In this document: in pieces, positions 1 through 64,000 of the stretch
Numbering within the stretch: the first letter of the stretch is position 1
How the letters are laid out: every line of letters begins with the position of its first letter
From: an uncultured Solirubrobacterales bacterium
GTDB taxonomy: Bacteria > Actinomycetota > Thermoleophilia > Solirubrobacterales > 70-9
Assembly (NCBI GenBank): GCA_963740555.1
Contig: CAVUES010000007.1
Span: 79,310-143,309 of the forward strand
Direction of reading: 5' to 3'
Length of the DNA stretch: 64,000 nucleotides
Program-made: the position numbers and the translations under genes
The notes under the pieces: generated by a model
Told to the model about the DNA's origin: nothing
Seen by the model: the letters and a program-made list of their open reading frames with translations, nothing else
The model's database searches: none

Positions 1-2
1 TC

Positions 3-947
3 GTGCCTTTCACCGCCCAGACGCGGATGAGCGGGGTCGACTTCAACGGCACCCGCCTTCGCAAAGGAGCGGGCGATTCGATCCAGGAGTGGGTGGCAGG
101 GGACGGTGGGCACGCTCCGCCCGAGTTCAGCGCCGAGGTCGAGCGCATCTCCCGCGAGGGAGGGACACCCCTGGGTGTGGCTCGCGACAACCAAGTCCTC
201 GGCGTCGTCTACCTCAAGGACATCGTCAAGGAAGGGATGCGCAACCGCTTCGACCAGCTGCGAGCGATGGGGATCCGCACGATCATGGTCACCGGTGACA
301 ACCGCCTCACGGCGGCGAAGATCGCCGAGGAGGCGGGGACGGACGACTTCCTCGCCGAGGCGACGCCGGAGCGCAAGCTCGAGCTGATCAAGGAGCAGCA
401 GTCAGACGGCCGGCTGATCGCGATGACCGGTGACGGCACGAACGACGCCCCGGCGCTCGCCCAGGCCGATGTCGGGGTGGCGATGAACACCGGCACCCAA
501 GCGGCCCGCGAGGCGGGGAACATGGTCGACCTCGATTCCAACCCGACGAAGCTGATCGAGATCGTCGAGGTCGGAAAGCAGCTGCTGATCACGCGTGGCG
601 CACTCACTACGTTCTCGATCGCCAACGATGTCGCCAAGTACTTCGCGATCCTGCCGGCGATCTTCGTCGCAACATACGCTGGCGCCTCCGGCAAGGGGCC
701 GCTCGACTCGCTCAACATCATGTCGCTGGGCACGCCCGAGTCGGCGATCCTCTCGGCGCTCATCTTCAACGCCCTGGTCATCCCCCTGCTGATCCCGCTC
801 GCTCTGCGCGGGGTTCGCTACCGGCCCCTCGGCGCAACGGCGCTTCTGCGCCGCAACATGCTGATCTACGGCCTCGGTGGCCTGATCGCCCCGTTCGTCG
901 GCATCAAGCTGATCGACCTCATCGTCCACAACCTGCTGGGGGCGTGA
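3..947 (+). CDS. kdpB: K+-transporting P-type ATPase subunit B (KdpB), C-terminal ~314 aa; the 5' end lies outside the window
   Basis: ORF is open at the window edge. It has the P-type ATPase hinge motif [21 protein letters not shown] and KdpB-like C-terminal TM segments ([20 protein letters not shown]). Stop TGA at 945-947. Confidence 0.9.
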
Positions 948-948
948 G

Positions 949-1440
949 GTGCCGGCCAGCGTCAGCAACTTCCAGACGTCGCTGGACCGGGCCATGTTCG
1001 CAAGCCCCCAGTCTTCGCCTCGGCTGATCACCCGCCTGAGGGTTGCGCTGGGCAGGCGGGCGCTCGACCGCGCGCTCGCCGAAGGTGCCGATCCGGTCGC
1101 TTCGCCAGACCTTCGGGTTCGTGCGGCCCAGCTGACCAGTGACCGAAACCGCGAAAGGCTCTCCGCCGCGATCGCGAAGCTGCTGGCCGAAGCCAGGCGG
1201 CCACGGCTCGCGGGGTGGTCGGCCGCAGTACCCGTGAACAGGCAGGAGGTGGTTGCGTCGCGGCCGTTGCTGATCCAGGTCGAAGCGACGCTGCAATCCG
1301 AAGGGCCGGTCTATTGCCAGGGCATGGCCATGCTCGAGCAGCTCCTCAGCGACGGCGCGAGCCCGCTTTATGGACGCTCCAGCCACGGTGCGCTGAGCGA
1401 CGAGCTCAAGCGGGTGATCGCAGCCCTGCAGGGACGATGA
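949..1440 (+). CDS. Hypothetical soluble helical protein in the slot immediately downstream of kdpB
   Basis: GTG start 2 nt after the kdpB stop. Coding-like GC-rich third positions, 163 aa. No TM helix and no KdpC-like N-terminal anchor. No family recognised. Confidence 0.45.
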   Translation: MPASVSNFQTSLDRAMFASPQSSPRLITRLRVALGRRALDRALAEGADPVASPDLRVRAAQLTSDRNRERLSAAIAKLLAEARRPRLAGWSAAVPVNRQEVVASRPLLIQVEATLQSEGPVYCQGMAMLEQLLSDGASPLYGRSSHGALSDELKRVIAALQGR

Positions 1441-1452
1441 TGGACGCTGACG

Positions 1453-2649
1453 GTGGCCGAGCTACAACAACCAAGCGCCGAACGAGGCCCGCCGGGCATC
1501 GAGGATCGCGGCCGCTACAAGATCTTTCTCGGCATGGCGGCGGGGGCGGGGAAGACGTACCGAATGCTGCAAGAGGGGCAGGCCGAGGCGGAGGCCGGCC
1601 GTGACGTCGTGATCGGCTACTTCGAGCCGCACGGGCGCAAGGAGACGATCGCGCTGGCGGAGGGCATCGAGGTGGTGCCGCGCCGCCGGGTGATCTACCG
1701 CGACGCGGTGCTCGAGGAGATGGACCTGCCGGCGCTGATCCGCCGCGCGCCGGAATTGGCCCTGATCGACGAGTTGGCCCACACCAACGCCCCCGGGGTC
1801 GAGCACGAGAAGCGCTACGAGGACATCGCCGACGTCCTGGCGGCCGGGATCGACGTGTTCTCGACCCTCAACGTGCAACACCTGGAGTCGCTCAACGACC
1901 AGGTCGCCGAGCTGACCGGCGTGCGGGTGCGCGAGACGGTGCCCGATTCGGTGCTCGGCACCGCCGATGAGGTTGTGCTGATCGATCTCACCCCCGAGGC
2001 GCTGCTGAACCGCCTGCGCGCGGGCAAGGTTTACCCGCCGGAGCGCATCGACCCGGCGCTCAACAACTTCTTCAAGATCGAGAACCTTGCCGCGCTGCGC
2101 GAGGTCGCCCTGCGCCAGGTCGCCCAGGACATCGAGGCCAAGCGGCTGGTGCGAGAGACCGAGACGGTGCTCGGCACGCGCGAGGAGCGTGTCGTCGATA
2201 CGGCGGGACCACAGGCCGTCGGCGAGCGTCTCCTCGCCCTGATCACGCCGCACCCGAGCTCGCAGCGTCTCGTGCGCCGTGCCTGGCGCTCGGCCCAGCG
2301 CCTTGGCGGCGAGCTCGATCTGCTCTGGGTCGCGCCGACCGGTGGCCGACGGTCGGACGAGGAGCGCCGGCAGCTCGATGCGATTCGGCGCCTGGCGTCG
2401 GTGCTCGGTGCTCATCTGTTGGTCGAGGAGGGCGACGACGTCGTGGATGCGGTCAAGCGGGTCGTCGAGGAGCGAGGTTCAACCTACGTACTGATCGGCA
2501 CCCCAAGCCCGCGGCGCGGATGGCGGCGGCTCACGGAGTCATTGCCGCTTCGCCTCTTGCATGCGCTGCCCGGGGTCGATCTGCGCGTGGTCGCCGACCG
2601 GACCCAGCGCGAGAAAGACGAGCGAGAGCGCGGGAGGGACGAGTCGTGA
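1453..2649 (+). CDS. kdpD: KdpD N-terminal sensor domain plus USP domain protein, lacking TM, HisKA and HATPase modules
   Basis: Walker-A-like GMAAGAGKTY, then IDELAHTNAPG and STLNVQHLESLND, typical of the KdpD N-terminal domain, followed by a USP-like segment. The ORF ends at 398 aa with no kinase core. Confidence 0.8.
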   Translation: MAELQQPSAERGPPGIEDRGRYKIFLGMAAGAGKTYRMLQEGQAEAEAGRDVVIGYFEPHGRKETIALAEGIEVVPRRRVIYRDAVLEEMDLPALIRRAPELALIDELAHTNAPGVEHEKRYEDIADVLAAGIDVFSTLNVQHLESLNDQVAELTGVRVRETVPDSVLGTADEVVLIDLTPEALLNRLRAGKVYPPERIDPALNNFFKIENLAALREVALRQVAQDIEAKRLVRETETVLGTREERVVDTAGPQAVGERLLALITPHPSSQRLVRRAWRSAQRLGGELDLLWVAPTGGRRSDEERRQLDAIRRLASVLGAHLLVEEGDDVVDAVKRVVEERGSTYVLIGTPSPRRGWRRLTESLPLRLLHALPGVDLRVVADRTQREKDERERGRDES

Positions 2650-3194
2650 TCGTCTTCGTCCTGATCGCGACCGTCGTGATCGTCGTGCTCGGCGGCCTAC
2701 TCATTCTTCAGCGCAGCCCAACACCGGCGATTGCGCCATCGGCGCGGCGGATCCTGTTCCCGTTCGTCGGCGACGCACTCTCGGATCGAGCCTTGGACGC
2801 CACGCTGCGCCTGGCACGGGCGGAGGGGGCGACCGTAGTCCCGGCGTTTCTGGCCGAGGTTCCGCGCACCCTGCCGATCGAGTCTCCGCTTCCGAGGCAG
2901 GCGAACGTTGCCCTTCCCTGTTTGGAGGCAATCGAGCAACGGGCAGCCAATCAGGGGATCCCCGTCGACGCACGGATTGAGCGGGGGCGGAGCTTCCGCC
3001 ATGCAATGAAAGAGCTGATGGACCATGAGGACTTCGACCAGATCGTCGTGGCGGCCGCCACCCGCGGTGCCGATGGCCTCAGCGCCGCGGACATAGCCTG
3101 GCTGCTGGACAACGCCCCCGGCGAGATCGTCGTCATTCGTCCGGGGCGCGATAGGACGTCGAATCGCACACCGGCGGCGCAAGCCTCCTCCTGA
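2646..3194 (+). CDS. Membrane-anchored universal-stress-protein-like protein
   Basis: The GTG start overlaps the stop of the preceding gene (GTGA). One N-terminal TM helix (IVFVLIATVVIVVLGGLLIL), then a USP-like alpha/beta segment (ILFPFVG...DQIVVAAATRG...IVVIRPG). Confidence 0.55.
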   Translation: MIVFVLIATVVIVVLGGLLILQRSPTPAIAPSARRILFPFVGDALSDRALDATLRLARAEGATVVPAFLAEVPRTLPIESPLPRQANVALPCLEAIEQRAANQGIPVDARIERGRSFRHAMKELMDHEDFDQIVVAAATRGADGLSAADIAWLLDNAPGEIVVIRPGRDRTSNRTPAAQASS

Positions 3195-3588
3195 GCTCCC
3201 GTGAGCGATCACATTTCCTCGCAAGGAGCGGGATCGTTGCGCGGCGCCCCTGGACAAGCCCGAGCCGCGTGGTTAGGCTCGCGTCCGCGACTGGGAGAGA
3301 GAGGAAATCCGCAGAAGCCCAGCGGTGACCTTTCTCGACAGGTGACGCAAAAGCTTTGTAGGCGCGAAGGCTACGCGCGACAGGCTAAACGTCACCCCCG
3401 GTCGCTTTACTTTTCCGGAAACCTCGCCGTCCGACCCCGTCCCTAGCTTTCGTCGCGCGGCAAAAGCGCCGCCGGTCAAGGAGCCGCCTGTCCTCCACGG
3501 CCGCGCGACCCGGGCGCATCGGGAGTCGGGCGCCGCAGGACCCACCCGGGCTCTGTCTGCGGCTAGCCCGCCCGCTCCCACTTGTTCT

Positions 3589-3645
3589 TGGCGGCGACAC
3601 GAAGTGTCGACGCACTTGCATGTCAGGCCGGCGCGAGCTCGCCGA
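3589..3645 (+). repeat. Partial or degenerate copy (G) of the double-hairpin intergenic repeat family
   Basis: GGCGGCGACACGAAGTGTCGACGC followed by ACTTGCATGTCAGGCC matches hairpin 1 and the CATGTCAGGC spacer of the family consensus. Its 3' part overlaps the last codons and stop of the minus-strand CCG-subunit gene. Confidence 0.5.
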
Positions 3646-4534
3646 GTCGCTCCTCGACCCAGCCGGTCGAGGCGATGTGCTTGCGCATACCGAGCTGCTT
3701 GGGCTCGAAGCCGAGCGCCAGCCCGACCAGCTGCGGCAGGTGCAGCACCGCCAGCCCGAGATCGCGGTTGACGATCTTCGCCGCCTCCGGCTGCTGCATG
3801 TCGAGGTTGAGGTGGCAGAGCGGGCAGGGGGTGACAAGGCAGTCGGCGCCGGCGTCGAGCGCGTCGCCGACGTGGGTTCCCGCCTGGCGCAGCGAGGTCT
3901 CGCGGTTCATCGTGATCACCGGGAAGCCGCAGCACTTGCGGGCACCGTCGTAGTCGACCACCTCGCCGCCCAGAGCCTCGATCACCTTCTCTAGATACAG
4001 GTCGCGCTCCGGATGCTCCTCGTAGCCGAGCCGGTGCTTGGGGCGGACGACGTAGCAGCCGTAGAAGGGCCCGACCCGCAGACCTGAGAGTGGGCGGGTG
4101 ACCTTCGACCTCAGCTCCACGAGGCCATAGTCCTCGACCAGCAGCCAGAGGAAGTTCTTGTTCGTCCAGCCGTCCTTGCCCCTCTGATATTCGAGCCCCG
4201 CCCCGGAGAGCGTCTCGTTGATGTGGGCGCGATAGGCCGAGTCCGCGTCGAGCCGCTGCTGACACTCCGATTGAGCGCCCTGGCAGGTCGAGCAGATGTT
4301 CATCATCGGCAGCCCCGTCTGCTGGGCGAGCGCGAAGGTGCGCGCGTTCAGCGTGTCGGCGAGCTCCTGGTTGTGCTCGGCGATCACCCCGGCGCCGCAG
4401 CAGTTGGCCCGGTCCAGCTCGACCAGCTCGATGCCGAGCCGCTCGGCGGTCAGCGCCATCGAGCCGTGCAACTCGGGCGTGAAGCCGCGCGAGACGCAAC
4501 CCGGCCAGTAAGCAACCTTGATCTGCGGGCTCAT
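3623..4534 (-). CDS. Succinate dehydrogenase/fumarate reductase cysteine-rich subunit (HdrB-like, two CCG domains)
   Basis: [19 protein letters not shown] and a second ..[19 protein letters not shown]-type cysteine motif. The ATG overlaps the sdhB stop (ATGA). Third gene of the sdhA-sdhB operon. Confidence 0.8.
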
Positions 4535-5664
4535 TCCTCTCCCACCTCGTCGGGCTCCGGCTCGACCGCGGCCTCGGGCGCCTCCTCGTCGGGCTCCTCG
4601 CCCTTGATGTAGAGGTTCAGCTCGGTGCGGTCCTGCTCGGCGTGGGCATAGATCGCCTTGACCTCGTCCTGAGCGCCGTCGGGAAGCTTTGGGTGGATGC
4701 CGGGGATCAGCTTCGGCAGCGAGCGCATCTTGCCGGTCTTGATTCCCCGGATCGCGGTCGGCAGCGATTCGATCAGGGCCTTGACCGCGCCGCGGGGCGG
4801 CTTCAGCTTGCCCTTGATCCCCGGCGCAAACGACTCCTGCAGCAGCAGCGACTCGTCGAGGGTGCCCTTCTTCTCGATGATGTTGGTCATCGCCAGCTCG
4901 TGGCGATGACCGTTGTTGGCGTCGTCGATTCCCTCGTCGTGACCCGCGATACGGCGCAACCGCATGATCTGGTCCATTGGCGCGACGCCCTTCGGACAGG
5001 CGTCGATGCAGCTGAAGCAGTGCGTGCAGTCGTAGATCCCGTGCGGGTCCTGGGCCAGGTCGTGGAGCCGCTCGCGGGCTTCGGCGTCGCGGGGGTCGCC
5101 GACGAAGCGGTAGGCCTTCGCGAGCGCCGCGGGGCCGATGAAGTCCGGGTCGACCTCCATCGAGAGGCATGACGAGACGCAGGCGCCGCATTGGATGCAG
5201 GCCATCGACTGCGTGACGTCGATCATCGACTCGGGCGGGACGATGTACTCGCGCTCCGGCGGGTCGCCGGCCGGCAACAGCCAGGGTGTGACGCGGCGGA
5301 TCTTGGTCCAGTGGGTCGTCTCCATGTCGGTGACCAGGTCCTTGATCACCGGCATGTTTCCCATCGGCTCCACGACGATTGGCTCCGAGCCGCCATTACG
5401 GCGATTCGCCGCCGCGTGCGCGTGGCGAAGCTGGGTCTTGCAGGCGAGGGTCGATTCGCCGTTGATCTTCATCCCGCAGGAGCCGCAGATCGCCGCCCGG
5501 CAGGAGCAGCGGACGGCGAGGCTGCCGTCGTCGCGGTCCTTGGCCTGCAGGATCCCGTCGAGCACCGACAGCGACTCCTCCAGATCGACCTTGAACTCCT
5601 CCCAGAAGGGGCCCTCGCCCGACTCGGGCTGGTAGCGGCGGATCTTCAGCGTGTATTCGGCCAT
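4531..5664 (-). CDS. sdhB: Succinate dehydrogenase/fumarate reductase iron-sulfur subunit with a ~130 aa C-terminal extension
   Basis: Fe-S cysteine motifs [34 protein letters not shown] and [12 protein letters not shown]. Translationally coupled to sdhA upstream and the CCG subunit downstream. Confidence 0.9.
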
Positions 5665-7352
5665 CAGTACGTCCGTGCTTCAGGTTGCCACTGCGTGATT
5701 GTCACGTCTGAATAGCTGATCTGCGGCCCGTCTCCGTTCACTGAGAGGTTGATGTGCTTCAACCACTCTTCATCATTTCGCTCCGGGAAGTCGGTCCGGT
5801 ACTGGGCGCCCCGGCTCTCGGTGCGATGCAGCGCCCCCACGCAGATGCATTCCGCGCAGTCCAGCATGTAACCCAGCTCGAGCGCTCCCAGGACGTCCTG
5901 GTTGAAGACCGCGCCGCGGTCGTCGATGTAGGCACTCCGGGAGCGCTCCTTGAGCTCCTTGACGGTCTCCAGGGCGACCTTGATCCCGGCCTCGTCGCGG
6001 AACACGCTCACGTGCTCGTCCATGATCTTGCCGAGCTCGGCCTTGATCTCCGAGATCCGCGGGCCCGAGCCCTTCTCACGGCCGATGATCCCGTCGATCT
6101 GGGCCTCCTCGTCGCGCAGGATCGCCTCCGAGGCCCTCGACAGCTCCCGGTGCTTGGCGCGCTGGGCCGCGTCCTTGCCGGAGTGCTTGCCGAAGATCAG
6201 GGTGTCGAGCAGCGAGTTGGCGCCCAGCCGGTTGCCGCCGTGCACCGAGACGCAGGCGACCTCGCCGGCCGCGTAGAGGCCCGGAATGTCGGTAGCGCCC
6301 TTGGTGTCCGTCTTGATGCCGCCCATCGCATAGTGGTTGCCGGGCTTTATGTGGATCGGCTCGCGGGTGATGTCGACGCCGGCGAAGTCGCGGCCGACGA
6401 GGACGATCTCGCGCAGCGCCTCGTGGATTCGCTTGCGGGGGACGACGGTGATGTCGAGCGCAACGGTGCCGTCGGGAAAGCCGCGCCCCTCATTGATCTC
6501 GGTCTGCTCGGCGCGCGAGACGACGTCGCGCGAGGCCAGCTCCATCTTGTTGGGCGCGTACTTCTCCATGAAGCGCTCGCCGTTGGCGTTCAGAAGGTGA
6601 GCGCCTTCACCGCGCGCGCCCTCGGTGATCAGAAAGCCCTTGCCAGCCAGGGTGGTGGGGTGGTACTGGACCATCTCCATGTCCATCAGCTTGGCCCCGA
6701 CCCGGTAGGCCATCGCCATGCCGTCGCCGGTGCAGATCAGCGCGTTGGTGGTCGGCTTGTAGGCCTGCCCGTTGCCGCCGGTGGCGAGGATCACCGCCTT
6801 GGCGCGGAACAGCTCCATCGTCCCGTCGGCGACGTTGCGGGTCACCACGCCGCAGCAGTTGCCGTCGTCGTCGAGCGCCAGCGCGGTGCAGAACCACTCC
6901 TCGTAACGGGCGATCGCGTCGGAGAACTTCATCAGCTGCTCGTAGAGGACGTGCATGATCGCCTGGCCGGTGATGTCGGCGACGTAGTAGGTGCGCGCCG
7001 CCGAGGCTCCGCCGAAAGCTCGCGTGCCGAGCTCACCCTCCTCGTTGCGATGGAAGGTCACCCCGAGGTGCTCGAGGTGCAGAAGCTCGTCGGGCGCCTC
7101 GCGGCACATGATCTCGATCGCGTCCTGGTCGCCCAGGTAGTCGGAGCCCTTGACCGTGTCGTATGCGTGTGACTCCCAGGAGTCGTCGGGCTTGAGCGCC
7201 GCGTTGATCCCGCCCTGGGCGGCGTTGGAGTGGGAGCGGACCGGGTGGACCTTGCTGACGATTCCAACCGAGACCCCCTCCTCGGCGGCCGCCAGTGCCG
7301 CGCGCTGCCCCGCCAGCCCGGCTCCGATCACCAATACGTCGTGAGTGGGCAC
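5664..7352 (-). CDS. sdhA: Succinate dehydrogenase/fumarate reductase flavoprotein subunit
   Basis: FAD-binding N-terminus [15 protein letters not shown], the [13 protein letters not shown] covalent-FAD histidine region, and the HPT and RxxxGxNSL motifs. GTG start at 7352. Confidence 0.95.
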
Positions 7353-7466
7353 GCGCTAGACGGGGTGGTGTGCGGGTCCGCTGGGCACCTTGATCGCATC
7401 CTATATCGGGGCAGGTATGGGCCGGCGGCGCCGGCGACCCGTGGGCCTGGTTGGGGACGGCGCCGA

Positions 7467-8627
7467 TCAGGTGGCGTCGCCGCGAAGTGCCCGGCCGACC
7501 TGCTCCGCGGTGATCACACCGCGCAGACGGCCGTCGGCGTCGACGGCGATCAGTGCACCGAGGCGGCGCAGAGCCTCGTTTCCGAGCAGCGCGTCGAGCG
7601 GGGTGTCCTCGGTGACGTGGAGCGAGCCAGGGTCTGGCTCGATCAGCTCCGACACGCGAGCCGACGCGCGGCTCACCTCTGGGACCTGGTCGGCGCTCTC
7701 CCTGATCAGCAGCCCGGTGAAGTGCTGAGCCGCGTCGACGACCGGGAACCACGGCCAGCGGTAGCGCAGGAAGTACTCGTCGAGAGCCTGCTCGACGCTG
7801 AGCTCGTCGGGGATTGCGACCGGCTCTTTGTCCATCACGTCCGCGACCCGCATGCCCTCGATCCGGGTGCTGATCGCGGTTTGGAGCGCGGCTGCGCGGG
7901 CGGAGCCGTTGATCATCACGCCGATGAACGCCAACCAGATGCCATCGAACGTCGCTCCGCTGATCACCAGCAGGATGCCGCCGGCGATGAACAGGTAGGC
8001 GAATCCTTGCCCGAGCGTAGCCGCGAAACGGGTCGCCGAGTTGCGGTTGCCGGTTCGCCACCAGACGATTGCGCGGGTGATCCGACCGCCGTCCATCGGG
8101 AACGCGGGCAGCAGGTTGAAGACCAGAAGAAGCGCGTTTATCGACGCCAACCAGGCGACCACCGCCAGCGCACCCGAGACCGGAGCGCCGGTCCGGAAGA
8201 GCATCGCGTCCCAGAAGCCTGAGGCGCCGGTTGCGGCGAGACCTATCGCGCTCAGCGCGACCACGATCGCCAGGGTGACCAGGGGGCCGGCGACGGCGAT
8301 CTGGAACTCGGTGCTCGGTGAGTCGGCATCGCGCTCCATCCGCGCCACGCCGCCGAATATCCATAGCTGGATGCTCGAGATCCCGACGCCGCGGCGGATC
8401 GCCACCAGAGCATGGCCAAGCTCGTGCAGGAGGATCGAGCCGAAGAACCCGAAGGCGCTCGCGACCGCGAGCACATAGGGAACCGAGGAAGAGTTGGGCT
8501 CATCGAGCACGTCGCGGTAGAAGCCGGTGAGCCAGAAGATGATCAAAAAGAGCACGATGAGCCAGGACCAATCGACCGCGATCCGGATTCCGCGGACGTG
8601 AAAGAGGGTGATCGAGCTACCGCCCAT
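7467..8627 (-). CDS. M50-family (site-2 protease-like) zinc metalloprotease with a C-terminal CBS pair
   Basis: HELGH zinc motif in a polytopic membrane core and an LLPAFPMDGG motif. C-terminal CBS-like repeats. Start chosen at MGGSSITLF (ATG at 8627); the longer ORF extends to 8945. Confidence 0.8.
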   Translation of the reverse strand: MGGSSITLFHVRGIRIAVDWSWLIVLFLIIFWLTGFYRDVLDEPNSSSVPYVLAVASAFGFFGSILLHELGHALVAIRRGVGISSIQLWIFGGVARMERDADSPSTEFQIAVAGPLVTLAIVVALSAIGLAATGASGFWDAMLFRTGAPVSGALAVVAWLASINALLLVFNLLPAFPMDGGRITRAIVWWRTGNRNSATRFAATLGQGFAYLFIAGGILLVISGATFDGIWLAFIGVMINGSARAAALQTAISTRIEGMRVADVMDKEPVAIPDELSVEQALDEYFLRYRWPWFPVVDAAQHFTGLLIRESADQVPEVSRASARVSELIEPDPGSLHVTEDTPLDALLGNEALRRLGALIAVDADGRLRGVITAEQVGRALRGDAT

Positions 8628-8744
8628 GCCTAGATGGTAGGCGGGCGCCGCGATTTGACTGCCGAGCCAGTCTGTCCAGGCGACGACACAAGGTGTCGTC
8701 GCAGGCGCCGCAGGTTGTTTGGGCGAGCTAGGGTGCCACGCCTG

Positions 8745-9968
8745 ATGGCGCCTGTCGAGTCGAGCCCTTCGTTCGCCGATCGCCTCGGGGTGCCCGATGG
8801 CGAATGGATGCGCGACCGGCTCGAACGGCTGGAGCGGATCCACCGCCCCTCGGCCTCCGAGGGCGAGCGGGAGGCGGCCGAGTGGCTGGTCGCCCAGTTC
8901 GCGGAGCTGGGAGTGGATGCGCGGATCGAGGCCGAGGAGGCGCACGGCACCTACTGGTGGCCACTGGGGCTGGGGGCCGCCGCGGGGGCGCTCGGCGGTC
9001 TAACTGCCCTGCGCGGCCGCCGGGCCCTCGGGTTCGCCCTCGGGGCCGCGGGCGCGGCCGCGATCGCGGACGACTTTCCGCCTCAAAAGCGGCGCCTGCG
9101 CCGCCTGCTGCCGCGGCGCCAGACCTTCAACGTGGTCGCGGAGCTGGGGCCTTCCGACGCCGAGCGCACCGTGGTGCTCGTCGCCCACCACGACGCCGCT
9201 CACCCCGGACTCGTCTTTCACCCCGCGATCCCGCGGACGATCGGCGAGCGCTTCCCGCAGGTATTCGAGCATGCCGACACCAGTCCGCCGTTGATGGCGC
9301 CGGTGATCGGCGGCCCGATTCTCGCCGCGATCGGGGCGCTGACCGGCAGCAGGTCGCTCTCCAAGCTCGGGGTCCTGCTTGGGACGGGATCGGTCGCGGC
9401 GATGCTCGACATCGGGCTTCGGGAGGCGGTCCCCGGAGCCAACGACAACGGCACCTCGGTGGTCGCGTTGCTCGCGATCGCCCAGCGCCTACGCGAGCAG
9501 TCGATCGATGGGCTGCGCGTGATCCTGCTCTCCACCGGGGCGGAGGAGTCGTTCAGCGAGGGGATGAAGGCTTTCGGGGAGCGGCATTTCAGCGAGCTCT
9601 CGCCCCAGTCGACCTTCTTCCTCTGCCTGGAAGCTCTCGGCGCCGATCACCTGATGGTCCTGCGCGGCGAAGGATTCCTGCGCATGCACGAATACCCGCC
9701 GGACGCCCTGGAGCTGATCGACGGCCTTGCTGAAGAGCTGGGGACCTGGTTGTTCCCGAACCTGCGGCTGCGCAACGGGACCGACGGCCTGGAGCCGCTT
9801 GCCGCCGGCTATCCGACCGTGGCGCTGTGCTCCTGCACCGACTTCAAGCAGCCAGGCAATTACCACTGGCGTGACGACGTGGCCGCCAACGTGAACTTCG
9901 AGACCCTGGCCGGCGCCGTGCGACTCAGCGAAGCGGTGATTCGGCGGCTCGACGAGCGCTGGCTCTAA
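8745..9968 (+). CDS. M28-family metallopeptidase (aminopeptidase-like), probably membrane associated
   Basis: VVLVAHHDAAHPG, NDNGTSVVALLAIAQRL and LLSTGAEESFSEGMKAF are M28 metal-ligand regions. Start at ATG 8745 is uncertain. Confidence 0.7.
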   Translation: MAPVESSPSFADRLGVPDGEWMRDRLERLERIHRPSASEGEREAAEWLVAQFAELGVDARIEAEEAHGTYWWPLGLGAAAGALGGLTALRGRRALGFALGAAGAAAIADDFPPQKRRLRRLLPRRQTFNVVAELGPSDAERTVVLVAHHDAAHPGLVFHPAIPRTIGERFPQVFEHADTSPPLMAPVIGGPILAAIGALTGSRSLSKLGVLLGTGSVAAMLDIGLREAVPGANDNGTSVVALLAIAQRLREQSIDGLRVILLSTGAEESFSEGMKAFGERHFSELSPQSTFFLCLEALGADHLMVLRGEGFLRMHEYPPDALELIDGLAEELGTWLFPNLRLRNGTDGLEPLAAGYPTVALCSCTDFKQPGNYHWRDDVAANVNFETLAGAVRLSEAVIRRLDERWL

Positions 9969-10063
9969 GGGCCTATCTCAATAGAGCTCAGGTCCTAATC
10001 CGCGCAAGGGATCGGGTTGGGGGTGGCGAAAATGTGTCCGATCTATTAGCGTCAATTAAGCAA

Positions 10064-10198
10064 ATGCACATGGGCGTATTCGAAATCAGGCAGGACTTGC
10101 AGCGGCTCGGGGCACGCTGGCTGCTGATCTGCGATCTGGTCGGTGGCCTGGTCGGCGCCGCGATCGCGGTCGCGGTGCTGGTGGCGGTTCTTAGCTAG
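10064..10198 (+). CDS. Candidate 44-aa small protein with a C-terminal TM helix
   Basis: ATG..TAG ORF (MHMGVFEIRQDLQRLGARWLLICDLVGGLVGAAIAVAVLVAVLS), found by hand below the track cut-off. It follows a locally AT-rich patch. There is no homology support. Confidence 0.25.
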   Translation: MHMGVFEIRQDLQRLGARWLLICDLVGGLVGAAIAVAVLVAVLS

Positions 10199-10206
10199 AG
10201 CGAGCT

Positions 10207-11877
10207 TCAGAGCGCCGGAGTGTGGCGCTCGACTATCCCCTGGAAGTCGGTGCCCGCGGGCAGCGTCCCGAACGCCCTGCCCCAATCGCCGTCCAGGCGC
10301 GAGGCGCAGAACGCGTCGGCGACCGCCGGATCTCCGTAGCGAACCAGCAGCGATCCCTGCAGGGCCAGCGCCATCCGCTCGACCAGCTCCCGCGCCCGCG
10401 TCTCCATCGTCTCGGGGTCCTTGCCGAGATCGTTGCGCAGCCGGCTCGCGAACTCGTCGAGTCGCGAATCCGCGACGGCTCCTTCGCCGACCTCATCGGC
10501 GAAGGCCTCGACGCTCTCGGGGTGACGGACCATCGCTCGCAGGACGTCCAGGCACTGGACGTTTCCCGATCCCTCCCAGATCGAGGAGAGGGGGCTCTCG
10601 CGGACGAGCCGCGGCATCCCCGATTCCTCGACGTAGCCGTTTCCGCCCAGGCACTCCAGGGCCTCCACCGCGTGCACCGGTCCGCGCTTGCAGATCCAAT
10701 ACTTGAGCACCGCGTTGGCGAGGCGCCGGAAGCGCCGCGCCGTCTCGTCTCCGGCCGCCGCTTCGTCGTAGGAGCGGGCCAGGCGCAGCGAAGAGACCGT
10801 CGCCGCCTCCGACTCGATGCAGAGGTCGGCGAGCACGTTGAGCATCAGCGGCTGCTCGGAAAGGAGCTTGCCGAAGGCGGAGCGGTGAGAGGCGTGCCAG
10901 GTTGCCTGCGCGACCCCCGCCCGCATCCCCGCGGTCGAGCCGATCACGCAATCGAGGCGGGTGTGGTTGACCATCTCGATGATCGTCGGCACGCCGCGCC
11001 CCTCCTCGCCGATCATCCGCGCCCAGGCGCCGCGGAACTCGACCTCGCTGGAAGCGTTCGATCGGTTGCCGAGCTTGTCCTTGAGCCGCTGGAGGTGGAA
11101 GCGGTTGCGCTCCCCGTCGGGGGTCCAGCGCGGCATCAAAAAGCAGGAGAGCCCGGCGTCGGCCTGGGCGAGGACCAGGAAGGCGTCGCACATCGGCGCC
11201 GAGCAGAACCACTTGTGGCCGGTGATCTCGTACTCGGCCCCGGGCCCGCCGCCGTTGAGCGGCTCGGCGACGGTGGTGTTGGCGCGCACGTCCGAGCCGC
11301 CTTGCTTCTCGGTCATCGCCATCCCGCAGAGCGCGCCGCGTTTCTGCTCGGCGGGCATTGAGCGCTGGTCGTAATCGAGCGAGAGAAAACGCGGCTCCCA
11401 TTCCTCGGCCAGCTCGGGCTGGGCCCGCAGCGCCGGGATCGCCGAGTAGGTCATCGAGATCGGACAGCCGACACCGCCCTCCGCCTGCATCAGCAGCATG
11501 AAGAGCGCCGCCCGCGCGACGTGGGCGCCGGGGCCGGGCTCGCGCCAGGGCGAGGCGTGCAGGCCCTCGGAGATCCCGAGCCGCATCAGTTCGTGCCAGG
11601 AGCTGTCGAACTCGACCTCGTCGATGCGATTTCCGAAGCGGTCGTGGGTGCGCAGCTCGGGCTCTTTCTCGTTCGCCTCGAAGCCCCAGCGGATCACCTG
11701 CGCCGAGCCGCAGACCTTGCCCCATTCGCGGCCCCGCTCCTCGGCCCAATCGGCGCCCTCCCTGCGCAGCGCCTCGACCATCGGGCGGTCCTGCTCGAAG
11801 GAGTTGAAGCCCTCCAGCGGCGTCGACTGGTTCGTGACCTCGTGCGTTGCCTGGCTGGGGCGCTCGACGGTTGACAT
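10207..11877 (-). CDS. aidB: AidB-like acyl-CoA dehydrogenase family protein
   Basis: GMAMTEKQGGSDVRANTT, LKDKLGNRSNASSEVEF and SIWEGSGNVQCLDVLR closely resemble E. coli AidB as I recall it. Start at MSTVERP (ATG at 11877). Confidence 0.85.
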   Translation of the reverse strand: MSTVERPSQATHEVTNQSTPLEGFNSFEQDRPMVEALRREGADWAEERGREWGKVCGSAQVIRWGFEANEKEPELRTHDRFGNRIDEVEFDSSWHELMRLGISEGLHASPWREPGPGAHVARAALFMLLMQAEGGVGCPISMTYSAIPALRAQPELAEEWEPRFLSLDYDQRSMPAEQKRGALCGMAMTEKQGGSDVRANTTVAEPLNGGGPGAEYEITGHKWFCSAPMCDAFLVLAQADAGLSCFLMPRWTPDGERNRFHLQRLKDKLGNRSNASSEVEFRGAWARMIGEEGRGVPTIIEMVNHTRLDCVIGSTAGMRAGVAQATWHASHRSAFGKLLSEQPLMLNVLADLCIESEAATVSSLRLARSYDEAAAGDETARRFRRLANAVLKYWICKRGPVHAVEALECLGGNGYVEESGMPRLVRESPLSSIWEGSGNVQCLDVLRAMVRHPESVEAFADEVGEGAVADSRLDEFASRLRNDLGKDPETMETRARELVERMALALQGSLLVRYGDPAVADAFCASRLDGDWGRAFGTLPAGTDFQGIVERHTPAL

Positions 11878-11902
11878 AGCCGCATTATGATCGGCTACGC
11901 CG

Positions 11903-12316
11903 ATGACCGACGTTGGGGAGACTCTCAGCCGGGTGCCGATATTCGCCGGACTCCGTGAAAAGGAGCGCAAGCAACTAGGCGAGCGGATGAGCGAGCGCAC
12001 CTTCAAGGAGGGCGACACGATCATCCAGCAGGGCCAGCGCGGGGTCGGCTTCTTCGTGATCGAGGAGGGCAACGCGACCGTCAGCATCAAGGGCGAGATC
12101 GTGCGCACCCTTGGGCCGGGCGAGTGGTTCGGAGAAATCGCGCTCATCGACGACGGACCGCGCTCGGCGACGATCGTCGCCGGCACAGACCTGCGCTGCC
12201 GCGGCATGACCGCCTGGGAATTCAGGCCCTTCGTGCAGGAGCGCCCGGAGGTCGCCTGGCCGCTGCTGGAGACGATGGCGGCGCGGCTTCGCGAAGCCGA
12301 AAAGCGCGCCGAGTGA
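11903..12316 (+). CDS. Stand-alone cyclic-nucleotide-binding (cNMP) domain protein
   Basis: Crp/PKA-type cNMP fold signature: FKEGDTIIQQGQRGVGFFVIEEG...GEWFGEIALIDDGPRSATIVA. 137 aa with no output domain. Confidence 0.85.
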   Translation: MTDVGETLSRVPIFAGLREKERKQLGERMSERTFKEGDTIIQQGQRGVGFFVIEEGNATVSIKGEIVRTLGPGEWFGEIALIDDGPRSATIVAGTDLRCRGMTAWEFRPFVQERPEVAWPLLETMAARLREAEKRAE

Positions 12317-12323
12317 GCGGGTT

Positions 12324-15300
12324 TCAGTTGGCCGGGAGCGTCCCGCCGAGCTGAGCGAAGCCCCGTTCCGCCTCGGCCCGGTGCTCGCCACCGAGCAGCC
12401 ATCGAGTGCGGGCGGCCTGGAAGGGGCACTCGATCTGCTCGAACATCTCCAGAGCTTGGCGAAGCCTTGCCTCGTCTCCGGCGCGGATGCCGTGGGCCCG
12501 CGACAGGATCCCCTGTGCGTAGCAATGCTCGCCGACACGCTCCTGCGCCCAGGCGATCGCTTCGTCGGTGTCAGGGCGCCCGACTCGGGCGTAGGCCTCG
12601 GCGCGGGCGGCCCGGTAGGGCGGGTCCCACCAGAAGCCCGAGCCTGGGTCGATGAATTGCTCGGCCGCCTGCTCGTGACGCCCGTAGTGGGTGTGGACCT
12701 CGGCGCGCCACATCAGAAGGCCGCCCCTCTGACCCCGCGTCTGTGCCATCCCCTCGGCGAAGCTGATCGATTCCTGGGCAGCCTGCTCGTCGCCGCGAAT
12801 GCCGTGGATCACGCCGACCGAGCCCATCGAGCCCTGGAAGGCCGCGATCGGGGGCCGTTCCGCCGCCACCCAGGCCTCGCGAACGCGCGAAGCCATCTCC
12901 AGCGCCGTGTCCCAGCGTCCGAGGAAGAAGGCGGGAAGGATGCCGCGCTGCCAGGCCCCGTAGACGATCCCGCGCGAGAGGTCGAACTCGCGGGCTTGCG
13001 ACGCGTACTCGGCGGCTTCGGCGAACTCGCCGGTCTGAAGCAGGCACTCGACCATCATGTGGAGGGCATCGCTTCGCTCGACGTCGGAGATCGGCGTGAT
13101 CGGCACCCGGTCCAGGAGCGTCATGCGCTCGCGGGTGTGCTCGACCCCGGCGCGGTGTCGGCCTGCATACCAGTCGGCGGAGGTGATCGCGTCAAGCGCG
13201 CTGGAGAGAAGGGTGGCGTCGCCGGTCTCGCGGCCGATCTGAAGCGCCACATTCGCGGGCCGCTCGATTTCGGCGTCGTCCTGCCTGTTCCAGGCGATCC
13301 ACGCCTCGTCCAGGCACAGCCACCCTTCGATGATCCGGTCGCCGGCCGGCGCGACCTCCCTCGCCCTGTCGAGCATCCCGCGCACCTCCTCGATCGGAAT
13401 CTCGCCGGTGATGCCGGCCATCCTCGTCCCGACTTCCACGGCCTTGGTCAATGCGACCGCCGCCGCCCGTGGATCGCCGGCTTGCTCCGCCGCCTCCGCC
13501 TCGCGGCGAAGCAGCTCGATGCCCTCATCGCCGCGCCAGCGGCGAAGCGCCAGTTCGGCCGCCGTGCGCAGGGGCGCGATCCTTCCCGAGTCCTCGGGGG
13601 CCATCTCGGCCGCCGACTCGTAGAGCTCCTGGGCGCGGGCGACGGCCCCGCGGCGGGCCGCGATCCGGCCCGCCTCCAGCGTCGCATCCAGGGCCGCTTC
13701 GGTCCGCTGCGGGGACGGGTCGAGCTCGGCCGCCTGAGAGAGATGGAAGGCGATCAGCTCGGCAAGCTCGGCGTGCCTCTGGCCGGCTCTGGACCGCACG
13801 CCGTCGGCGGCGCGCTCGTGAAGCCGGGCGCGCTCGGCTCGCGGAAGCGACGCGTAGGCGACGTCGCGGATCAGCTGATGGCGGAAGCTGAAGCGCCCCA
13901 GTCCGGTGGCGATCTGCTCCTCGACCAGCGCTCGGCGCTCGAGCCCGGCCAGAAGCTCGTCGCTCGACTCGCCGAGCAGGTCGGAGAGCAGGGCGGCGCG
14001 GAAGGTGTGGCCGAGCACCGAGGCGCACTGGAGCGCCCGTTTCTGCTCCGCCGGCAGGATGTCCATACGGGCGGCGATCGCCGCCTGAACCGTGTCCGGC
14101 ATCCGCTCGGCGAGCGTCATCCCGGGCTCCTCGACGATCCCCCGCGCCACCTCCTCGGCGAAGAACGGATTCCCTCCGGAGGCTTCCGCGGCGCGCGGCG
14201 CCAGCGAGCGGACCTCCTCGGGGACGAGGAACTCGACCAGGCGGGTCGCTGCCTCTCGCTTCAGCGGGCGCAGCTCGATCTGGGTCACGTTGCGAGTCGT
14301 GCGGCCGAAATCAGGTCGCCGCTCGGCGAGCTCGGGCCGGCTCGTGCAGAGCAGCAGAAGCGGAGCACCCTGGACCCGGAACACCGCCTCCTCGAGCAGG
14401 TCGAGCAATCCATCGTCGGCCCAATGGGCATCGTCGATCGCCAGCACCAGCGGGCGCTGTTCGGCGAGCAGGGCGACGAAGCGGCGCCACGCATGCCGCA
14501 GCTCCTCCTCGCTGACACCCGGATGTCTTTCTTCCTCTCCGCCGAGCGCGACGCTGAGCGCCGCCGCGATCTCGGTGGCGTCGTCGGCTCCCAGCCCCGC
14601 GAGCAGCTCGACCAGCGACGACTCCACCTCGGCCGCCGTCGCATCGGGGCCGAGGCAGGCGGCGTCGCGCAGAATCTCGCCCAGGGCCCAGAACGCGATC
14701 CCACGCCCGTAGGGAGGATTCCGCCCCACCAGCACCCGCGGGTGGTGCTCGTCGGAGCGAAGCTCGGTCATCAGTTCGCTCGCCAGCCGGGTCTTTCCGA
14801 TCCCAGCCTCGCCGGTGACGATCGCCAGCTCCGGGAGGCGCTCACGCACCGCACGCCGGTAGACGAGGCGCAACAGGTCGAGGTCGTCTTCGCGCCCGAT
14901 CAGGGGGGTGACCGGCTCTCTGCTCTCTGTCTCCCCGACCTCAAGTGCACGCCAGGACCGCACCGGACCGGGCATTCCCTTGGCCTCGATCGCCTGATTG
15001 GGCTCCAGGCGAGCGCGCCGGCAGTAGCGGGCGGCACGCTCGCCGACCAGCACCTCGCCGGGCTGCGCGGCCTGCTGGAGACGGGCGGCGACGTTGACGG
15101 CCTCGCCGGTCACCGACAGATCGCCGCCGCCGTCCTGGGCGAGCACCTCTCCGGCTTCGATGCCGATCCGCACCGCGAGGTCCTGATCGAGGCCCGCGAC
15201 CCGTTCGGCGAGGTCCAGCCCGGCGGCAACGGCGCGGTCAGGGTCGTCGCCGTGGGCCTGGGGAACGCCAAAGACCGCGAGAACGGCATCGCCGACGTAT

Positions 15301-15548
15301 TTCTCGATCGTCCCGCCGTGCTGGCGCAGCGAGTTGCGCGCCGTCTCGAAGAAGGGCTCGAGGCGACCGCGCAGCACCTCGGGATCCAGTTCGGCAGCCA
15401 TCTGCGTCGAGCCGACCAGGTCGACGAAGACCATCGTCGCCAGCTTGCGCTCGGCCCCCTCTCCGCCGTTCAGCGGGGTGCCGCAGTTGGAGCAGAAGCG
15501 GTCTCCCTCACCTGCTTCAGTGCCGCAATTCGCACACACCCGACCCAT
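12324..15548 (-). CDS. Zinc-ribbon / class III adenylate-guanylate cyclase / STAND P-loop ATPase / TPR-like multidomain protein
   Basis: CANCGTEAGEGDRFCSNCGTPL double zinc ribbon. Cyclase core MVFVDLVGST...KYVGDAVLAVFG...RIGIEAGEV. Walker A VTGEAGIGKTRL. Long helical-repeat C-terminus. An alternative start lies at 15641. Confidence 0.85.
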   Translation of the reverse strand: MGRVCANCGTEAGEGDRFCSNCGTPLNGGEGAERKLATMVFVDLVGSTQMAAELDPEVLRGRLEPFFETARNSLRQHGGTIEKYVGDAVLAVFGVPQAHGDDPDRAVAAGLDLAERVAGLDQDLAVRIGIEAGEVLAQDGGGDLSVTGEAVNVAARLQQAAQPGEVLVGERAARYCRRARLEPNQAIEAKGMPGPVRSWRALEVGETESREPVTPLIGREDDLDLLRLVYRRAVRERLPELAIVTGEAGIGKTRLASELMTELRSDEHHPRVLVGRNPPYGRGIAFWALGEILRDAACLGPDATAAEVESSLVELLAGLGADDATEIAAALSVALGGEEERHPGVSEEELRHAWRRFVALLAEQRPLVLAIDDAHWADDGLLDLLEEAVFRVQGAPLLLLCTSRPELAERRPDFGRTTRNVTQIELRPLKREAATRLVEFLVPEEVRSLAPRAAEASGGNPFFAEEVARGIVEEPGMTLAERMPDTVQAAIAARMDILPAEQKRALQCASVLGHTFRAALLSDLLGESSDELLAGLERRALVEEQIATGLGRFSFRHQLIRDVAYASLPRAERARLHERAADGVRSRAGQRHAELAELIAFHLSQAAELDPSPQRTEAALDATLEAGRIAARRGAVARAQELYESAAEMAPEDSGRIAPLRTAAELALRRWRGDEGIELLRREAEAAEQAGDPRAAAVALTKAVEVGTRMAGITGEIPIEEVRGMLDRAREVAPAGDRIIEGWLCLDEAWIAWNRQDDAEIERPANVALQIGRETGDATLLSSALDAITSADWYAGRHRAGVEHTRERMTLLDRVPITPISDVERSDALHMMVECLLQTGEFAEAAEYASQAREFDLSRGIVYGAWQRGILPAFFLGRWDTALEMASRVREAWVAAERPPIAAFQGSMGSVGVIHGIRGDEQAAQESISFAEGMAQTRGQRGGLLMWRAEVHTHYGRHEQAAEQFIDPGSGFWWDPPYRAARAEAYARVGRPDTDEAIAWAQERVGEHCYAQGILSRAHGIRAGDEARLRQALEMFEQIECPFQAARTRWLLGGEHRAEAERGFAQLGGTLPAN

Positions 15549-15674
15549 GAGCGCAAGATAGAGACCCTTCGCGCTCGCGGCATCCAGGGGCGAAGCCGAA
15601 GCCCCGCCGTCTATAGGATCACGCGCCGATGGCAGACACACCCGCAGTTGGCGCTCGACCCTCCATCAATCTCC

Positions 15675-17769
<2,095 letters not shown>

Positions 17770-17880
17770 GCCGCCAGGGATCAATCGCGGTGGCGCGCGG
17801 CCCTGTTGGGGTGGACTACTGAGCGGTTCCCGTGCGCCCACGGTCAAGCTCGACCGGCAGTTGCCGATGGCCTACGAGAG

Positions 17881-19341
17881 ATGTCCAAACCGCGCTCGAC
17901 GACCACGCCCGGTGAGGTGCGCGGCCCCGTTCCCAAGGAGAGAGGTGTCGGCGGCCTTCCAGCCGAGCCCGACGCGCTCGATGTACTGCCGGTCGGCGAG
18001 CCCGGGGTCTCCACGGGCAAGGTGGGGCCGCCGCAGCGGCGCCGACGCCATTACATCCGGCTGAATCTGAAGCTGTTTCTGGTGGCGTTCTTCAGTTTCG
18101 GCTGGGCCGGTCTCTCACTCTGGTTGGCGCTTCCCTGGATCGTCGAGCTCAGCCACTCGATCACCCTTCCCGGTGCGATCGTCCTGATCGGCGGCATCGC
18201 GATCATCCCCGGCTATCTCAACGCCAACCTCGTCTCCTCGCTGCTGATCGACCGGCCGCCGCCGCTCCGTTTCGACCTCGAGTTCCCAGCGATCACGGTG
18301 CTACTTGCCTGTTTCAACGAGGAGGGGACCATCGTGGAGACGCTCGACTACCTATGCGCCCAGGACTATCCGGCCGAGCTGCACATTTTGGTCGCCGACG
18401 ACGGCTCAACCGATCGAACTGCGGAGCTTGCTCGGCGGCGAGCGAAACGCGACGGGCGCATCTCAGTCGTTGAATTGCCCCACGCCGGCAAGGCCCGAGC
18501 CCTGACCAGTGGGCTTGCCCACGTCGAGACTTCGCTCGTCGCCACCGACGACGCGGACACGTTGCTGATGCCTTCCGCGCTGCGGCGCGCCGTTGCCCGC
18601 CTTCTGATCTCGCCCCCCGACACAGTCGCGGTCGCGGGCGCCGTCTTCGTGCGCAACTCACGCGACAACTTCATCACCCGCGCTCAGGAGTGGGACTACT
18701 TCCTCGGTATCGCCTCGGTGAAGCGGCAGCAGGGCCTGTTCCAGGGAACGATGGTCGCCCAAGGGGCGTTCAGCGTCTACCGCACCGCAGCGCTAAACGA
18801 AGCCGGCGGATGGCCCGACCGGATCGGGGAGGACATCGTCCTGACCTGGGCGATGATGCGGCGCGGGGGGCGGATCGGCTACGAGCGGACGGCAATCGCC
18901 TTCACCGGCGCCCCCCGTGACATGCGGCGGCTCGCCCGCCAGCGGAGTCGCTGGGCGCGGGGCATGATCGAGGGGCTACGCGAGCACGGCGGGGCTCTGA
19001 TCGCTGAACGTAAGTCCTTCGTCCACGCCGTGCTCGTCGACTTCGCCTTCCCCTACCTTGACCTTGTCTACGCGGTCGCATTCCCGATCGGCATCGTCCT
19101 GGCTCTGTTCGGCAACTTCGCGATCGTCGGGCCGATGACGCTTGCGGTGCTGCCGCTGAACCTGATCCTCTCCGGAATCATGTTTCGGCTCAGCCGGCAA
19201 TCGTTCGAGGAGGTCGGCCTGCAGGTTCGGCGCAACACACTCGGCTTCCTGGTCTACCTGCTCACCTACCAGCTATTCATGTCACCGGTCTCGGTGATCG
19301 GCTATGGGCAGGAGGTGTTTGGCCGCAAGCGGCGCTGGTAA
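17881..19341 (+). CDS. Processive family-2 glycosyltransferase (NodC/PgaC/cellulose-synthase-like), polytopic
   Basis: ITVLLACFNEE, VADDGSTD, TDDADT, GAFSVYR and QRSRWARG (QxxRW) motifs, flanked by TM helices. Start ATG 17881 preferred over 17806. Confidence 0.8.
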   Translation: MSKPRSTTTPGEVRGPVPKERGVGGLPAEPDALDVLPVGEPGVSTGKVGPPQRRRRHYIRLNLKLFLVAFFSFGWAGLSLWLALPWIVELSHSITLPGAIVLIGGIAIIPGYLNANLVSSLLIDRPPPLRFDLEFPAITVLLACFNEEGTIVETLDYLCAQDYPAELHILVADDGSTDRTAELARRRAKRDGRISVVELPHAGKARALTSGLAHVETSLVATDDADTLLMPSALRRAVARLLISPPDTVAVAGAVFVRNSRDNFITRAQEWDYFLGIASVKRQQGLFQGTMVAQGAFSVYRTAALNEAGGWPDRIGEDIVLTWAMMRRGGRIGYERTAIAFTGAPRDMRRLARQRSRWARGMIEGLREHGGALIAERKSFVHAVLVDFAFPYLDLVYAVAFPIGIVLALFGNFAIVGPMTLAVLPLNLILSGIMFRLSRQSFEEVGLQVRRNTLGFLVYLLTYQLFMSPVSVIGYGQEVFGRKRRW

Positions 19342-19357
19342 CGCGCGCCGGCCCACG

Positions 19358-19714
19358 TCACTTGGCCGGGTGGTACCCGCGGCCCTTCTTGCGGACCTGG
19401 CCTTCCTTCTGCAGGTCGCCCATCACCCGATAGAGGTAGTTGGGCTTGATCTTCATCTTCTTGGCGATCTCAGATGCGGTGATGCCGGGGCTATCGGTGA
19501 CGATCTTCACGGCTTGAGCGCCGCGCGTCCCACCGCGGCGCTTGCGGCGGCCACCGCCTGAGCCGGGTGGGCGTCCGGGCCGGCGCCGGCCTACGCGGCC
19601 GCCGGTCAGATCGGCGAGCGCGCGTTCGAGGCGAGCCCGCTCCTGGTCGAGCTCCTGAAGACGCTTTTGGACCAGCGCCCTGGCCTCGTTGAGTACGTTG
19701 CTGGTGTCCGCCAT
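19358..19714 (-). CDS. Small DNA-binding protein: N-terminal coiled coil, Arg/Gly-rich linker, C-terminal winged-HTH-like domain
   Basis: MADTSNVLNEARALVQKRLQELDQERARLE..GRRRPGRPPGSGGGRRKRRGG..ITASEIAKKMKIKPNYLYRVMGDLQKEGQVRK. Start ATG at 19714. Confidence 0.6.
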   Translation of the reverse strand: MADTSNVLNEARALVQKRLQELDQERARLERALADLTGGRVGRRRPGRPPGSGGGRRKRRGGTRGAQAVKIVTDSPGITASEIAKKMKIKPNYLYRVMGDLQKEGQVRKKGRGYHPAK

Positions 19715-19854
19715 TGATTCCTCTCTCCAATTGAGCCCTTTATCTACGAGCAGAGAGACTAGAGGACCGATGAAAGTGTGTGCTTTTTGAACTGTGTGTG
19801 GTTTGGCACTTCGTCCATGTGTGACAGTGGAATTTGTCCATATGTGAGTATGCG

Positions 19855-20805
19855 ATGAGCGTTGTTGCGATCGCCAGGGTGCTGCTGCCGGCCGGGCTCG
19901 GGCCGATCGAGGAGCGTGTGGAGGTTCGAGTCGGCGGTCCAGAGGCGTCACCCGCGCGGGTGCGGGAGATAGCCAAGGGCGCCGACGTCCTCGTTGCCGA
20001 TCCGACAGTCGGCGTCGATGCGGAGCTACTCGAAGCTGCAGGTCCGGGCCTGCGCCTGGTCGCCAACTTCGCGGTTGGCTACGACAACGTCGACGTCGAG
20101 GAGTGCCAGCGGCGCGGCGTGGCCGTCACCAACACGCCCGACGTGCTCACCAACGCCACCGCGGAGCTGGCGCTGGCCCTCACCCTGGCGGCGGCCAGGT
20201 TGCTGAGCGAAGGCGAGCGCGACCTGCGGGCAGGACGCTGGCACGGATGGGACCCGGCTGCCTACCGCGGGCTGGAGTTGAGCGGGGCCACCGTCGGGGT
20301 GGTGGGGCTGGGGCGTATCGGCGGTCGCTACGCGGAGCTGCTGGCCGGTTTCGAGGTCGAGCTGCTCTTCACGGCGCGGTCGGCGAAGCCGGAGGATGAG
20401 GCGCGGCTCGGCGCGAGCCGCGTGAAGCTGGAGGAGCTTCTGCGTCGCTCCGACGTCGTCAGCCTGCACGCGCCGGCCAATCCCGAGACCCACCACCTGA
20501 TCGACGCCGGCGCGCTCGCGTTGATGCGGGAGCGGGCGGTTCTCGTCAACACCGCGCGCGGTTCTCTGGTCGACCTCGCCGCGGTCGCCAAGGCGCTTCG
20601 GGAGGGACGTCTCGGAGCGGTGGGCCTGGATGTCTATGAGGGCGAGCCGAAGGTGCCAGACGAGATCCTGTCGGCGCCCCGCGCGGTGCTCGCCCCGCAC
20701 ATCGGCTCCGCCACGGTCAAGGCCCGCGACGCCATGGCCCGCACAGTGGCTGAGAACGTGATCGCATTCCTCGATGGCCGCGAACCGCCCAATCTTGTCG
20801 CGTGA
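19855..20805 (+). CDS. D-isomer-specific 2-hydroxyacid dehydrogenase (glyoxylate/hydroxypyruvate reductase-like)
   Basis: GLGRIGGRYAELL NAD-binding motif. The NTARGSLVD and APHIGSAT catalytic regions. Confidence 0.85.
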   Translation: MSVVAIARVLLPAGLGPIEERVEVRVGGPEASPARVREIAKGADVLVADPTVGVDAELLEAAGPGLRLVANFAVGYDNVDVEECQRRGVAVTNTPDVLTNATAELALALTLAAARLLSEGERDLRAGRWHGWDPAAYRGLELSGATVGVVGLGRIGGRYAELLAGFEVELLFTARSAKPEDEARLGASRVKLEELLRRSDVVSLHAPANPETHHLIDAGALALMRERAVLVNTARGSLVDLAAVAKALREGRLGAVGLDVYEGEPKVPDEILSAPRAVLAPHIGSATVKARDAMARTVAENVIAFLDGREPPNLVA

Positions 20806-20806
20806 G

Positions 20807-20879
20807 GGCCGGAGGGCGGGGGCCCTCTACAGCTAGCCAACCACCCCATAGCCCTAGCTCGGACCCCCGCCCACCGGCC
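20807..20879 (+). repeat. Copy 1 of a second repeat family: long GC stem enclosing the conserved core GCTAGCCAACCACCCCRTAGCCCTAGCTCGGACCCC
   Basis: Starts 2 nt after the dehydrogenase stop in a tail-to-tail gap. Outer arms GGCCGGAGGGCGGGGGCCC / GGACCCCCGCCCACCGGCC pair. The core is near-identical to 30288-30324. Confidence 0.65.
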
Positions 20880-20890
20880 TTCCACAACAA

Positions 20891-21703
20891 CTAGCGCAAT
20901 GCGGCGTAAACGAGCGGTTTGTAGCCGGACGACTGCCCGGTCACGTTCGGGTGGTAGGACTCCATCACTGGGTTCGAGAGCCCGTTCAGCCACTCGACGT
21001 CGTCGCAGATCGCGTGGCCGGCGAACGCACTGCGCGGATCGACGAAACGGAACCCGTACGCCGACGCGCGGCCGTTTTCGGTGGTCTCCAGCAGGTCCGC
21101 CGTCTGGTTCAGCTTCGTCTCCTCGGTCGGGCTGAAGAACGTCCCGGCATTGCAATCCTGGCCATTGAACAGCCGCGGATAGCCGACCACGGCGACGCGT
21201 GCGTTCGGCGCCCGGCCGCGGATCGTCGAGTAGACGTCGTTGAGCTGGCCCGGCAGCGTGTCGCGGATGTAGTTCTGGGCGTTGGTGATGTTGCCGTCGC
21301 AGCTCCATGGCCAAGGGAGCGCGCATTGGGTGATCACGCTCGAAAAGCCGGCGTCGTTACCACCGACCGAGATCGTCACGTAACTGGTCGAGGCGCTCAG
21401 CGGTCCGAGTTGATTGTTGAGGACGTCGCCGGTCTTTGCCCCCGAGCAGGCGGTGAAGCTCAGCGAGGCGCCGAGCCGGGAAGCGACGAGGACCGGGTAG
21501 GCCTTCGGGCTGCGATAGCAGCTGCCGCTGTCGCTGCCGCTGTAGTAGGTCCTCGTTCCGACCCCGGACGAATACGAGTCGCCCAAGGCGACGTAGCTCG
21601 ACGCGCGGGCCAGCGTTGGAGCTACGAGCAGCACCAGCAGCGCGATCGCCGCCAGGGCCGCCGTCACACGCCCGCGGGTGCCCGATCTGATGCATCCCGA
21701 CAT
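20891..21703 (-). CDS. Secreted SGNH/GDSL-family hydrolase (lipase/esterase)
   Basis: Signal peptide, then YVALGDSYSSGVG (block I), SVGGNDAGF (block III) and a C-terminal His region. Confidence 0.85.
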   Translation of the reverse strand: MSGCIRSGTRGRVTAALAAIALLVLLVAPTLARASSYVALGDSYSSGVGTRTYYSGSDSGSCYRSPKAYPVLVASRLGASLSFTACSGAKTGDVLNNQLGPLSASTSYVTISVGGNDAGFSSVITQCALPWPWSCDGNITNAQNYIRDTLPGQLNDVYSTIRGRAPNARVAVVGYPRLFNGQDCNAGTFFSPTEETKLNQTADLLETTENGRASAYGFRFVDPRSAFAGHAICDDVEWLNGLSNPVMESYHPNVTGQSSGYKPLVYAALR

Positions 21704-21809
21704 TCGTCTCCTCCTTGAATCGGTTACCGGGTCTCCGGTCCGACGCTATCCCGCCCCGACGCACGAATCGTGGCGTCTATTTGACGCTAGTTGCGCGCGC
21801 CTGGAGCAG

Positions 21810-22529
21810 TCAGGAGTTCTTGCGAAGCCGTGGGAGGGTGCGGAAGACGACGTCCCAGAGCGGTGACGAGACGCCGAACCCGAAGCGGTGGTCCTGGAAG
21901 TGGTGGCGCATGTGCTGCTCGCGCAGCTGCTTGCCCAGCTTCGTCTTCGGCGTGTGGTGATGCACGTGGTAGTGCATGTAGTCGTAGCCGAGATAGCCGG
22001 CGATGAAGCCGGCGAACAGGGGGTAGGCCGCGGGTGTGCCGAAGAGCGCCTGGAAACCGAGGAAGAAGATGATCGCGAGCGGGATGCTCACCGCCGGGGG
22101 CATCACGAGACGCAGCCGGTCGTTGGGGTGATCGTGGTGAACGCCGTGGATGATGAAGTGCATCCGGTGCCCCGCGTCGTTGTCGGGCTCCCAGTGAAAG
22201 AGCAGGCGGTGCAGCCAGTACTCGGTCAGGGTCCAGATGCCGAGCCCCCCGATCGTCAGCGCGATCAGCTCCAGCGCTCCGAGGCCGCGGTCGGCTCCCA
22301 GCCACTCCATCGCGACGACCACCGGGATGAAGACGATCGCTGGGATCGAGGGGTGGACCCGGGAGAAGAAGTTGAGAAAGGCGCTGTCGAACAGCTGCGG
22401 GGAAGCCGCCAGCTGCTCGGATCTCTGGTGGGTGGCGTTTGCCATCTCGACGAAAAATAGTAGTCCCTGAAGAAGACTCAGCGATTTGCGCGAATGCCGC
22501 CTGAAGCCCTGACGAAAGAGTGGCATCAT
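21810..22529 (-). CDS. Fatty acid hydroxylase / sterol desaturase family membrane protein
   Basis: Histidine boxes HRLLFHW, HFIIHGVHHDH and HYHVHHH within TM segments. An alternative start lies at 22445 (MANATH). Confidence 0.8.
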   Translation of the reverse strand: MMPLFRQGFRRHSRKSLSLLQGLLFFVEMANATHQRSEQLAASPQLFDSAFLNFFSRVHPSIPAIVFIPVVVAMEWLGADRGLGALELIALTIGGLGIWTLTEYWLHRLLFHWEPDNDAGHRMHFIIHGVHHDHPNDRLRLVMPPAVSIPLAIIFFLGFQALFGTPAAYPLFAGFIAGYLGYDYMHYHVHHHTPKTKLGKQLREQHMRHHFQDHRFGFGVSSPLWDVVFRTLPRLRKNS

Positions 22530-22829
22530 CGCCGCCGGCTCGGGAATCGCAGCCGGGCGAAGGTCTCAAATCGGAGAGAGGACCGGACGAGATTGGCAAA
22601 GACCGCGGGGCGAGCACGGGCGAAGGCGCCCAGTTGCGAGGACTGCTACTTCCGCAAGAACCTTCTCTGTGCGCTTGAGCTCGACGAGCCCTGTGCGACC
22701 TTCCGTCCCGACCGCCCCGAGGGCCTCGTGCCTCCGCGCCAGCCGGTGTTGTTGATGCGCAGCCCACGCTGGGCGGGCCGCATCCAGGAAGGCGTAGGGC
22801 TCAGCGGGCCGGAGCTTGCCAGGCGCTGA
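22494..22829 (+). CDS. Possible small basic four-Cys protein (CEDCYFRKNLLCALELDEPC)
   Basis: The ORF is divergent from the hydroxylase gene. It has a Cys-x2-Cys-x8-Cys-x7-Cys pattern. No family recognised, start uncertain, and it could be non-coding. Confidence 0.3.
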   Translation: MPPEALTKEWHHRRRLGNRSRAKVSNRREDRTRLAKTAGRARAKAPSCEDCYFRKNLLCALELDEPCATFRPDRPEGLVPPRQPVLLMRSPRWAGRIQEGVGLSGPELARR

Positions 22830-22896
22830 GACCTGACTCCAGGCGAGCCGTGCGGGGGTAAGGTTGCCCTCGCAACCCGGAGGAGAGACCCGGCTC

Positions 22897-23691
22897 GTGA
22901 GGATCACAGTTCTTGGCAAGTCGCCGTCCTGGCAGGACGTTGACGGTGCCTGCAGCGGCTACCTGGTCGAGGACGGCGACTCCAGCGTCCTGATCGACTG
23001 CGGAAACGGGGTCTTCTCGAAGCTGCGCCGCTTCCGCGACTACGTGGACCTCGACGCGGTGGCGATCTCCCACCTGCACGCGGACCACTTCCTCGACCTC
23101 GTGCCCTACAGCTACGCGCTCACCTACGCGCCGCGCCAGCAGCCGGTTCCGGTCGACCGCTGGCCGGGGACGGACAACCCGGCCCGCCCGCGCCTGATCG
23201 CCCCGCATGGCGCCAGGGAGACCTTCCGCCGCGTCACCGGCGCCTGGGGAAGCGAGGAGCTGATCGAGAATGCCTTCGCGCTCGAGGAGTACGAGCCAAA
23301 TGCGGTCGTCGAGGTCGGCTCGATCCGGCTCCATTTCCAGGAGGTGCCCCACTTCACCGAGACCTTCGCGATCGACGTCACCTCCACGAACGGCAGTGGA
23401 CGCTTCACCTTCGGCGCCGATTGCTCGCCCACCGAGGAGCTGGTGCTGGCCGCGAAGGAGACCGACCTGCTGTTGATCGAGGCGACGCTGCCACGGCCGG
23501 AGCGCGACGGACAGCGAGGCCACCTGACGCCGGGGGAGGCCGGCGAGCATGCCCGCCGCGCCGGCGCCCACCGCGTCGTCCTCACCCACATCTCCGACGA
23601 GCTCGACGCCGACTGGGCCCGCGACGAGGCATCCAAGACTTTTGGTGCCCCCGTGGAAGTCGCTCACGAGGGCGCGATCTACGAAGTCTGA
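22897..23691 (+). CDS. MBL-fold metallo-hydrolase
   Basis: ISHLHADHFLDL (HxHxDH) motif. GTG start at 22897 is preceded by GGAGGAG about 10 nt upstream. Confidence 0.8.
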   Translation: MRITVLGKSPSWQDVDGACSGYLVEDGDSSVLIDCGNGVFSKLRRFRDYVDLDAVAISHLHADHFLDLVPYSYALTYAPRQQPVPVDRWPGTDNPARPRLIAPHGARETFRRVTGAWGSEELIENAFALEEYEPNAVVEVGSIRLHFQEVPHFTETFAIDVTSTNGSGRFTFGADCSPTEELVLAAKETDLLLIEATLPRPERDGQRGHLTPGEAGEHARRAGAHRVVLTHISDELDADWARDEASKTFGAPVEVAHEGAIYEV

Positions 23692-23738
23692 GCGGCACGA
23701 CCGAGGAGCCTGAGAGGCACTTCTTCCGCGGGTGGTGC

Positions 23739-23795
23739 GGCGGGCTCGATTCCCGCGCGCGCGGACCGTGGAGCACGGGCGGGAACGAGCCCGCC
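23739..23795. terminator. Strong imperfect hairpin between the MBL gene and hsp20 (terminator or hsp20-lon leader structure)
   Basis: GGCGGGCTCGATTCCCGC (23739-23756) pairs with GCGGGAACGAGCCCGCC (23779-23795), with a one-base bulge and a ~22 nt loop. There is no U-tract. Confidence 0.35.
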
Positions 23796-23840
23796 GTGAC
23801 AGGACCCGCGGGAAGGAGCGTCTGTCTATCTTCTACGGGA

Positions 23841-24281
23841 ATGCCCGAGCGAGACCTATTCGCGAACTTCGAGCGCATGCGGCGGGAGATGGATCAGCTG
23901 TTCGGCGACTGGCCCGGCAGGGGCCTGATCGGCGCCCACAGCAGCGGCTTCTCGCCCAAGATCGACCTCTACTACTGCGGCGAGCCCCAGCGGGCGATCG
24001 TCAAGGTCGACCTATCCGGGGTCGAGCTCGGCGAGGTTGCGATCGAGGTCAGCGGCCGCGACCTGGTGATCAGCGGCGAGCGCCCGGTGCAGGAGACCGA
24101 GGGCCGCGTCTACCAGCAGGTCGAGATCGACTCGGGCCCGTTTCGCCGCATCGTCGAGCTGCAGGTCGACGTCGACCCCGAGCGCGCCAAGGCCACCTAC
24201 GAGGACGGTGTCCTGCGCATCGAGCTGCCGTTGCGCGAGCAGGCCGAGACGGCGCGCCGGGTGCCGATCGACCGCCAGTGA
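23841..24281 (+). CDS. Hsp20/alpha-crystallin small heat-shock protein
   Basis: Alpha-crystallin domain pattern: PKIDLYY...VKVDLSGVELGEVAIEV...LVISGER...ATYEDGVLRIELP. Confidence 0.9.
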   Translation: MPERDLFANFERMRREMDQLFGDWPGRGLIGAHSSGFSPKIDLYYCGEPQRAIVKVDLSGVELGEVAIEVSGRDLVISGERPVQETEGRVYQQVEIDSGPFRRIVELQVDVDPERAKATYEDGVLRIELPLREQAETARRVPIDRQ

Positions 24282-24283
24282 GA

Positions 24284-26733
<2,450 letters not shown>

Positions 26734-26734
<1 letters not shown>

Positions 26735-28281
26735 TGCACTCGACAGGGGCCTTGACGGGGAGGCGTGTCCCTCCCCGACTCTTCATGCGCGAACGTCATC
26801 GGGCGGCGTGGGTGCCGTGGGCGCTGGGGGCGGCGATCGCGGTTGGGGCCGCGATCCGCTTCGCGACCCTGGGCGTGCAGAGCTACCACCACGACGAGGC
26901 GTGGACCGCCGGCGTCGTCCTGCATAGCAACCTGTTCACGACCCTGGACAAGGTCTCGGGCACCGAATCGACGCCGCCGCTCTACTACCTGCTCGCCTGG
27001 GGGTGGTCGAAGCTGTTCGGAACCGGGGAGTGGGGCCTGCGCTCGCTCTCGGCGCTGTTCGGGGTGGCGACGATCCCGGTCGTCTACCTGATTGGGCGCC
27101 GGATGGCCGGGGGCGCGGCCGGGGCGGCGGCGGCGGCGCTCGCTGCCGTCTGCCCGGCGCTGATCTGGTACTCGCAGGAGGCGCGCGCCTATGCGCTGCT
27201 CGTTCTGCTCAGCTCGCTCGCCTTTTTCTTCTTCCTGCGCGCCCGCGACGGGCTCCGACGCCGCGACCTCGTCTGGTGGGCGCTGCTCTCGGTGCTGGCG
27301 ATGGCGACGCACTACTTCGGTGCGATGCCGGCCGCGATCGAGGCAGCGCTGCTGCTCGTGGGGGCGGGCCGCCGTGCGGCGGCGCTGCGCGCGATCGCCG
27401 CGGTTATCGTCGGCGGGTTGGCGCTCGCGCCGCTGGCCCTGCACCAGGGGAGCGCCGGCCATGCCGACTGGATCGGCCGCCTGGGGATGCCGACGAGGCT
27501 CAAGGAGACGGCGGTGACGTTCGCCAGCGGCGAGACCGGGCGCTTCATCGACCAGCCCTTGCATTCCCGCTACGCGGTGTTGCCCCTGGCGCTGCTCGCG
27601 GTGGCGCTGGCGCTGCTGGTCTGGCGCGCCTCGGCGTCCGAGCAGCGGGCCGCCGGGCTCGCGGTCGCCGTTGCCGGCGGAACCCTGCTTCTTGCGCTGC
27701 TCGCCGCCGCCCTTGGCCAGGACTTCGTCCTCGCCCGCAACCTGCTGCCGGCGCTGATTCCCCTTCTGGCGGCGGCGGCGGTTGGACTTGCCTGCCGCGG
27801 TGCCGGGCGCCTCGGGCTCGGCATCGCCATCGCCCTCGTTGCGTACTGGCTCGCCTTCGCGATCTACGTCGACCTGCGCCCCCGGTTGCAGCGACCCGAT
27901 TGGCGCAACGTCGCCGCCGACCTCGGCTCGCCGGCGGGGCCGCGCGAGATCGTCGACTCAGGCCAGGGGACCGTGCCACTGCGCTATTACCTGCGTGACC
28001 GCACCGTCGAGCTGCACTCCCCCCGGCCCCCGATCCCGGTCCGCGAAGTCGACGTGGTCAGCATCGGAAAGCCCCCGGCTCGCCGCACGACCGGCCTGCC
28101 TCGCCCTTTCCGACCCGCCGGCCAGGTGAGCGAGGACACGGTGACCCTGACCCGCTATCTGGCGCCACGGCCGCTGCCGGTGCCGTGGCATCGGTTGCTC
28201 GATCACTACACGGGATTCCAATCCCGCGACGTGCTCGCCCAGGGGGCGGCGGCCCGCGCCGCGGCCAATGCGTCGAATTGA
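26734..28281 (+). CDS. GT39/ArnT-like polytopic glycosyltransferase (PMT family)
   Basis: About 10 TM helices and an N-terminal loop YHHDEAW (DE-type motif). The ATG overlaps the lon stop. An alternative start lies a few codons downstream. Confidence 0.65.
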
Positions 28282-28363
28282 GGCCTGCGGCACGAGTGGT
28301 CCAATTGCCGGCCGGGTATATCCTCCGCGAAGCAACCGGATCGACAGAGGGAGTTGACGAGGA

Positions 28364-28798
28364 ATGGCTAGAGGCAGCACCAGCGCGAGCAAGGCGGCCG
28401 ACGCGTACAGCGCCGCTCGCTCGCACCCCTATGTGCAGCGATTGATCGAGGACGAGGAGCTGCGCAACAACCTGCGCGACGCCTATGGCGCGGCTCGCCA
28501 CGCCTATGAGCGGATAAACAAGAACGGCAAGCCGGCGCAGCGGCTGATGGACGACAAGAAGGTGCAGCGAGACCTGCGAAGCGCGGCCGACTCCCTGCGC
28601 GAGGCCTCCGAGCAGCTGCGCGGCCGGCGCAAGCGCAAGGGCCGCCTCGGCCGACTGATCCTGATTGGTGCGATCGGGGCCGGGGTCACCTTGGCTGTCA
28701 GCGAGACCGCCCGCAAGGCTGTGATGGACACGCTGTTCGGCGCCGAGGAGGAGTTCGAGTACACGAGCACGACCGGCGGCAACGGCGCCGGCACCTAG
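28364..28798 (+). CDS. Hypothetical helical protein with one TM segment near the C-terminus
   Basis: ATG is preceded by GAGGGAG. Charged helical N-terminal part, then LILIGAIGAGVTLAV. No family recognised. Confidence 0.55.
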   Translation: MARGSTSASKAADAYSAARSHPYVQRLIEDEELRNNLRDAYGAARHAYERINKNGKPAQRLMDDKKVQRDLRSAADSLREASEQLRGRRKRKGRLGRLILIGAIGAGVTLAVSETARKAVMDTLFGAEEEFEYTSTTGGNGAGT

Positions 28799-28801
28799 CC
28801 T

Positions 28802-29503
28802 TTGCCAAGCGTCCACGTCCTGCTGCCGGCGCAGCGCTACGTCTTCGCCGTCTCGAACGGCGAGGTGGACGTGGCGACGATCGACGACTCCGCGGACGGG
28901 TTCAGGCGCTACAAGGAGCTGCAGGCAGGCGGCCGAACCGCCGGGATGATCGCCTTTCCCAACTCGCTGCTGATTCGTGCCTCCGAGGACTACCTTGTCG
29001 ACCCGGGGCTGGTGATGCAGGGGGCGCCGCTCTTCGGGGCGCTCGCCGAGCTCGACGTCTCGGCCAACGACATAAAGAAGGTGATCATGACCCACCTTCA
29101 CTTCGACCACGCGGAGGGGCTGGCCGCATGGCCACAGCGCACCGTCTACGTGCACCGGCTCGAGACCGAGGCCCCCTACGCCCAGCTCGTCGCCGGGCAG
29201 CTGGAGACCGTCAACCTGGAGATTCTCGACGGCGACGAGGGCGAGATCGAGCCGGGCGTGCGCTGGATCCGCACCCCGGGCCATTGCGACGGCCTGATCA
29301 CGATCCTCGTCGACACCGACGACGGGCTGACGGCGATCGCGTCGGACTGCGTCGGGCCGCTGCCCGAGTACTTCGACCAGATGGACCTCCCAGAGGACTT
29401 TGGGCCCGAGCGCGAGGAGCTGCTCGAGCAGTGGAAGCGCATCCGGGATCTTGACCCAGCCGTCGTGATTCCCGGCCACAACCCACCCGTACGACTCCGA
29501 TAA
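28802..29503 (+). CDS. MBL-fold metallo-hydrolase (lactonase-like)
   Basis: MTHLHFDHAEG (HxHxDH) motif, downstream TPGHCDG, and PGHN at the C-terminus. TTG start. Confidence 0.8.
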   Translation: MPSVHVLLPAQRYVFAVSNGEVDVATIDDSADGFRRYKELQAGGRTAGMIAFPNSLLIRASEDYLVDPGLVMQGAPLFGALAELDVSANDIKKVIMTHLHFDHAEGLAAWPQRTVYVHRLETEAPYAQLVAGQLETVNLEILDGDEGEIEPGVRWIRTPGHCDGLITILVDTDDGLTAIASDCVGPLPEYFDQMDLPEDFGPEREELLEQWKRIRDLDPAVVIPGHNPPVRLR

Positions 29504-29524
29504 CCGTCGTCTCGCGTTGTCCTC

Positions 29525-29578
29525 GGGCAATCGACTCGCTCATGCACGGCTCCAGTGCACTCGCGTCGTCGATTGCCC
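29525..29578. promoter_or_regulatory. Long hairpin/palindrome upstream of the TetR gene
   Basis: GGGCAATCGAC (29525-29535) and GTCGATTGCCC (29568-29578) are perfect inverted repeats. An inner TGCAC/GTGCA pair is also present. It is either a terminator of the MBL gene or an operator. Confidence 0.35.
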
Positions 29579-29641
29579 TGCGTCCTAGCGAGACTCGGTT
29601 CTCGGAGCCGTGACGCCACTAGGCCCCATAGACTTCCCCTG

Positions 29642-30253
29642 ATGGAAGCAGCTGCACCCGAGCGCGAGCTCACCGGGGAGAAGGCTCAGCGGATCATCGA
29701 TGCGATGCGCACCAGCGTCGCCAAGCGCGGCGCCGCCGGATCGACCTTCGAGCACGTCGCCCGCGAGGCCGGCGTCAGTCGCGGGTTGCTGCATTACTAC
29801 TTCGGGACCAAGGAGCGGTTGCTGGTCGAGGTCGTGCGTCGCGACACCGAGCTGCGGATCGAGATGCTCGACGAGCCGCTCGCCAAGGCGCAGACCGTCG
29901 ACGACGTCCTCGACGTCCTGGTCACCTATCTGCTCGACCTGATCGAGAACGAGCCCGAGTACTTCCTGCTCCTGTTCGAGCTCTTCAGCGCCGGTCGCCG
30001 CAACGCCGACATCCAGCGCGAGCTGGGGCAGCTTTTCGGGCGCACGCGGGGCCACGTCGGCGAGATCCTGCGCGCCAAGGAGGGCGAGGGGGTGCTGAAC
30101 CTGCGCTACGACGCGGAGGCGGTGACGTCCTATCTGTTCGCGGTCGGCGACGGCTTCGCCCTGCAGGCGCTTTCCGCCCCGGGCCAGGACCACGGTGGCC
30201 TGCTCGCCGCCTCCAAGGCGACGGCGCGCTACCTGCTGACCGACAGGCAGTAG
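29642..30253 (+). CDS. TetR-family transcriptional regulator
   Basis: HTH region TFEHVAREAGVSRGLLHYYFGTKERLL. Start ATG 29642 is preferred. Confidence 0.9.
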   Translation: MEAAAPERELTGEKAQRIIDAMRTSVAKRGAAGSTFEHVAREAGVSRGLLHYYFGTKERLLVEVVRRDTELRIEMLDEPLAKAQTVDDVLDVLVTYLLDLIENEPEYFLLLFELFSAGRRNADIQRELGQLFGRTRGHVGEILRAKEGEGVLNLRYDAEAVTSYLFAVGDGFALQALSAPGQDHGGLLAASKATARYLLTDRQ

Positions 30254-30265
30254 CTCGGGCGTCTT

Positions 30266-30336
30266 GGCGGCCGGGGGCAGGGGCCCTCGCTAGCCAACCA
30301 CCCCGTAGCCCTAGCTCGGACCCCTGCCCCAGCCGG
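30266..30336 (+). repeat. Copy 2 of the second repeat family (conserved core with different but still complementary outer stem)
   Basis: GGGGCAGGGGCCC ... GGACCCCTGCCCC flank the core GCTAGCCAACCACCCCGTAGCCCTAGCTCGGACCCC. It lies in the tail-to-tail gap after the TetR stop. Confidence 0.65.
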
Positions 30337-30356
30337 AAACTCCGTTTGTCAGTCGG

Positions 30357-31187
30357 TCAGCAGCCCACGTGGCCTGAGGGGAGGCGGATGAGGACGCGGG
30401 AGCGGTTGTCGTTCTCGTTCGACTCCCGCAGGTGGTTTTTCGGGTCCGCTTCCATGTAGAAGGCGAAGCATCCGTGCAGGCCGCTGACGTTGACGTACTG
30501 CTGGTTGTAGTCGGAGGGATAGATGTCGGACCATCCGACCGAGGTGCCCAGCGTCACCCGACGCTTGTTTGGGTCCTGGTTGCAGCCGGGATAGTGGAAA
30601 TGGCTCGGCGAATGGCGCGACGGCTTGGTGCGCTGCAGGTCGCGAAGGCAGTAGTAGAACTTCGGCCCGGTGCGTATCTGGTGCAGCGGATGCCGACGCC
30701 CGTCCACCGTCCAGATCTCGAACCGCGCCGCATCGCGGAACTTCCAGTAGCGGTACTGGCCGGGCACCGGATAGAAGGCGAGGCGCCCCTTGGTCCGGAT
30801 CACGAGCTTGCCGCCCCCCTTGCGGTAGATGCTCTGGTTGACCCGCATCAGTCGGGTGTGCCGGATGCGGATGCCATGAAGCTCCATCGGCCCCTCGCCG
30901 CGGCTGTTGAGGCTGCTCTGCGCGTGCAGCAGTCGTCGACCACCCCGGCTTACGGAGATGAACATCTGCCTCGGCCTCGACATCCGCAGGTTCGGGCACA
31001 GCAGCTGCTCGCGCTCCGGCGTCAGGCAGGGGTTGGCTCCGTTCTCGACCGGGTCGCTGCCGGGGTAGCGGGCCCGGGGGTTGGCGCTACCGCTCGCCGC
31101 GAGCGCCAGCAGCAGCGCGCAGCCGACCGCCGCCGCAATCGGGGCGAGCTTCGACCTCGCTCGTGACGTGCCTGCCTCAGACCTCAT
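30357..31187 (-). CDS. Secreted lysyl-oxidase-like (LOX catalytic-domain-like) protein
   Basis: Signal peptide. GPKFYYCLRDL resembles LOX HKASFCLED. LGTSVGWSDIYPSDYNQQYVNVSG...ADPKNHLRESNENDNRSRVLIRL resembles LOX [23 protein letters not shown]...[23 protein letters not shown]. The alignment is from memory. Confidence 0.55.
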   Translation of the reverse strand: MRSEAGTSRARSKLAPIAAAVGCALLLALAASGSANPRARYPGSDPVENGANPCLTPEREQLLCPNLRMSRPRQMFISVSRGGRRLLHAQSSLNSRGEGPMELHGIRIRHTRLMRVNQSIYRKGGGKLVIRTKGRLAFYPVPGQYRYWKFRDAARFEIWTVDGRRHPLHQIRTGPKFYYCLRDLQRTKPSRHSPSHFHYPGCNQDPNKRRVTLGTSVGWSDIYPSDYNQQYVNVSGLHGCFAFYMEADPKNHLRESNENDNRSRVLIRLPSGHVGC

Positions 31188-31292
31188 CCGGGAAGTCGCG
31201 CGAGTCTAAACGCCGTGCCCGCCGGCCGCCATATGCTTCGCCACCGTGAGCGGCAGAATGGGCAGCGACCGCCTGAAAGTCCTCGCGGAGCA

Positions 31293-32702
31293 ATGAGCGA
31301 CGACCTGGCATTCGCAAGCGCTTCCCGGCAAGCCAAGATGGTGCGTTCCGGAGAAGTGTCCCCGACCGAGCTCGTCCAGGCGACCCTGGACCGCATCGAG
31401 CGCTTGGAACCGCAGCTGAACGCGTTTCGCGTCGTGCTCGGCGAGCGGGCATTGGCGGAGGCGAAGCAGGCGGAGGCGCGTTTGGGGGCCGGCGACGAGC
31501 GGCCGCTTCTGGGGGTTCCGATCGCGCTCAAGGACTCCGCTGATCTGGCTGGGGAGCTGACCACGCACGGAACCGACGCCTTCGACAGCCCGGCGACGGC
31601 CGACTCCGAGATGGTGCGACGGCTTCGCGGGGCGGGGGCGATCGCGGTCGGCAAGACCAACCTGCCCGAGCTGGCGATCTTCGGCTTCACCGAGTCGGCG
31701 ACCTGGGGCGTGACCCGCAATCCCTGGGACCCCCAGCGCGGTACCGGAGGCTCCAGCGGCGGCAGCGCATCGGCGGTCGCCGCCGGAATGGCGCCGCTTG
31801 CGTCTGGGTCCGACGGCGCCGGATCGATCCGCATCCCGGCGGCCTCCTGCGGCGTCTTTGGGCTGAAGCCGTCTCGGGGGCGAATCTCGCTGGCGCCCGA
31901 CCTCGAGCATTGGAACGGGATGTCGGTGAATGGCTGCCTGAGCCGCACCGTGCTCGACACGGCCCTCTACCTCGACCTGACAAGCGGCGGCTCGAAGGAG
32001 CCGGGCGCGCCGCCGCCGCCGGAGCGGCCCTTCGTCGAGCACGCGCAAAGCCCGCCCGGAAAGCTGCGGATCGCGCACTCGACCAAGCCGATCCGCGGGC
32101 TGGCGCCCCCGATCGTCTCCGACGCCGCCAAGGGGGCCGTAGCGGAGACGGCCGAGCTTCTGCGCTCGCTCGGGCACGAGGTCGCCGAGCGAGACCCCGA
32201 CTGGGGCCTGATCGGGAACCAGATCTCGGCCCGCTACTTGCGCGGCATCCACGACGACGTCACTCGCGTGCCGTTCCCCGAGCGGCTCGAGTTGCGAGCC
32301 CGCCGCATCGGGCAGCTCGGTGGGCTGGTCTCCGAAGGGGCGTTGGAGAAGGCGCGCGGAGAAGCGGCTGAGCGCGACCGCGACCGCCTGCGGCCGCTGT
32401 TCGAGCAGTTCGACGTGCTGATGACGCCGGTGATGGGCGGCACGGCGCTTCCTCTGCGCCGCTGGGAAGGCCGCAGCGCGATGCGGATCGTCCTCGGACA
32501 GGCGCGCTTTTACGGCTTCACGCCGGCCTGGAACCATCTCGGCAACCCGGCAGCTTCGGTCCCGGCCGGGTTCGCGGGCGATGGGCTGCCGCTCGCCGTG
32601 CAGCTGATCGGACGGCCCGGAGACGAGGGCACGCTGCTCTCCCTTGCGGCGCAATTGGAGGCGGAGCGGCCCTGGGCCGCGGATCGCCCCCCGGGTATGT
32701 GA
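31293..32702 (+). CDS. Amidase-signature family amidase
   Basis: GGSSGGSASAVAAGMAPLASGSDGAGSIRIPAASCGVFGLKPSRGR amidase-signature (AS) sequence. Start ATG at 31293. Confidence 0.9.
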   Translation: MSDDLAFASASRQAKMVRSGEVSPTELVQATLDRIERLEPQLNAFRVVLGERALAEAKQAEARLGAGDERPLLGVPIALKDSADLAGELTTHGTDAFDSPATADSEMVRRLRGAGAIAVGKTNLPELAIFGFTESATWGVTRNPWDPQRGTGGSSGGSASAVAAGMAPLASGSDGAGSIRIPAASCGVFGLKPSRGRISLAPDLEHWNGMSVNGCLSRTVLDTALYLDLTSGGSKEPGAPPPPERPFVEHAQSPPGKLRIAHSTKPIRGLAPPIVSDAAKGAVAETAELLRSLGHEVAERDPDWGLIGNQISARYLRGIHDDVTRVPFPERLELRARRIGQLGGLVSEGALEKARGEAAERDRDRLRPLFEQFDVLMTPVMGGTALPLRRWEGRSAMRIVLGQARFYGFTPAWNHLGNPAASVPAGFAGDGLPLAVQLIGRPGDEGTLLSLAAQLEAERPWAADRPPGM

Positions 32703-32766
32703 GGCCGCGACACAAAGTGTCGCGGCAGAGGCAAGTCAGGCGGCGAAGCCGCCGCAAGTAATTCCT
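32701..32766 (+). repeat. Double-hairpin intergenic repeat, copy A (archetype)
   Basis: GCCGCGACAC-AAA-GTGTCGCGGC, then AGAGGCAAGTCA, then GGCGGC-GAA-GCCGCC, then GCAAGTAATTC. It begins within the amidase stop codon context (TGAGGCCGCG). Confidence 0.85.
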
Positions 32767-32817
32767 GAGAGCGGACGGAAGCTCTATCGCCGAATGCGTA
32801 CGCCGACGTGCGGGTCG

Positions 32818-34104
32818 TCAGACGACCCTGCGCGGCGTGAAGACGCTGGCGAAGGCGCGGAACCCGCGCAGCGACCCGCGGGGTCGCAGGCGCCGGCGCA
32901 TGATCGCCCGCCACGGATTCTCCCCGCGGATCGAGATCTCGATCCATTCCTGCCAGTCGGTCTCGAGGGTGAAGTCGGGGTGCGGCGCATCGCCGGGCTC
33001 GGCCCGGGTGCTTTCGTTCTCGACCACGATGTGCCAGGGGTCGGCGTCCTTAAAGCGCCACTGGAACACCCATGGGCGGCCGTTGAGCCCGCCGGTATAC
33101 GCCGAGCGGCCCATCGTCTCGAAGAGGATTCGCTGCGCCTCGGGACTGTGTTCGGCGGGGCCGTTCGGCTCGCCGAGGACGCCCGCCTTCATGAGCACGA
33201 TCTGGTTGCGCGCCCGCCCCTCGTGGCTCATCGACCGGTCGACCGGATAGATGTCGGGAGGCATCTCCTCGAGCGGGAAGCCCGCCGCCCGCCATTTGGC
33301 CTCGACCGAGCGCATCCCGAACGCGTAGATGTCCTCGAGCGTGAAGCCGTACTCGGTCGTGTAGCGCTCGTCCCAGCCCGGCGGGACGAAGACGGCGAGT
33401 GAGTAGGGCAGGACCTCGCGCAGCAACTCGATCACGGCCTGCTTGCACTCGTCCGACTCGGCGAACATCTCCGAGAGCGCCTTGACCCCGAAGCCGATGT
33501 GGCGCTGCTCGTCGCGCGAGACGTTGCCCATTCCCTCGCTGAAGCCCGGCATCGTCCCTTCCTTGACGAAGAAGTCCTCGATGAAATGCTGCCCGGGCTG
33601 GGCGAGGGTCGCCTCCACGACCATGTGGTAGAGCGCGATCGCCTGCGCGAACTTGGGCAGCGAGCGGTCGCGGCGCAGCTCGTCGGCCATCTGGTCGAGG
33701 CGACCGAAGACGCCGCGATAGCCCCAGCCGAGCTGCGGCAGCGTGTAGGCGAGAGTTGAGGAAACCGAGTCGCCGGCGCCGATCACGTCTCTGAAGAAGC
33801 GGTGGAAGAAGATCGCGTGGCGCGCCTCGTCGACCTGCTGGGTGGCGAGGAAGTACTTCTGCTCCTCCTTCGGGGCCGCGTCGATGTAGGGAGAGAGGTT
33901 GTCGGCGACCGAGTCCTCGCCGTAGAAGAACATCGAGTAGATCCACAACGCCGACTTGCGCTGGATCTCGCTCAGCGCCTCCCAGCCCCTGCGGTCCTCG
34001 CTGAAGTCGAGGTCGTAGGCCGACCAGTTCCCGTGCTCCCAGCGCTGGTAGAGGTCCTCGTAGGTGATGTCGACGGTGGCGCTTGTCTGGGCTGCTACTG
34101 ACAT
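32818..34104 (-). CDS. Ferritin-like diiron protein of the ribonucleotide reductase R2 / R2-like oxidase family, fused to a C-terminal SCP2-like lipid-binding domain
   Basis: Diiron ligand pattern GED...VDEARH...VVEATL...SRDEQRH. The C-terminal ~110 aa (VFQWRFKD..WHIVVEN..PDFTLETDWQEWIEISIRGENPWRAIMRRRLRPRGSLRGF) has an SCP2-type pattern. Confidence 0.7.
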   Translation of the reverse strand: MSVAAQTSATVDITYEDLYQRWEHGNWSAYDLDFSEDRRGWEALSEIQRKSALWIYSMFFYGEDSVADNLSPYIDAAPKEEQKYFLATQQVDEARHAIFFHRFFRDVIGAGDSVSSTLAYTLPQLGWGYRGVFGRLDQMADELRRDRSLPKFAQAIALYHMVVEATLAQPGQHFIEDFFVKEGTMPGFSEGMGNVSRDEQRHIGFGVKALSEMFAESDECKQAVIELLREVLPYSLAVFVPPGWDERYTTEYGFTLEDIYAFGMRSVEAKWRAAGFPLEEMPPDIYPVDRSMSHEGRARNQIVLMKAGVLGEPNGPAEHSPEAQRILFETMGRSAYTGGLNGRPWVFQWRFKDADPWHIVVENESTRAEPGDAPHPDFTLETDWQEWIEISIRGENPWRAIMRRRLRPRGSLRGFRAFASVFTPRRVV

Positions 34105-34154
34105 TGCAGGTCGACCTCCTCGGGGGTCGGAGCTCTCCGGGATGCTTAGAATAA

Positions 34155-34170
34155 CTGACTGTTGAGTCAG
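34155..34170. promoter_or_regulatory. Candidate TetR operator palindrome in the divergent promoter region
   Basis: CTGACT-GTTG-AGTCAG is a perfect 6-4-6 inverted repeat, 18 nt upstream of the TetR GTG start. It lies between the divergent diiron-SCP2 and TetR genes. Confidence 0.45.
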
Positions 34171-34187
34171 CTAGGCTAGGAACCAGC

Positions 34188-34862
34188 GTGAGTTCAGTCA
34201 CAGATACCAAGCCCACTCGCCGGCGGCGGATGTCCGCCGCGGATCGCCGCGAGGCGATCCTCGACGCGGCTCTCGACGAGTTCTCCCTCAACGGCTTCCA
34301 CGAGACATCCCTGGAGGGCGTCGCCGATCGGGCGGGGATCTCCAAGGCGCTGATCTACGAGCATTTCCCGTCCAAGCGCGACCTGCACGGGGCGCTGCTG
34401 GACCGTTACGTCCACCGGCTGCTCGAGGGAGTGATCGGGGCGATCGCCACCGCCGCCCCTCCCGAGGAGCGGCTGCGAGCCGGGGGCGACGCTTTCCTCT
34501 CCTTCGTCGAGGAGCATCGAGAGCCCTGGCGCCTGATGGTGCGCAATCCGGCCGATTCAGGCGTCGAGGTAACGGTCGGGCGAGTGCAGAGCGAGATCGG
34601 GCACGCAATCGCCGCTCTAATGCAGGCCGACGCGCCGCCGGAGTCCGAGCAGGACCCCGAGGACACCCACTTCGAGATCGAAATGCTCGCCCAGCAGCTT
34701 GTCGGCGCGCTGCGGGCGCTAGGCAACTGGTGGGACGATCATCGCGACGTCCCGCGGGACCGCCTGCTCGGCACCTACATGGACTTCGCCTGGGTCGGCC
34801 TCGACCGGCTCAGCCGGGGGGAGAACTGGGCAGAGAGCAGCGGCTCGAAGCGCCGGCGCTAG
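34188..34862 (+). CDS. TetR-family transcriptional regulator
   Basis: HTH region SLEGVADRAGISKALIYEHFPSKRDL. Divergent from the diiron-SCP2 gene. Its stop overlaps the fadD stop (CTAG). Confidence 0.9.
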   Translation: MSSVTDTKPTRRRRMSAADRREAILDAALDEFSLNGFHETSLEGVADRAGISKALIYEHFPSKRDLHGALLDRYVHRLLEGVIGAIATAAPPEERLRAGGDAFLSFVEEHREPWRLMVRNPADSGVEVTVGRVQSEIGHAIAALMQADAPPESEQDPEDTHFEIEMLAQQLVGALRALGNWWDDHRDVPRDRLLGTYMDFAWVGLDRLSRGENWAESSGSKRRR

Positions 34863-36352
34863 CTCGGCGGGCTGATCTCGCGTTTGAGGATCTTCCCGGT
34901 CGGGCCCTTGGGCAGCTCGTCGAGAAACCAGACTCGGCGTGGATATTTGTAGGCGGCGAGTTGCGACTTGACGTGCTGCTGAAGGTCCTCGGCTGAGGCG
35001 TCGGCCTCGGGGCGCAGCACCACAGCAGCGCAGACCTCCTCACCCATCTCCTCGTCCGGGGTGCCGACAACAGCGGCCTCGAGCACCGCCGGATGCTCGT
35101 ACAGCACCTCCTCGACCTCGCGCGGGAAGACGTTGTAGCCCCCGCGGATGATCAGGTCCTTCTTGCGGTCGACGATGTAGAAGTAGCCGTCCTCGTCGGT
35201 GCGCCCGATGTCGCCGCTGTGAAACCAGCCGTTGCGCATCGCCTCCGCCGTGGCGTCGGGGCGCTTCCAGTAGCCCTTCATGATGTTGTGGCCGCGGATC
35301 ACGACCTCGCCGGGTTCCCCGGGCGGCAGCGGATTGTCGTCCTCGTCGACGATCTGCATCTCAATCCCGCGGACCGGCTGTCCGATCGAGCCCGGCTTGC
35401 GCTCGCGGTCGGGGTGGTTGGAGCAGGCGACCGGGGAGGTCTCCGAGAGCCCGTAGCCCTCGAGGATCTTGCAGCCGAACGCCTGCTCGAATCCGCGCAT
35501 CACCTCGACCGGCATCGCCGCCCCGCCGGTCATGCAGTTGTCGAGCGAGGAAAGGTCGAAGTCGTCGCGCCCCGGGTGGTGGAGCATCGCCCCATACATC
35601 GTCGGAACGCCCTGAAAGACGGTGACCCGCTCGCGCTGCATCGTCTCCAGCGCAGCGCCGGGTTCGAAGCGGGGCAGCATCACGACACAGGCACCCTCGC
35701 GCAGCGAAGCGTTCAGCGTCGCGGTCTGACCGAAGGAGTGAAACTGGGGTAGCGCCCCGAGGACGATGTCCTCGGGCCCGACCTCGGTAAGCGTCTCCGC
35801 GACGATCTCGGCGTTCAGCGACAGATTGTGGTGGGTGAGCTCGGCCCCCTTCGGCTTGCCGGTCGTGCCCGACGTGTAGAGGATCACCGCGGTGTCGTCC
35901 TCCTCGGTGTCCGCAATGCCCGGCGTCGGCTCGAGTCCGGTGAGGATCTTCGAGAACGACTCCGGTTCGACCTCGACCACCTCCGTGCTGGCCGTCTCGG
36001 CGCCCGCCCGCGCCTCGTCGAGGAAGCCGTGCCATGCAAGCAGTAAGCGGGCACCGGAGTCCTCGAGGAAGAAACGGATCTCGCGCTGCTTGAGCAGCAC
36101 GTTCATCGGCACGACCACGCCCCCGGCCCTCAGGATGCCGTAGTAGGCGATCGGGAATTGGGGGACGTTGGGCAGCATGATCGCGACCCGGTCGCCCTGC
36201 TCCATCCCCCTGTCGCGCAGCATTGTCGCCAGGCGGGAGCAGGCGTCGCCGAGCTCGGCGTAGGTCAACTCGGCGTCGCCGAGTCGCAGCGCAGGGCGAT
36301 CCGGGTGCCGCTCTGCGCTGCGGGTGACTGTCTCGGCCAGGTTGAGGGTCAT
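34859..36352 (-). CDS. fadD: Long-chain fatty-acid--CoA ligase (AMP-binding family)
   Basis: AMP-binding motif ILYTSGTTGKPKGAELTHHN, plus GYGLSETS, GDIGRTDEDGYFYIVDRKKDLI and PKGPTGKILKRE. Confidence 0.9.
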   Translation of the reverse strand: MTLNLAETVTRSAERHPDRPALRLGDAELTYAELGDACSRLATMLRDRGMEQGDRVAIMLPNVPQFPIAYYGILRAGGVVVPMNVLLKQREIRFFLEDSGARLLLAWHGFLDEARAGAETASTEVVEVEPESFSKILTGLEPTPGIADTEEDDTAVILYTSGTTGKPKGAELTHHNLSLNAEIVAETLTEVGPEDIVLGALPQFHSFGQTATLNASLREGACVVMLPRFEPGAALETMQRERVTVFQGVPTMYGAMLHHPGRDDFDLSSLDNCMTGGAAMPVEVMRGFEQAFGCKILEGYGLSETSPVACSNHPDRERKPGSIGQPVRGIEMQIVDEDDNPLPPGEPGEVVIRGHNIMKGYWKRPDATAEAMRNGWFHSGDIGRTDEDGYFYIVDRKKDLIIRGGYNVFPREVEEVLYEHPAVLEAAVVGTPDEEMGEEVCAAVVLRPEADASAEDLQQHVKSQLAAYKYPRRVWFLDELPKGPTGKILKREISPPS

Positions 36353-36355
36353 CGG

Positions 36356-37693
36356 CTAGCCCAGCTTCGGGCTGGTCCAGGGCTGCTCGAGGCGCTCAGC
36401 GAGCTCCTCGGCGAGGCCTTCGATCGGCACGCGCGTCTGCTCGAGCGAGTCGCGGTCGCGCAGGGTGACCGTGTCGTCCTCCTTCGTCTGGCCGTCGACG
36501 GTGATTCCCCAGGGCGTTCCGATCTCGTCCTGGCGGCGGTAGCGCTTGCCGATCGAGCCACCCTCGTCGTACTCGGCCGGCACCCGGCGGCGGATCGCCT
36601 CGAATACCGCGCGCGCCTTCTCCGGCATTCCTTCCTTGGAGACCAGCGGCAGCACCGCCGCCTTCACCGGGGCCATGCGCGGGTGCAGGCGCAGGACGGT
36701 CCTCTCCCGTCCCTCGACCTCCTCGACGTCGTAGGCGTCGACGATGAAGGCGAGCATCGCCCGGTCGACGCCGGCCGCCGGCTCGATCACGTGCGGGACG
36801 TAGCGCTCCTTCGTCTCCTGGTCGAAGTACTCGAGCTTCTCGCCGGAGAACTCGGCGTGCTGGCGGAGGTCGAAGTCGCCGCGGTTGGCGATTCCCTCCA
36901 GCTCCGACCAGCCCATCGGGAAGAGGTACTCGATGTCGGAGGTGGCGCTGGAGTAGTGCGAGAGCTCGTCGGACCCGTGAGCGCGCAGCCGCAGGTGGTC
37001 GGGACGGATCCCGAACTCGGTGTACCAGCGCATCCGCTCCTCCATCCAATGCTGGTGCCACTTCTCCGCCTCGTCGGGCGGCACGAAGAACTCCATTTCC
37101 ATCTGCTCGAACTCGCGGGTTCGAAAGACGAAGTTGCCGGTCGTGATCTCGTTGCGAAACGACTTGCCGATCTGGGCGATCCCGAAGGGCGGCTTGCGGC
37201 GCGAGAACTGGAGCACGTTCTTGAAGTTGACGAAGATTCCCTGCGCGGTCTCGGGTCGCAGGTAGGCGACCGACGCGTCGTCGACCACGGGTCCGACATG
37301 GGTCTCGAACATGAGGTTGAACTGGCGCGCCTCGGTGAGGTCGCACTGGTCGGTCTCGCCGGGGTGCTTGGAGGGCTTCTTTCCACAGGCCGCGTCCTCC
37401 AGCATGTCGGCGCGAAAGCGCTGCTTGCAGGTGCGGCAGTCGACCAGCGGGTCGGTGAATCCCTCCAGGTGCCCCGAGGCCTCCCAGGTGCGGGGGTGCT
37501 GGAGGATCGCCGAGTCCAGGGCGACGATGTCGTCGCGCTCGCTGATCATCGCCCGCCACCACTCGCCCTTGACGTTGTTGCGCAGCAGGACGCCGTAGTG
37601 GCCGTAGTCGTAGGTCGAGCCCAGGCCGCCGTAGATCTCCGAGGTGGGAAAGGCGAAGCCGCGGCGCTTGCAGAGCGCCACGATTTCGTCCAT
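36356..37693 (-). CDS. glyQS: Glycine--tRNA ligase (alpha2 dimeric type)
   Basis: MDEIVALCKRRGFAFPTSEIYGGLGSTYDYGHYG, class II motifs and an anticodon-binding C-terminus. The start could lie up to 31 codons upstream (37786). Confidence 0.9.
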   Translation of the reverse strand: MDEIVALCKRRGFAFPTSEIYGGLGSTYDYGHYGVLLRNNVKGEWWRAMISERDDIVALDSAILQHPRTWEASGHLEGFTDPLVDCRTCKQRFRADMLEDAACGKKPSKHPGETDQCDLTEARQFNLMFETHVGPVVDDASVAYLRPETAQGIFVNFKNVLQFSRRKPPFGIAQIGKSFRNEITTGNFVFRTREFEQMEMEFFVPPDEAEKWHQHWMEERMRWYTEFGIRPDHLRLRAHGSDELSHYSSATSDIEYLFPMGWSELEGIANRGDFDLRQHAEFSGEKLEYFDQETKERYVPHVIEPAAGVDRAMLAFIVDAYDVEEVEGRERTVLRLHPRMAPVKAAVLPLVSKEGMPEKARAVFEAIRRRVPAEYDEGGSIGKRYRRQDEIGTPWGITVDGQTKEDDTVTLRDRDSLEQTRVPIEGLAEELAERLEQPWTSPKLG

Positions 37694-37754
37694 CGAGACC
37701 TCGTCGTTGCGGGCTTGCTCAGCGGCCTCCACGCCGGAACCGTATCGTCGGGAA

Positions 37755-37842
37755 CTATTGCGGCGGCTTCGCCGCCTGACAGACACCTGCGGCCGCTCCG
37801 CGGCCTGACATGCACCTGCGGCGACACTTTGCGTCGCCGCCC
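37755..37842 (-). repeat. Double-hairpin repeat, copy D (composite: hairpin-2 module duplicated)
   Basis: The plus strand reads GCGGCGGCTTCGCCGCCTGAC-AGACACCTGC-GGCCGCTCCGCGGCCTGAC-ATGCACCTGC-GGCGACACTTTGCGTCGCC. It lies in the divergent glyQS/fmdB-like gap. Confidence 0.8.
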
Positions 37843-37939
37843 ATCCTCACTGTGCCGCTGCATAGCCGCGGCACGCACCCCGGCACTCCGCAAGCCAGAG
37901 TGCCAGGACCGTGAGAGTGGCTGCGATAATCGCCCCACC

Positions 37940-38221
37940 TTGCCGATCTACGAGTACAAGTGCGCCAACGGGCATGTCTTCGAGACCGTGCAGAGCATGT
38001 CCGACGATCCGGTCACCAAGTGCGAGGTCTGCGGTGCGCCGGTGGAGCGCGTCTTTTACCCGGTCGCGGTCCACTTCAAGGGCTCGGGCTTCTACACGAC
38101 CGATTACGGCTCGAAGAAAAAGGGGAGCCAGGACGGCGGGGGTAAGGAGGCCGAGAAGCCCTCGGAGAAGAAGAAGGAGTCCAAGAGCAAGAGCGAGGCC
38201 AAGGCGGAGTCGAGTTCCTAA
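37940..38221 (+). CDS. FmdB-family zinc-ribbon protein with a Lys/Ser/Glu-rich tail
   Basis: (M)PIYEYKCANGHVFE...CEVCGAPVERV is the canonical FmdB CxxC..CxxC ribbon. TTG start at 37940. Confidence 0.8.
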   Translation: MPIYEYKCANGHVFETVQSMSDDPVTKCEVCGAPVERVFYPVAVHFKGSGFYTTDYGSKKKGSQDGGGKEAEKPSEKKKESKSKSEAKAESSS

Positions 38222-39525
38222 CCCTCCAGCTGTTTCACGGCCCGCTGGCGCTCGGATTCGGGCACCTCGGTGCTGCCCAGGGGACCGGGACCGCACGGGG
38301 TCGGCACCCGCGTACAGAGGACGTTGGTGCTCGAGCCCCCGATCACCGAGGAGAGGATCAGCTGCGGCATCGTGAAGAAGCCCATGTCGCTGACGAACGC
38401 CCGCGGCGCGTCCCAGCCGATGATCGGGCCGTGGATGAAGTTGTAGGGCAGCCGCAGCGGGCTGGTCAACCGGCCCTTGATCCCGTTGATCACGGACTGC
38501 TGGGCCTTTGCCCGGTCGAGGTCGTCGTATCCAGTCGCGAAGGCGCTCTTCCCCCGCCCTGGGCAGGGACTGGGTTTGCGGATCCGCGCGTAGGCCAGCG
38601 CCTGCTGGCCGTTCAGCGTGTTGTCGCCCTTGCCGAGGTGCAGGGTGATGCCCCCCTGACCACCCCCGGCGCCGCCTGAGATGTCGGCGCAGAGCTTTTG
38701 CGGGACGTTGACCTTCACCCCGCCGATCGCGTCGATGAAGTCCTGAAAGCCGGTGAAGTCGATGATCACGACGTGGTCGATCTTGATGCCGAGGAACTTC
38801 TCCACCGTCTGGATCTGCAGCTTCGCTCCGCCGAACGCATAGGCGGCGTTGATCTTCTGCGGCTCGTGGCCAGGGATCTCGGAGAAGCTGTCGCGCGGGA
38901 TCGAGAGCTTGCGGAAGTGGCCGCCCCCGGCCCGAACCAGCATCAGGGTGTCGGCTCGAAACTGGCCCTGGGAGCAGCCGCCGTGGGGCGAGTCGCCGTG
39001 GGCCTGCTGATCGAAGCAAGATTGCGAGGGGGCCGCCCCGGGCTCCTTGGTGTCCGGTGGGCGGGCGTCGGTGCCGATCATCAGGATCGTCTGCGGGCTG
39101 ACGAGCAGCAACGGGTTTCCGTGCAGGACGCTCTTCGCTCCGCCGGAGAGCTTCCACTCCTGAAGCTGGGCGGAGACCGCGAAGGCAAGGAAGCTGATCA
39201 GCACCCAGACCGCGGCCGCGATGCCCACCCACTTCAGCGCCCGGCGGGCGAGCGGCTTCGGCGCCGTCGGTTCTTGGTCCTCGGCCTTCGGGCCGCCCCG
39301 GCCCAGGCGCCGGTATGAGCGGCGGGCGCGCTGGCGCAGGCTGGAGACGTCGGGCGATCGCAGGCGGGACAAGAGCCCTTTGCGCGAGCGGTAGACGGTG
39401 TACTCGGGAGGGCCGGAGCGCTTCGGATCGGGGCGCCCAGGGGGCTTCGACGACCCCTGCCCGGGCCGCCCGGAGGGTCGTTGATCGTCCTTATCGGGGG
39501 GCTGCTGCTCGCCGTCGGAAGGCAT
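38218..39525 (-). CDS. LCP (LytR-CpsA-Psr) family cell-envelope phosphotransferase
   Basis: Basic N-terminus, one TM helix, then ILMIGTDAR...RADTLMLVR...LSIPRDS...KINAAYAFGG...IDFTGFQDFIDAIGGV. Confidence 0.85.
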   Translation of the reverse strand: MPSDGEQQPPDKDDQRPSGRPGQGSSKPPGRPDPKRSGPPEYTVYRSRKGLLSRLRSPDVSSLRQRARRSYRRLGRGGPKAEDQEPTAPKPLARRALKWVGIAAAVWVLISFLAFAVSAQLQEWKLSGGAKSVLHGNPLLLVSPQTILMIGTDARPPDTKEPGAAPSQSCFDQQAHGDSPHGGCSQGQFRADTLMLVRAGGGHFRKLSIPRDSFSEIPGHEPQKINAAYAFGGAKLQIQTVEKFLGIKIDHVVIIDFTGFQDFIDAIGGVKVNVPQKLCADISGGAGGGQGGITLHLGKGDNTLNGQQALAYARIRKPSPCPGRGKSAFATGYDDLDRAKAQQSVINGIKGRLTSPLRLPYNFIHGPIIGWDAPRAFVSDMGFFTMPQLILSSVIGGSSTNVLCTRVPTPCGPGPLGSTEVPESERQRAVKQLEG

Positions 39526-39662
39526 GAGCGGCTATCAATACTGCCGATGGCCGCTTCTTCCTGCCCCTCCCTCGTCGCCGCCGATCTGATAGGTGGTGGT
39601 GGCGTCGAGCAGAGCGGGCTTTGCCCGCGATTGCGAGGCGACTGGCTGATGGGTGTTTTGAA

Positions 39663-40625
39663 TTGAGCATCCCCGAGACCGTCGGCGTCGATCTGGGGGG
39701 AACGAAGGTGCTGGTCGGGGTGGTCGGCGAGGACCGAAAGGTGCTCTATGAAGACCAGGACAGATCGATGGGGCAGGGACAGGATGAGCTGCTCGAGACC
39801 CTGGAGCAGGAGGTTCGCCGGGCCATGGAGGCGCGCCCCAAGGTCGCCGCCGTGGGCCTTGGAATCCCCTGCACGATCGACCGCGAGCGGGGGGTCGCGA
39901 TCTCGGCGGTCAACCTGCCGATTCGCGACGTGCCGATTCGCGATCGCATGCAGGAACGGCTCGGTCTTCCGGTCTTCATCGATAACGACGCCAACGTCGC
40001 GGCTCTCGCCGAGCATCGATTCGGCGCCGCGAAGGGCACCCGCTACGCGGTGATGCTGACGATCGGCACCGGGATCGGCGGCGGCTTGATCATCGACGGG
40101 GAGGTCTACCGCGGAGCGAGCGGTGCGGCCAGCGAGCCGGGCCACATGGTCATCGACTTCGACGGGCCGCCCTGCCAGGGCAACTGCCCAAACCACGGCT
40201 GTCTCGAGACATTCGCCTCCGGGACGGCGCTGGCTCGGGAGGGCCGCGAGGCTGCCGAGCGCGAACCCGAATCCGCCCTCGGCAAGGCGCTCGCCGAGCA
40301 CGGAGAGATCGTCGGCAAGACGGTTACCGACGCCGCCAACGATGGCGATCCGACCGCGATCGCGGTGGTGGAGCAGGCGGGCCGCTGGCTGGGGGCTGGC
40401 TTGACGGGCCTGGCGAACATCTTCGAGCCCGAGGTGATCGTGATCGGCGGCGGCGTGGCGAAGGCGATCGGTGACCTGATGGTGGCTCCGGCCCGCGACG
40501 AGCTTCGCACCCGCGCCCTGCCTCCGATGAACGAGACGCCGGTCAAGCTCGCGGATCTGGGCCCCGAGGCCGGCATGGTCGGAGCCGCGGAGATGGCCCG
40601 GCTGGAGCTGGCGGCGGCAAGATGA
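39663..40625 (+). CDS. ROK-family sugar kinase (glucokinase-like)
   Basis: VGVDLGGTKV ATP-binding N-terminus, IDNDANVAALAE, and the ROK zinc motif GHMVID..PCQGNCPNHGCLE. Start TTG 39663 is tentative; the ORF opens at 39621. Confidence 0.8.
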   Translation: MSIPETVGVDLGGTKVLVGVVGEDRKVLYEDQDRSMGQGQDELLETLEQEVRRAMEARPKVAAVGLGIPCTIDRERGVAISAVNLPIRDVPIRDRMQERLGLPVFIDNDANVAALAEHRFGAAKGTRYAVMLTIGTGIGGGLIIDGEVYRGASGAASEPGHMVIDFDGPPCQGNCPNHGCLETFASGTALAREGREAAEREPESALGKALAEHGEIVGKTVTDAANDGDPTAIAVVEQAGRWLGAGLTGLANIFEPEVIVIGGGVAKAIGDLMVAPARDELRTRALPPMNETPVKLADLGPEAGMVGAAEMARLELAAAR

Positions 40626-40669
40626 CCAACTCCCTGGCGACGTGCGTGGTTAGAGGGTTGGTCATCTAA

Positions 40670-41497
40670 ATGGCCGGCAAGCTCGTCGTCTGCCCGACGC
40701 CGATCGGCAACATGGGTGACGTCACGCCGCGCGTTCGCGAGGCGCTCGTCGACGCCGACTACATCGCCTGCGAGGACACCCGCCGAACCGGCACCCTGCT
40801 CGACCGACTGGGGATCTCCCCGCCCCCTCCGCTGGTCTCCAACCACGAGGGCAATGAGGCTTCGCGCGCCCCCGAGCTTGCGCGGCGGATAGCGCGCGGC
40901 TCCAGGGTGGCGCTGGTCAGCGACGCTGGGATGCCGGCGATCTCCGATCCCGGCTACAGGTTGATTCGCACCTGCCTGGACCGTGACCTCGAGGTCGAGG
41001 TGCTGCCCGGGCCCTCGGTGGTGCCAGTCGCGCTTGTGGCCTCCGGCCTGCCGACCGATCGCTGGCGCTTCGAGGGCTTCCTGCCCAGGCGCGCGGGGGA
41101 GATGGAGCGGGTGCTGCGCTCGGCCGAGACCGTGATCGCATTCGAGTCGCCGCGCCGGATCTCCGAGTCGCTTGCGGCGCTGGCGGCAATCGCGCCGGAC
41201 CGCCCGGCCGCCGTCTGCCGCGAGCTCTCGAAGCTGCACGAGGAGGTGTCGCGGGGCTCGCTGGGTGAGCTGGCGCGTCGCTTTCGCAGCGACGTCAAGG
41301 GGGAGATCGTGCTCGTGATCGCACCCGCCCTCGACGACGATCATGCCGAGGACATCAGCTTCGCCGTCGACGCGCTGCGCCACCTGGTCCAGTCCGGGGC
41401 CCGGCCCCGGGCCGCGGCCAGCGTCGTCGCGGCGCTGACCGGCACACGCGCCAACGACCTCTATCGCGCACTGACAGGAAGAGATCCCCGCCGGTAG
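40670..41497 (+). CDS. rsmI: 16S rRNA (cytidine1402-2'-O)-methyltransferase
   Basis: LVVCPTPIGNMGDVTPRVREAL..ADYIACEDTRRTGTLL and SDAGMPAISDPG motifs. Confidence 0.9.
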   Translation: MAGKLVVCPTPIGNMGDVTPRVREALVDADYIACEDTRRTGTLLDRLGISPPPPLVSNHEGNEASRAPELARRIARGSRVALVSDAGMPAISDPGYRLIRTCLDRDLEVEVLPGPSVVPVALVASGLPTDRWRFEGFLPRRAGEMERVLRSAETVIAFESPRRISESLAALAAIAPDRPAAVCRELSKLHEEVSRGSLGELARRFRSDVKGEIVLVIAPALDDDHAEDISFAVDALRHLVQSGARPRAAASVVAALTGTRANDLYRALTGRDPRR

Positions 41498-41498
41498 C

Positions 41499-41549
41499 CG
41501 CCGAGGTCGAGTTTTTGCATGACATAGAGGGTTAACCTCGACCTCGGCG
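41499..41549. terminator. Perfect 13-bp-stem hairpin with a 25-nt AT-rich loop, right after the rsmI stop
   Basis: CGCCGAGGTCGAG (41499-41511) pairs with CTCGACCTCGGCG (41537-41549). The loop is TTTTTGCATGACATAGAGGGTTAAC. No U-tract on either strand. Confidence 0.4.
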
Positions 41550-41598
41550 TTGGGGGGGCGGGTTGTGTCGGTGGTGGCCGGGCGTTACGGTCATCTCG

Positions 41599-41847
41599 AT
41601 GGCGAAGCGAGATCCACGTATGGTCGCCCTCGGATACGGCCGGTTTGTGCGCGCCGACCGGGTCTTCGCTCTGGTTCCCCTGGGGCCCGACGAGCGCGGA
41701 GAGGGCCGCCGCACCTACGTCCACGTCGATGGGATGGCGGAGCCGCTGGTCGCCTCGCGCTCGGAGAAGGCGATCCTTGCCGACGTCGAGACGGCGCTTA
41801 CCGAGGCGGCCGGGATTCCCCGCCGCCGTCGCAAGGACCAGGAGTAG
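41599..41847 (+). CDS. DUF370 / RemA-like small DNA-binding protein
   Basis: MVALGYGRFVRADRVFALVP...LVASRSEKAIL resembles the RemA pattern INIGFGNxVxANRVIAIVSP...S. Start ATG at 41599. Confidence 0.6.
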   Translation: MAKRDPRMVALGYGRFVRADRVFALVPLGPDERGEGRRTYVHVDGMAEPLVASRSEKAILADVETALTEAAGIPRRRRKDQE

Positions 41848-42289
41848 AGCCGCCAATGGCGGAGCGACTGAGGATCACGAGCGGAATCTGGCGCTCGGTG
41901 CGTGCCTGGTAGTTGGCGTAGTCGCCGTACATCTCGACCAGGCGCGGCCAGAGCCTCTCCCTCTCCCCCTCCGAGGCGACCCGGACGCTTACCCGGCGCC
42001 TCTCGCCTCCGACCTCGACCGTGGTCTCAGGCATCTCGCGCAGGTTGAGGAACCACGAGGGGTGCTTGTGTGAGCCTCCCTTCGACCCGACGACGACCAG
42101 GTCGTCCCCGTCGTCGAGATACAGCAACGGGCTGACCCGCTCCCGGCCGCTCTTGCGTCCCGTGTGGTGCAGCAGCAGCACCGGCGCGCCGCGATAGGTA
42201 CCGCCGACCTTGCCGTGGCTGAGCCTGTAGGTCGCGACGTGCACTCTGGTGAACTCGTTCCAGAGCGTCCATTGCCAGGTCCAAGCCAT
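41798..42289 (-). CDS. Deazaflavin (F420)-dependent nitroreductase family (DDN-like) oxidoreductase
   Basis: LLLHHTGRKSGRERVSPLLYL..LVVVGSKGGSHKHPSWFLNL..LWPRLVEMYGDYANYQARTERQIPLVIL. The 3' end overlaps the remA-like gene by 50 nt (convergent). Confidence 0.8.
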   Translation of the reverse strand: MAWTWQWTLWNEFTRVHVATYRLSHGKVGGTYRGAPVLLLHHTGRKSGRERVSPLLYLDDGDDLVVVGSKGGSHKHPSWFLNLREMPETTVEVGGERRRVSVRVASEGERERLWPRLVEMYGDYANYQARTERQIPLVILSRSAIGGSTPGPCDGGGESRPPR

Positions 42290-42326
42290 GGCCGCATTAT
42301 CGGCCAGCCGCACCCCGCGGGCAATC

Positions 42327-42386
42327 ACTTGCGGCAGCCTTCGGCCGCCTGACCAGCTCGTGCCGCGACACCTTGTGTCGCGGCCC
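42327..42386 (-). repeat. Double-hairpin repeat, copy E1
   Basis: The plus strand reads CACTTGCGGCAGCCTTCGGCCGCCTGACCAGCTCGTGCCGCGACACCTTGTGTCGCGGCC. Confidence 0.85.
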
Positions 42387-42409
42387 GGAATAACCTCACG
42401 CCTCCACGG

Positions 42410-42468
42410 ACTTGCGGCGGCCTTTGGCCGCCTGACATGCATCTGCCGCTCCACTTCGTTTCGCGGCC
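42410..42468 (-). repeat. Double-hairpin repeat, copy E2 (tandem with E1; hairpin 1 is degenerate)
   Basis: The plus strand reads ACTTGCGGCGGCCTTTGGCCGCCTGACATGCATCTGCCGCTCCACTTCGTTTCGCGGCC. It ends 5 nt before the metG ATG. Confidence 0.75.
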
Positions 42469-42472
42469 CAAC

Positions 42473-43984
42473 ATGACCTACTACGTCACCACGCCGATCT
42501 ACTACGTCAACGGCGATCCGCATCTCGGGCATGCCTACTCGACGATGGCCGCCGACGTGCTGGCGCGCCACATGCGCCAGCGCGGCGAGGACGTCTTCTT
42601 TCTCACCGGCACCGACGAGCACGGTGAGCCGATCGAGCTGGCTGCGGAGAAGGAAGGAATCACCCCGCAGGAGCTGGCCGACCGCAACGCGCCCAAGTTC
42701 GAGCAGATGGCGCAGCGAATCGAGGCCACCAACGACTTCTTCATCCGCACCTCCGACCCCCGCCACGAGGCCAAGGTCGCCGAGATCATGCAGCGCGTCC
42801 ACGACAACGGCCATGTCTACGAGGGCACGTACGAGGGTTGGTACTGCCCGCGCGGCGGCGAGTTCTACACCGAGCGCGAGCTGGGGCCCGGCAACACCTG
42901 CCCGATCCACGAGATCCCGCTCGAGCGCGAGAAGGAGGAGAACTGGTTCTTCCGGCTCTCCTCGTTTCAGGAGCAGCTCGAGCGCCTCTACGAGGAGCGC
43001 CCCGACTTCGTCGTCCCCGATTTCCGCCGCAACGAGGCGGTGTCGTTCATCAAGCAGGGATTGGAGGACGTGTCGCTGTCGCGCGCCCGATTGAAATGGG
43101 GGATGGAGCTTCCCTGGGACCCGAGCCAGCGCATGTACGTCTGGTTCGACGCCCTGCTCAACTACGTCACAGCGCTGAGCTTCGCCCGCGAGGGCGAGGA
43201 CCTGACCGATCGCTACTGGCCCGCCGACTACCACGTGCTGGCCAAGGACATCCTCAAGTTTCACGCCGTGATCTGGCCGGCCCTGCTGATGGCCGCCGGT
43301 TATGAGCCACCGAAGCGGATGGTGATCCACGGCTACCTGCTGATGGGGGAGCGCAAGATGTCGAAGTCGCTCGGCAACGTGCTCGATCCCGACGTCGTGA
43401 TCGATCGCTTCGGCGCCGATGCGCTGCGCTACTACTGCTTTCGCGAAGTCAGCTTCGGTCAGGACGGATCGGTCTCGGCGGCCGGCTTCGAGACCCGCTA
43501 CGAGACCGAGCTCGCCAACGAGTACGGCAACCTCGCCAACCGCACGCTGGCGATGATCGACCGCTACCGCGATGGCGTCGTGCCCGCCGGCGACGTTGGT
43601 CCGCACCTCGCCGGGGATTTCGATGGGGTCGTCGAGCGAGTTCGCGACCTCCTCGACCATGCCGAGCTGAGCCGGGCACTGGAGGAGATCTGGAAGCTGG
43701 TGCGGCGCTTGAACCAGTACGTCGAGGAGTCGCGCCCCTGGGACCTTGCCAAGGAGGAGTCGCAGACGGCGGATCTCGATCGCGTTCTCTACAACCTCGC
43801 GGAGGGCCTGCGGACGACGACGCTGCTGCTCTATCCCTATCTGCCCGACAGCGCCGGGCGGCTGCTCGACGCGCTCGGCGAGCCGGAACGGGTGCTCGCC
43901 GCCGCGGAGCTGGGTTCGCACTCCGGGGGCCAGCGGATCGAGAGGCTGCCTCCACTCTTTCCCAAGCTCGAGGACCCCGCCTGA
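42473..43984 (+). CDS. metG: Methionine--tRNA ligase (short form)
   Basis: MTYYVTTPIYYVNGDPHLGHAY (HIGH motif), the zinc-knuckle region CPRGGEFYTE..CPIH, and the KMSKS motif. Confidence 0.95.
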   Translation: MTYYVTTPIYYVNGDPHLGHAYSTMAADVLARHMRQRGEDVFFLTGTDEHGEPIELAAEKEGITPQELADRNAPKFEQMAQRIEATNDFFIRTSDPRHEAKVAEIMQRVHDNGHVYEGTYEGWYCPRGGEFYTERELGPGNTCPIHEIPLEREKEENWFFRLSSFQEQLERLYEERPDFVVPDFRRNEAVSFIKQGLEDVSLSRARLKWGMELPWDPSQRMYVWFDALLNYVTALSFAREGEDLTDRYWPADYHVLAKDILKFHAVIWPALLMAAGYEPPKRMVIHGYLLMGERKMSKSLGNVLDPDVVIDRFGADALRYYCFREVSFGQDGSVSAAGFETRYETELANEYGNLANRTLAMIDRYRDGVVPAGDVGPHLAGDFDGVVERVRDLLDHAELSRALEEIWKLVRRLNQYVEESRPWDLAKEESQTADLDRVLYNLAEGLRTTTLLLYPYLPDSAGRLLDALGEPERVLAAAELGSHSGGQRIERLPPLFPKLEDPA

Positions 43985-44081
43985 CCGATCCGTCAGTTTC
44001 GGCTCCGGAACACGGTTATTGGCGCGGCCGGGTCGCAAAACCGGATAGCCTCCCGAAATCGGCTGCCCGAAGGGAGGCAAC

Positions 44082-44501
44082 TTGAAGAAAATTGCGGCTA
44101 CGGTCATCGCTGGCGTTCTGCTCGCCGCGGTTCCTGCGATCGCCAAGCAGACGAGCGACTCGGCTCCGGTGACCCACGGCTTTCTGACCATCGGGGGACC
44201 GAAGCGGCTGGCGCCGCAGAAGAACCTTCGCGTGCCGATTAGCTGTGCCGTCGCCTGCAAGACGAAGGCGTTGACGACCTTGACCACGCCGAGCGACAAG
44301 ATCGGGCCCGACAAGGCGCACGGGCATCTCGGCGCCGGCGTGTCACGGAAGCTCGTAGTGACGCTCAACGATGAGGCGAAGGGGGATATCGAGGCACACC
44401 CCAATTCGCGCCTGCGAGTAGTCGTGTCCGCGGTCAGCAACGACAGCGGCGAGCACGTACACGCCGTGAAGGTCTTCCAGTTCACGAGCGCCAAGCCCTA
44501 G
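44082..44501 (+). CDS. Hypothetical secreted protein
   Basis: TTG start is preceded by GGGAGG. Signal peptide MKKIAATVIAGVLLAAVPAIA. No family recognised. Confidence 0.6.
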   Translation: MKKIAATVIAGVLLAAVPAIAKQTSDSAPVTHGFLTIGGPKRLAPQKNLRVPISCAVACKTKALTTLTTPSDKIGPDKAHGHLGAGVSRKLVVTLNDEAKGDIEAHPNSRLRVVVSAVSNDSGEHVHAVKVFQFTSAKP

Positions 44502-44596
44502 CCGAGAGGCTCGGGACGCGGTCCTAGACTGCGTCCCGTGAGCGCGAGGCTCATCAAAAGAGCTTGGCCGCGGGTCGAGCGCGAACTCCGGTTGTG

Positions 44597-45373
44597 ATGG
44601 TCGACACGCACGCGCACCTGTCGATCTGCGAGCCGCCCGACGAGGAGCTGGTGGCGGCGGCGCGCGCGGCGGGGGTGCGCAGAATCCTCACCGTGGGGCT
44701 TGACGAGACCTCCAACCGGCGGGCGATAGAGGCTGCCGAGGCGCACGAGGAGGTGTTCGCGAGCGTCGGGCGCCATCCGAACTCCGCCACCGGGTTCGAT
44801 GACGACGCAGCGGCCGACATCGAGGCCCTCGCCGCCCACCCGCGCGTGCGGGCGATCGGCGAGACGGGGCTCGACTATTACCGAGATAGCGCCCCGCGCG
44901 ACGAGCAGCGGCGTGCCTTCGAGGCGCAGATCGAGATCGCCGGCCGGCTCGAGCTGCCTTTGGTCGTCCACCTGCGCGATCTCGAGGACCGCGATCGAGA
45001 CGACGGTGCCGTCACCGACGCCTTCTCCATGCTCGAAGGGCTGGCTGACGGGCTGGCGATCGTCCTGCATTGCTTCTCGGCGCCGTCGAGGGCCGCCGAA
45101 GCGGCCGAGCGAGGCTGGTACTGCTCGTTCGCCGGCAACGTCACCTATCCGAAGTCCGGGGCCCTGCGCGAGGCGGCGGCCGAGGTGCCCGACGAGCTGC
45201 TGCTGGTCGAGACAGACGCCCCGTTCCTCGCCCCGCAGCCGCTGCGCGGCAAGCCCAACTCGCCGGCCAACGTGGTTGCCACCGCGCGGGTGGTCGCAGA
45301 GGCCAGGGAGGCGAGCTACGAGCAGCTCGATCGCGCGGTCGAGGCCAATGCCGCGCGGGCCTTCGGATGGTGA
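44597..45373 (+). CDS. tatD: TatD-family metal-dependent hydrolase (DNase)
   Basis: MVDTHAHL, GETGLDYY, HCFS and ETDAPFL motifs. The start could be GTG 44594 or the ORF start at 44564. Confidence 0.9.
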   Translation: MVDTHAHLSICEPPDEELVAAARAAGVRRILTVGLDETSNRRAIEAAEAHEEVFASVGRHPNSATGFDDDAAADIEALAAHPRVRAIGETGLDYYRDSAPRDEQRRAFEAQIEIAGRLELPLVVHLRDLEDRDRDDGAVTDAFSMLEGLADGLAIVLHCFSAPSRAAEAAERGWYCSFAGNVTYPKSGALREAAAEVPDELLLVETDAPFLAPQPLRGKPNSPANVVATARVVAEAREASYEQLDRAVEANAARAFGW

Positions 45374-46167
45374 CCCCGGCCCGCTCGCGCCGCCAGCGGC
45401 GGCTCGGTCAGAACTTCCTCGCCGACCCCAACCTGCTGGAGGCGATCGTGCGCGAATCGGAGCTCGAGCCGGGCGACGTGGCGCTGGAGTTCGGGGCCGG
45501 TGGCGGGGCGCTCAGCGAGCGCCTCGCCGAGCGCGCCGCCCACCTGCACTCGGTCGAGGTCGATCGCCGGCTGGAGGAGGAGCTTGCGCCGCTGGGCGCC
45601 CGGCCCAACGTCACCCTGCATTGGGGCGACGCGATGAAGCTCGACCTGGCCGCGTTCGAGCCGGCGCCCGGAATCGTCGTCTCCAACCTTCCCTACTCGG
45701 TCGCGACGCCGCTGATCCTGCGCACGATCGAGGAGCTTCCGGGGGTCGACAGATGGACGGTGATGGTGCAGCTCGAGGTCGCCGAACGGCTGCGGGCGGC
45801 GCCCGGCGGCCGGGTCTACGGCGCGCCATCTGTCCTCGTTCAGCTCGCCGCCGAGGTCGAGCTGATGCGCCGGGTCCCGCCGGAGGTATTCGTGCCGCGG
45901 CCGCGGGTCGAATCGGCGGTCCTGCGCTTGCGGCGCACGGGCGCGGCGGCCCCGCGGGACCTGCGCCAGCTCGTCCGCGACGCGTTCGCCCACCGGCGTA
46001 AGTCGCTGGCCCGCTCGCTGGAGCTGGCCCGGACCGGGCGTCTCGACGCGGTTCGCCAGGCGCTTCGCGAGCTGGACCTGCCCGAGGACGCCCGCGCAGA
46101 AACCCTCTCTCCTGAAGAGTTCGCCGCCCTCGCCTCGAAGCTCCCCCGGATGACGAATGACAAATGA
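45367..46167 (+). CDS. rsmA: 16S rRNA (adenine1518/1519-N6)-dimethyltransferase
   Basis: LGQNFLADPNLL, the EFGAGGGALSERL SAM motif and VSNLPYSVATP. The ATG overlaps the end of tatD. Confidence 0.9.
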   Translation: MVTPARSRRQRRLGQNFLADPNLLEAIVRESELEPGDVALEFGAGGGALSERLAERAAHLHSVEVDRRLEEELAPLGARPNVTLHWGDAMKLDLAAFEPAPGIVVSNLPYSVATPLILRTIEELPGVDRWTVMVQLEVAERLRAAPGGRVYGAPSVLVQLAAEVELMRRVPPEVFVPRPRVESAVLRLRRTGAAAPRDLRQLVRDAFAHRRKSLARSLELARTGRLDAVRQALRELDLPEDARAETLSPEEFAALASKLPRMTNDK

Positions 46168-46184
46168 CGACCGACGAATGACGG
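46150..46184. repeat. Five tandem heptads (ATGACGA ATGACAA ATGACGA CCGACGA ATGACGG) spanning the rsmA stop, ending 8 nt before the ispE GTG
   Basis: Read directly from the sequence. An AT-enriched 7-nt periodic repeat in a GC-rich genome. A related array lies upstream of clpP. Confidence 0.7.
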
Positions 46185-46191
46185 GCGATCC

Positions 46192-47016
46192 GTGATCCTC
46201 GAAGCGCCCGCCAAGCTGAACCTCTGCCTCTATGTCGGCCCGCACCGCGACGGCGGCCTGCACGAGATTCGTTCGCTGTTCGAGCCGATCTCGCTCGCCG
46301 ACCAGATCGAGGTCACCGAGGCGGCGGAAGATCGGGTCGTGTGTCCCGAGGTGGGGGGGGAGAACCTTGCCGCCACGGCGCTGGCGGCGCTTCGCGAGCA
46401 CGGTTGGGACGGTCCCCCGGTTCGGGTGGAGATCTCGAAGCGAATCCCGGTGGCCGGCGGGCTGGGCGGAGGGAGCGCCGACGCCGCCGCCGTCCTGCGG
46501 CTCGCCGCCGGTGAGGTCGAGGGCATCGAGGAGGTGGCCGCCGAGCTGGGCGCAGACGTCCCGTCCCAGCTGCGGCCGGCCTTCTCGCTGATCGGCGGTG
46601 CGGGGGAGCGGGTCGAGCCCCTTCCCGCCCCGGGCGAGCACGCGATCGTGCTGCTGCCGCAGCCGCAGGGCCTGTCGACAGCCGACGTGTACGCGGAGGC
46701 CGATCACCTGGGTCTGGGCCGCGACGCCGGCGATCTGGAGGCACTCGCGGGCCGCGTCCGCGAGGCCACGCGGACGGGCGCGAGCCCGCTCGAGTACGAA
46801 CAGCTGCTGATCAACGACCTCGAACCGGCGGCGCTGGCGCTGCGCCCGCAGATCGCGGCGGCGCTCGATGCTCTCAACGCCGCCGGCGCCGTTCGGGCGC
46901 TGATCAGCGGCTCCGGCCCGACCGCCTTCGGACTCTTCGCCGACCTGGACACGGCGCAAGCGGCCGCCGCGAGGCTGGGCCCGGAAGCGATCGTCTGCAC
47001 GCCCGGGTCGCCATGA
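46192..47016 (+). CDS. ispE: 4-diphosphocytidyl-2-C-methyl-D-erythritol kinase
   Basis: APAKLNLCLYVG..R.DG.HEI, the GHMP kinase motif IPVAGGLGGGSADAAA, and SGSGPTAFGLF. Confidence 0.9.
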   Translation: MILEAPAKLNLCLYVGPHRDGGLHEIRSLFEPISLADQIEVTEAAEDRVVCPEVGGENLAATALAALREHGWDGPPVRVEISKRIPVAGGLGGGSADAAAVLRLAAGEVEGIEEVAAELGADVPSQLRPAFSLIGGAGERVEPLPAPGEHAIVLLPQPQGLSTADVYAEADHLGLGRDAGDLEALAGRVREATRTGASPLEYEQLLINDLEPAALALRPQIAAALDALNAAGAVRALISGSGPTAFGLFADLDTAQAAAARLGPEAIVCTPGSP

Positions 47017-48515
47017 GGGTGCCGGAGACAAGACGCGGGCGCCGGCTGCTGCTCGCGCTCGTTGTTCTGGGGGTGATCGGCTTCTGGGTGGTCGTCAACC
47101 GGGTGATCCCCCACAACGACCTCCAGAAGCTGCTCAAGGACGTCTCCAGCGCCCTCGGCGCATGGACCTATCTGCTGGTCGGGGTATTCGCCTTCCTGGA
47201 GACGGGGGCTTTCGTCGGGCTGGTCGTACCGGGCGAGACGGTGATGCTGCTCGGCGGCGCGGTCGCCGGCCAGGGCGAGATCAGCATCTATCTGCTGCTG
47301 GCGATCGCCTGGTTTTCCTGCTGGGCAGGCGACACGACGAGCTTCTTCATCGGCCGGCGCCTCGGCCGCGGCTTCGTCCTGCGCCGGGGGCCATCGGTGG
47401 GAATCAGCAACGAGCGCTTCGCCCAGGTCGAGGACTACTTCGGCCGCCACGGCGGCAAGACGATCCTGGTCGGCCGCTTCATCAGCCTCGTGCGGGCGTT
47501 GGCCCCCTTCGTCGCCGGCAGCTCCGGGATGCGCTACCGGGCCTTCGTCCCCTACAGCATCCTCGGCTGCGGGCTCTGGTCCGCTGCGCACATCCTGATC
47601 GGCTACTTCTTCTCGCGCAGCATCGACACCGCCGCCAGATACGCGGGCCGCGGCGCTTTCGTGTTCGCCACGCTGATCGTGGTCGTCGTCGGGACGGTGG
47701 TCGCTGCGCGCTTCCTGCGCGAGCCGCGCAACCGCGAGCTCAGCGTGGATTGGATGAAGTCGCACTGGGCGACTCGCTGGCTGGTCGGCGTCGGGCGCCG
47801 CCTGCGCCCGCCGGCGAGCTTTCTCTGGGATCGGTTGACGCCCGGTGGCACCTTCGGCCTCGAGTCCACGACCTTGCTCGCGGTGCTCGCGGTGTCCCTC
47901 TTCGCGCTCGTCTCCTACACGGTGGTGATCAACGGCGATCCCGGCCCGACCCCGGGGGACGTGACGGCGCTGAACGTCGCCGAGAGCCTTCAGGTCGGTT
48001 GGCTGACCAGCGTCGCCAAGGTCGTCACCGGGCTGGGCTCGGCGGCGGTGGTATTGCCGCTGGCGACGATTTCGGCGGTCGCGCTCGCCGCCGGGCGCCG
48101 CTGGCCGGAGTTCTGGGTCCTGGTGCTTGGGACGCTGATCGTCTTCGTGGGCGTAGGTGACCTCAAGGACGCCGTCGACCGGCCGCGGCCCGGCGGCGGG
48201 CTTGTCGGGGCTTCGAGCCCCTCGTTTCCGAGCGGTCACGCGGCCCATTCCGTGATCTACCTATGGGGGGCGGTGACGGTGGCGGTGCGGCTGCGTCCGG
48301 GGATGGCGCGCGCGACGGCCCTTGTCGGGGGCGGGATCGCGCTCACGGCGCTGGTCGGACTGTCCCGTGTCTATCTGCACGTCCACTACCTCAGCGACGT
48401 GAGCGCCGGTTGGGCGCTGGGGGTCTCCGCGTACACGCTGTGCGCGCTTGTCGCCCTTGTCGCCGTGCAGTTACGGCAAAATGGTCGAGGTGCTGCTTTC
48501 GAGGATCGGACCTGA
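47013..48515 (+). CDS. DedA-family membrane protein fused to a PAP2 (type 2 phosphatidic acid / undecaprenyl-PP phosphatase-like) domain
   Basis: N-terminal half has DedA motifs (FLETGAFVGLVVPGETV...GRFISLVRALAPFVAGSSGM). C-terminal half has PAP2 motifs KDAVDRPRP, PSGH and SRVYLHVHYLSD. Confidence 0.85.
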   Translation: MRVPETRRGRRLLLALVVLGVIGFWVVVNRVIPHNDLQKLLKDVSSALGAWTYLLVGVFAFLETGAFVGLVVPGETVMLLGGAVAGQGEISIYLLLAIAWFSCWAGDTTSFFIGRRLGRGFVLRRGPSVGISNERFAQVEDYFGRHGGKTILVGRFISLVRALAPFVAGSSGMRYRAFVPYSILGCGLWSAAHILIGYFFSRSIDTAARYAGRGAFVFATLIVVVVGTVVAARFLREPRNRELSVDWMKSHWATRWLVGVGRRLRPPASFLWDRLTPGGTFGLESTTLLAVLAVSLFALVSYTVVINGDPGPTPGDVTALNVAESLQVGWLTSVAKVVTGLGSAAVVLPLATISAVALAAGRRWPEFWVLVLGTLIVFVGVGDLKDAVDRPRPGGGLVGASSPSFPSGHAAHSVIYLWGAVTVAVRLRPGMARATALVGGGIALTALVGLSRVYLHVHYLSDVSAGWALGVSAYTLCALVALVAVQLRQNGRGAAFEDRT

Positions 48516-48768
48516 GGAGCTCTTCCAGCTCTGGAAGTTTCTGGTCAATAACTACCCGCTGGGCTTCGTCGCCGCGGGGGCGGTCAGCCTGGTCGCTTTC
48601 GTCAGCCTGATCCTGGTCCCGGCGGTCGAGTCCTACGGCCGTGCCTGGGAGAAGGTCGCGGCTGGCTTCATGTCGCTGTTCGTGCTCACGACAATGGTTG
48701 CGGTCGGGAGCGTGATCGGCCTGATGGTCTTCTACTACTCGAACGACCTCGTCAACGCGGTGCCCTAG
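48481..48768 (+). CDS. Small two-TM membrane protein, hypothetical
   Basis: ATG at 48481 overlaps the end of the DedA-PAP2 gene. Two hydrophobic helices. No family recognised. Confidence 0.45.
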   Translation: MVEVLLSRIGPEELFQLWKFLVNNYPLGFVAAGAVSLVAFVSLILVPAVESYGRAWEKVAAGFMSLFVLTTMVAVGSVIGLMVFYYSNDLVNAVP

Positions 48769-48810
48769 CGTCGCCGACGCCTGGCTTGCGCGGGCAGCCA
48801 TAATTCCCGG

Positions 48811-50049
48811 GTGCCCGCGGCCCGAGACACGCAGAAAGAGCCTGCAAAGAACCCAGACGGGGGATCGCTGGATGCGCTCGCTGAGGCGGTCGAATCGGGC
48901 GCCGGCCTACCGGCAGTGGCGCGGGCGGCCTCCAAGATCCTCGACGCCTCGGTGGCCCTGATCGACCGCTCCAGCGCCGTGCTGGCGGTCGCGGGCGCCG
49001 CCCGCGACCAGGAGGAGAAGCTGCTCGCCGGCGGGGAGGGAGTTGTCTCGGTCGAGCTGCGGGTCGCCGACGCGTCGGTTGGCGAGTTGCGCTATCGCGC
49101 GGCCGCGACCCCCGACGCGGCGATCGCCCGCATGGTCTCGACCCTGCTCGCATTGGAGCTGGAGCGGGCGCGCTCACCCGAGTGGGCGAGCGAGGAGGCG
49201 GCGGCGGGGTTCGTGCGCGCCGTGCTCGATCGCGAGGTGACCGATCGCGGGGACATCCTCGCTCGCGCCGCCGAGCTCGGTGCGGAGCTCGAGGCCGGAG
49301 CGGGAGTGCTGATCCTGCGGGCGGCGCCGCGAGCCGCCCAGGCGGAGGAGTGGCGCGCGAGGGTGCTGACGTTGGCGCTTCGGGCACTGCGTTCGGCGGC
49401 CCACGGGTGCCTGGCCTCCCTCGAGGGCGGCGACTCGGCCGAGGTTGCCGTGATCGTGCCAGCGGAGGACGACGGGAGGCTGGAGCGCGCCGCGGCGATT
49501 CTCGAGCAGGAGCTGGCCGAAAGCCTGTTCTCCGGATTTCACCTCACGATTGGCTCCAGCCGCCGTGTGGCGGATCCGGTCGACCTCTATCGGGCGGGGA
49601 AGGAGGCGCGGCTCGCCGTGAACGTCGGCGAGGCCGAGGGATGTGCGGTCCTCTCCTTCGAGAACACCGGCGCCTACCGGCTGCTGCTGCCGGCGATGAG
49701 CGAGGACTCGGGCGAGCTGGAGCGCTTCTACGCCGAGACGATCGAGCCTCTGTCGGCTTACGACGAGCAGTACGAGACCGAGCTGGTGACGACGATCGAG
49801 ACCTACCTGGAGAACGACGGCAACGTCGCCGCGACGGCGAAGCAGCTGTTCACCCATCGGCACACGATCCGCTACCGGCTCGAGCGTGCCAAGGAGCTGT
49901 GCGGGCACGACGTCTCCTCGACCGAGGGCCGCGAGAGGCTCGGACTCGGATTGAAGGCGATGCGCGTGCTCGGCATCGCCTCACCTCGCGGACCGGCCCT
50001 GGAGCCGGGCGCCGAGGCGGGTCAGGTTCCGCGCGGCAGTGATGAGTAG
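48811..50049 (+). CDS. PucR/CdaR-family transcriptional regulator
   Basis: The C-terminal PucR HTH (NVAATAKQLFTHRHTIRYRLERAKEL) is preceded by a GGDEF-like/PucR middle region. Confidence 0.85.
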   Translation: MPAARDTQKEPAKNPDGGSLDALAEAVESGAGLPAVARAASKILDASVALIDRSSAVLAVAGAARDQEEKLLAGGEGVVSVELRVADASVGELRYRAAATPDAAIARMVSTLLALELERARSPEWASEEAAAGFVRAVLDREVTDRGDILARAAELGAELEAGAGVLILRAAPRAAQAEEWRARVLTLALRALRSAAHGCLASLEGGDSAEVAVIVPAEDDGRLERAAAILEQELAESLFSGFHLTIGSSRRVADPVDLYRAGKEARLAVNVGEAEGCAVLSFENTGAYRLLLPAMSEDSGELERFYAETIEPLSAYDEQYETELVTTIETYLENDGNVAATAKQLFTHRHTIRYRLERAKELCGHDVSSTEGRERLGLGLKAMRVLGIASPRGPALEPGAEAGQVPRGSDE

Positions 50050-50112
50050 CCGCGACACAAGGTGTCGCGGCAGGGGCATGTCAGGCGGCCGAAGGCCGCC
50101 GCAGTTTATTCA
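50047..50112 (+). repeat. Double-hairpin repeat, copy B; fills the whole convergent gap
   Basis: TAGCCGCGACACAAGGTGTCGCGGCAGGGGCATGTCAGGCGGCCGAAGGCCGCCGCAGTTTATTCA. The left end includes the pucR-like TAG. The right end includes the TCA (TGA) stop of the minus-strand SRPBCC gene. Confidence 0.85.
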
Positions 50113-50574
50113 GGAGCCCTTGCCACGGGCGTAGGGCTCGAGGCCCTCGATCGCCCGTTTGATCGACCAGTCGTGGTTCCAGCGGAACACCGGTCGCAGC
50201 ACCGGGGTCAGGTAGCGAAGCAGAGGGCGGTCTGCGATCACCCGCCAGTCGAAGCGGATGTGGACTCGCCCATCGTCGGCTTTGGTCAGCGTCCAGACGC
50301 CACGGCCGGTAAGGTCGCCGACAACCGAGACCTCGAACCCGCGCGGCGGGTCGTAGCGGACGATCTCCGAGGTCGTGTTCAGCGTGTAGGGAAGCCGCCC
50401 CTTGAAGTGCTGCTTCGAGGTCCGGCCGACCTCGGGCGGCCCGTCGGTCTCGACGTCGATGTAGACCGGCGTCCACCAGCGCGGATAGGTGCTGGCGTCG
50501 GCGAGGGCCGCGAACACCGCCTCCTGGGGGGCGTCCACGTCCCACTCGTCGATGAACACGTATTCCGAAGCCAT
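50110..50574 (-). CDS. SRPBCC (START/polyketide-cyclase-like) family protein
   Basis: VFAALADASTYPRWW...GRGVWTL... pattern typical of SRPBCC ligand-binding proteins. Start ATG at 50574. Confidence 0.75.
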   Translation of the reverse strand: MASEYVFIDEWDVDAPQEAVFAALADASTYPRWWTPVYIDVETDGPPEVGRTSKQHFKGRLPYTLNTTSEIVRYDPPRGFEVSVVGDLTGRGVWTLTKADDGRVHIRFDWRVIADRPLLRYLTPVLRPVFRWNHDWSIKRAIEGLEPYARGKGS

Positions 50575-50615
50575 CAGGCGTCTGTCTGTCTCTGCGCGGG
50601 CGGGGATCGATCGGA

Positions 50616-50951
50616 TCAATGCCCGAGCATACGGCGCAGGCGAGCAAGCCGATCGTCCCACTCGCCGCCCACATCGGCGATCCACGCTGCCGCATCCTCG
50701 AGCGGCGCTGGCTCCAGCTCGTAGAGGATCTCGCGGCCAGACCGCCGGCTGTGCACCAACCCGGCTTCGCCGAGCGCGGCCAGGTGCTTGCTGACCGCCT
50801 GGCGGCTGATCGGTAGCTCGGCTGCGAGCGCGGTTGCGCTCGCGCCGCCCCCCGAGGCGAGCTTCTGGACCAGATGCCGCCGCGTCGGGTCCGCGAGCGC
50901 GGCGAAGACCTCGCCCCCCTGCCCCGGTTCGTGGGGGAGCGCCGCTGACAT
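50616..50951 (-). CDS. ArsR/SmtB-family transcriptional regulator
   Basis: FAALADPTRRHLVQKL....ATALAAELPISRQAVSKHLAALGEAGLV winged-HTH. Confidence 0.9.
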   Translation of the reverse strand: MSAALPHEPGQGGEVFAALADPTRRHLVQKLASGGGASATALAAELPISRQAVSKHLAALGEAGLVHSRRSGREILYELEPAPLEDAAAWIADVGGEWDDRLARLRRMLGH

Positions 50952-50958
50952 CACCGGC

Positions 50959-51354
50959 TCAGGCGTAGGCGAGGTCGGCGAGCGCGACGCGCAGCGAATC
51001 GAGGCGCCGTCGCCAGCCCTCGGAAGCCTCGGCGCTGGCCCTTGGCTCGAGCCCGGTCTCACTCACCGTCAGTCTGGTCCCGCCATCGACCTCCTCGACG
51101 CGGAACTCGACCCGGCTCTCAGCCAGGCCGTCGCGCCGCCAGCGAAACGCCAGCCGCTCGCCCTCCTCGACCAGCTCGACGGCGCCCGGCCGCTCTTCGC
51201 CGTCCTCGGTACGGCAGAGAACCGCTCCGCGGGGACGGAGGTCGAGCTCGACCTCCGGCGCGAGCCAGTCGCGCAGCATCGCTTCGTCGGAGACCGCCTT
51301 CCAAACCTCTTCGGCCGGAAGGTCGATCAGCAGGGTGCGCTCGATCGAAGCCAT
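50959..51354 (-). CDS. SRPBCC / AHSA1-like (activator of Hsp90 ATPase homolog 1-like) protein
   Basis: IERTLLIDLPAEEVWKAVSD...LRDWL...RLAFRW. First gene of the SRPBCC-ArsR-SRPBCC operon. Start ATG at 51354. Confidence 0.75.
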   Translation of the reverse strand: MASIERTLLIDLPAEEVWKAVSDEAMLRDWLAPEVELDLRPRGAVLCRTEDGEERPGAVELVEEGERLAFRWRRDGLAESRVEFRVEEVDGGTRLTVSETGLEPRASAEASEGWRRRLDSLRVALADLAYA

Positions 51355-51371
51355 GCAACCTAATGGTTGCA
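51354..51371. promoter_or_regulatory. Candidate ArsR operator 1
   Basis: TGCAACC-TAAT-GGTTGCA is a perfect 7-4-7 palindrome followed by CATC. It abuts the start codon of the first operon gene. Confidence 0.5.
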
Positions 51372-51390
51372 CATCTTGCTACGGTTGACC

Positions 51391-51408
51391 TGCAACGAAT
51401 AGGTTGCA
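51391..51408. promoter_or_regulatory. Candidate ArsR operator 2
   Basis: TGCAAC-GAATAG-GTTGCA palindrome, also followed by CATC, 37 nt from operator 1. Confidence 0.45.
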
Positions 51409-51414
51409 CATCGA

Positions 51415-51449
51415 AGGACGAATGACGAATGACGAACAGCGAGGTGTGA
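51415..51449. repeat. Heptad tandem repeat (AGGACGA ATGACGA ATGACGA ACAGCGA GGTGTGA) ending 4 nt before the clpP ATG
   Basis: Read directly from the sequence. The first three units match the array at 46150-46184. Confidence 0.6.
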
Positions 51450-51453
51450 ACCC

Positions 51454-52071
51454 ATGTCCCTGATCCCAATCGTGGTCGAGCAGACGCCCCGCGGCGAGCG
51501 CTCCTTCGACATCTACAGCCGGCTGCTCGGCGACCGCATCGTCTTCATCGGCCAGCCGATCACCGAGGACCTGGCGAACCTGGTGGTGGCGCAGCTTCTG
51601 CACCTCGACTCCGAGGACCCCGAGAAGGACATCAGCATCTACGTCAACTCCCCCGGGGGCTCCGCCTACGCCGGGCTCGCGATCTACGACACGATGCAAT
51701 TCATTAAGGCCGACGTGCAGACGATCTGCTTCGGGATCGCGATGTCGGCGGGCTCGTTGATTCTGACCGGGGGAGCCAAGGGAAAGCGAATGGCGCTGCC
51801 CAACTGCCGCATCCTCATCCACCAGCCGACCGGCGGCTTCGAGGGTCAGTCCGCCGACATCGAGATCCACGCCCGCGAGATCCTCCAGCTGCGCGCGCGG
51901 ATCGAGGCGATCTACGTCCAGCACAGCGGCCAGCAGGCCAAGCGCGTCCACGAGGACATGGAGCGGGACCATTTCTTCGACCCTGAGGAGGCGGTCGAGT
52001 ACGGGCTGATCGACCGGGTGATCGAGTCGCACGAGCTGCAGCGCACGCCGGTCGGCTTCCGCGAAGGCTGA
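51454..52071 (+). CDS. clpP: ATP-dependent Clp protease proteolytic subunit
   Basis: [22 protein letters not shown], the GIAMSAGS catalytic Ser and IHQP catalytic His regions. Confidence 0.95.
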
Positions 52072-52073
52072 GG

Positions 52074-52145
52074 TTCCGGGGGGAGGATTTGAACCCCCGC
52101 TTCCTGGACCAAAACCAGGCGTGCTGCCGACTACACCACCCCGGA
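52074..52145 (-). tRNA. tRNA-Gln (anticodon TTG)
   Basis: Manual cloverleaf on the minus strand. Acceptor TCCGGGG/CCCCGGA. Anticodon stem CCTGG/CCAGG with loop TTTTGGT. T-arm GGGGGTTCAAATCCTCC. 72 nt with discriminator A. CCA is not fully encoded. Confidence 0.85.
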
Positions 52146-52178
52146 CCAGCCCCGACCTTAGCGCCGCCGGAAGAAGGT

Positions 52179-52940
52179 GTGGGATCGTCCGTCGACGTGG
52201 GCTTGCCAGACGCGACAGCGATCCGACCCAGCGTGGTTTACGGCGAGACCCTTGCGACATACGTCCGCCGCGCTCCCCAGCTTCTGCTGGTCGGAGCGAT
52301 CGTCTTCGTGCCGTTGGGGCTCATGGAAGCGGTTGTGGGGCGCGCCGGGTCGATCGGATCGGCGGCCGACAACGGCATCACGATCGTGGCGGTGCTCGCG
52401 CTCCTCTTGGTGCAGGTCGTCGTTGGCCTGGTCGGCGAGGTGTTCTACAGCGGCGCAGTCGCCAACCTGATCGCCTTCCAGCGGCGCGGTGACCTGGTGT
52501 CCCTGCGGACGCTGGCCGCGAGGCTCGCGTACGGGCGCTTGATCGCGGTCGCGGTCCTCAACGACATCGCGGTGGCGGTCGGCCTGCTCGCATTCGTGGT
52601 TCCAGGAGTGGTCCTTTTCACATGGCTGGCCCTCGCGGCACCACTGGTCGAGCTACAGGGATGCGGTGTTCGGGAGGCGTTTTCACGCAGCCGGCGGCTG
52701 GTGCGTGGCCAGTTCTGGCGCGTGCTTGCGGTGCTGGGGCCGATCACGCTTGCGAGCCAGAGCCTCGACGATGCGGTCCGCGTCGCCGCCCACCGCATCG
52801 TCGGTCACGGCCTGGTCGCCGATTGGCTCGCGGACGCGGCCACCAGCGTTTTCATCTACCCGCTTTATGCCGTCGCCGCGGTCCTGATCACTCTTCAATT
52901 GATCGGCCAGGCGCCGTCCACGGCAGCGGCGCGGGGCTAG
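52179..52940 (+). CDS. Polytopic membrane protein, hypothetical
   Basis: Several TM helices. The ORF opens at 52089 but that part overlaps the tRNA. GTG 52179, after GAAGAAGG, is chosen tentatively. Confidence 0.5.
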   Translation: MGSSVDVGLPDATAIRPSVVYGETLATYVRRAPQLLLVGAIVFVPLGLMEAVVGRAGSIGSAADNGITIVAVLALLLVQVVVGLVGEVFYSGAVANLIAFQRRGDLVSLRTLAARLAYGRLIAVAVLNDIAVAVGLLAFVVPGVVLFTWLALAAPLVELQGCGVREAFSRSRRLVRGQFWRVLAVLGPITLASQSLDDAVRVAAHRIVGHGLVADWLADAATSVFIYPLYAVAAVLITLQLIGQAPSTAAARG

Positions 52941-52955
52941 ACTCGCGGCGCGCCT

Positions 52956-53801
52956 GTGATCTCGATCCCGATCGCCTCATTCGTCTCCGACTTCTGGACC
53001 GACCAGATCTCGACTGAGCACCGGGACGGCATCTTCCTGGTCCTGGTCGGCTTCATCCTTTCCTTCGCGTTCATTCGCATGAGCACGCGGCTGATGCGCA
53101 GCCCCCGGTTCTCCTGGTGGCCGGGCAGCGTGGTCAGCGACAGCGGCGTCCACATCCACCACCTCGTGTTCGGGATCTGCACGATGATCCTGGCCGGCAC
53201 CGTCGGGTTCGCCTCCACCGGCTCTCAGCCCTGGTTCGACATCGCGGCGGGCCTGTTTGGCGTCGGGGTCGGGCTGACGATCGACGAGTTCGCGCTCTGG
53301 GTCTACCTCGACGACGTCTACTGGTCCGAGGAGGGACGAAAATCGGTCGACGCGACGGTGATCGCGGCCGCCGGCATGCTGCTGATCCTGTTCGGATTCG
53401 AGCCCTTCAACTTCACGACCAGCTCCGTCGGCGAGGTGATCTCGAGTTTCGCCGGCGCGGCGCTGCTGTTCGCGATGGTCGCTGTCTGCTTCGCGAAGGG
53501 GCGCATCATGCACGGCTACATCGGCTTCTTTCTGCTCCCTATAGCGATCTACGGCGCCTCACGGCTCGGCAAGCCCGACTCGCCGTGGGCGCGGCGCTTC
53601 TATGGCGAGCGGCGCCCCGACAAGCAGGCCGCGGCCGTGCAGCGCTTCCGGCCGGAGCGGCGCACCGAGCGCTTCAAGCAGCGGTTCCGCGACATCGTCG
53701 GTGGGGCGACCGAGGAGGAGTACGAGGCGAAGCTCGCTCAGCAGGCCGCCAGCCGCGAAGCGGCAGAGAAGATGCGAAGCCGCGCGCAGCGCGTGCCCTG
53801 A
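52956..53801 (+). CDS. Polytopic membrane protein with a basic C-terminal tail, hypothetical
   Basis: GTG start. About 6 TM helices, then a charged tail (RFRPERRTERFKQRFRD...). No family recognised. Confidence 0.55.
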   Translation: MISIPIASFVSDFWTDQISTEHRDGIFLVLVGFILSFAFIRMSTRLMRSPRFSWWPGSVVSDSGVHIHHLVFGICTMILAGTVGFASTGSQPWFDIAAGLFGVGVGLTIDEFALWVYLDDVYWSEEGRKSVDATVIAAAGMLLILFGFEPFNFTTSSVGEVISSFAGAALLFAMVAVCFAKGRIMHGYIGFFLLPIAIYGASRLGKPDSPWARRFYGERRPDKQAAAVQRFRPERRTERFKQRFRDIVGGATEEEYEAKLAQQAASREAAEKMRSRAQRVP

Positions 53802-53819
53802 GCCTTCGGTCCCTACCAG

Positions 53820-53877
53820 CACTTGCGGTGGCTTCGCCGCCTGAGCGCATTTTGCCGCGGGGCGATCTGTCGCGGCC
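53820..53877 (-). repeat. Double-hairpin repeat, copy F (degenerate)
   Basis: The plus strand reads CACTTGCGGTGGCTTCGCCGCCTGAGCGCATTTTGCCGCGGGGCGATCTGTCGCGGCC. It ends 15 nt before the proposed glmU GTG. Confidence 0.7.
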
Positions 53878-53891
53878 GTACCATCTCTGCC

Positions 53892-55310
53892 GTGAACGGC
53901 GCGCGCGCTGACGGCCCAACCGTCCTAGTGATGGCGGCAGGCGAGGGAACACGGATGCACTCATCCGTGCCCAAGGCCCTGCACATGGTCTGCGGCCGCC
54001 CGATGATCGCCTGGCCGATCCTCGCCGCCCGCGAGGCGGGCGCCGGGAGGGTGGTCGCGATCGTCTCCCCGCAGCGCGACATCTCAGCCGGACTGCCGCC
54101 CGACACCGAGACGGTCCCGCAGCCGCAGGCCGACGGCACCGGGGGCGCGATTCGCGCCGCGCTTGACGTGGTGCGCGAGTCGAGGACCGTGGTCGTGCTC
54201 TCCGGAGATCACCCGGTGATCTCGGCGGCGGCGATCCGCGGCTTGCTCGACGCCCACGATGCGAACGGCGCCGCGGCGACCGTGATGACCACGGAGCTCG
54301 AAGAGCCGGGTGCCTATGGGCGGATCGTTCGCGCAACCGATGGCAGCCTGGAGCGAATCGTCGAGGCCAAGGCGCCGGGTGACGCGACCCCCGAGGAGCT
54401 GCGGATCAAGGAGATCAACGCCGGCACCTACGTCTTCGATGGCACGGCGCTTGCAGCGGCGCTCGACGGGATCTCCAACGACAACGCCCAGGGCGAGTAC
54501 TACCTCGGCGACGTGCTGCCCCTGATCCGCGCCGCCGGCGGGGGAGTGACCGCCCACCTGGTCGACGGAGACGCGGTGACCCTGGGCGTGAACTCGCGCC
54601 TCGACCTCGCCAACGCGACCGCCGAGGCCCGCCGCCGCATCCTCGAGCGCCACATGCTGGCCGGTGTGACGATCACCGATCCCAACGCCACCTGGATCGA
54701 CGCCGACGTCGAGATCGCCGCCGACGCGACGATCGAGCCCGGGACGACGCTTCACGGCCGCTCCGAGATCGGCGCCGGCTCGGTGGTGGGGCCGAACACG
54801 ACCCTGATCGACAGCAAGCTCGGCGAGCGGGTCGCCGCTCCGCACTCCTATCTCGTCGACTGCGAGGTGCTGGACGGTTGCGCGGTCGGGCCATTCGCCT
54901 ACATCCGTCCCCAGACCGTGCTCGCCGAAGGGGCAAAGGCGGGGGCGTTCGTGGAGATCAAGAACTCGCGTGTGGGGGAGGGGGCGAAGGTGCCGCACCT
55001 CTCCTACGTGGGGGACGCCGAGATCGGCGCCGGCTCCAACCTCGGCGCCGGAACGATCACCGCCAACTACGACGGATTTCGCAAAAACCGCACTGTGATC
55101 GGTGAGCACTGCCGCATAGGCGTTGACACGATGCTCGTCGCACCGGTAAGCATCGGAGACGGCGCTTACACTGGCGCTGGTGCGGTGATCCGCAAGGACG
55201 TGCCGCCCGGGGCGCTGGCGGTTCCGCTGGAGGATAGGCAGCGCCACATCGAGGGCTACGCAGAGCGCAAAGCGAAGCAGGCCGAAGAAGACCAGGAGAC
55301 AGGCTCGTGA
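53892..55310 (+). CDS. glmU: Bifunctional UDP-N-acetylglucosamine diphosphorylase / glucosamine-1-phosphate N-acetyltransferase
   Basis: LVMAAGEGTRMHSSVPKALH N-terminus, EYYLGDV, and C-terminal left-handed beta-helix hexapeptide repeats. GTG 53892 start is tentative. Confidence 0.9.
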   Translation: MNGARADGPTVLVMAAGEGTRMHSSVPKALHMVCGRPMIAWPILAAREAGAGRVVAIVSPQRDISAGLPPDTETVPQPQADGTGGAIRAALDVVRESRTVVVLSGDHPVISAAAIRGLLDAHDANGAAATVMTTELEEPGAYGRIVRATDGSLERIVEAKAPGDATPEELRIKEINAGTYVFDGTALAAALDGISNDNAQGEYYLGDVLPLIRAAGGGVTAHLVDGDAVTLGVNSRLDLANATAEARRRILERHMLAGVTITDPNATWIDADVEIAADATIEPGTTLHGRSEIGAGSVVGPNTTLIDSKLGERVAAPHSYLVDCEVLDGCAVGPFAYIRPQTVLAEGAKAGAFVEIKNSRVGEGAKVPHLSYVGDAEIGAGSNLGAGTITANYDGFRKNRTVIGEHCRIGVDTMLVAPVSIGDGAYTGAGAVIRKDVPPGALAVPLEDRQRHIEGYAERKAKQAEEDQETGS

Positions 55311-56332
55311 GCACGATCGAGGAACCGCGTCCGGCTGTAACGGCGATCCCCCACGACTACTCGAAGCGCCTGATGGTCTTCGGGGGGCGCTGCTCGATGG
55401 ACCTTGCTGCGAAGATCGCTGGCAAGCTCGACCTCGATCTCGGCCAGGTGGAACTGAAGACGTTTGCCAACGGCGAGGTCTACTGCCGCTACAGCGAGTC
55501 GATCCGCGGCGCCGACGTCTTCCTGGTCCAGTCCACGGCCGCCAACGAGATGCACGGCATGACGCCGAACGACGCCCTGCTGGAGCTGCTGATGATGATC
55601 GACGCCGCCCAGGGCGCCTCCGCGCACCGGATCATCGCCGTGACCCCCTGGTACGGCTACGCGCGCCAGGACAAGAAGTCGGCCCCCCGCGAGCCGATCT
55701 CCGCCCGCGTGGTCGCCAAATGCCTGGAGGGAGTGGGAGTGGACAGGGTGCTGACCATGGACCTGCACGCCGGCCAGGTGCAGGGCTTCTTCCATATCCC
55801 CGTCGACCACATGACCGCGATGCCGATGCTCACCCGGTGGTTCATGGACCAGAACTTCGGCGATGAGCTGGTGATCGTCTCCCCGGACGCCGGCCGGGTG
55901 AAGATGGCGCGCAACTTCGCCCGCAAGCTGGGTGTCCACTGGGCGGTAATGGAGAAGGAGCGCCCCGCCCATCAGGTGGCCAAGGCCGGCTATGTGGTCG
56001 GGGACGTGAAGGGCAAGACGGCGGTCCTGGTCGACGACATGATCGATACCGCTGGGACGCTGTGCGCGGCGGCTGAGACCGTTGTCGAGGAGGGTGCGGC
56101 GCGGGTGATTGCCTGCGCCACCCACGGCGTCTTCTCGGATCCTGCGTTCGAGCGCCTGCAGGGCTCGGGGATCGAGCAGATCGTCGTCACTGACACGATT
56201 CCGCTGCGCATCGAAGCGCCGGACAACATCATTGTGCTCTCGACCGCCGGCACGTTCGCCGACTCGATCCGGCGCATCTTCACCGACGACTCGGTGTCGG
56301 AGATCTTCGCGGGAGAGAACCAGCTCTTTTAG
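55307..56332 (+). CDS. prs: Ribose-phosphate pyrophosphokinase
   Basis: FANGEVYCRYSESIRGADVFLVQS, the PWYGYARQDKK motif, and the VLVDDMIDTAGTL PRPP-binding loop. The GTG start overlaps the glmU stop. Confidence 0.95.
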   Translation: MSTIEEPRPAVTAIPHDYSKRLMVFGGRCSMDLAAKIAGKLDLDLGQVELKTFANGEVYCRYSESIRGADVFLVQSTAANEMHGMTPNDALLELLMMIDAAQGASAHRIIAVTPWYGYARQDKKSAPREPISARVVAKCLEGVGVDRVLTMDLHAGQVQGFFHIPVDHMTAMPMLTRWFMDQNFGDELVIVSPDAGRVKMARNFARKLGVHWAVMEKERPAHQVAKAGYVVGDVKGKTAVLVDDMIDTAGTLCAAAETVVEEGAARVIACATHGVFSDPAFERLQGSGIEQIVVTDTIPLRIEAPDNIIVLSTAGTFADSIRRIFTDDSVSEIFAGENQLF

Positions 56333-56343
56333 CTGGTTAGGTC

Positions 56344-56409
56344 GAGGCCGCGACACAAAGTGTCGCGGCAGTCGCTGGTCAGGCGGCCGAAGGCCGCCGC
56401 AAGTATTCG
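56344..56409 (+). repeat. Double-hairpin repeat, copy C
   Basis: GAGGCCGCGACACAAAGTGTCGCGGCAGTCGCTGGTCAGGCGGCCGAAGGCCGCCGCAAGTATTC. It starts 12 nt after the prs stop. Confidence 0.85.
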
Positions 56410-56413
56410 GGGG

Positions 56414-56644
56414 TGCGCTAAGACCCGGCAGCGGCTCCTTCTCGCGCTCGCCGGGCACGAAATTCTCCTCCGGCTCGAGCAGGCTGCGAACGTCGTCGCG
56501 AAGCTTGGGGGTGTCCTCGTGCTGGTGCACCGATACCGAGTGCTGCACAGCGGCCTCCACCACCTCTTTCTCTTCGCCGATGATCGTCAGCGTGCAGTTC
56601 GAATCGCTTGGGAACCGCCGGCAATCAGCCATCTTCCGTGCCAT
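56414..56644 (-). CDS. DUF1059-like small protein; only the conserved 5' part is annotated because there is no in-frame stop before 55256
   Basis: ATG 56644 is preceded by GAAAGGAG. MARKMADCRRFPSDSNCTLTIIGEEKEVVEAAVQHSVSVHQHEDTPKLRDDVRSLL matches the DUF1059 pattern as I recall it. The frame then runs through repeat copy C and antisense to prs. Confidence 0.55.
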
Positions 56645-56715
56645 CAAGGTCTCCTTTCTCGTGCCCACCCCGTAGGGCTGTTCTACGCCCCCCGCGACTC
56701 CGCGTCAAGGCGGAC

Positions 56716-57120
56716 TTAGAAACCGACCTGGGAGACCTTCCAGTCGCCGCCCTCCTTGACGAGCAGGATCGTCTCCGCGTTTCCGCCTCCTCCGTTTCGG
56801 CTCACGGAGGCATCGACCGTCGCGCGGTCGCCGCTGATCCGAACCTGCTGGACCTGGATCGACAGCGTCGCGCCTTTCCGCGCAAGCTTCGGCAGGGCCT
56901 GTTCGCAGCTCGTTCCCACCTGCTTGAACTTGGCGAGCTGCTGGGAGGAGATCAGTCCGCAGACCTTGGCGAAGTCGCCCTTGTTGCGGGCGTCGACGAG
57001 CTGCGTGACCGTGTCGCGCGCCTTGTCCTCGTCGCTCTTGCCCCCAAATGGGCCGCAGCCGGCGAGCGCGAGCCCGAGCAGCGCAACCGCAACGACCATC
57101 GCTCTCCGCGCTTGCGCCAT
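56716..57120 (-). CDS. Putative lipoprotein
   Basis: Signal peptide with the lipobox LALAGC. 134 aa. Start ATG at 57120. Confidence 0.65.
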   Translation of the reverse strand: MAQARRAMVVAVALLGLALAGCGPFGGKSDEDKARDTVTQLVDARNKGDFAKVCGLISSQQLAKFKQVGTSCEQALPKLARKGATLSIQVQQVRISGDRATVDASVSRNGGGGNAETILLVKEGGDWKVSQVGF

Positions 57121-57162
57121 CGGCCGCACCAACCTACCGTGCCCGCGGCGTAGTCTGCGCCG

Positions 57163-57912
57163 ATGCTGCTGGTCGGCCACAAGGGGGCGGACTCGATCCG
57201 CCCCGGAAACACGATCGAGAGCTTCGAGGCGGCAGTCGAGGCGGGCGTCGACACGATCGAGCTCGACGTGCTGCGCCCGCGGTCGGACTTCGACGACCAC
57301 GACGATTGGCGGCGTGCCGCCGCCGGTCCGGTCGCCGAGCCCGGCGGGCCGCTGCTCGTCGCGCACGACTGGGGCGACGCGAAGCGGCGCCAGCCGATGA
57401 CGCTCGCCGAGGGGCTCGATGCATTCGCGACGCCGCCGCTCGACCGGGTCCAGCTCGATCTCGACCTCAAGCTCGCTGGCCGCGAGGACGAGGTCGTCGG
57501 GGCGCTGCGCGAGCGCGGCCTCGTCGATCGGGCGTCGATCTCGACCATGGAGGTCTCCAGCCTCGGCGAGCTGCGTCGCCTCGAGCCCTCCCTGCGGCTC
57601 GGATGGACGATCCCGAGGATCACCCGCGACTGGAACTCGATCCCGTGGGCGAAGCCGCTCGTCGTCGCCGGGCTCGTCTCGCTGCGGCGGCGGCTACCCG
57701 CCGGGGTGCGCCGCCGCGCGCCGCGGCTGGGCGTCGGGTCGATCTGGGCTTACCACCCGACGATCACGCGGCGGCTGGTGGACGCATGCCACGACGCGGG
57801 CCTCGAGCTCGTCGCCTGGACCGTCGACGACCTCGAGCGGATGCGCCAGCTCGCCGATCTCGGCGTCGATGGGATCTGCTCCAACGACCCCAGGCTGTTC
57901 GCGAAGCTGTAG
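57163..57912 (+). CDS. Glycerophosphodiester phosphodiesterase (GDPD) family protein
   Basis: LLVGHKGA...PGNTIESFEAAVEAGVDTIELDV and C-terminal WTVDD...GVDGICSNDP motifs. Confidence 0.85.
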   Translation: MLLVGHKGADSIRPGNTIESFEAAVEAGVDTIELDVLRPRSDFDDHDDWRRAAAGPVAEPGGPLLVAHDWGDAKRRQPMTLAEGLDAFATPPLDRVQLDLDLKLAGREDEVVGALRERGLVDRASISTMEVSSLGELRRLEPSLRLGWTIPRITRDWNSIPWAKPLVVAGLVSLRRRLPAGVRRRAPRLGVGSIWAYHPTITRRLVDACHDAGLELVAWTVDDLERMRQLADLGVDGICSNDPRLFAKL

Positions 57913-57913
57913 C

Positions 57914-59377
57914 TCAGCCGGATTCGGCGAGCCCGGGCACCCGAATCACACCGCGCTGTTCGAAGTAGGCCCATTCCTGCTCGCCGAGAACTGTCTCGGG
58001 CGCGTCCGCGTAGACCCACTCGCGCATGATGCGGTGCCAGTTGCGCTTCGCGCGCAGCTGCGCCAGCACCGCGAGCACGCCGGTCTCCATGCGGCGCCCC
58101 ATCAGCTCCTCGGCCGGGACCGACTCGCGTCGCATCAGGTCGTAGTACTCCGAGCGGGGATCGGAGGTCGACTCGATCACCTTCATCACGCGCTGCGGGC
58201 TGACCTCGTACTCGCGGTCCTCGAGATACCAGCCCCCGACCACCATCACGTGCTCCATCAGCCGCTCGGCGTCGAGCTTGGATGGATTCTTGACGAAGCC
58301 GAGCTCGTGCAGCGACTCGCGCAGGCTCTCCGGGTCCTTGCGCGCGGCGGCGTCGACGGCGCGCTGCTCGAGCACGATCTGCTCGCGATCCAGGCGCTTG
58401 GTCATCCCAAAATCGAGGAACGCAACCCGGTCGTCGGGCATCAGGATGTAGTTGCCGGGATGAGCGTCGGCGTTGAAGTGCTGCAGGTGGTAGATCGAGC
58501 CGAATGCGAAGCGAAAGACGATCTCGCCGAAGCGGCTGCGCTCGTCGTGGGAGAGCTGCTTGACGTCCTCGAAATCCCTTCCCTCGACCAGCTCGGTGAC
58601 GAGGACGCGGCGGCGCGAAAGCCGCGTGTAGACGTCGGGCACGTAGATGAAGGGGTGGTCGCGGTAGGCGCGGGCGAAGCTGCGCTGGTCCTGGGCCTCG
58701 TGCTCGTAGTCGAGCTCCTCGAGCACGCGCTCGCGCAGCTCCTCGGCGATCGCCTTCGGGTCGAGGCCGGGGGCGATCGCCTTCGCCAGGCGCACGATCG
58801 TTCCCGCGTTGCGCAGGTCGGCCTCCAGCGCGTCGGCGACGCCGGGATATTGGATCTTGACCGCGACCCGGGTACCGTTTGGCAGCTCGGCGCGGTGGAC
58901 CTGGCCGATCGAGGCGGCGGCGAACGCCTCCTCGTCGATGTCGGCGAACAGCTCCGACAGCGGCTCGTCCTCGTATTCCTCCTCCAGCACCTTGACCACT
59001 CTTTCCCAGGGCATCGGAGGCGCCGAGGTGCGCAGCTTCGCGAACTGCTCCTGGTAGATCTCGCGGTACTCGGGGGGCAGGAACTCGATGTCGATGAAGG
59101 AGGCCATCTGGCCCAGCTTCATCGCAGCTCCCTTCATTTCCCCCAGCGTCCCCATCAGCTTCAGCGCGGCCTCGAGGTGGCGGTTCTCGAGCTTCTCCTT
59201 TGCACCCTCATCGGAGCGCGCGACCGAGGCGGCCCTGGTGCCGGCGTAGCGAGCCCCCTGCACGCCCAGGGTGGTGCCGAGCTTCGCCGAGCGGCGGATG
59301 CGGCCCTTCGGGATCTTGCGGTCTTCTGCCACGACCAGAGGGTAGCCGCGGCTGGGCGGGCCCCCGCAAGAGTTCAT
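57914..59377 (-). CDS. ABC1/UbiB-family atypical kinase
   Basis: ASIGQVHRAELPNGTRVAVKIQYPGV, DYEHEAQ, HADAHPGNYIL and FLDFGM motifs. Confidence 0.85.
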   Translation of the reverse strand: MNSCGGPPSRGYPLVVAEDRKIPKGRIRRSAKLGTTLGVQGARYAGTRAASVARSDEGAKEKLENRHLEAALKLMGTLGEMKGAAMKLGQMASFIDIEFLPPEYREIYQEQFAKLRTSAPPMPWERVVKVLEEEYEDEPLSELFADIDEEAFAAASIGQVHRAELPNGTRVAVKIQYPGVADALEADLRNAGTIVRLAKAIAPGLDPKAIAEELRERVLEELDYEHEAQDQRSFARAYRDHPFIYVPDVYTRLSRRRVLVTELVEGRDFEDVKQLSHDERSRFGEIVFRFAFGSIYHLQHFNADAHPGNYILMPDDRVAFLDFGMTKRLDREQIVLEQRAVDAAARKDPESLRESLHELGFVKNPSKLDAERLMEHVMVVGGWYLEDREYEVSPQRVMKVIESTSDPRSEYYDLMRRESVPAEELMGRRMETGVLAVLAQLRAKRNWHRIMREWVYADAPETVLGEQEWAYFEQRGVIRVPGLAESG

Positions 59378-60639
59378 GAGGCGGGACGCCTGGCTATCTG
59401 GAGCAGGCTCCGGAGGGCGGCGATCGGCCGCTCGGGGACGTGCGCTGAGGGCGACGCGCCCGGATGCCGCGCCGCGATGCGGACGCGGAGCGCGCCGGGG
59501 CGGGCCCGGAAGAGCAGCGGCGGGTCCAGGGTGATCGCCTCTCCGTCGACGCCGCTCGGAACCGGCCGGTCGGCGTCGACCTCGAAGCTCGCCTGCGATT
59601 CTTCGATCCAGGGAGGGCGCATGCCGCGCTCCCGATCCGGGGATCTCAACTCGACGATGCCGAGCAGCCCGCTATCGAGCCGCGGACGGGTGCCGGAGCC
59701 GAGCGGCTGGCCCAGCCGGTACGGGTTGTTCGAGACCATGAGCATCGTCCTGGTCTCGTGCTCGGCCCCCGAATGGTCTTTCCAGCGCAGGGCGCTGCCA
59801 CTGGCCTCCGGCCCGAGCGACTCGGGGAGCACCGCCAGCACCGTGCGCAGCTTCGCGTCGCGATAAGCCTCGCGGTTGACCGCCTGCGCGTAGACGCCGA
59901 GCGAAACGTTGTTCACGAACACCCGGCCGTTGACCTCCGCCAGGTCCACCCGCCGCTCGCTGCCGTTCACGAAGGCGTCCAGGGCTCCGACGACGTCGTC
60001 GCGATCGACGCCGAGGTCGAGGGCGAGGTGGTTGCGCGTGCCCGCGGGTATGCACGCGTAGGGGAGGTCATGCTCCGCGGCCACGGCGGCGACCACAGCC
60101 TGCGAGCCGTCGCCACCCGCCATCGCCAGGGCGTCGGCGCCGCGCCCAATCGCGGCCCGCACCAGCGTTTCGAGGTCGTCCCCCGGCTGCAGCTCGACGG
60201 CCTCGATGCCACGCGAGTGGGCTTCGTCGGCGAGGTGAAATCGCGTCGCCTTGCCGCCGCCCGATCGCGGGTTCATGAAAAGGACCGGGTGCCGCGGCCG
60301 CGGCGCCGGCGGCAGTGGCACTGTGGCGGCGAACGCGATGCGAGCTGCCCCGGCTGCGAGCAACCACGCGCCGGCCACCGCCAAGAGCTCCAAGATCCGA
60401 CCGCCCGAGACCAGCAGACCAATGACGAATCCCAGCAGCACTATCGCGGCGCCGAGACCGGCTGCCCGCCGGGCTCCTCTGCGCACCAGCCCGAACCATG
60501 CCGCCGCCAAGCCGGAGGCGATCGCGGCGCAGACGACGAGGCCGCGCAGCACGTCCTCGAACACCAGCGCCAGCAGACCTGCGGCGCCAACGACTCCTGA
60601 TGCCAGCGCGACGACGGCGGCGAACTGCCTGCGCGTCAT
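59374..60639 (-). CDS. Membrane-anchored diacylglycerol-kinase-family lipid kinase (DAGK_cat / YegS-like)
   Basis: About 3 N-terminal TM helices, then FMNPRSGGGKA, GGDGSQAVVA and PAGTRNHLALDLG. Confidence 0.8.
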   Translation of the reverse strand: MTRRQFAAVVALASGVVGAAGLLALVFEDVLRGLVVCAAIASGLAAAWFGLVRRGARRAAGLGAAIVLLGFVIGLLVSGGRILELLAVAGAWLLAAGAARIAFAATVPLPPAPRPRHPVLFMNPRSGGGKATRFHLADEAHSRGIEAVELQPGDDLETLVRAAIGRGADALAMAGGDGSQAVVAAVAAEHDLPYACIPAGTRNHLALDLGVDRDDVVGALDAFVNGSERRVDLAEVNGRVFVNNVSLGVYAQAVNREAYRDAKLRTVLAVLPESLGPEASGSALRWKDHSGAEHETRTMLMVSNNPYRLGQPLGSGTRPRLDSGLLGIVELRSPDRERGMRPPWIEESQASFEVDADRPVPSGVDGEAITLDPPLLFRARPGALRVRIAARHPGASPSAHVPERPIAALRSLLQIARRPAS

Positions 60640-60660
60640 CGCCCCGACACGGTGTGGGCC

Positions 60661-61050
60661 CTAGGCGAGCAGCTTGGCCTTCGCCTGCTCGAACTCCTGC
60701 TCGGATATGTCGCCGCGCTGCTTCAGGTCGCTGAGCTTGTGCAGCTCGTCGGCCGGCGAGCTGCCGGCAGTCTCGCGAACGTAGGCATCGAGATGCTTGC
60801 GGGCCTCGGCTTGCTCCTTGATCGCGCGATCGCGCATTCCCTGGCCGCGCGCGATCAGATAGATCAGCGTTCCCAGGAACGGAAGGACGATCAGGAAGAA
60901 GACCCAGATGGCCTTCCCCCACCCCGACATCTCGTGGTCGCGGAACAGGTCCCCGATGATCGTGATCAGGATCCAGAACCAGGCGACGAACAGGAAGATC
61001 TCGAGGACTGTCAGCAAGGCCTGTCCGAAGGTGAAATCGGCGAGCGGCAT
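60661..61050 (-). CDS. PLDc_N (cardiolipin synthase N-terminal-like) two-TM domain plus SHOCT domain protein
   Basis: WFWILITIIGDLF..KAIWVFFLIVLPFLGTLIYLI, then the C-terminal SHOCT pattern LHKLSDLKQRGDISEQEFEQAKAKLL. Confidence 0.8.
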   Translation of the reverse strand: MPLADFTFGQALLTVLEIFLFVAWFWILITIIGDLFRDHEMSGWGKAIWVFFLIVLPFLGTLIYLIARGQGMRDRAIKEQAEARKHLDAYVRETAGSSPADELHKLSDLKQRGDISEQEFEQAKAKLLA

Positions 61051-61171
61051 TCGGAAACCTCCTTCTTCCGCCGCGCGGCCTCCGAACGCACGGCCTTTGT
61101 TGCGCCCAGCATCTCACGGCGGGTGGGACAGCGCAAATTCGCCCGCTGGTCGGCGAACCCCGGGCCTGGCG

Positions 61172-63220
61172 CTATGGGGCGGAGCGCTGCAGCTCGTGGC
61201 GCCAGCCCGAGAGCAGGTCGTGAACCGCCACCGCGCCGACGATCGGCTCCCGCGGTGCACGCAGGTGCGGAGGGTGGAGGACGAAGGGGCGCGTTTGCGG
61301 TCCTCCGAGGCCCCCGTGGAAGGAGATCAGCTCCTCGAACGCGCATCCTTCGTCCAGCTCGGGGTCGTAGAAGCTGCCGATCATGATGTCGGCGACGTGC
61401 TCGAAGCCGTCGGCCCTCAGCAGGTGACGGGGGGCGGTGGGGGAGAAGGCAGCCAGCGGGTCGTCGCCTTCCACCCGGCCGTCGCTCAGATATCGGGTCC
61501 CGGAAGCGCCGAGGGCGACCGGTCCGTCTTCACTCGAGCGGACGAGCAGCCAGCCGAGGTGCGGGTGCTGTCGCAGTGCCGGGATCAGCTGCGGATGCCG
61601 CTGGTCGATCTCCTCGAGGCTGAGGCGCCGCCTTTCCTCCATCAGGTAGATCAACCCGAGGTTGCCCGAGCCGAGAACGACCGCCTGGCGGTCGGAGACG
61701 TCGTCCTTTGCGCGCTTGCCCGGCTTTCGACCAGTCGCCTCGCTGATCGAGTGCTCGACCATGGCGCTCTGCTCGTCCCCGCCCGCGAACCCGGCTACGT
61801 CACCCGAGCGCAGCGATCTGGAGACCAGTTCGTCGAGGCCGTAGCCGTTGCGCTGCTTGAAGGTGGCCCCTTGCGTCTGGCCGTGGTCGGACAGCACCAC
61901 GATCTCGTAGGGGCGCGGCGCGTAGGCGCGGGCGCGCTCGATGCGTCCGAACTGCTGGTCGAGCTTGCGCAGCGCCTCCAGAGTGTCGGCGCGCTCGAGA
62001 CCGGAGTGGTGCGCCACCTCGTCATAGCTGGCGAAGGTGGCGTAAACGGCGGGTCGCCCGCGCATCATGTCGCCCAGCACTCCGAAAACGACCAGATCGC
62101 GGACGATCACGCACATCGCCCCGCGCATCAGCGGGTAGATGCCGCCCCGGTGACCACGAGGGCGAACGTCGCGACGCCTCTGTCGCACGGCCGCAATCCG
62201 CTCCAGCAGCACCTCCCAGGCGAACAGCACCAGGGCACGGTTCACGTTGAAGCCGTTGGCGAGGAACGCCCGGTATCCCGGGTTGGCCCTCTTCTCGGCG
62301 TCCATGCGACTGACGGTGAGAATCGTCTCCTCGGCCTCGCCGGAGAGCAGGTTGCCGCGGCTGCCGCCGCCTCCCGTCAGCAGCCCGGCGCCGGATGCGC
62401 GGCGGCGTTCGATCTCGGCGCAGTCCTGCGGCGAGGAGCAGACCATCAGCTTCCCGGTCTCCTTCTCGACCCAGCGGAAGGCCGGGATGTCGTCATTCGA
62501 GCCGAGCAGGATCCCCGCCTGGCTTGCACCGGTCTGGGATGAGAGGTCGGTCTCCCACTCGATCAGGCGAAAGCCGGCCTCGCCGATCCAGCGCGCCATG
62601 TTGGGAGCGTTGCCGCTGCTGATCGCGTGCCGCAGGACCGGAAGCGCCAAGCCGTCGATCTCGAGGAAGAGGATCCCCGGCACGTCGGTGCGGGTTCGCG
62701 CACCCTGGCGACGCGCGACGCGCTCGATCACCCGCAAGCTGTACTGGTCGTCGTCGTTGGCCCCCAGCAGGGCCTGGATGCCGAGCGAGACGGCGGCGAT
62801 CAACAGGGACGCGAGAAGCGCATCCCCGAAGGAGCCGATGTGGACGAAGTCGGGCAAGGCGTCGTCGGCGGCGAGCAGAGCGGCGGCGTCCACCAGCAAC
62901 ACACCCAAGAAGCCGATCAGGATCGTGAACGGAAGCCGCAGCGCCGCCACGATCGGGGGGAGGAGCGCGTTCAGAACCGCGATCAGCGCCGCCACCAGGA
63001 ACGCTCCCGCCGGCTCCTTGAGGTCGAACCCGGGCAGGATCCACGCCACGACGAGCACCGATAGCCCCGCGACAGCCCAGGAGAGGAGCAGCGCAAGCGG
63101 GCGGAGTCGCGGGCTCGACGGCCGCCAGCCCACCTCGGCTCCAAAGGGCCCCGGCTTCACCGGCGCTTGTGGCGCGGTCTCATTCGGCCCGGCCATTGCC
63201 TCCGGCATCCAACCACGCAC
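61172..63220 (-). CDS. Four-TM holin-superfamily-IV-like membrane domain fused to an alkaline-phosphatase-superfamily (phosphodiesterase/pyrophosphatase-like) domain
   Basis: N-terminal LLSWAVAGLSVLVVAWILPGF..ALIAVLNALLPPIV..FLGVLLVDAAAL. C-terminal FLEIDGL, YDEVAHHSG and VVLSDHGQ metal-site motifs. The start is uncertain. Confidence 0.7.
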   Translation of the reverse strand: MRGWMPEAMAGPNETAPQAPVKPGPFGAEVGWRPSSPRLRPLALLLSWAVAGLSVLVVAWILPGFDLKEPAGAFLVAALIAVLNALLPPIVAALRLPFTILIGFLGVLLVDAAALLAADDALPDFVHIGSFGDALLASLLIAAVSLGIQALLGANDDDQYSLRVIERVARRQGARTRTDVPGILFLEIDGLALPVLRHAISSGNAPNMARWIGEAGFRLIEWETDLSSQTGASQAGILLGSNDDIPAFRWVEKETGKLMVCSSPQDCAEIERRRASGAGLLTGGGGSRGNLLSGEAEETILTVSRMDAEKRANPGYRAFLANGFNVNRALVLFAWEVLLERIAAVRQRRRDVRPRGHRGGIYPLMRGAMCVIVRDLVVFGVLGDMMRGRPAVYATFASYDEVAHHSGLERADTLEALRKLDQQFGRIERARAYAPRPYEIVVLSDHGQTQGATFKQRNGYGLDELVSRSLRSGDVAGFAGGDEQSAMVEHSISEATGRKPGKRAKDDVSDRQAVVLGSGNLGLIYLMEERRRLSLEEIDQRHPQLIPALRQHPHLGWLLVRSSEDGPVALGASGTRYLSDGRVEGDDPLAAFSPTAPRHLLRADGFEHVADIMIGSFYDPELDEGCAFEELISFHGGLGGPQTRPFVLHPPHLRAPREPIVGAVAVHDLLSGWRHELQRSAP

Positions 63221-63248
63221 GAAGGCGCCCGCACCGCGCCGAAGGTCG

Positions 63249-64000
63249 ATCCGCGGGGTCTACCCTGCCTCGATCGAGGGCTCGATCACCTACATAGGAC
63301 ACGCCACCCTCCTGATCGAGCTTTCCGGGACCAGGGTGCTGACCGATCCCGCACTGCGACGGCGGATTCTGCACATCCGTCGCCGAGTGCCGCCGCCTTC
63401 GGTCGAAGGGCTGCGATCGCTGGACGCGATCCTGATCTCGCACGCCCATCACGATCACCTCGACCCTCCGTCGCTGCGCCGGCTCGAGCCAGACTGCCCC
63501 GCGGTCGCTCCACGAGGCTGCCGAGGGGTCCTGCTCCGGGCGGGAATCGGCGAGGTGGTCGAGGTCGAGGCGGGCGATCGGATCGAGGTCGGGGGCGTCG
63601 GGATCGAGACGATTTCAGCGCATCACGACGGTCGCCGCTACCCCATGGGCCGGCGCCGGCCGGCGCTCTCCTACCTTCTTGCCGGGCCGCCGAGCGTCTA
63701 TTTCGCCGGCGACACCGATCTGTTCCCCGAGATGGCGGAGCTGGCCGGCCGCGTGGACGTCGCGGCGCTTCCGGTAGGCGGCTGGGGTCCCGACGTCCCC
63801 GCGGGCCACCTCGATCCCGAGCGCGCCGCTCGCGCCGCGGCGATGATCCAGCCGCGAATCGCGATCCCGATCCATTGGGGCACATTGGTCGCGCTCGGCG
63901 CGCAGCGAGACGCCGACCCCTTCGCCCCGGCCGATGAGTTCGCTCGAGCCGCGGAGAGGCACGCGCCGGAGGTCGAAGTACGGATCCTCGCCCCCGGCGA
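63249..64000 (+). CDS. MBL-fold metallo-hydrolase (UlaG-like), 3' end outside the window, start codon unresolved
   Basis: This frame is not in the supplied track because it is open at the window end. I read ITYIGHATLLIELSGTRVLTDP...LISHAHHDHLD...YFAGDT...PIHWGT by hand. No ATG, GTG or TTG lies in frame for about 150 nt upstream of ITYIGHAT. Confidence 0.6.
   Translation, partial: MRGVYPASIEGSITYIGHATLLIELSGTRVLTDPALRRRILHIRRRVPPPSVEGLRSLDAILISHAHHDHLDPPSLRRLEPDCPAVAPRGCRGVLLRAGIGEVVEVEAGDRIEVGGVGIETISAHHDGRRYPMGRRRPALSYLLAGPPSVYFAGDTDLFPEMAELAGRVDVAALPVGGWGPDVPAGHLDPERAARAAAMIQPRIAIPIHWGTLVALGAQRDADPFAPADEFARAAERHAPEVEVRILAPG

Follow-up and report, generated by a model that had tools for sequence, protein, structure and literature searches.

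A Dispersed Two-Hairpin Repeat Family of Uncultured Solirubrobacterales with REP/BIME-like Behavior

Introduction

What kind of element is the short palindromic repeat that recurs between the genes of the window, i.e., the stretch of 64,000 nucleotides of Solirubrobacterales DNA analyzed here, and how did its copies reach their present sites? The initial annotation had described a dispersed, structured, intergenic repeat in mixed orientation, different from CRISPR, and this description is upheld by the present analysis. The window copies were examined by pattern search, alignment, a repeat finder, folding, and a covariance model (CM), and were compared with copies at loci from elsewhere (labeled L).

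Results and Discussion

Copies in the Window and Architecture of the Unit

All eight copies reported previously were recovered by alignment, repeat finder, and CM at or within a few bases of their original positions and in the same orientations. The CM, which was trained on seven copies, scores the eight at 57–86 bits (E 1e-12 to 1e-19) and adds a ninth, while the best further full-length match in the window outside the known copies has at most 16 bits. The sub-pattern GTCAGGCGGC-N2-6-GCCGCCGCA occurs five times in the window, compared to 0.00 expected from 100 shuffles. The nine copies, five on the plus and four on the minus strand, are the following.

Copy 1, 3588..3650, plus strand: partial; CM 60 bits
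Copy 9, 8677..8717, plus strand: internally deleted; CM 34 bits, E 1.5e-6
Copy 2, 32701..32766, plus strand: complete; CM 81.6 bits, folding energy -33.8 kcal/mol, z -6.3
Copy 3, 37755..37843, minus strand: composite; CM 71 bits (37783-37843) and 18 bits (37762-37781)
Copy 4, 42325..42387, minus strand: complete; CM 82.3 bits
Copy 5, 42408..42470, minus strand: hairpin 1 degenerate (GAAAC...GGAGC variant); CM 75.1 bits
Copy 6, 50046..50112, plus strand: complete, near consensus; CM 81.5 bits
Copy 7, 53819..53879, minus strand: hairpin 1 decayed; CM 57.4 bits
Copy 8, 56344..56409, plus strand: complete; CM 86.3 bits

The unit is non-coding and consists, from 5' to 3', of a left arm of ~11 nt, hairpin 1, a linker, hairpin 2, and the tail GCAAKTGATT. 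Hairpin 1 has a 10-bp G+C-rich stem with a 3-nt loop, and in hairpin 2 a stem of 6-7 bp closes a loop of the GAA type; folding upholds both stems as first proposed, with z-scores of -3.3 to -6.3 for the copies. The linker reads GCA-NNN-GCWKG-TCAGG, with GTCAGG at its 3' end. The left arm is C-poor and T/G-rich, and its poverty in C persists in copies that have no stop codon nearby. The single-stranded motifs TCAGG and GCAAKT are conserved alongside the stems. Information content exceeds zero only between -11 (before hairpin 1) and +10 (after hairpin 2), which makes the unit ~75-80 nt long rather than the 60-70 bp given initially, and the ends differ by a few nucleotides from copy to copy. A fragment of a longer duplicated gene or of an IS end was also considered, and is ruled out because conservation drops to zero outside the arms.

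Several copies depart from this order. Copy 1 comprises the left arm, hairpin 1 (9/10 pairs), and the linker, without a true hairpin 2. Its linker is joined at a native TCAGGC, of which TCA is the stop codon (3623) of a minus-strand gene with a CCG/HdrB-like domain, and ~40 nt are missing from the orthologous site of L009, where the native TCAGGC already stands. Copy 9, which is not present in L009, has lost the linker together with the 5' half of hairpin 2; what remains is the tail and a hairpin 1 in which two pairs have changed in a compensatory manner (GCGACGACAC/GTGTCGTCGC). In copy 3 the order is hairpin 1, linker, hairpin 2a, linker, hairpin 2b, tail; hairpin 2a (GCCGC/GCGGC) is a compensatory variant, and the extra hairpin 2 lies at 37762-37781. 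Copies 4 and 5 stand in tandem with an 83-nt period, and the hairpin-1 variant of copy 5 recurs in nested composites of L012-L014 and L053, where it forms the outer ("host") part.

Compensatory Changes in the Stems

Covariation was measured across 63 copies. In these, 97.6% of the stem cells are paired, and changes on both sides are found in 9 of the 16 base pairs, amounting to 22 cells against 1.4 expected, a value reached in none of 500 shuffles. When the 3' partner is slid by 1-3 columns as a control, pairing is only 20-60%. The swaps include G:C to C:G and G:C to A:T, and one swap is seen within an orthologous series, that of copy 7, where the pair at the base of hairpin 1 is changed from G:C to C:G in L018. 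Compensatory substitutions thus maintain both hairpins. G-U pairs (6) are not commoner than A-C pairs (5); these counts reveal no strand asymmetry and, therefore, no sign of selection on one transcribed strand.

The same swaps bear on the idea that the palindromes are operators, i.e., double-stranded DNA sites bound by a nucleoid-associated protein or a dimeric regulator, much as IHF and gyrase are bound by BIMEs. Hairpin 1 offers a perfect inverted repeat of 10 bp around a 3-bp spacer, sequence conservation extends to the linker and tail motifs, and some copies lie in promoter gaps (glyQS/fmdB, ddn-like/metG). However, the swaps keep the pairing and alter the half-site, as would be expected of a folded strand but not of a dimer that reads the sequence. 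Most copies, moreover, lie at gene 3' ends, and the genes that flank them have no function in common. We consider such a site extremely improbable.

Occurrence in Other Genomes

The annotation had proposed a search for the family beyond the window, and it was indeed found in related genomes and in metagenomes. The strict pattern yields 16 loci in five Solirubrobacterales MAGs together with one chance match, and 34 more copies in ~30 metagenome contigs are confirmed by the CM. Four more distant relatives (72-85% GlmU identity) yielded no copies in 77 kb of syntenic DNA. The family is lineage-specific, belonging to a sub-clade of uncultured soil Solirubrobacterales (Actinomycetota, class Thermoleophilia).

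The annotation could not match the element to any Rfam family, and indeed there is no Rfam match either at the gathering thresholds or at E<=10; the plasmid, phage, and viral collections searched gave no match. Our literature search found no paper describing the element, nor any report of such repeats for this actinobacterial order.

Position Relative to Genes

Gene context was assigned for 65 copies with a rough gene caller, according to which 22 are in convergent, 27 in co-directional (17 antisense, 10 sense), and 7 in divergent positions, the majority being no more than ~20 nt away from a stop codon. Copies accumulate at gene ends, foremost in convergent gaps, and there the arms often overlap the stop codons or even provide them, for both genes of the convergent pair in two cases. 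Of the 12 convergent junctions in the window, 4 contain a copy, and at two more a relative has one, as counted manually from the gene calls and the copy and repeat positions.

Copy 2 occupies the convergent gap between an amidase gene (+) and a ribonucleotide-reductase-small-chain-like gene (-), with the amidase stop TGA (32700-32702) falling within its left arm. The arms of copy 6 hold the stops of both convergent genes: TAG 50047-50049 ends a Na+/H+ exchanger-like gene and TCA 50110-50112 a cyclase-like gene. Copy 8, in the convergent gap between prs and a DUF1059 gene, begins 11 nt past the prs stop, right behind a native hairpin spanning that stop. The rule that all four forward copies start 0-14 nt after a plus-strand stop fails for copy 1, whose nearest plus-strand gene stops as early as 3194. 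Copy 7 is oriented antisense to both of its neighbors, a 281-aa gene of unknown function (+) and glmU (+).

After correction of gene starts, copies 3, 4, 5, and 9 are placed in divergent promoter gaps. Copy 3 is found between glyQS (-, start 37693) and an FmdB-type zinc-ribbon gene (+, start 37940), copies 4 and 5 between a Ddn-like gene (-) and metG (+), and copy 9 between an M50 protease gene (-) and an M28 peptidase gene (+). The 5' end of copy 5 is 2 nt ahead of the metG ATG (42473). The 10 copy-flanking genes and 20 other window genes that were scanned are all housekeeping genes.

Once in place, the stable hairpins probably serve as transcript-end structures in either orientation, where they would shield transcripts from 3' exonucleases or hinder read-through from one convergent gene into the other. 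A stronger proposal is that the element is a lineage-specific termination signal selected by the host, similar to the TRIT of mycobacteria, which is read by RNA polymerase or a hairpin-binding factor and spreads as a useful signal, not as a mobile one. It would account for the tight placement at stop codons on either side and for the enrichment in convergent gaps, hairpins working in both orientations. This genome shows no excess of canonical hairpin-plus-U-tract terminators (9 found, 6.3 expected), and another termination signal is therefore plausible. In addition, TCAGG and GCAAKT are conserved besides the stems, as in TRIT (PMC3152330), and between copy 8 and its L031 ortholog the stems are conserved while the variable part of the linker changes.

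Against this proposal, no usual U-tract was found at the hairpins, which also tells against the factor-independent terminator suggested in the annotation; according to work by Czyz et al. in 2014, mycobacterial RNA polymerase reportedly needs a U-tract in vitro. Furthermore, 7 of the 65 copies are assigned by the rough gene caller to divergent gaps, where no terminator is needed, as is the case for the four window copies in promoter gaps, including copy 5, which abuts the metG start codon. Close relatives lack the element at the same junctions, and nested copies, arrays with as many as three units, and arrangements that arose independently in one gap are typical of self-propagating repeats. 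On balance, we regard a host-selected terminator as unlikely.

Gain, Loss, and Rearrangement at Orthologous Sites

Presence/absence polymorphism at orthologous loci, which had been suggested as a check, is seen at several sites. Copy 6 is present in the window only and is missing from the orthologous gap of L018, L019, L007, L078, and L080, which indicates that it was gained in the lineage of the window. Rather than being a simple insertion, it replaces ~40 nt of the target, and its arm stands in place of the last codons present in three outgroups. Copy 6 is the only one that can be polarized as a gain, since the "empty" state of several sites may be due to secondary deletion and need not predate an insertion.

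Copy 7 is an old insertion that relatives have in common with the window. Its site is filled in five genomes (window, L018, L075, L007, and L052) and empty in L019, L078, and L079. L019 has a clean empty site, yet nests among the filled alleles in the glmU tree, and L079 appears to retain a 10-nt remnant. In the prs gap (copy 8), L031 and L054 are filled in the same orientation as the window, L019 is empty, and L018 contains another composite, part of which runs in the opposite orientation. Elsewhere, L009 carries a copy right behind a stop codon where the window has none, and a 4-nt convergent gap is filled in L043 and empty in L002. The orthologous sites show gain, loss, and independent insertions into one gap. 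The genomes compared differ by 13-20%, which blurs all junctions.

Tandem arrays are formed by three units with a 70-nt period in L058 and with a 66-nt period in L044/L070. Nested composites, with one copy inside the hairpin loop of another, are found in L012-L014, L029, L041, and L053. Polymorphism, arrays, modular composites, and nested copies together support the REP-like behavior noted at the outset.

Mechanism of Spread

On this evidence, the family is probably a lineage-specific, non-autonomous mobile hairpin repeat of the REP/BIME type, tolerated by the host and perhaps used as a transcript-end structure. The unit would be copied to new sites by a process acting on the folded hairpins as single-stranded DNA. 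The agent could be an enzyme acting in trans, for which a Y1/HUH-type transposase such as RAYT is the obvious candidate, or template switching at short homologies. Copies would persist at gene 3' ends because an insertion of 80 nt does least harm there. Neither the window nor the 77 loci searched (488 kb) yielded a Y1/RAYT-like ORF, a weak test given that this is partial host sequence.

We have also considered a classical MITE, that is, an internally deleted IS moved by a DDE transposase, with terminal inverted repeats and a target-site duplication of fixed length. The element size and the behavior of the copies are compatible with it, and 5-nt direct repeats occur at two filled-versus-empty junctions (TGGTA...TGGTA at the copy-7 site and GCTAG...GCTCG in L009). 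The flanks of the same copy also share slightly longer words than those of different copies (mean 4.0 vs 3.58, permutation p 0.0065), but tandem copies inflate this result, and at >=5 nt the matches (12 observed) are not significant (p 0.08). The putative duplications lie at an inconsistent offset from the stem (0-3 nt), and L075 has no right-hand TGGTA at the copy-7 site. The MITE-like character that had been proposed fails on the terminal inverted repeats, the 5' end matching the reverse-complemented 3' end with 5.25 as compared to 5.40 in shuffled controls. No parent IS with matching ends is present in any locus examined, and we find this origin very unlikely.

A further scenario dispenses with a dedicated enzyme altogether, hairpin-stimulated template switching or illegitimate recombination at short homologies both spreading and removing copies. 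It fits copy 1, whose arm-hairpin 1-linker part is joined exactly at a native TCAGGC matching the linker motif of the element, and the copy-7 target GGTAGGG(G)CC, which overlaps the NGGGCC start of the element. The clean loss in L019 is bounded by short direct repeats, and the L079 remnant, the internal deletion in copy 9, the target exchange at copy 6, and the slight variation of the ends are in line with it as well. However, ~60 full-length copies with well-defined ends and the strict conservation of the single-stranded motifs are not readily explained in this way, and the divergence of the genomes obscures the junctions concerned. Spread without any dedicated enzyme seems to us quite improbable.

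Comparison with Known Systems

Bacterial MITEs (Correia, ERIC/IRU, RUP, BOX, Nezha) resemble the new element in that they measure 60-150 nt, are strongly structured and intergenic, show insertion polymorphism, and can remodel gene ends. What sets MITEs apart are their terminal inverted repeats and the defined duplication of their target (for example TA for Correia); neither such repeats nor a consistent duplication were found here. The ends of IS200/IS605 elements and PATEs are similar in having subterminal hairpins at both ends without terminal inverted repeats or consistent target-site duplications, short conserved single-stranded motifs beside the hairpins, and seamless loss of copies (as in L019). 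In contrast to these, the two hairpins of the new element differ in sequence, and neither tnpA nor tnpB was found near the copies. For IS608 and ISDra2 a strand bias is reported, while the new element occurs in mixed orientation within 64 kb (5 plus, 4 minus).

TRIT, the Tuberculosis Rho-independent terminator of Mycobacterium, is a single conserved hairpin with 147 copies in M. tuberculosis (PMC3152330; Gardner et al. 2011). Both are actinobacterial, genus- or order-restricted, largely bidirectional palindromic motifs conserved in sequence, which lie tight at annotated stop codons and often overlap the coding end (PMC3152330), in high-G+C genomes poor in canonical terminators. The new element differs in having two hairpins with arms, arrays, nested copies, and sites in divergent gaps, a distinction drawn from the description of TRIT.

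The REP, BIME, and REPIN elements of Enterobacteria and Pseudomonas are mobilized by RAYT, a Y1 HUH transposase. The new element has no sequence similarity to REP/BIME and no GTAG-type head motif, its host belongs to an actinobacterial order, and RAYT was not found in the limited sequence examined. Its unit contains two distinct self-paired hairpins, unlike a REPIN, in which two inverted REPs form one long hairpin. In other respects the resemblance to REP/BIME is close: short G+C-rich imperfect palindromes, extragenic and in both orientations, are concentrated at gene 3' ends and form modular mosaics and tandem clusters, their stems kept by compensatory change; they persist vertically in a lineage, are polymorphic between relatives, and have no terminal inverted repeats or consistent target-site duplications. 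The family is thus real and previously undescribed, and the kind of element to which it belongs is known from REP/BIME and TRIT.

Copies of the Element in the Window

All eight copies of the two-hairpin element that the initial annotation had listed are present, and they align over ~60 nt with 22 invariant columns. A covariance model, R1, built from seven copies on the two-hairpin structure, scores them at 57-86 bits and adds a ninth, internally deleted copy (8677-8717, 34 bits), so that the earlier count of at least eight stands and is extended by one. The other full-length matches of the model in the window, outside the known copies, reach 16 bits or less.

Copies of the two-hairpin element in the window
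Copy 1: 3588-3650, plus strand, fragment
Copy 2: 32701-32766, plus strand, unit with a stop codon in an arm
Copy 3: 37755-37843, minus strand
Copy 4: 42325-42387, minus strand, in tandem with copy 5
Copy 5: 42408-42470, minus strand, upstream of metG
Copy 6: 50046-50112, plus strand, in a convergent gap
Copy 7: 53819-53879, minus strand, upstream of glmU
Copy 8: 56344-56409, plus strand, in the gap after prs
Copy 9: 8677-8717, plus strand, in the divergent gap between the M50 protease and M28 peptidase genes

The G+C content of the window is 68.6%. The sub-pattern GTCAGGCGGC-N2-6-GCCGCCGCA occurs 5 times, compared with 0 occurrences in 100 shuffles, and a repeat finder recovers the eight listed copies as families D1-D3 and I1-I13. 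Single copies are calculated to fold with -33 to -48 kcal/mol, corresponding to z-scores between -3.3 and -6.3. All nine copies, a density of 9 per 64 kb, are intergenic or overlap gene termini only. Their spacing varies from 83 nt to 24 kb and their orientation is mixed, whereas a CRISPR array has regular spacing and one orientation, in agreement with the initial exclusion of such an array. The initial annotation could match the element to no Rfam family, and Rfam 15 at the gathering threshold matches only a tRNA-Gln in the window; for copies 4 and 5 it gives nothing but noise of 14 bits or less even at E<=10.

The genes flanking the copies are ordinary housekeeping genes, encoding HdrB-like, M50 protease, M28 peptidase, amidase, and ribonucleotide-reductase-small-chain-like proteins, GlyRS, an FmdB zinc-ribbon protein, MetRS, GlmU (53955-55310), Prs, and a DUF1059 protein; the 20 other window genes examined are housekeeping genes too. 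The window also contains a 60-nt inverted repeat pair (15637-15696 and 44537-44596, 80% complementary), both arms of which lie at gene 5' ends, namely those of a large adenylate-cyclase/AAA gene (minus strand) and of a gene starting near 44594 (plus strand), and which may represent a leader or promoter motif common to the two genes. Two intergenic regions, 46147-46191 and 51412-51442, contain short, A/T-richer tandem runs of the ATGACGA type.

Structure and Covariation of the Unit

In 58 non-redundant copies, the information content exceeds the background solely between 11 nt upstream of hairpin 1 and 10 nt downstream of hairpin 2, which bounds the unit at ~75-80 nt.

Anatomy of the unit
Left arm: ~11 nt, C-poor and T/G-rich
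Hairpin 1: GCCGCGACAC-AAA-GTGTCGCGGC
Linker: A-SNNN-GC-WKG-TCAGG
Hairpin 2: CGGC(C)-GAA-(G)GCCG
Tail: CCGCAAKTGATT, from the consensus

The left arm belongs to the element, at least partly, because it is still C-poor in 36 copies without a nearby stop codon, and because at copy 6 it substitutes for terminal codons that are present in three outgroups. A direct redundancy between the left arm and the tail (RGTNAT) can be recognized by eye and from the logos, and in the 66-nt tandem arrays a single motif doubles as tail and arm. The alignment score for such a terminal redundancy does not exceed that of the shuffled control (3.77 vs 3.70), and the redundancy is not claimed here.

The alignment shows a family of structured repeats whose pairing is under selection. 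Standard pairs occupy 97.6% of the pair cells in 63 copies, and changes on both sides are found at 9 of the 16 pairs, amounting to 22 such cells vs 1.4 expected, a value reached by 0 of 500 shuffles. The signal is lost when the 3' partner is slid by 1-3 columns and is, if anything, underestimated, because parts of the stems were already prescribed by the search patterns. At the glmU site, the orthologous copy of the related locus L018 carries a G:C to C:G swap at the base of hairpin 1, suggesting that the stem is kept paired at its site. The numbers of G-U cells (6) and A-C cells (5) are equally low; the test for a strand asymmetry between the two found none, and thus neither transcribed strand is favored.

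Distribution

The closest relatives among the retrievable genomes are Solirubrobacterales MAGs. A strict pattern, run against 185,579 species with a single genome each, yielded 17 loci. Five Solirubrobacterales MAGs account for 16 of these, with MFD04944.bin.1.16 contributing ten, and the covariance model confirms 22 copies in the strict-pattern loci. The 17th locus, in an 'Aeromicrobium' MAG (L008), is the sole match outside the Solirubrobacterales and is attributed to chance, having a partial hairpin 1, no hairpin 2, and no match to the model. A looser pattern gave 58 loci in metagenome contigs, and about 30 of these contain 34 copies confirmed by the model; some 24 of the 58 matches were dropped for lack of such confirmation. 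One of those dropped, the chance match in L068, a metagenome contig of 62% G+C, is an ordinary terminator. No copies were found in the viral contigs, plasmids, and phages searched.

Four relatives with 72-85% GlmU identity contain no copy in 77 kb syntenic with the three-copy part of the window. Since the copies are found in five Solirubrobacterales MAGs and are absent from these syntenic 77 kb, the family is confined to a sub-clade. The literature searched for repeats of this order and of related genera contains no relevant work and no paper describing such elements.

Gain, Loss, and Modularity

Parts of the window have orthologs, with 80-88% DNA identity, in the loci L007, L009, L018, and L019 and in several metagenome contigs. 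The comparison shows that the family is modular and that copies are gained and lost at orthologous sites, which is the presence/absence polymorphism that the initial annotation had suggested looking for. Copy 6 counts as a gain, since it is found in the window alone and five relatives lack it. Upstream of glmU, the insertion represented by copy 7 is shared, in position and orientation, by the window, L018, L075, L007, and L052. L019, which nests inside the filled-allele clade of the glmU tree, is cleanly empty at this position, and in L079 the first ten bases of the element are seemingly retained. To judge from these alleles, the states in L019 and L079 are secondary losses of an old insertion. 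Elsewhere, L009 has a copy directly after a stop codon at a site without a copy in the window, L043 is filled at a junction that is a 4-nt convergent gap in L002, and L066 carries a copy at a junction whose two genes overlap in the window. The gap after prs holds a forward copy in the window and in L031/L054, a different composite in L018, and none in L019.

The prs stop codon itself is spanned by a native hairpin, AACCAGCT-CTTTT-AGCTGGTT (56311-56334), whose loop and 3' arm are straddled by the TAG and which extends to an 11-bp perfect stem in L031 (311-335); copy 8 lies immediately 3' of it. On the other side of copy 8, the DUF1059 gene (56423-56668, minus strand) is without the stop codon found in L018 and L019 (...PMPGS*), and its frame continues through the copy and antisense into prs, giving an ORF of 470 aa (55256-56668). 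Either the gene end has been remodeled by the repeat or the MAG contains a 1-nt indel.

Tandem arrays of 2-3 units with periods of 66-83 nt are formed by window copies 4 and 5, in L044/L070, and in L058. In addition, there are nested composites, in which a full unit is located within the loop of hairpin 1 of another copy. At least three kinds were found (L012-L014 and L053; L029; L041), and one nested composite occurs at three loci of a single genome. Copy 1 is a fragment consisting of arm, hairpin 1, and linker, with its junction at a native TCAGGC that corresponds to the linker motif of the element and includes the stop codon of the neighboring gene. Inverted pairs of copies in L002 and L043, with 0.7-1.5 kb between them, surround an HD-domain gene and a YjbQ-like gene and no transposase.

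The intergenic ~190 nt between the Usp-like gene and copy 1 (3400-3590) align closely with L009 for the most part, to about the same degree as the adjacent coding DNA (82% over a 255-nt flank). This segment yielded neither a convincing ORF nor an Rfam match at E<=1 and may be an unannotated small RNA or leader.

Position at Gene Ends and the Question of Termination

The copies crowd at gene ends. According to a rough gene caller based on codon-position G+C, 22 of the 65 copies considered are assigned to convergent, 27 to co-directional (17 antisense and 10 sense), and 7 to divergent gaps. Most have a stop codon within ~20 nt, on one side or on both, many at -5 to +20 nt. By our own count from the gene calls, 4 of the 12 convergent junctions of the window contain a copy and two contain an unrelated hairpin repeat, while two more carry a copy in a relative. 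Stop codons are located within the arms of copies 2 and 6 and of L043. In the latter two cases both convergent genes have their stop codons within the arms, and their terminal one to four codons are not the same as in the empty alleles.

A second, unrelated repeat of the window is a long hairpin of ~75 nt, GGCCGGRGGGCRGGGGCCCTC...GCTAGCCAACCACCCCRTAGCCCTAGCTCGGACCCCYGCCC, with copies at 20810-20880 and 30270-30340, both in convergent gaps. Their 41-nt core is 95% identical, with a compensatory G:C to A:T difference, and the repeat was not seen in L001-L077. As to gene starts, copy 5 ends 2 nt before the start codon of metG (copy and start codon together at 42408-42475). There is no room for a Shine-Dalgarno sequence outside copy 5, so that metG may have no leader or may be translated from inside the repeat.

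A role as factor-independent terminator, one of the possibilities named in the initial annotation, is not supported. An intrinsic (Rho-independent) terminator has a G+C-rich hairpin followed by a U-tract, whereas the element is usually without the latter: the hairpin-plus-T-run scan (44001-64000) is passed by copy 6 only, the tail normally reads GCAAKTGATT, and no T run is present in the reverse orientation. A role like that of TRIT, the terminator motif of Mycobacterium, is attractive in view of the placement at stop codons and of the hairpin-plus-U-tract sites, which are not enriched (9 vs 6.3 expected). However, copies also occur in divergent promoter gaps, arrays and nesting are found, and close relatives are without the element at the same junctions. 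Termination is therefore ranked as a likely secondary effect and not as the reason for the existence of the family.

How the Copies May Move

The element would move by a process acting on folded single-stranded DNA, in the style of REP/RAYT or IS200/IS605. Such a process fits with the hairpins near both ends and the conserved single-stranded motifs beside them, and also with the seamless loss of copies and their insertion into hairpin loops. Template switching is a live alternative, consistent with the microhomology observed at several junctions.

The MITE-like reading of the initial annotation was not borne out. A MITE has terminal inverted repeats, whereas the 5' end of the element scores 5.25 against the reverse complement of its 3' end, compared with 5.40 when shuffled (60 copies). 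The check for target-site duplications, which are of fixed length in a MITE, gave 5-nt flanking repeats at two sites, with inconsistent offsets and without a repeat in L075, and the comparison of same-copy with cross-copy flanks gave a weak signal that is partly driven by tandem copies. A DDE-type MITE is unlikely, because inverted terminal repeats are absent and the apparent 5-nt duplications are reproduced neither in position nor across alleles.

Searches of the window and 77 loci (488 kb) with phmmer and jackhmmer, using sequences of IS608 TnpA and E. coli YafM as queries, found no ORF for a Y1 transposase (PF01797). These queries are able to detect a RAYT, as they recovered, as a positive control, a clear RAYT-like protein, with the HUH motif HVHLL and the tyrosine motif YIELNP, on the unrelated contig L068 (6713-7459, minus strand). 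In REP/REPIN-RAYT systems the RAYT gene has repeats on its flanks. Since RAYT is normally single-copy per genome, its absence from 488 kb is a weak negative. A further proposal, which we consider rather improbable, is that the element is the non-autonomous partner of a hairpin-recognizing mobilizer in Thermoleophilia, either a RAYT-like HUH transposase or another enzyme targeting tail-like sites, including the loop of the element's own hairpin 1, or else that a dedicated, U-tract-independent termination factor recognizes it as its motif.

Implications and Comparison with Known Systems

Solirubrobacterales are abundant soil bacteria, mostly known from metagenome-assembled genomes only. Assemblies can be broken or confused by a structured repeat that occurs in high copy at gene ends. 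Such a repeat also alters gene calling, because it supplies stop codons and last codons, and one gene beside a copy has apparently lost its own stop codon; it is also a convenient lineage and strain marker. Should transcript 3' ends map to the hairpins, the element would be the second actinobacterial sequence-conserved terminator-like motif lacking the usual U-tract, after TRIT. Should a cognate enzyme be found, REPIN-RAYT-type systems would be extended to this actinobacterial order. If the copies are spread by such a dedicated hairpin-recognizing mobilizer, the family would represent, within the Actinomycetota, a replicator of the REPIN-RAYT type with vertical inheritance, and the literature searched reports none in Solirubrobacterales.

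The initial description of the element as REP-like stands in part. REP/REPIN-RAYT systems consist of short (20-40 nt) imperfect extragenic palindromes in many copies, and the element likewise is palindromic, with two hairpins per unit, extragenic, polymorphic, and modular. On the other hand, REPs have the 5' head tetranucleotide GTAG or similar, whereas the consensus of the element (nnGGCCGCGACAC...) has none, the left arm offering only a loose RGT ~9-11 nt upstream of the stem. Nor does the unit resemble a REPIN, where a single long hairpin arises from a doublet of inverted REPs, since hairpins 1 and 2 differ and are self-paired. Because the defining features tested failed, the element is not filed as REP-RAYT, MITE, or canonical terminator. 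TRIT is, like the element, a bidirectional conserved palindromic motif near stop codons, but it is restricted to Mycobacterium while the host here belongs to the Solirubrobacterales, and the resemblance is functional only, by placement (PMC3152330); Rfam 15 has no model for TRIT. The closest counterparts are REP/BIME/REPIN for behavior and TRIT (PMC3152330) for placement and host phylum. The element works like REP/BIME/REPIN, and its standing as a new family within a familiar class is well supported.
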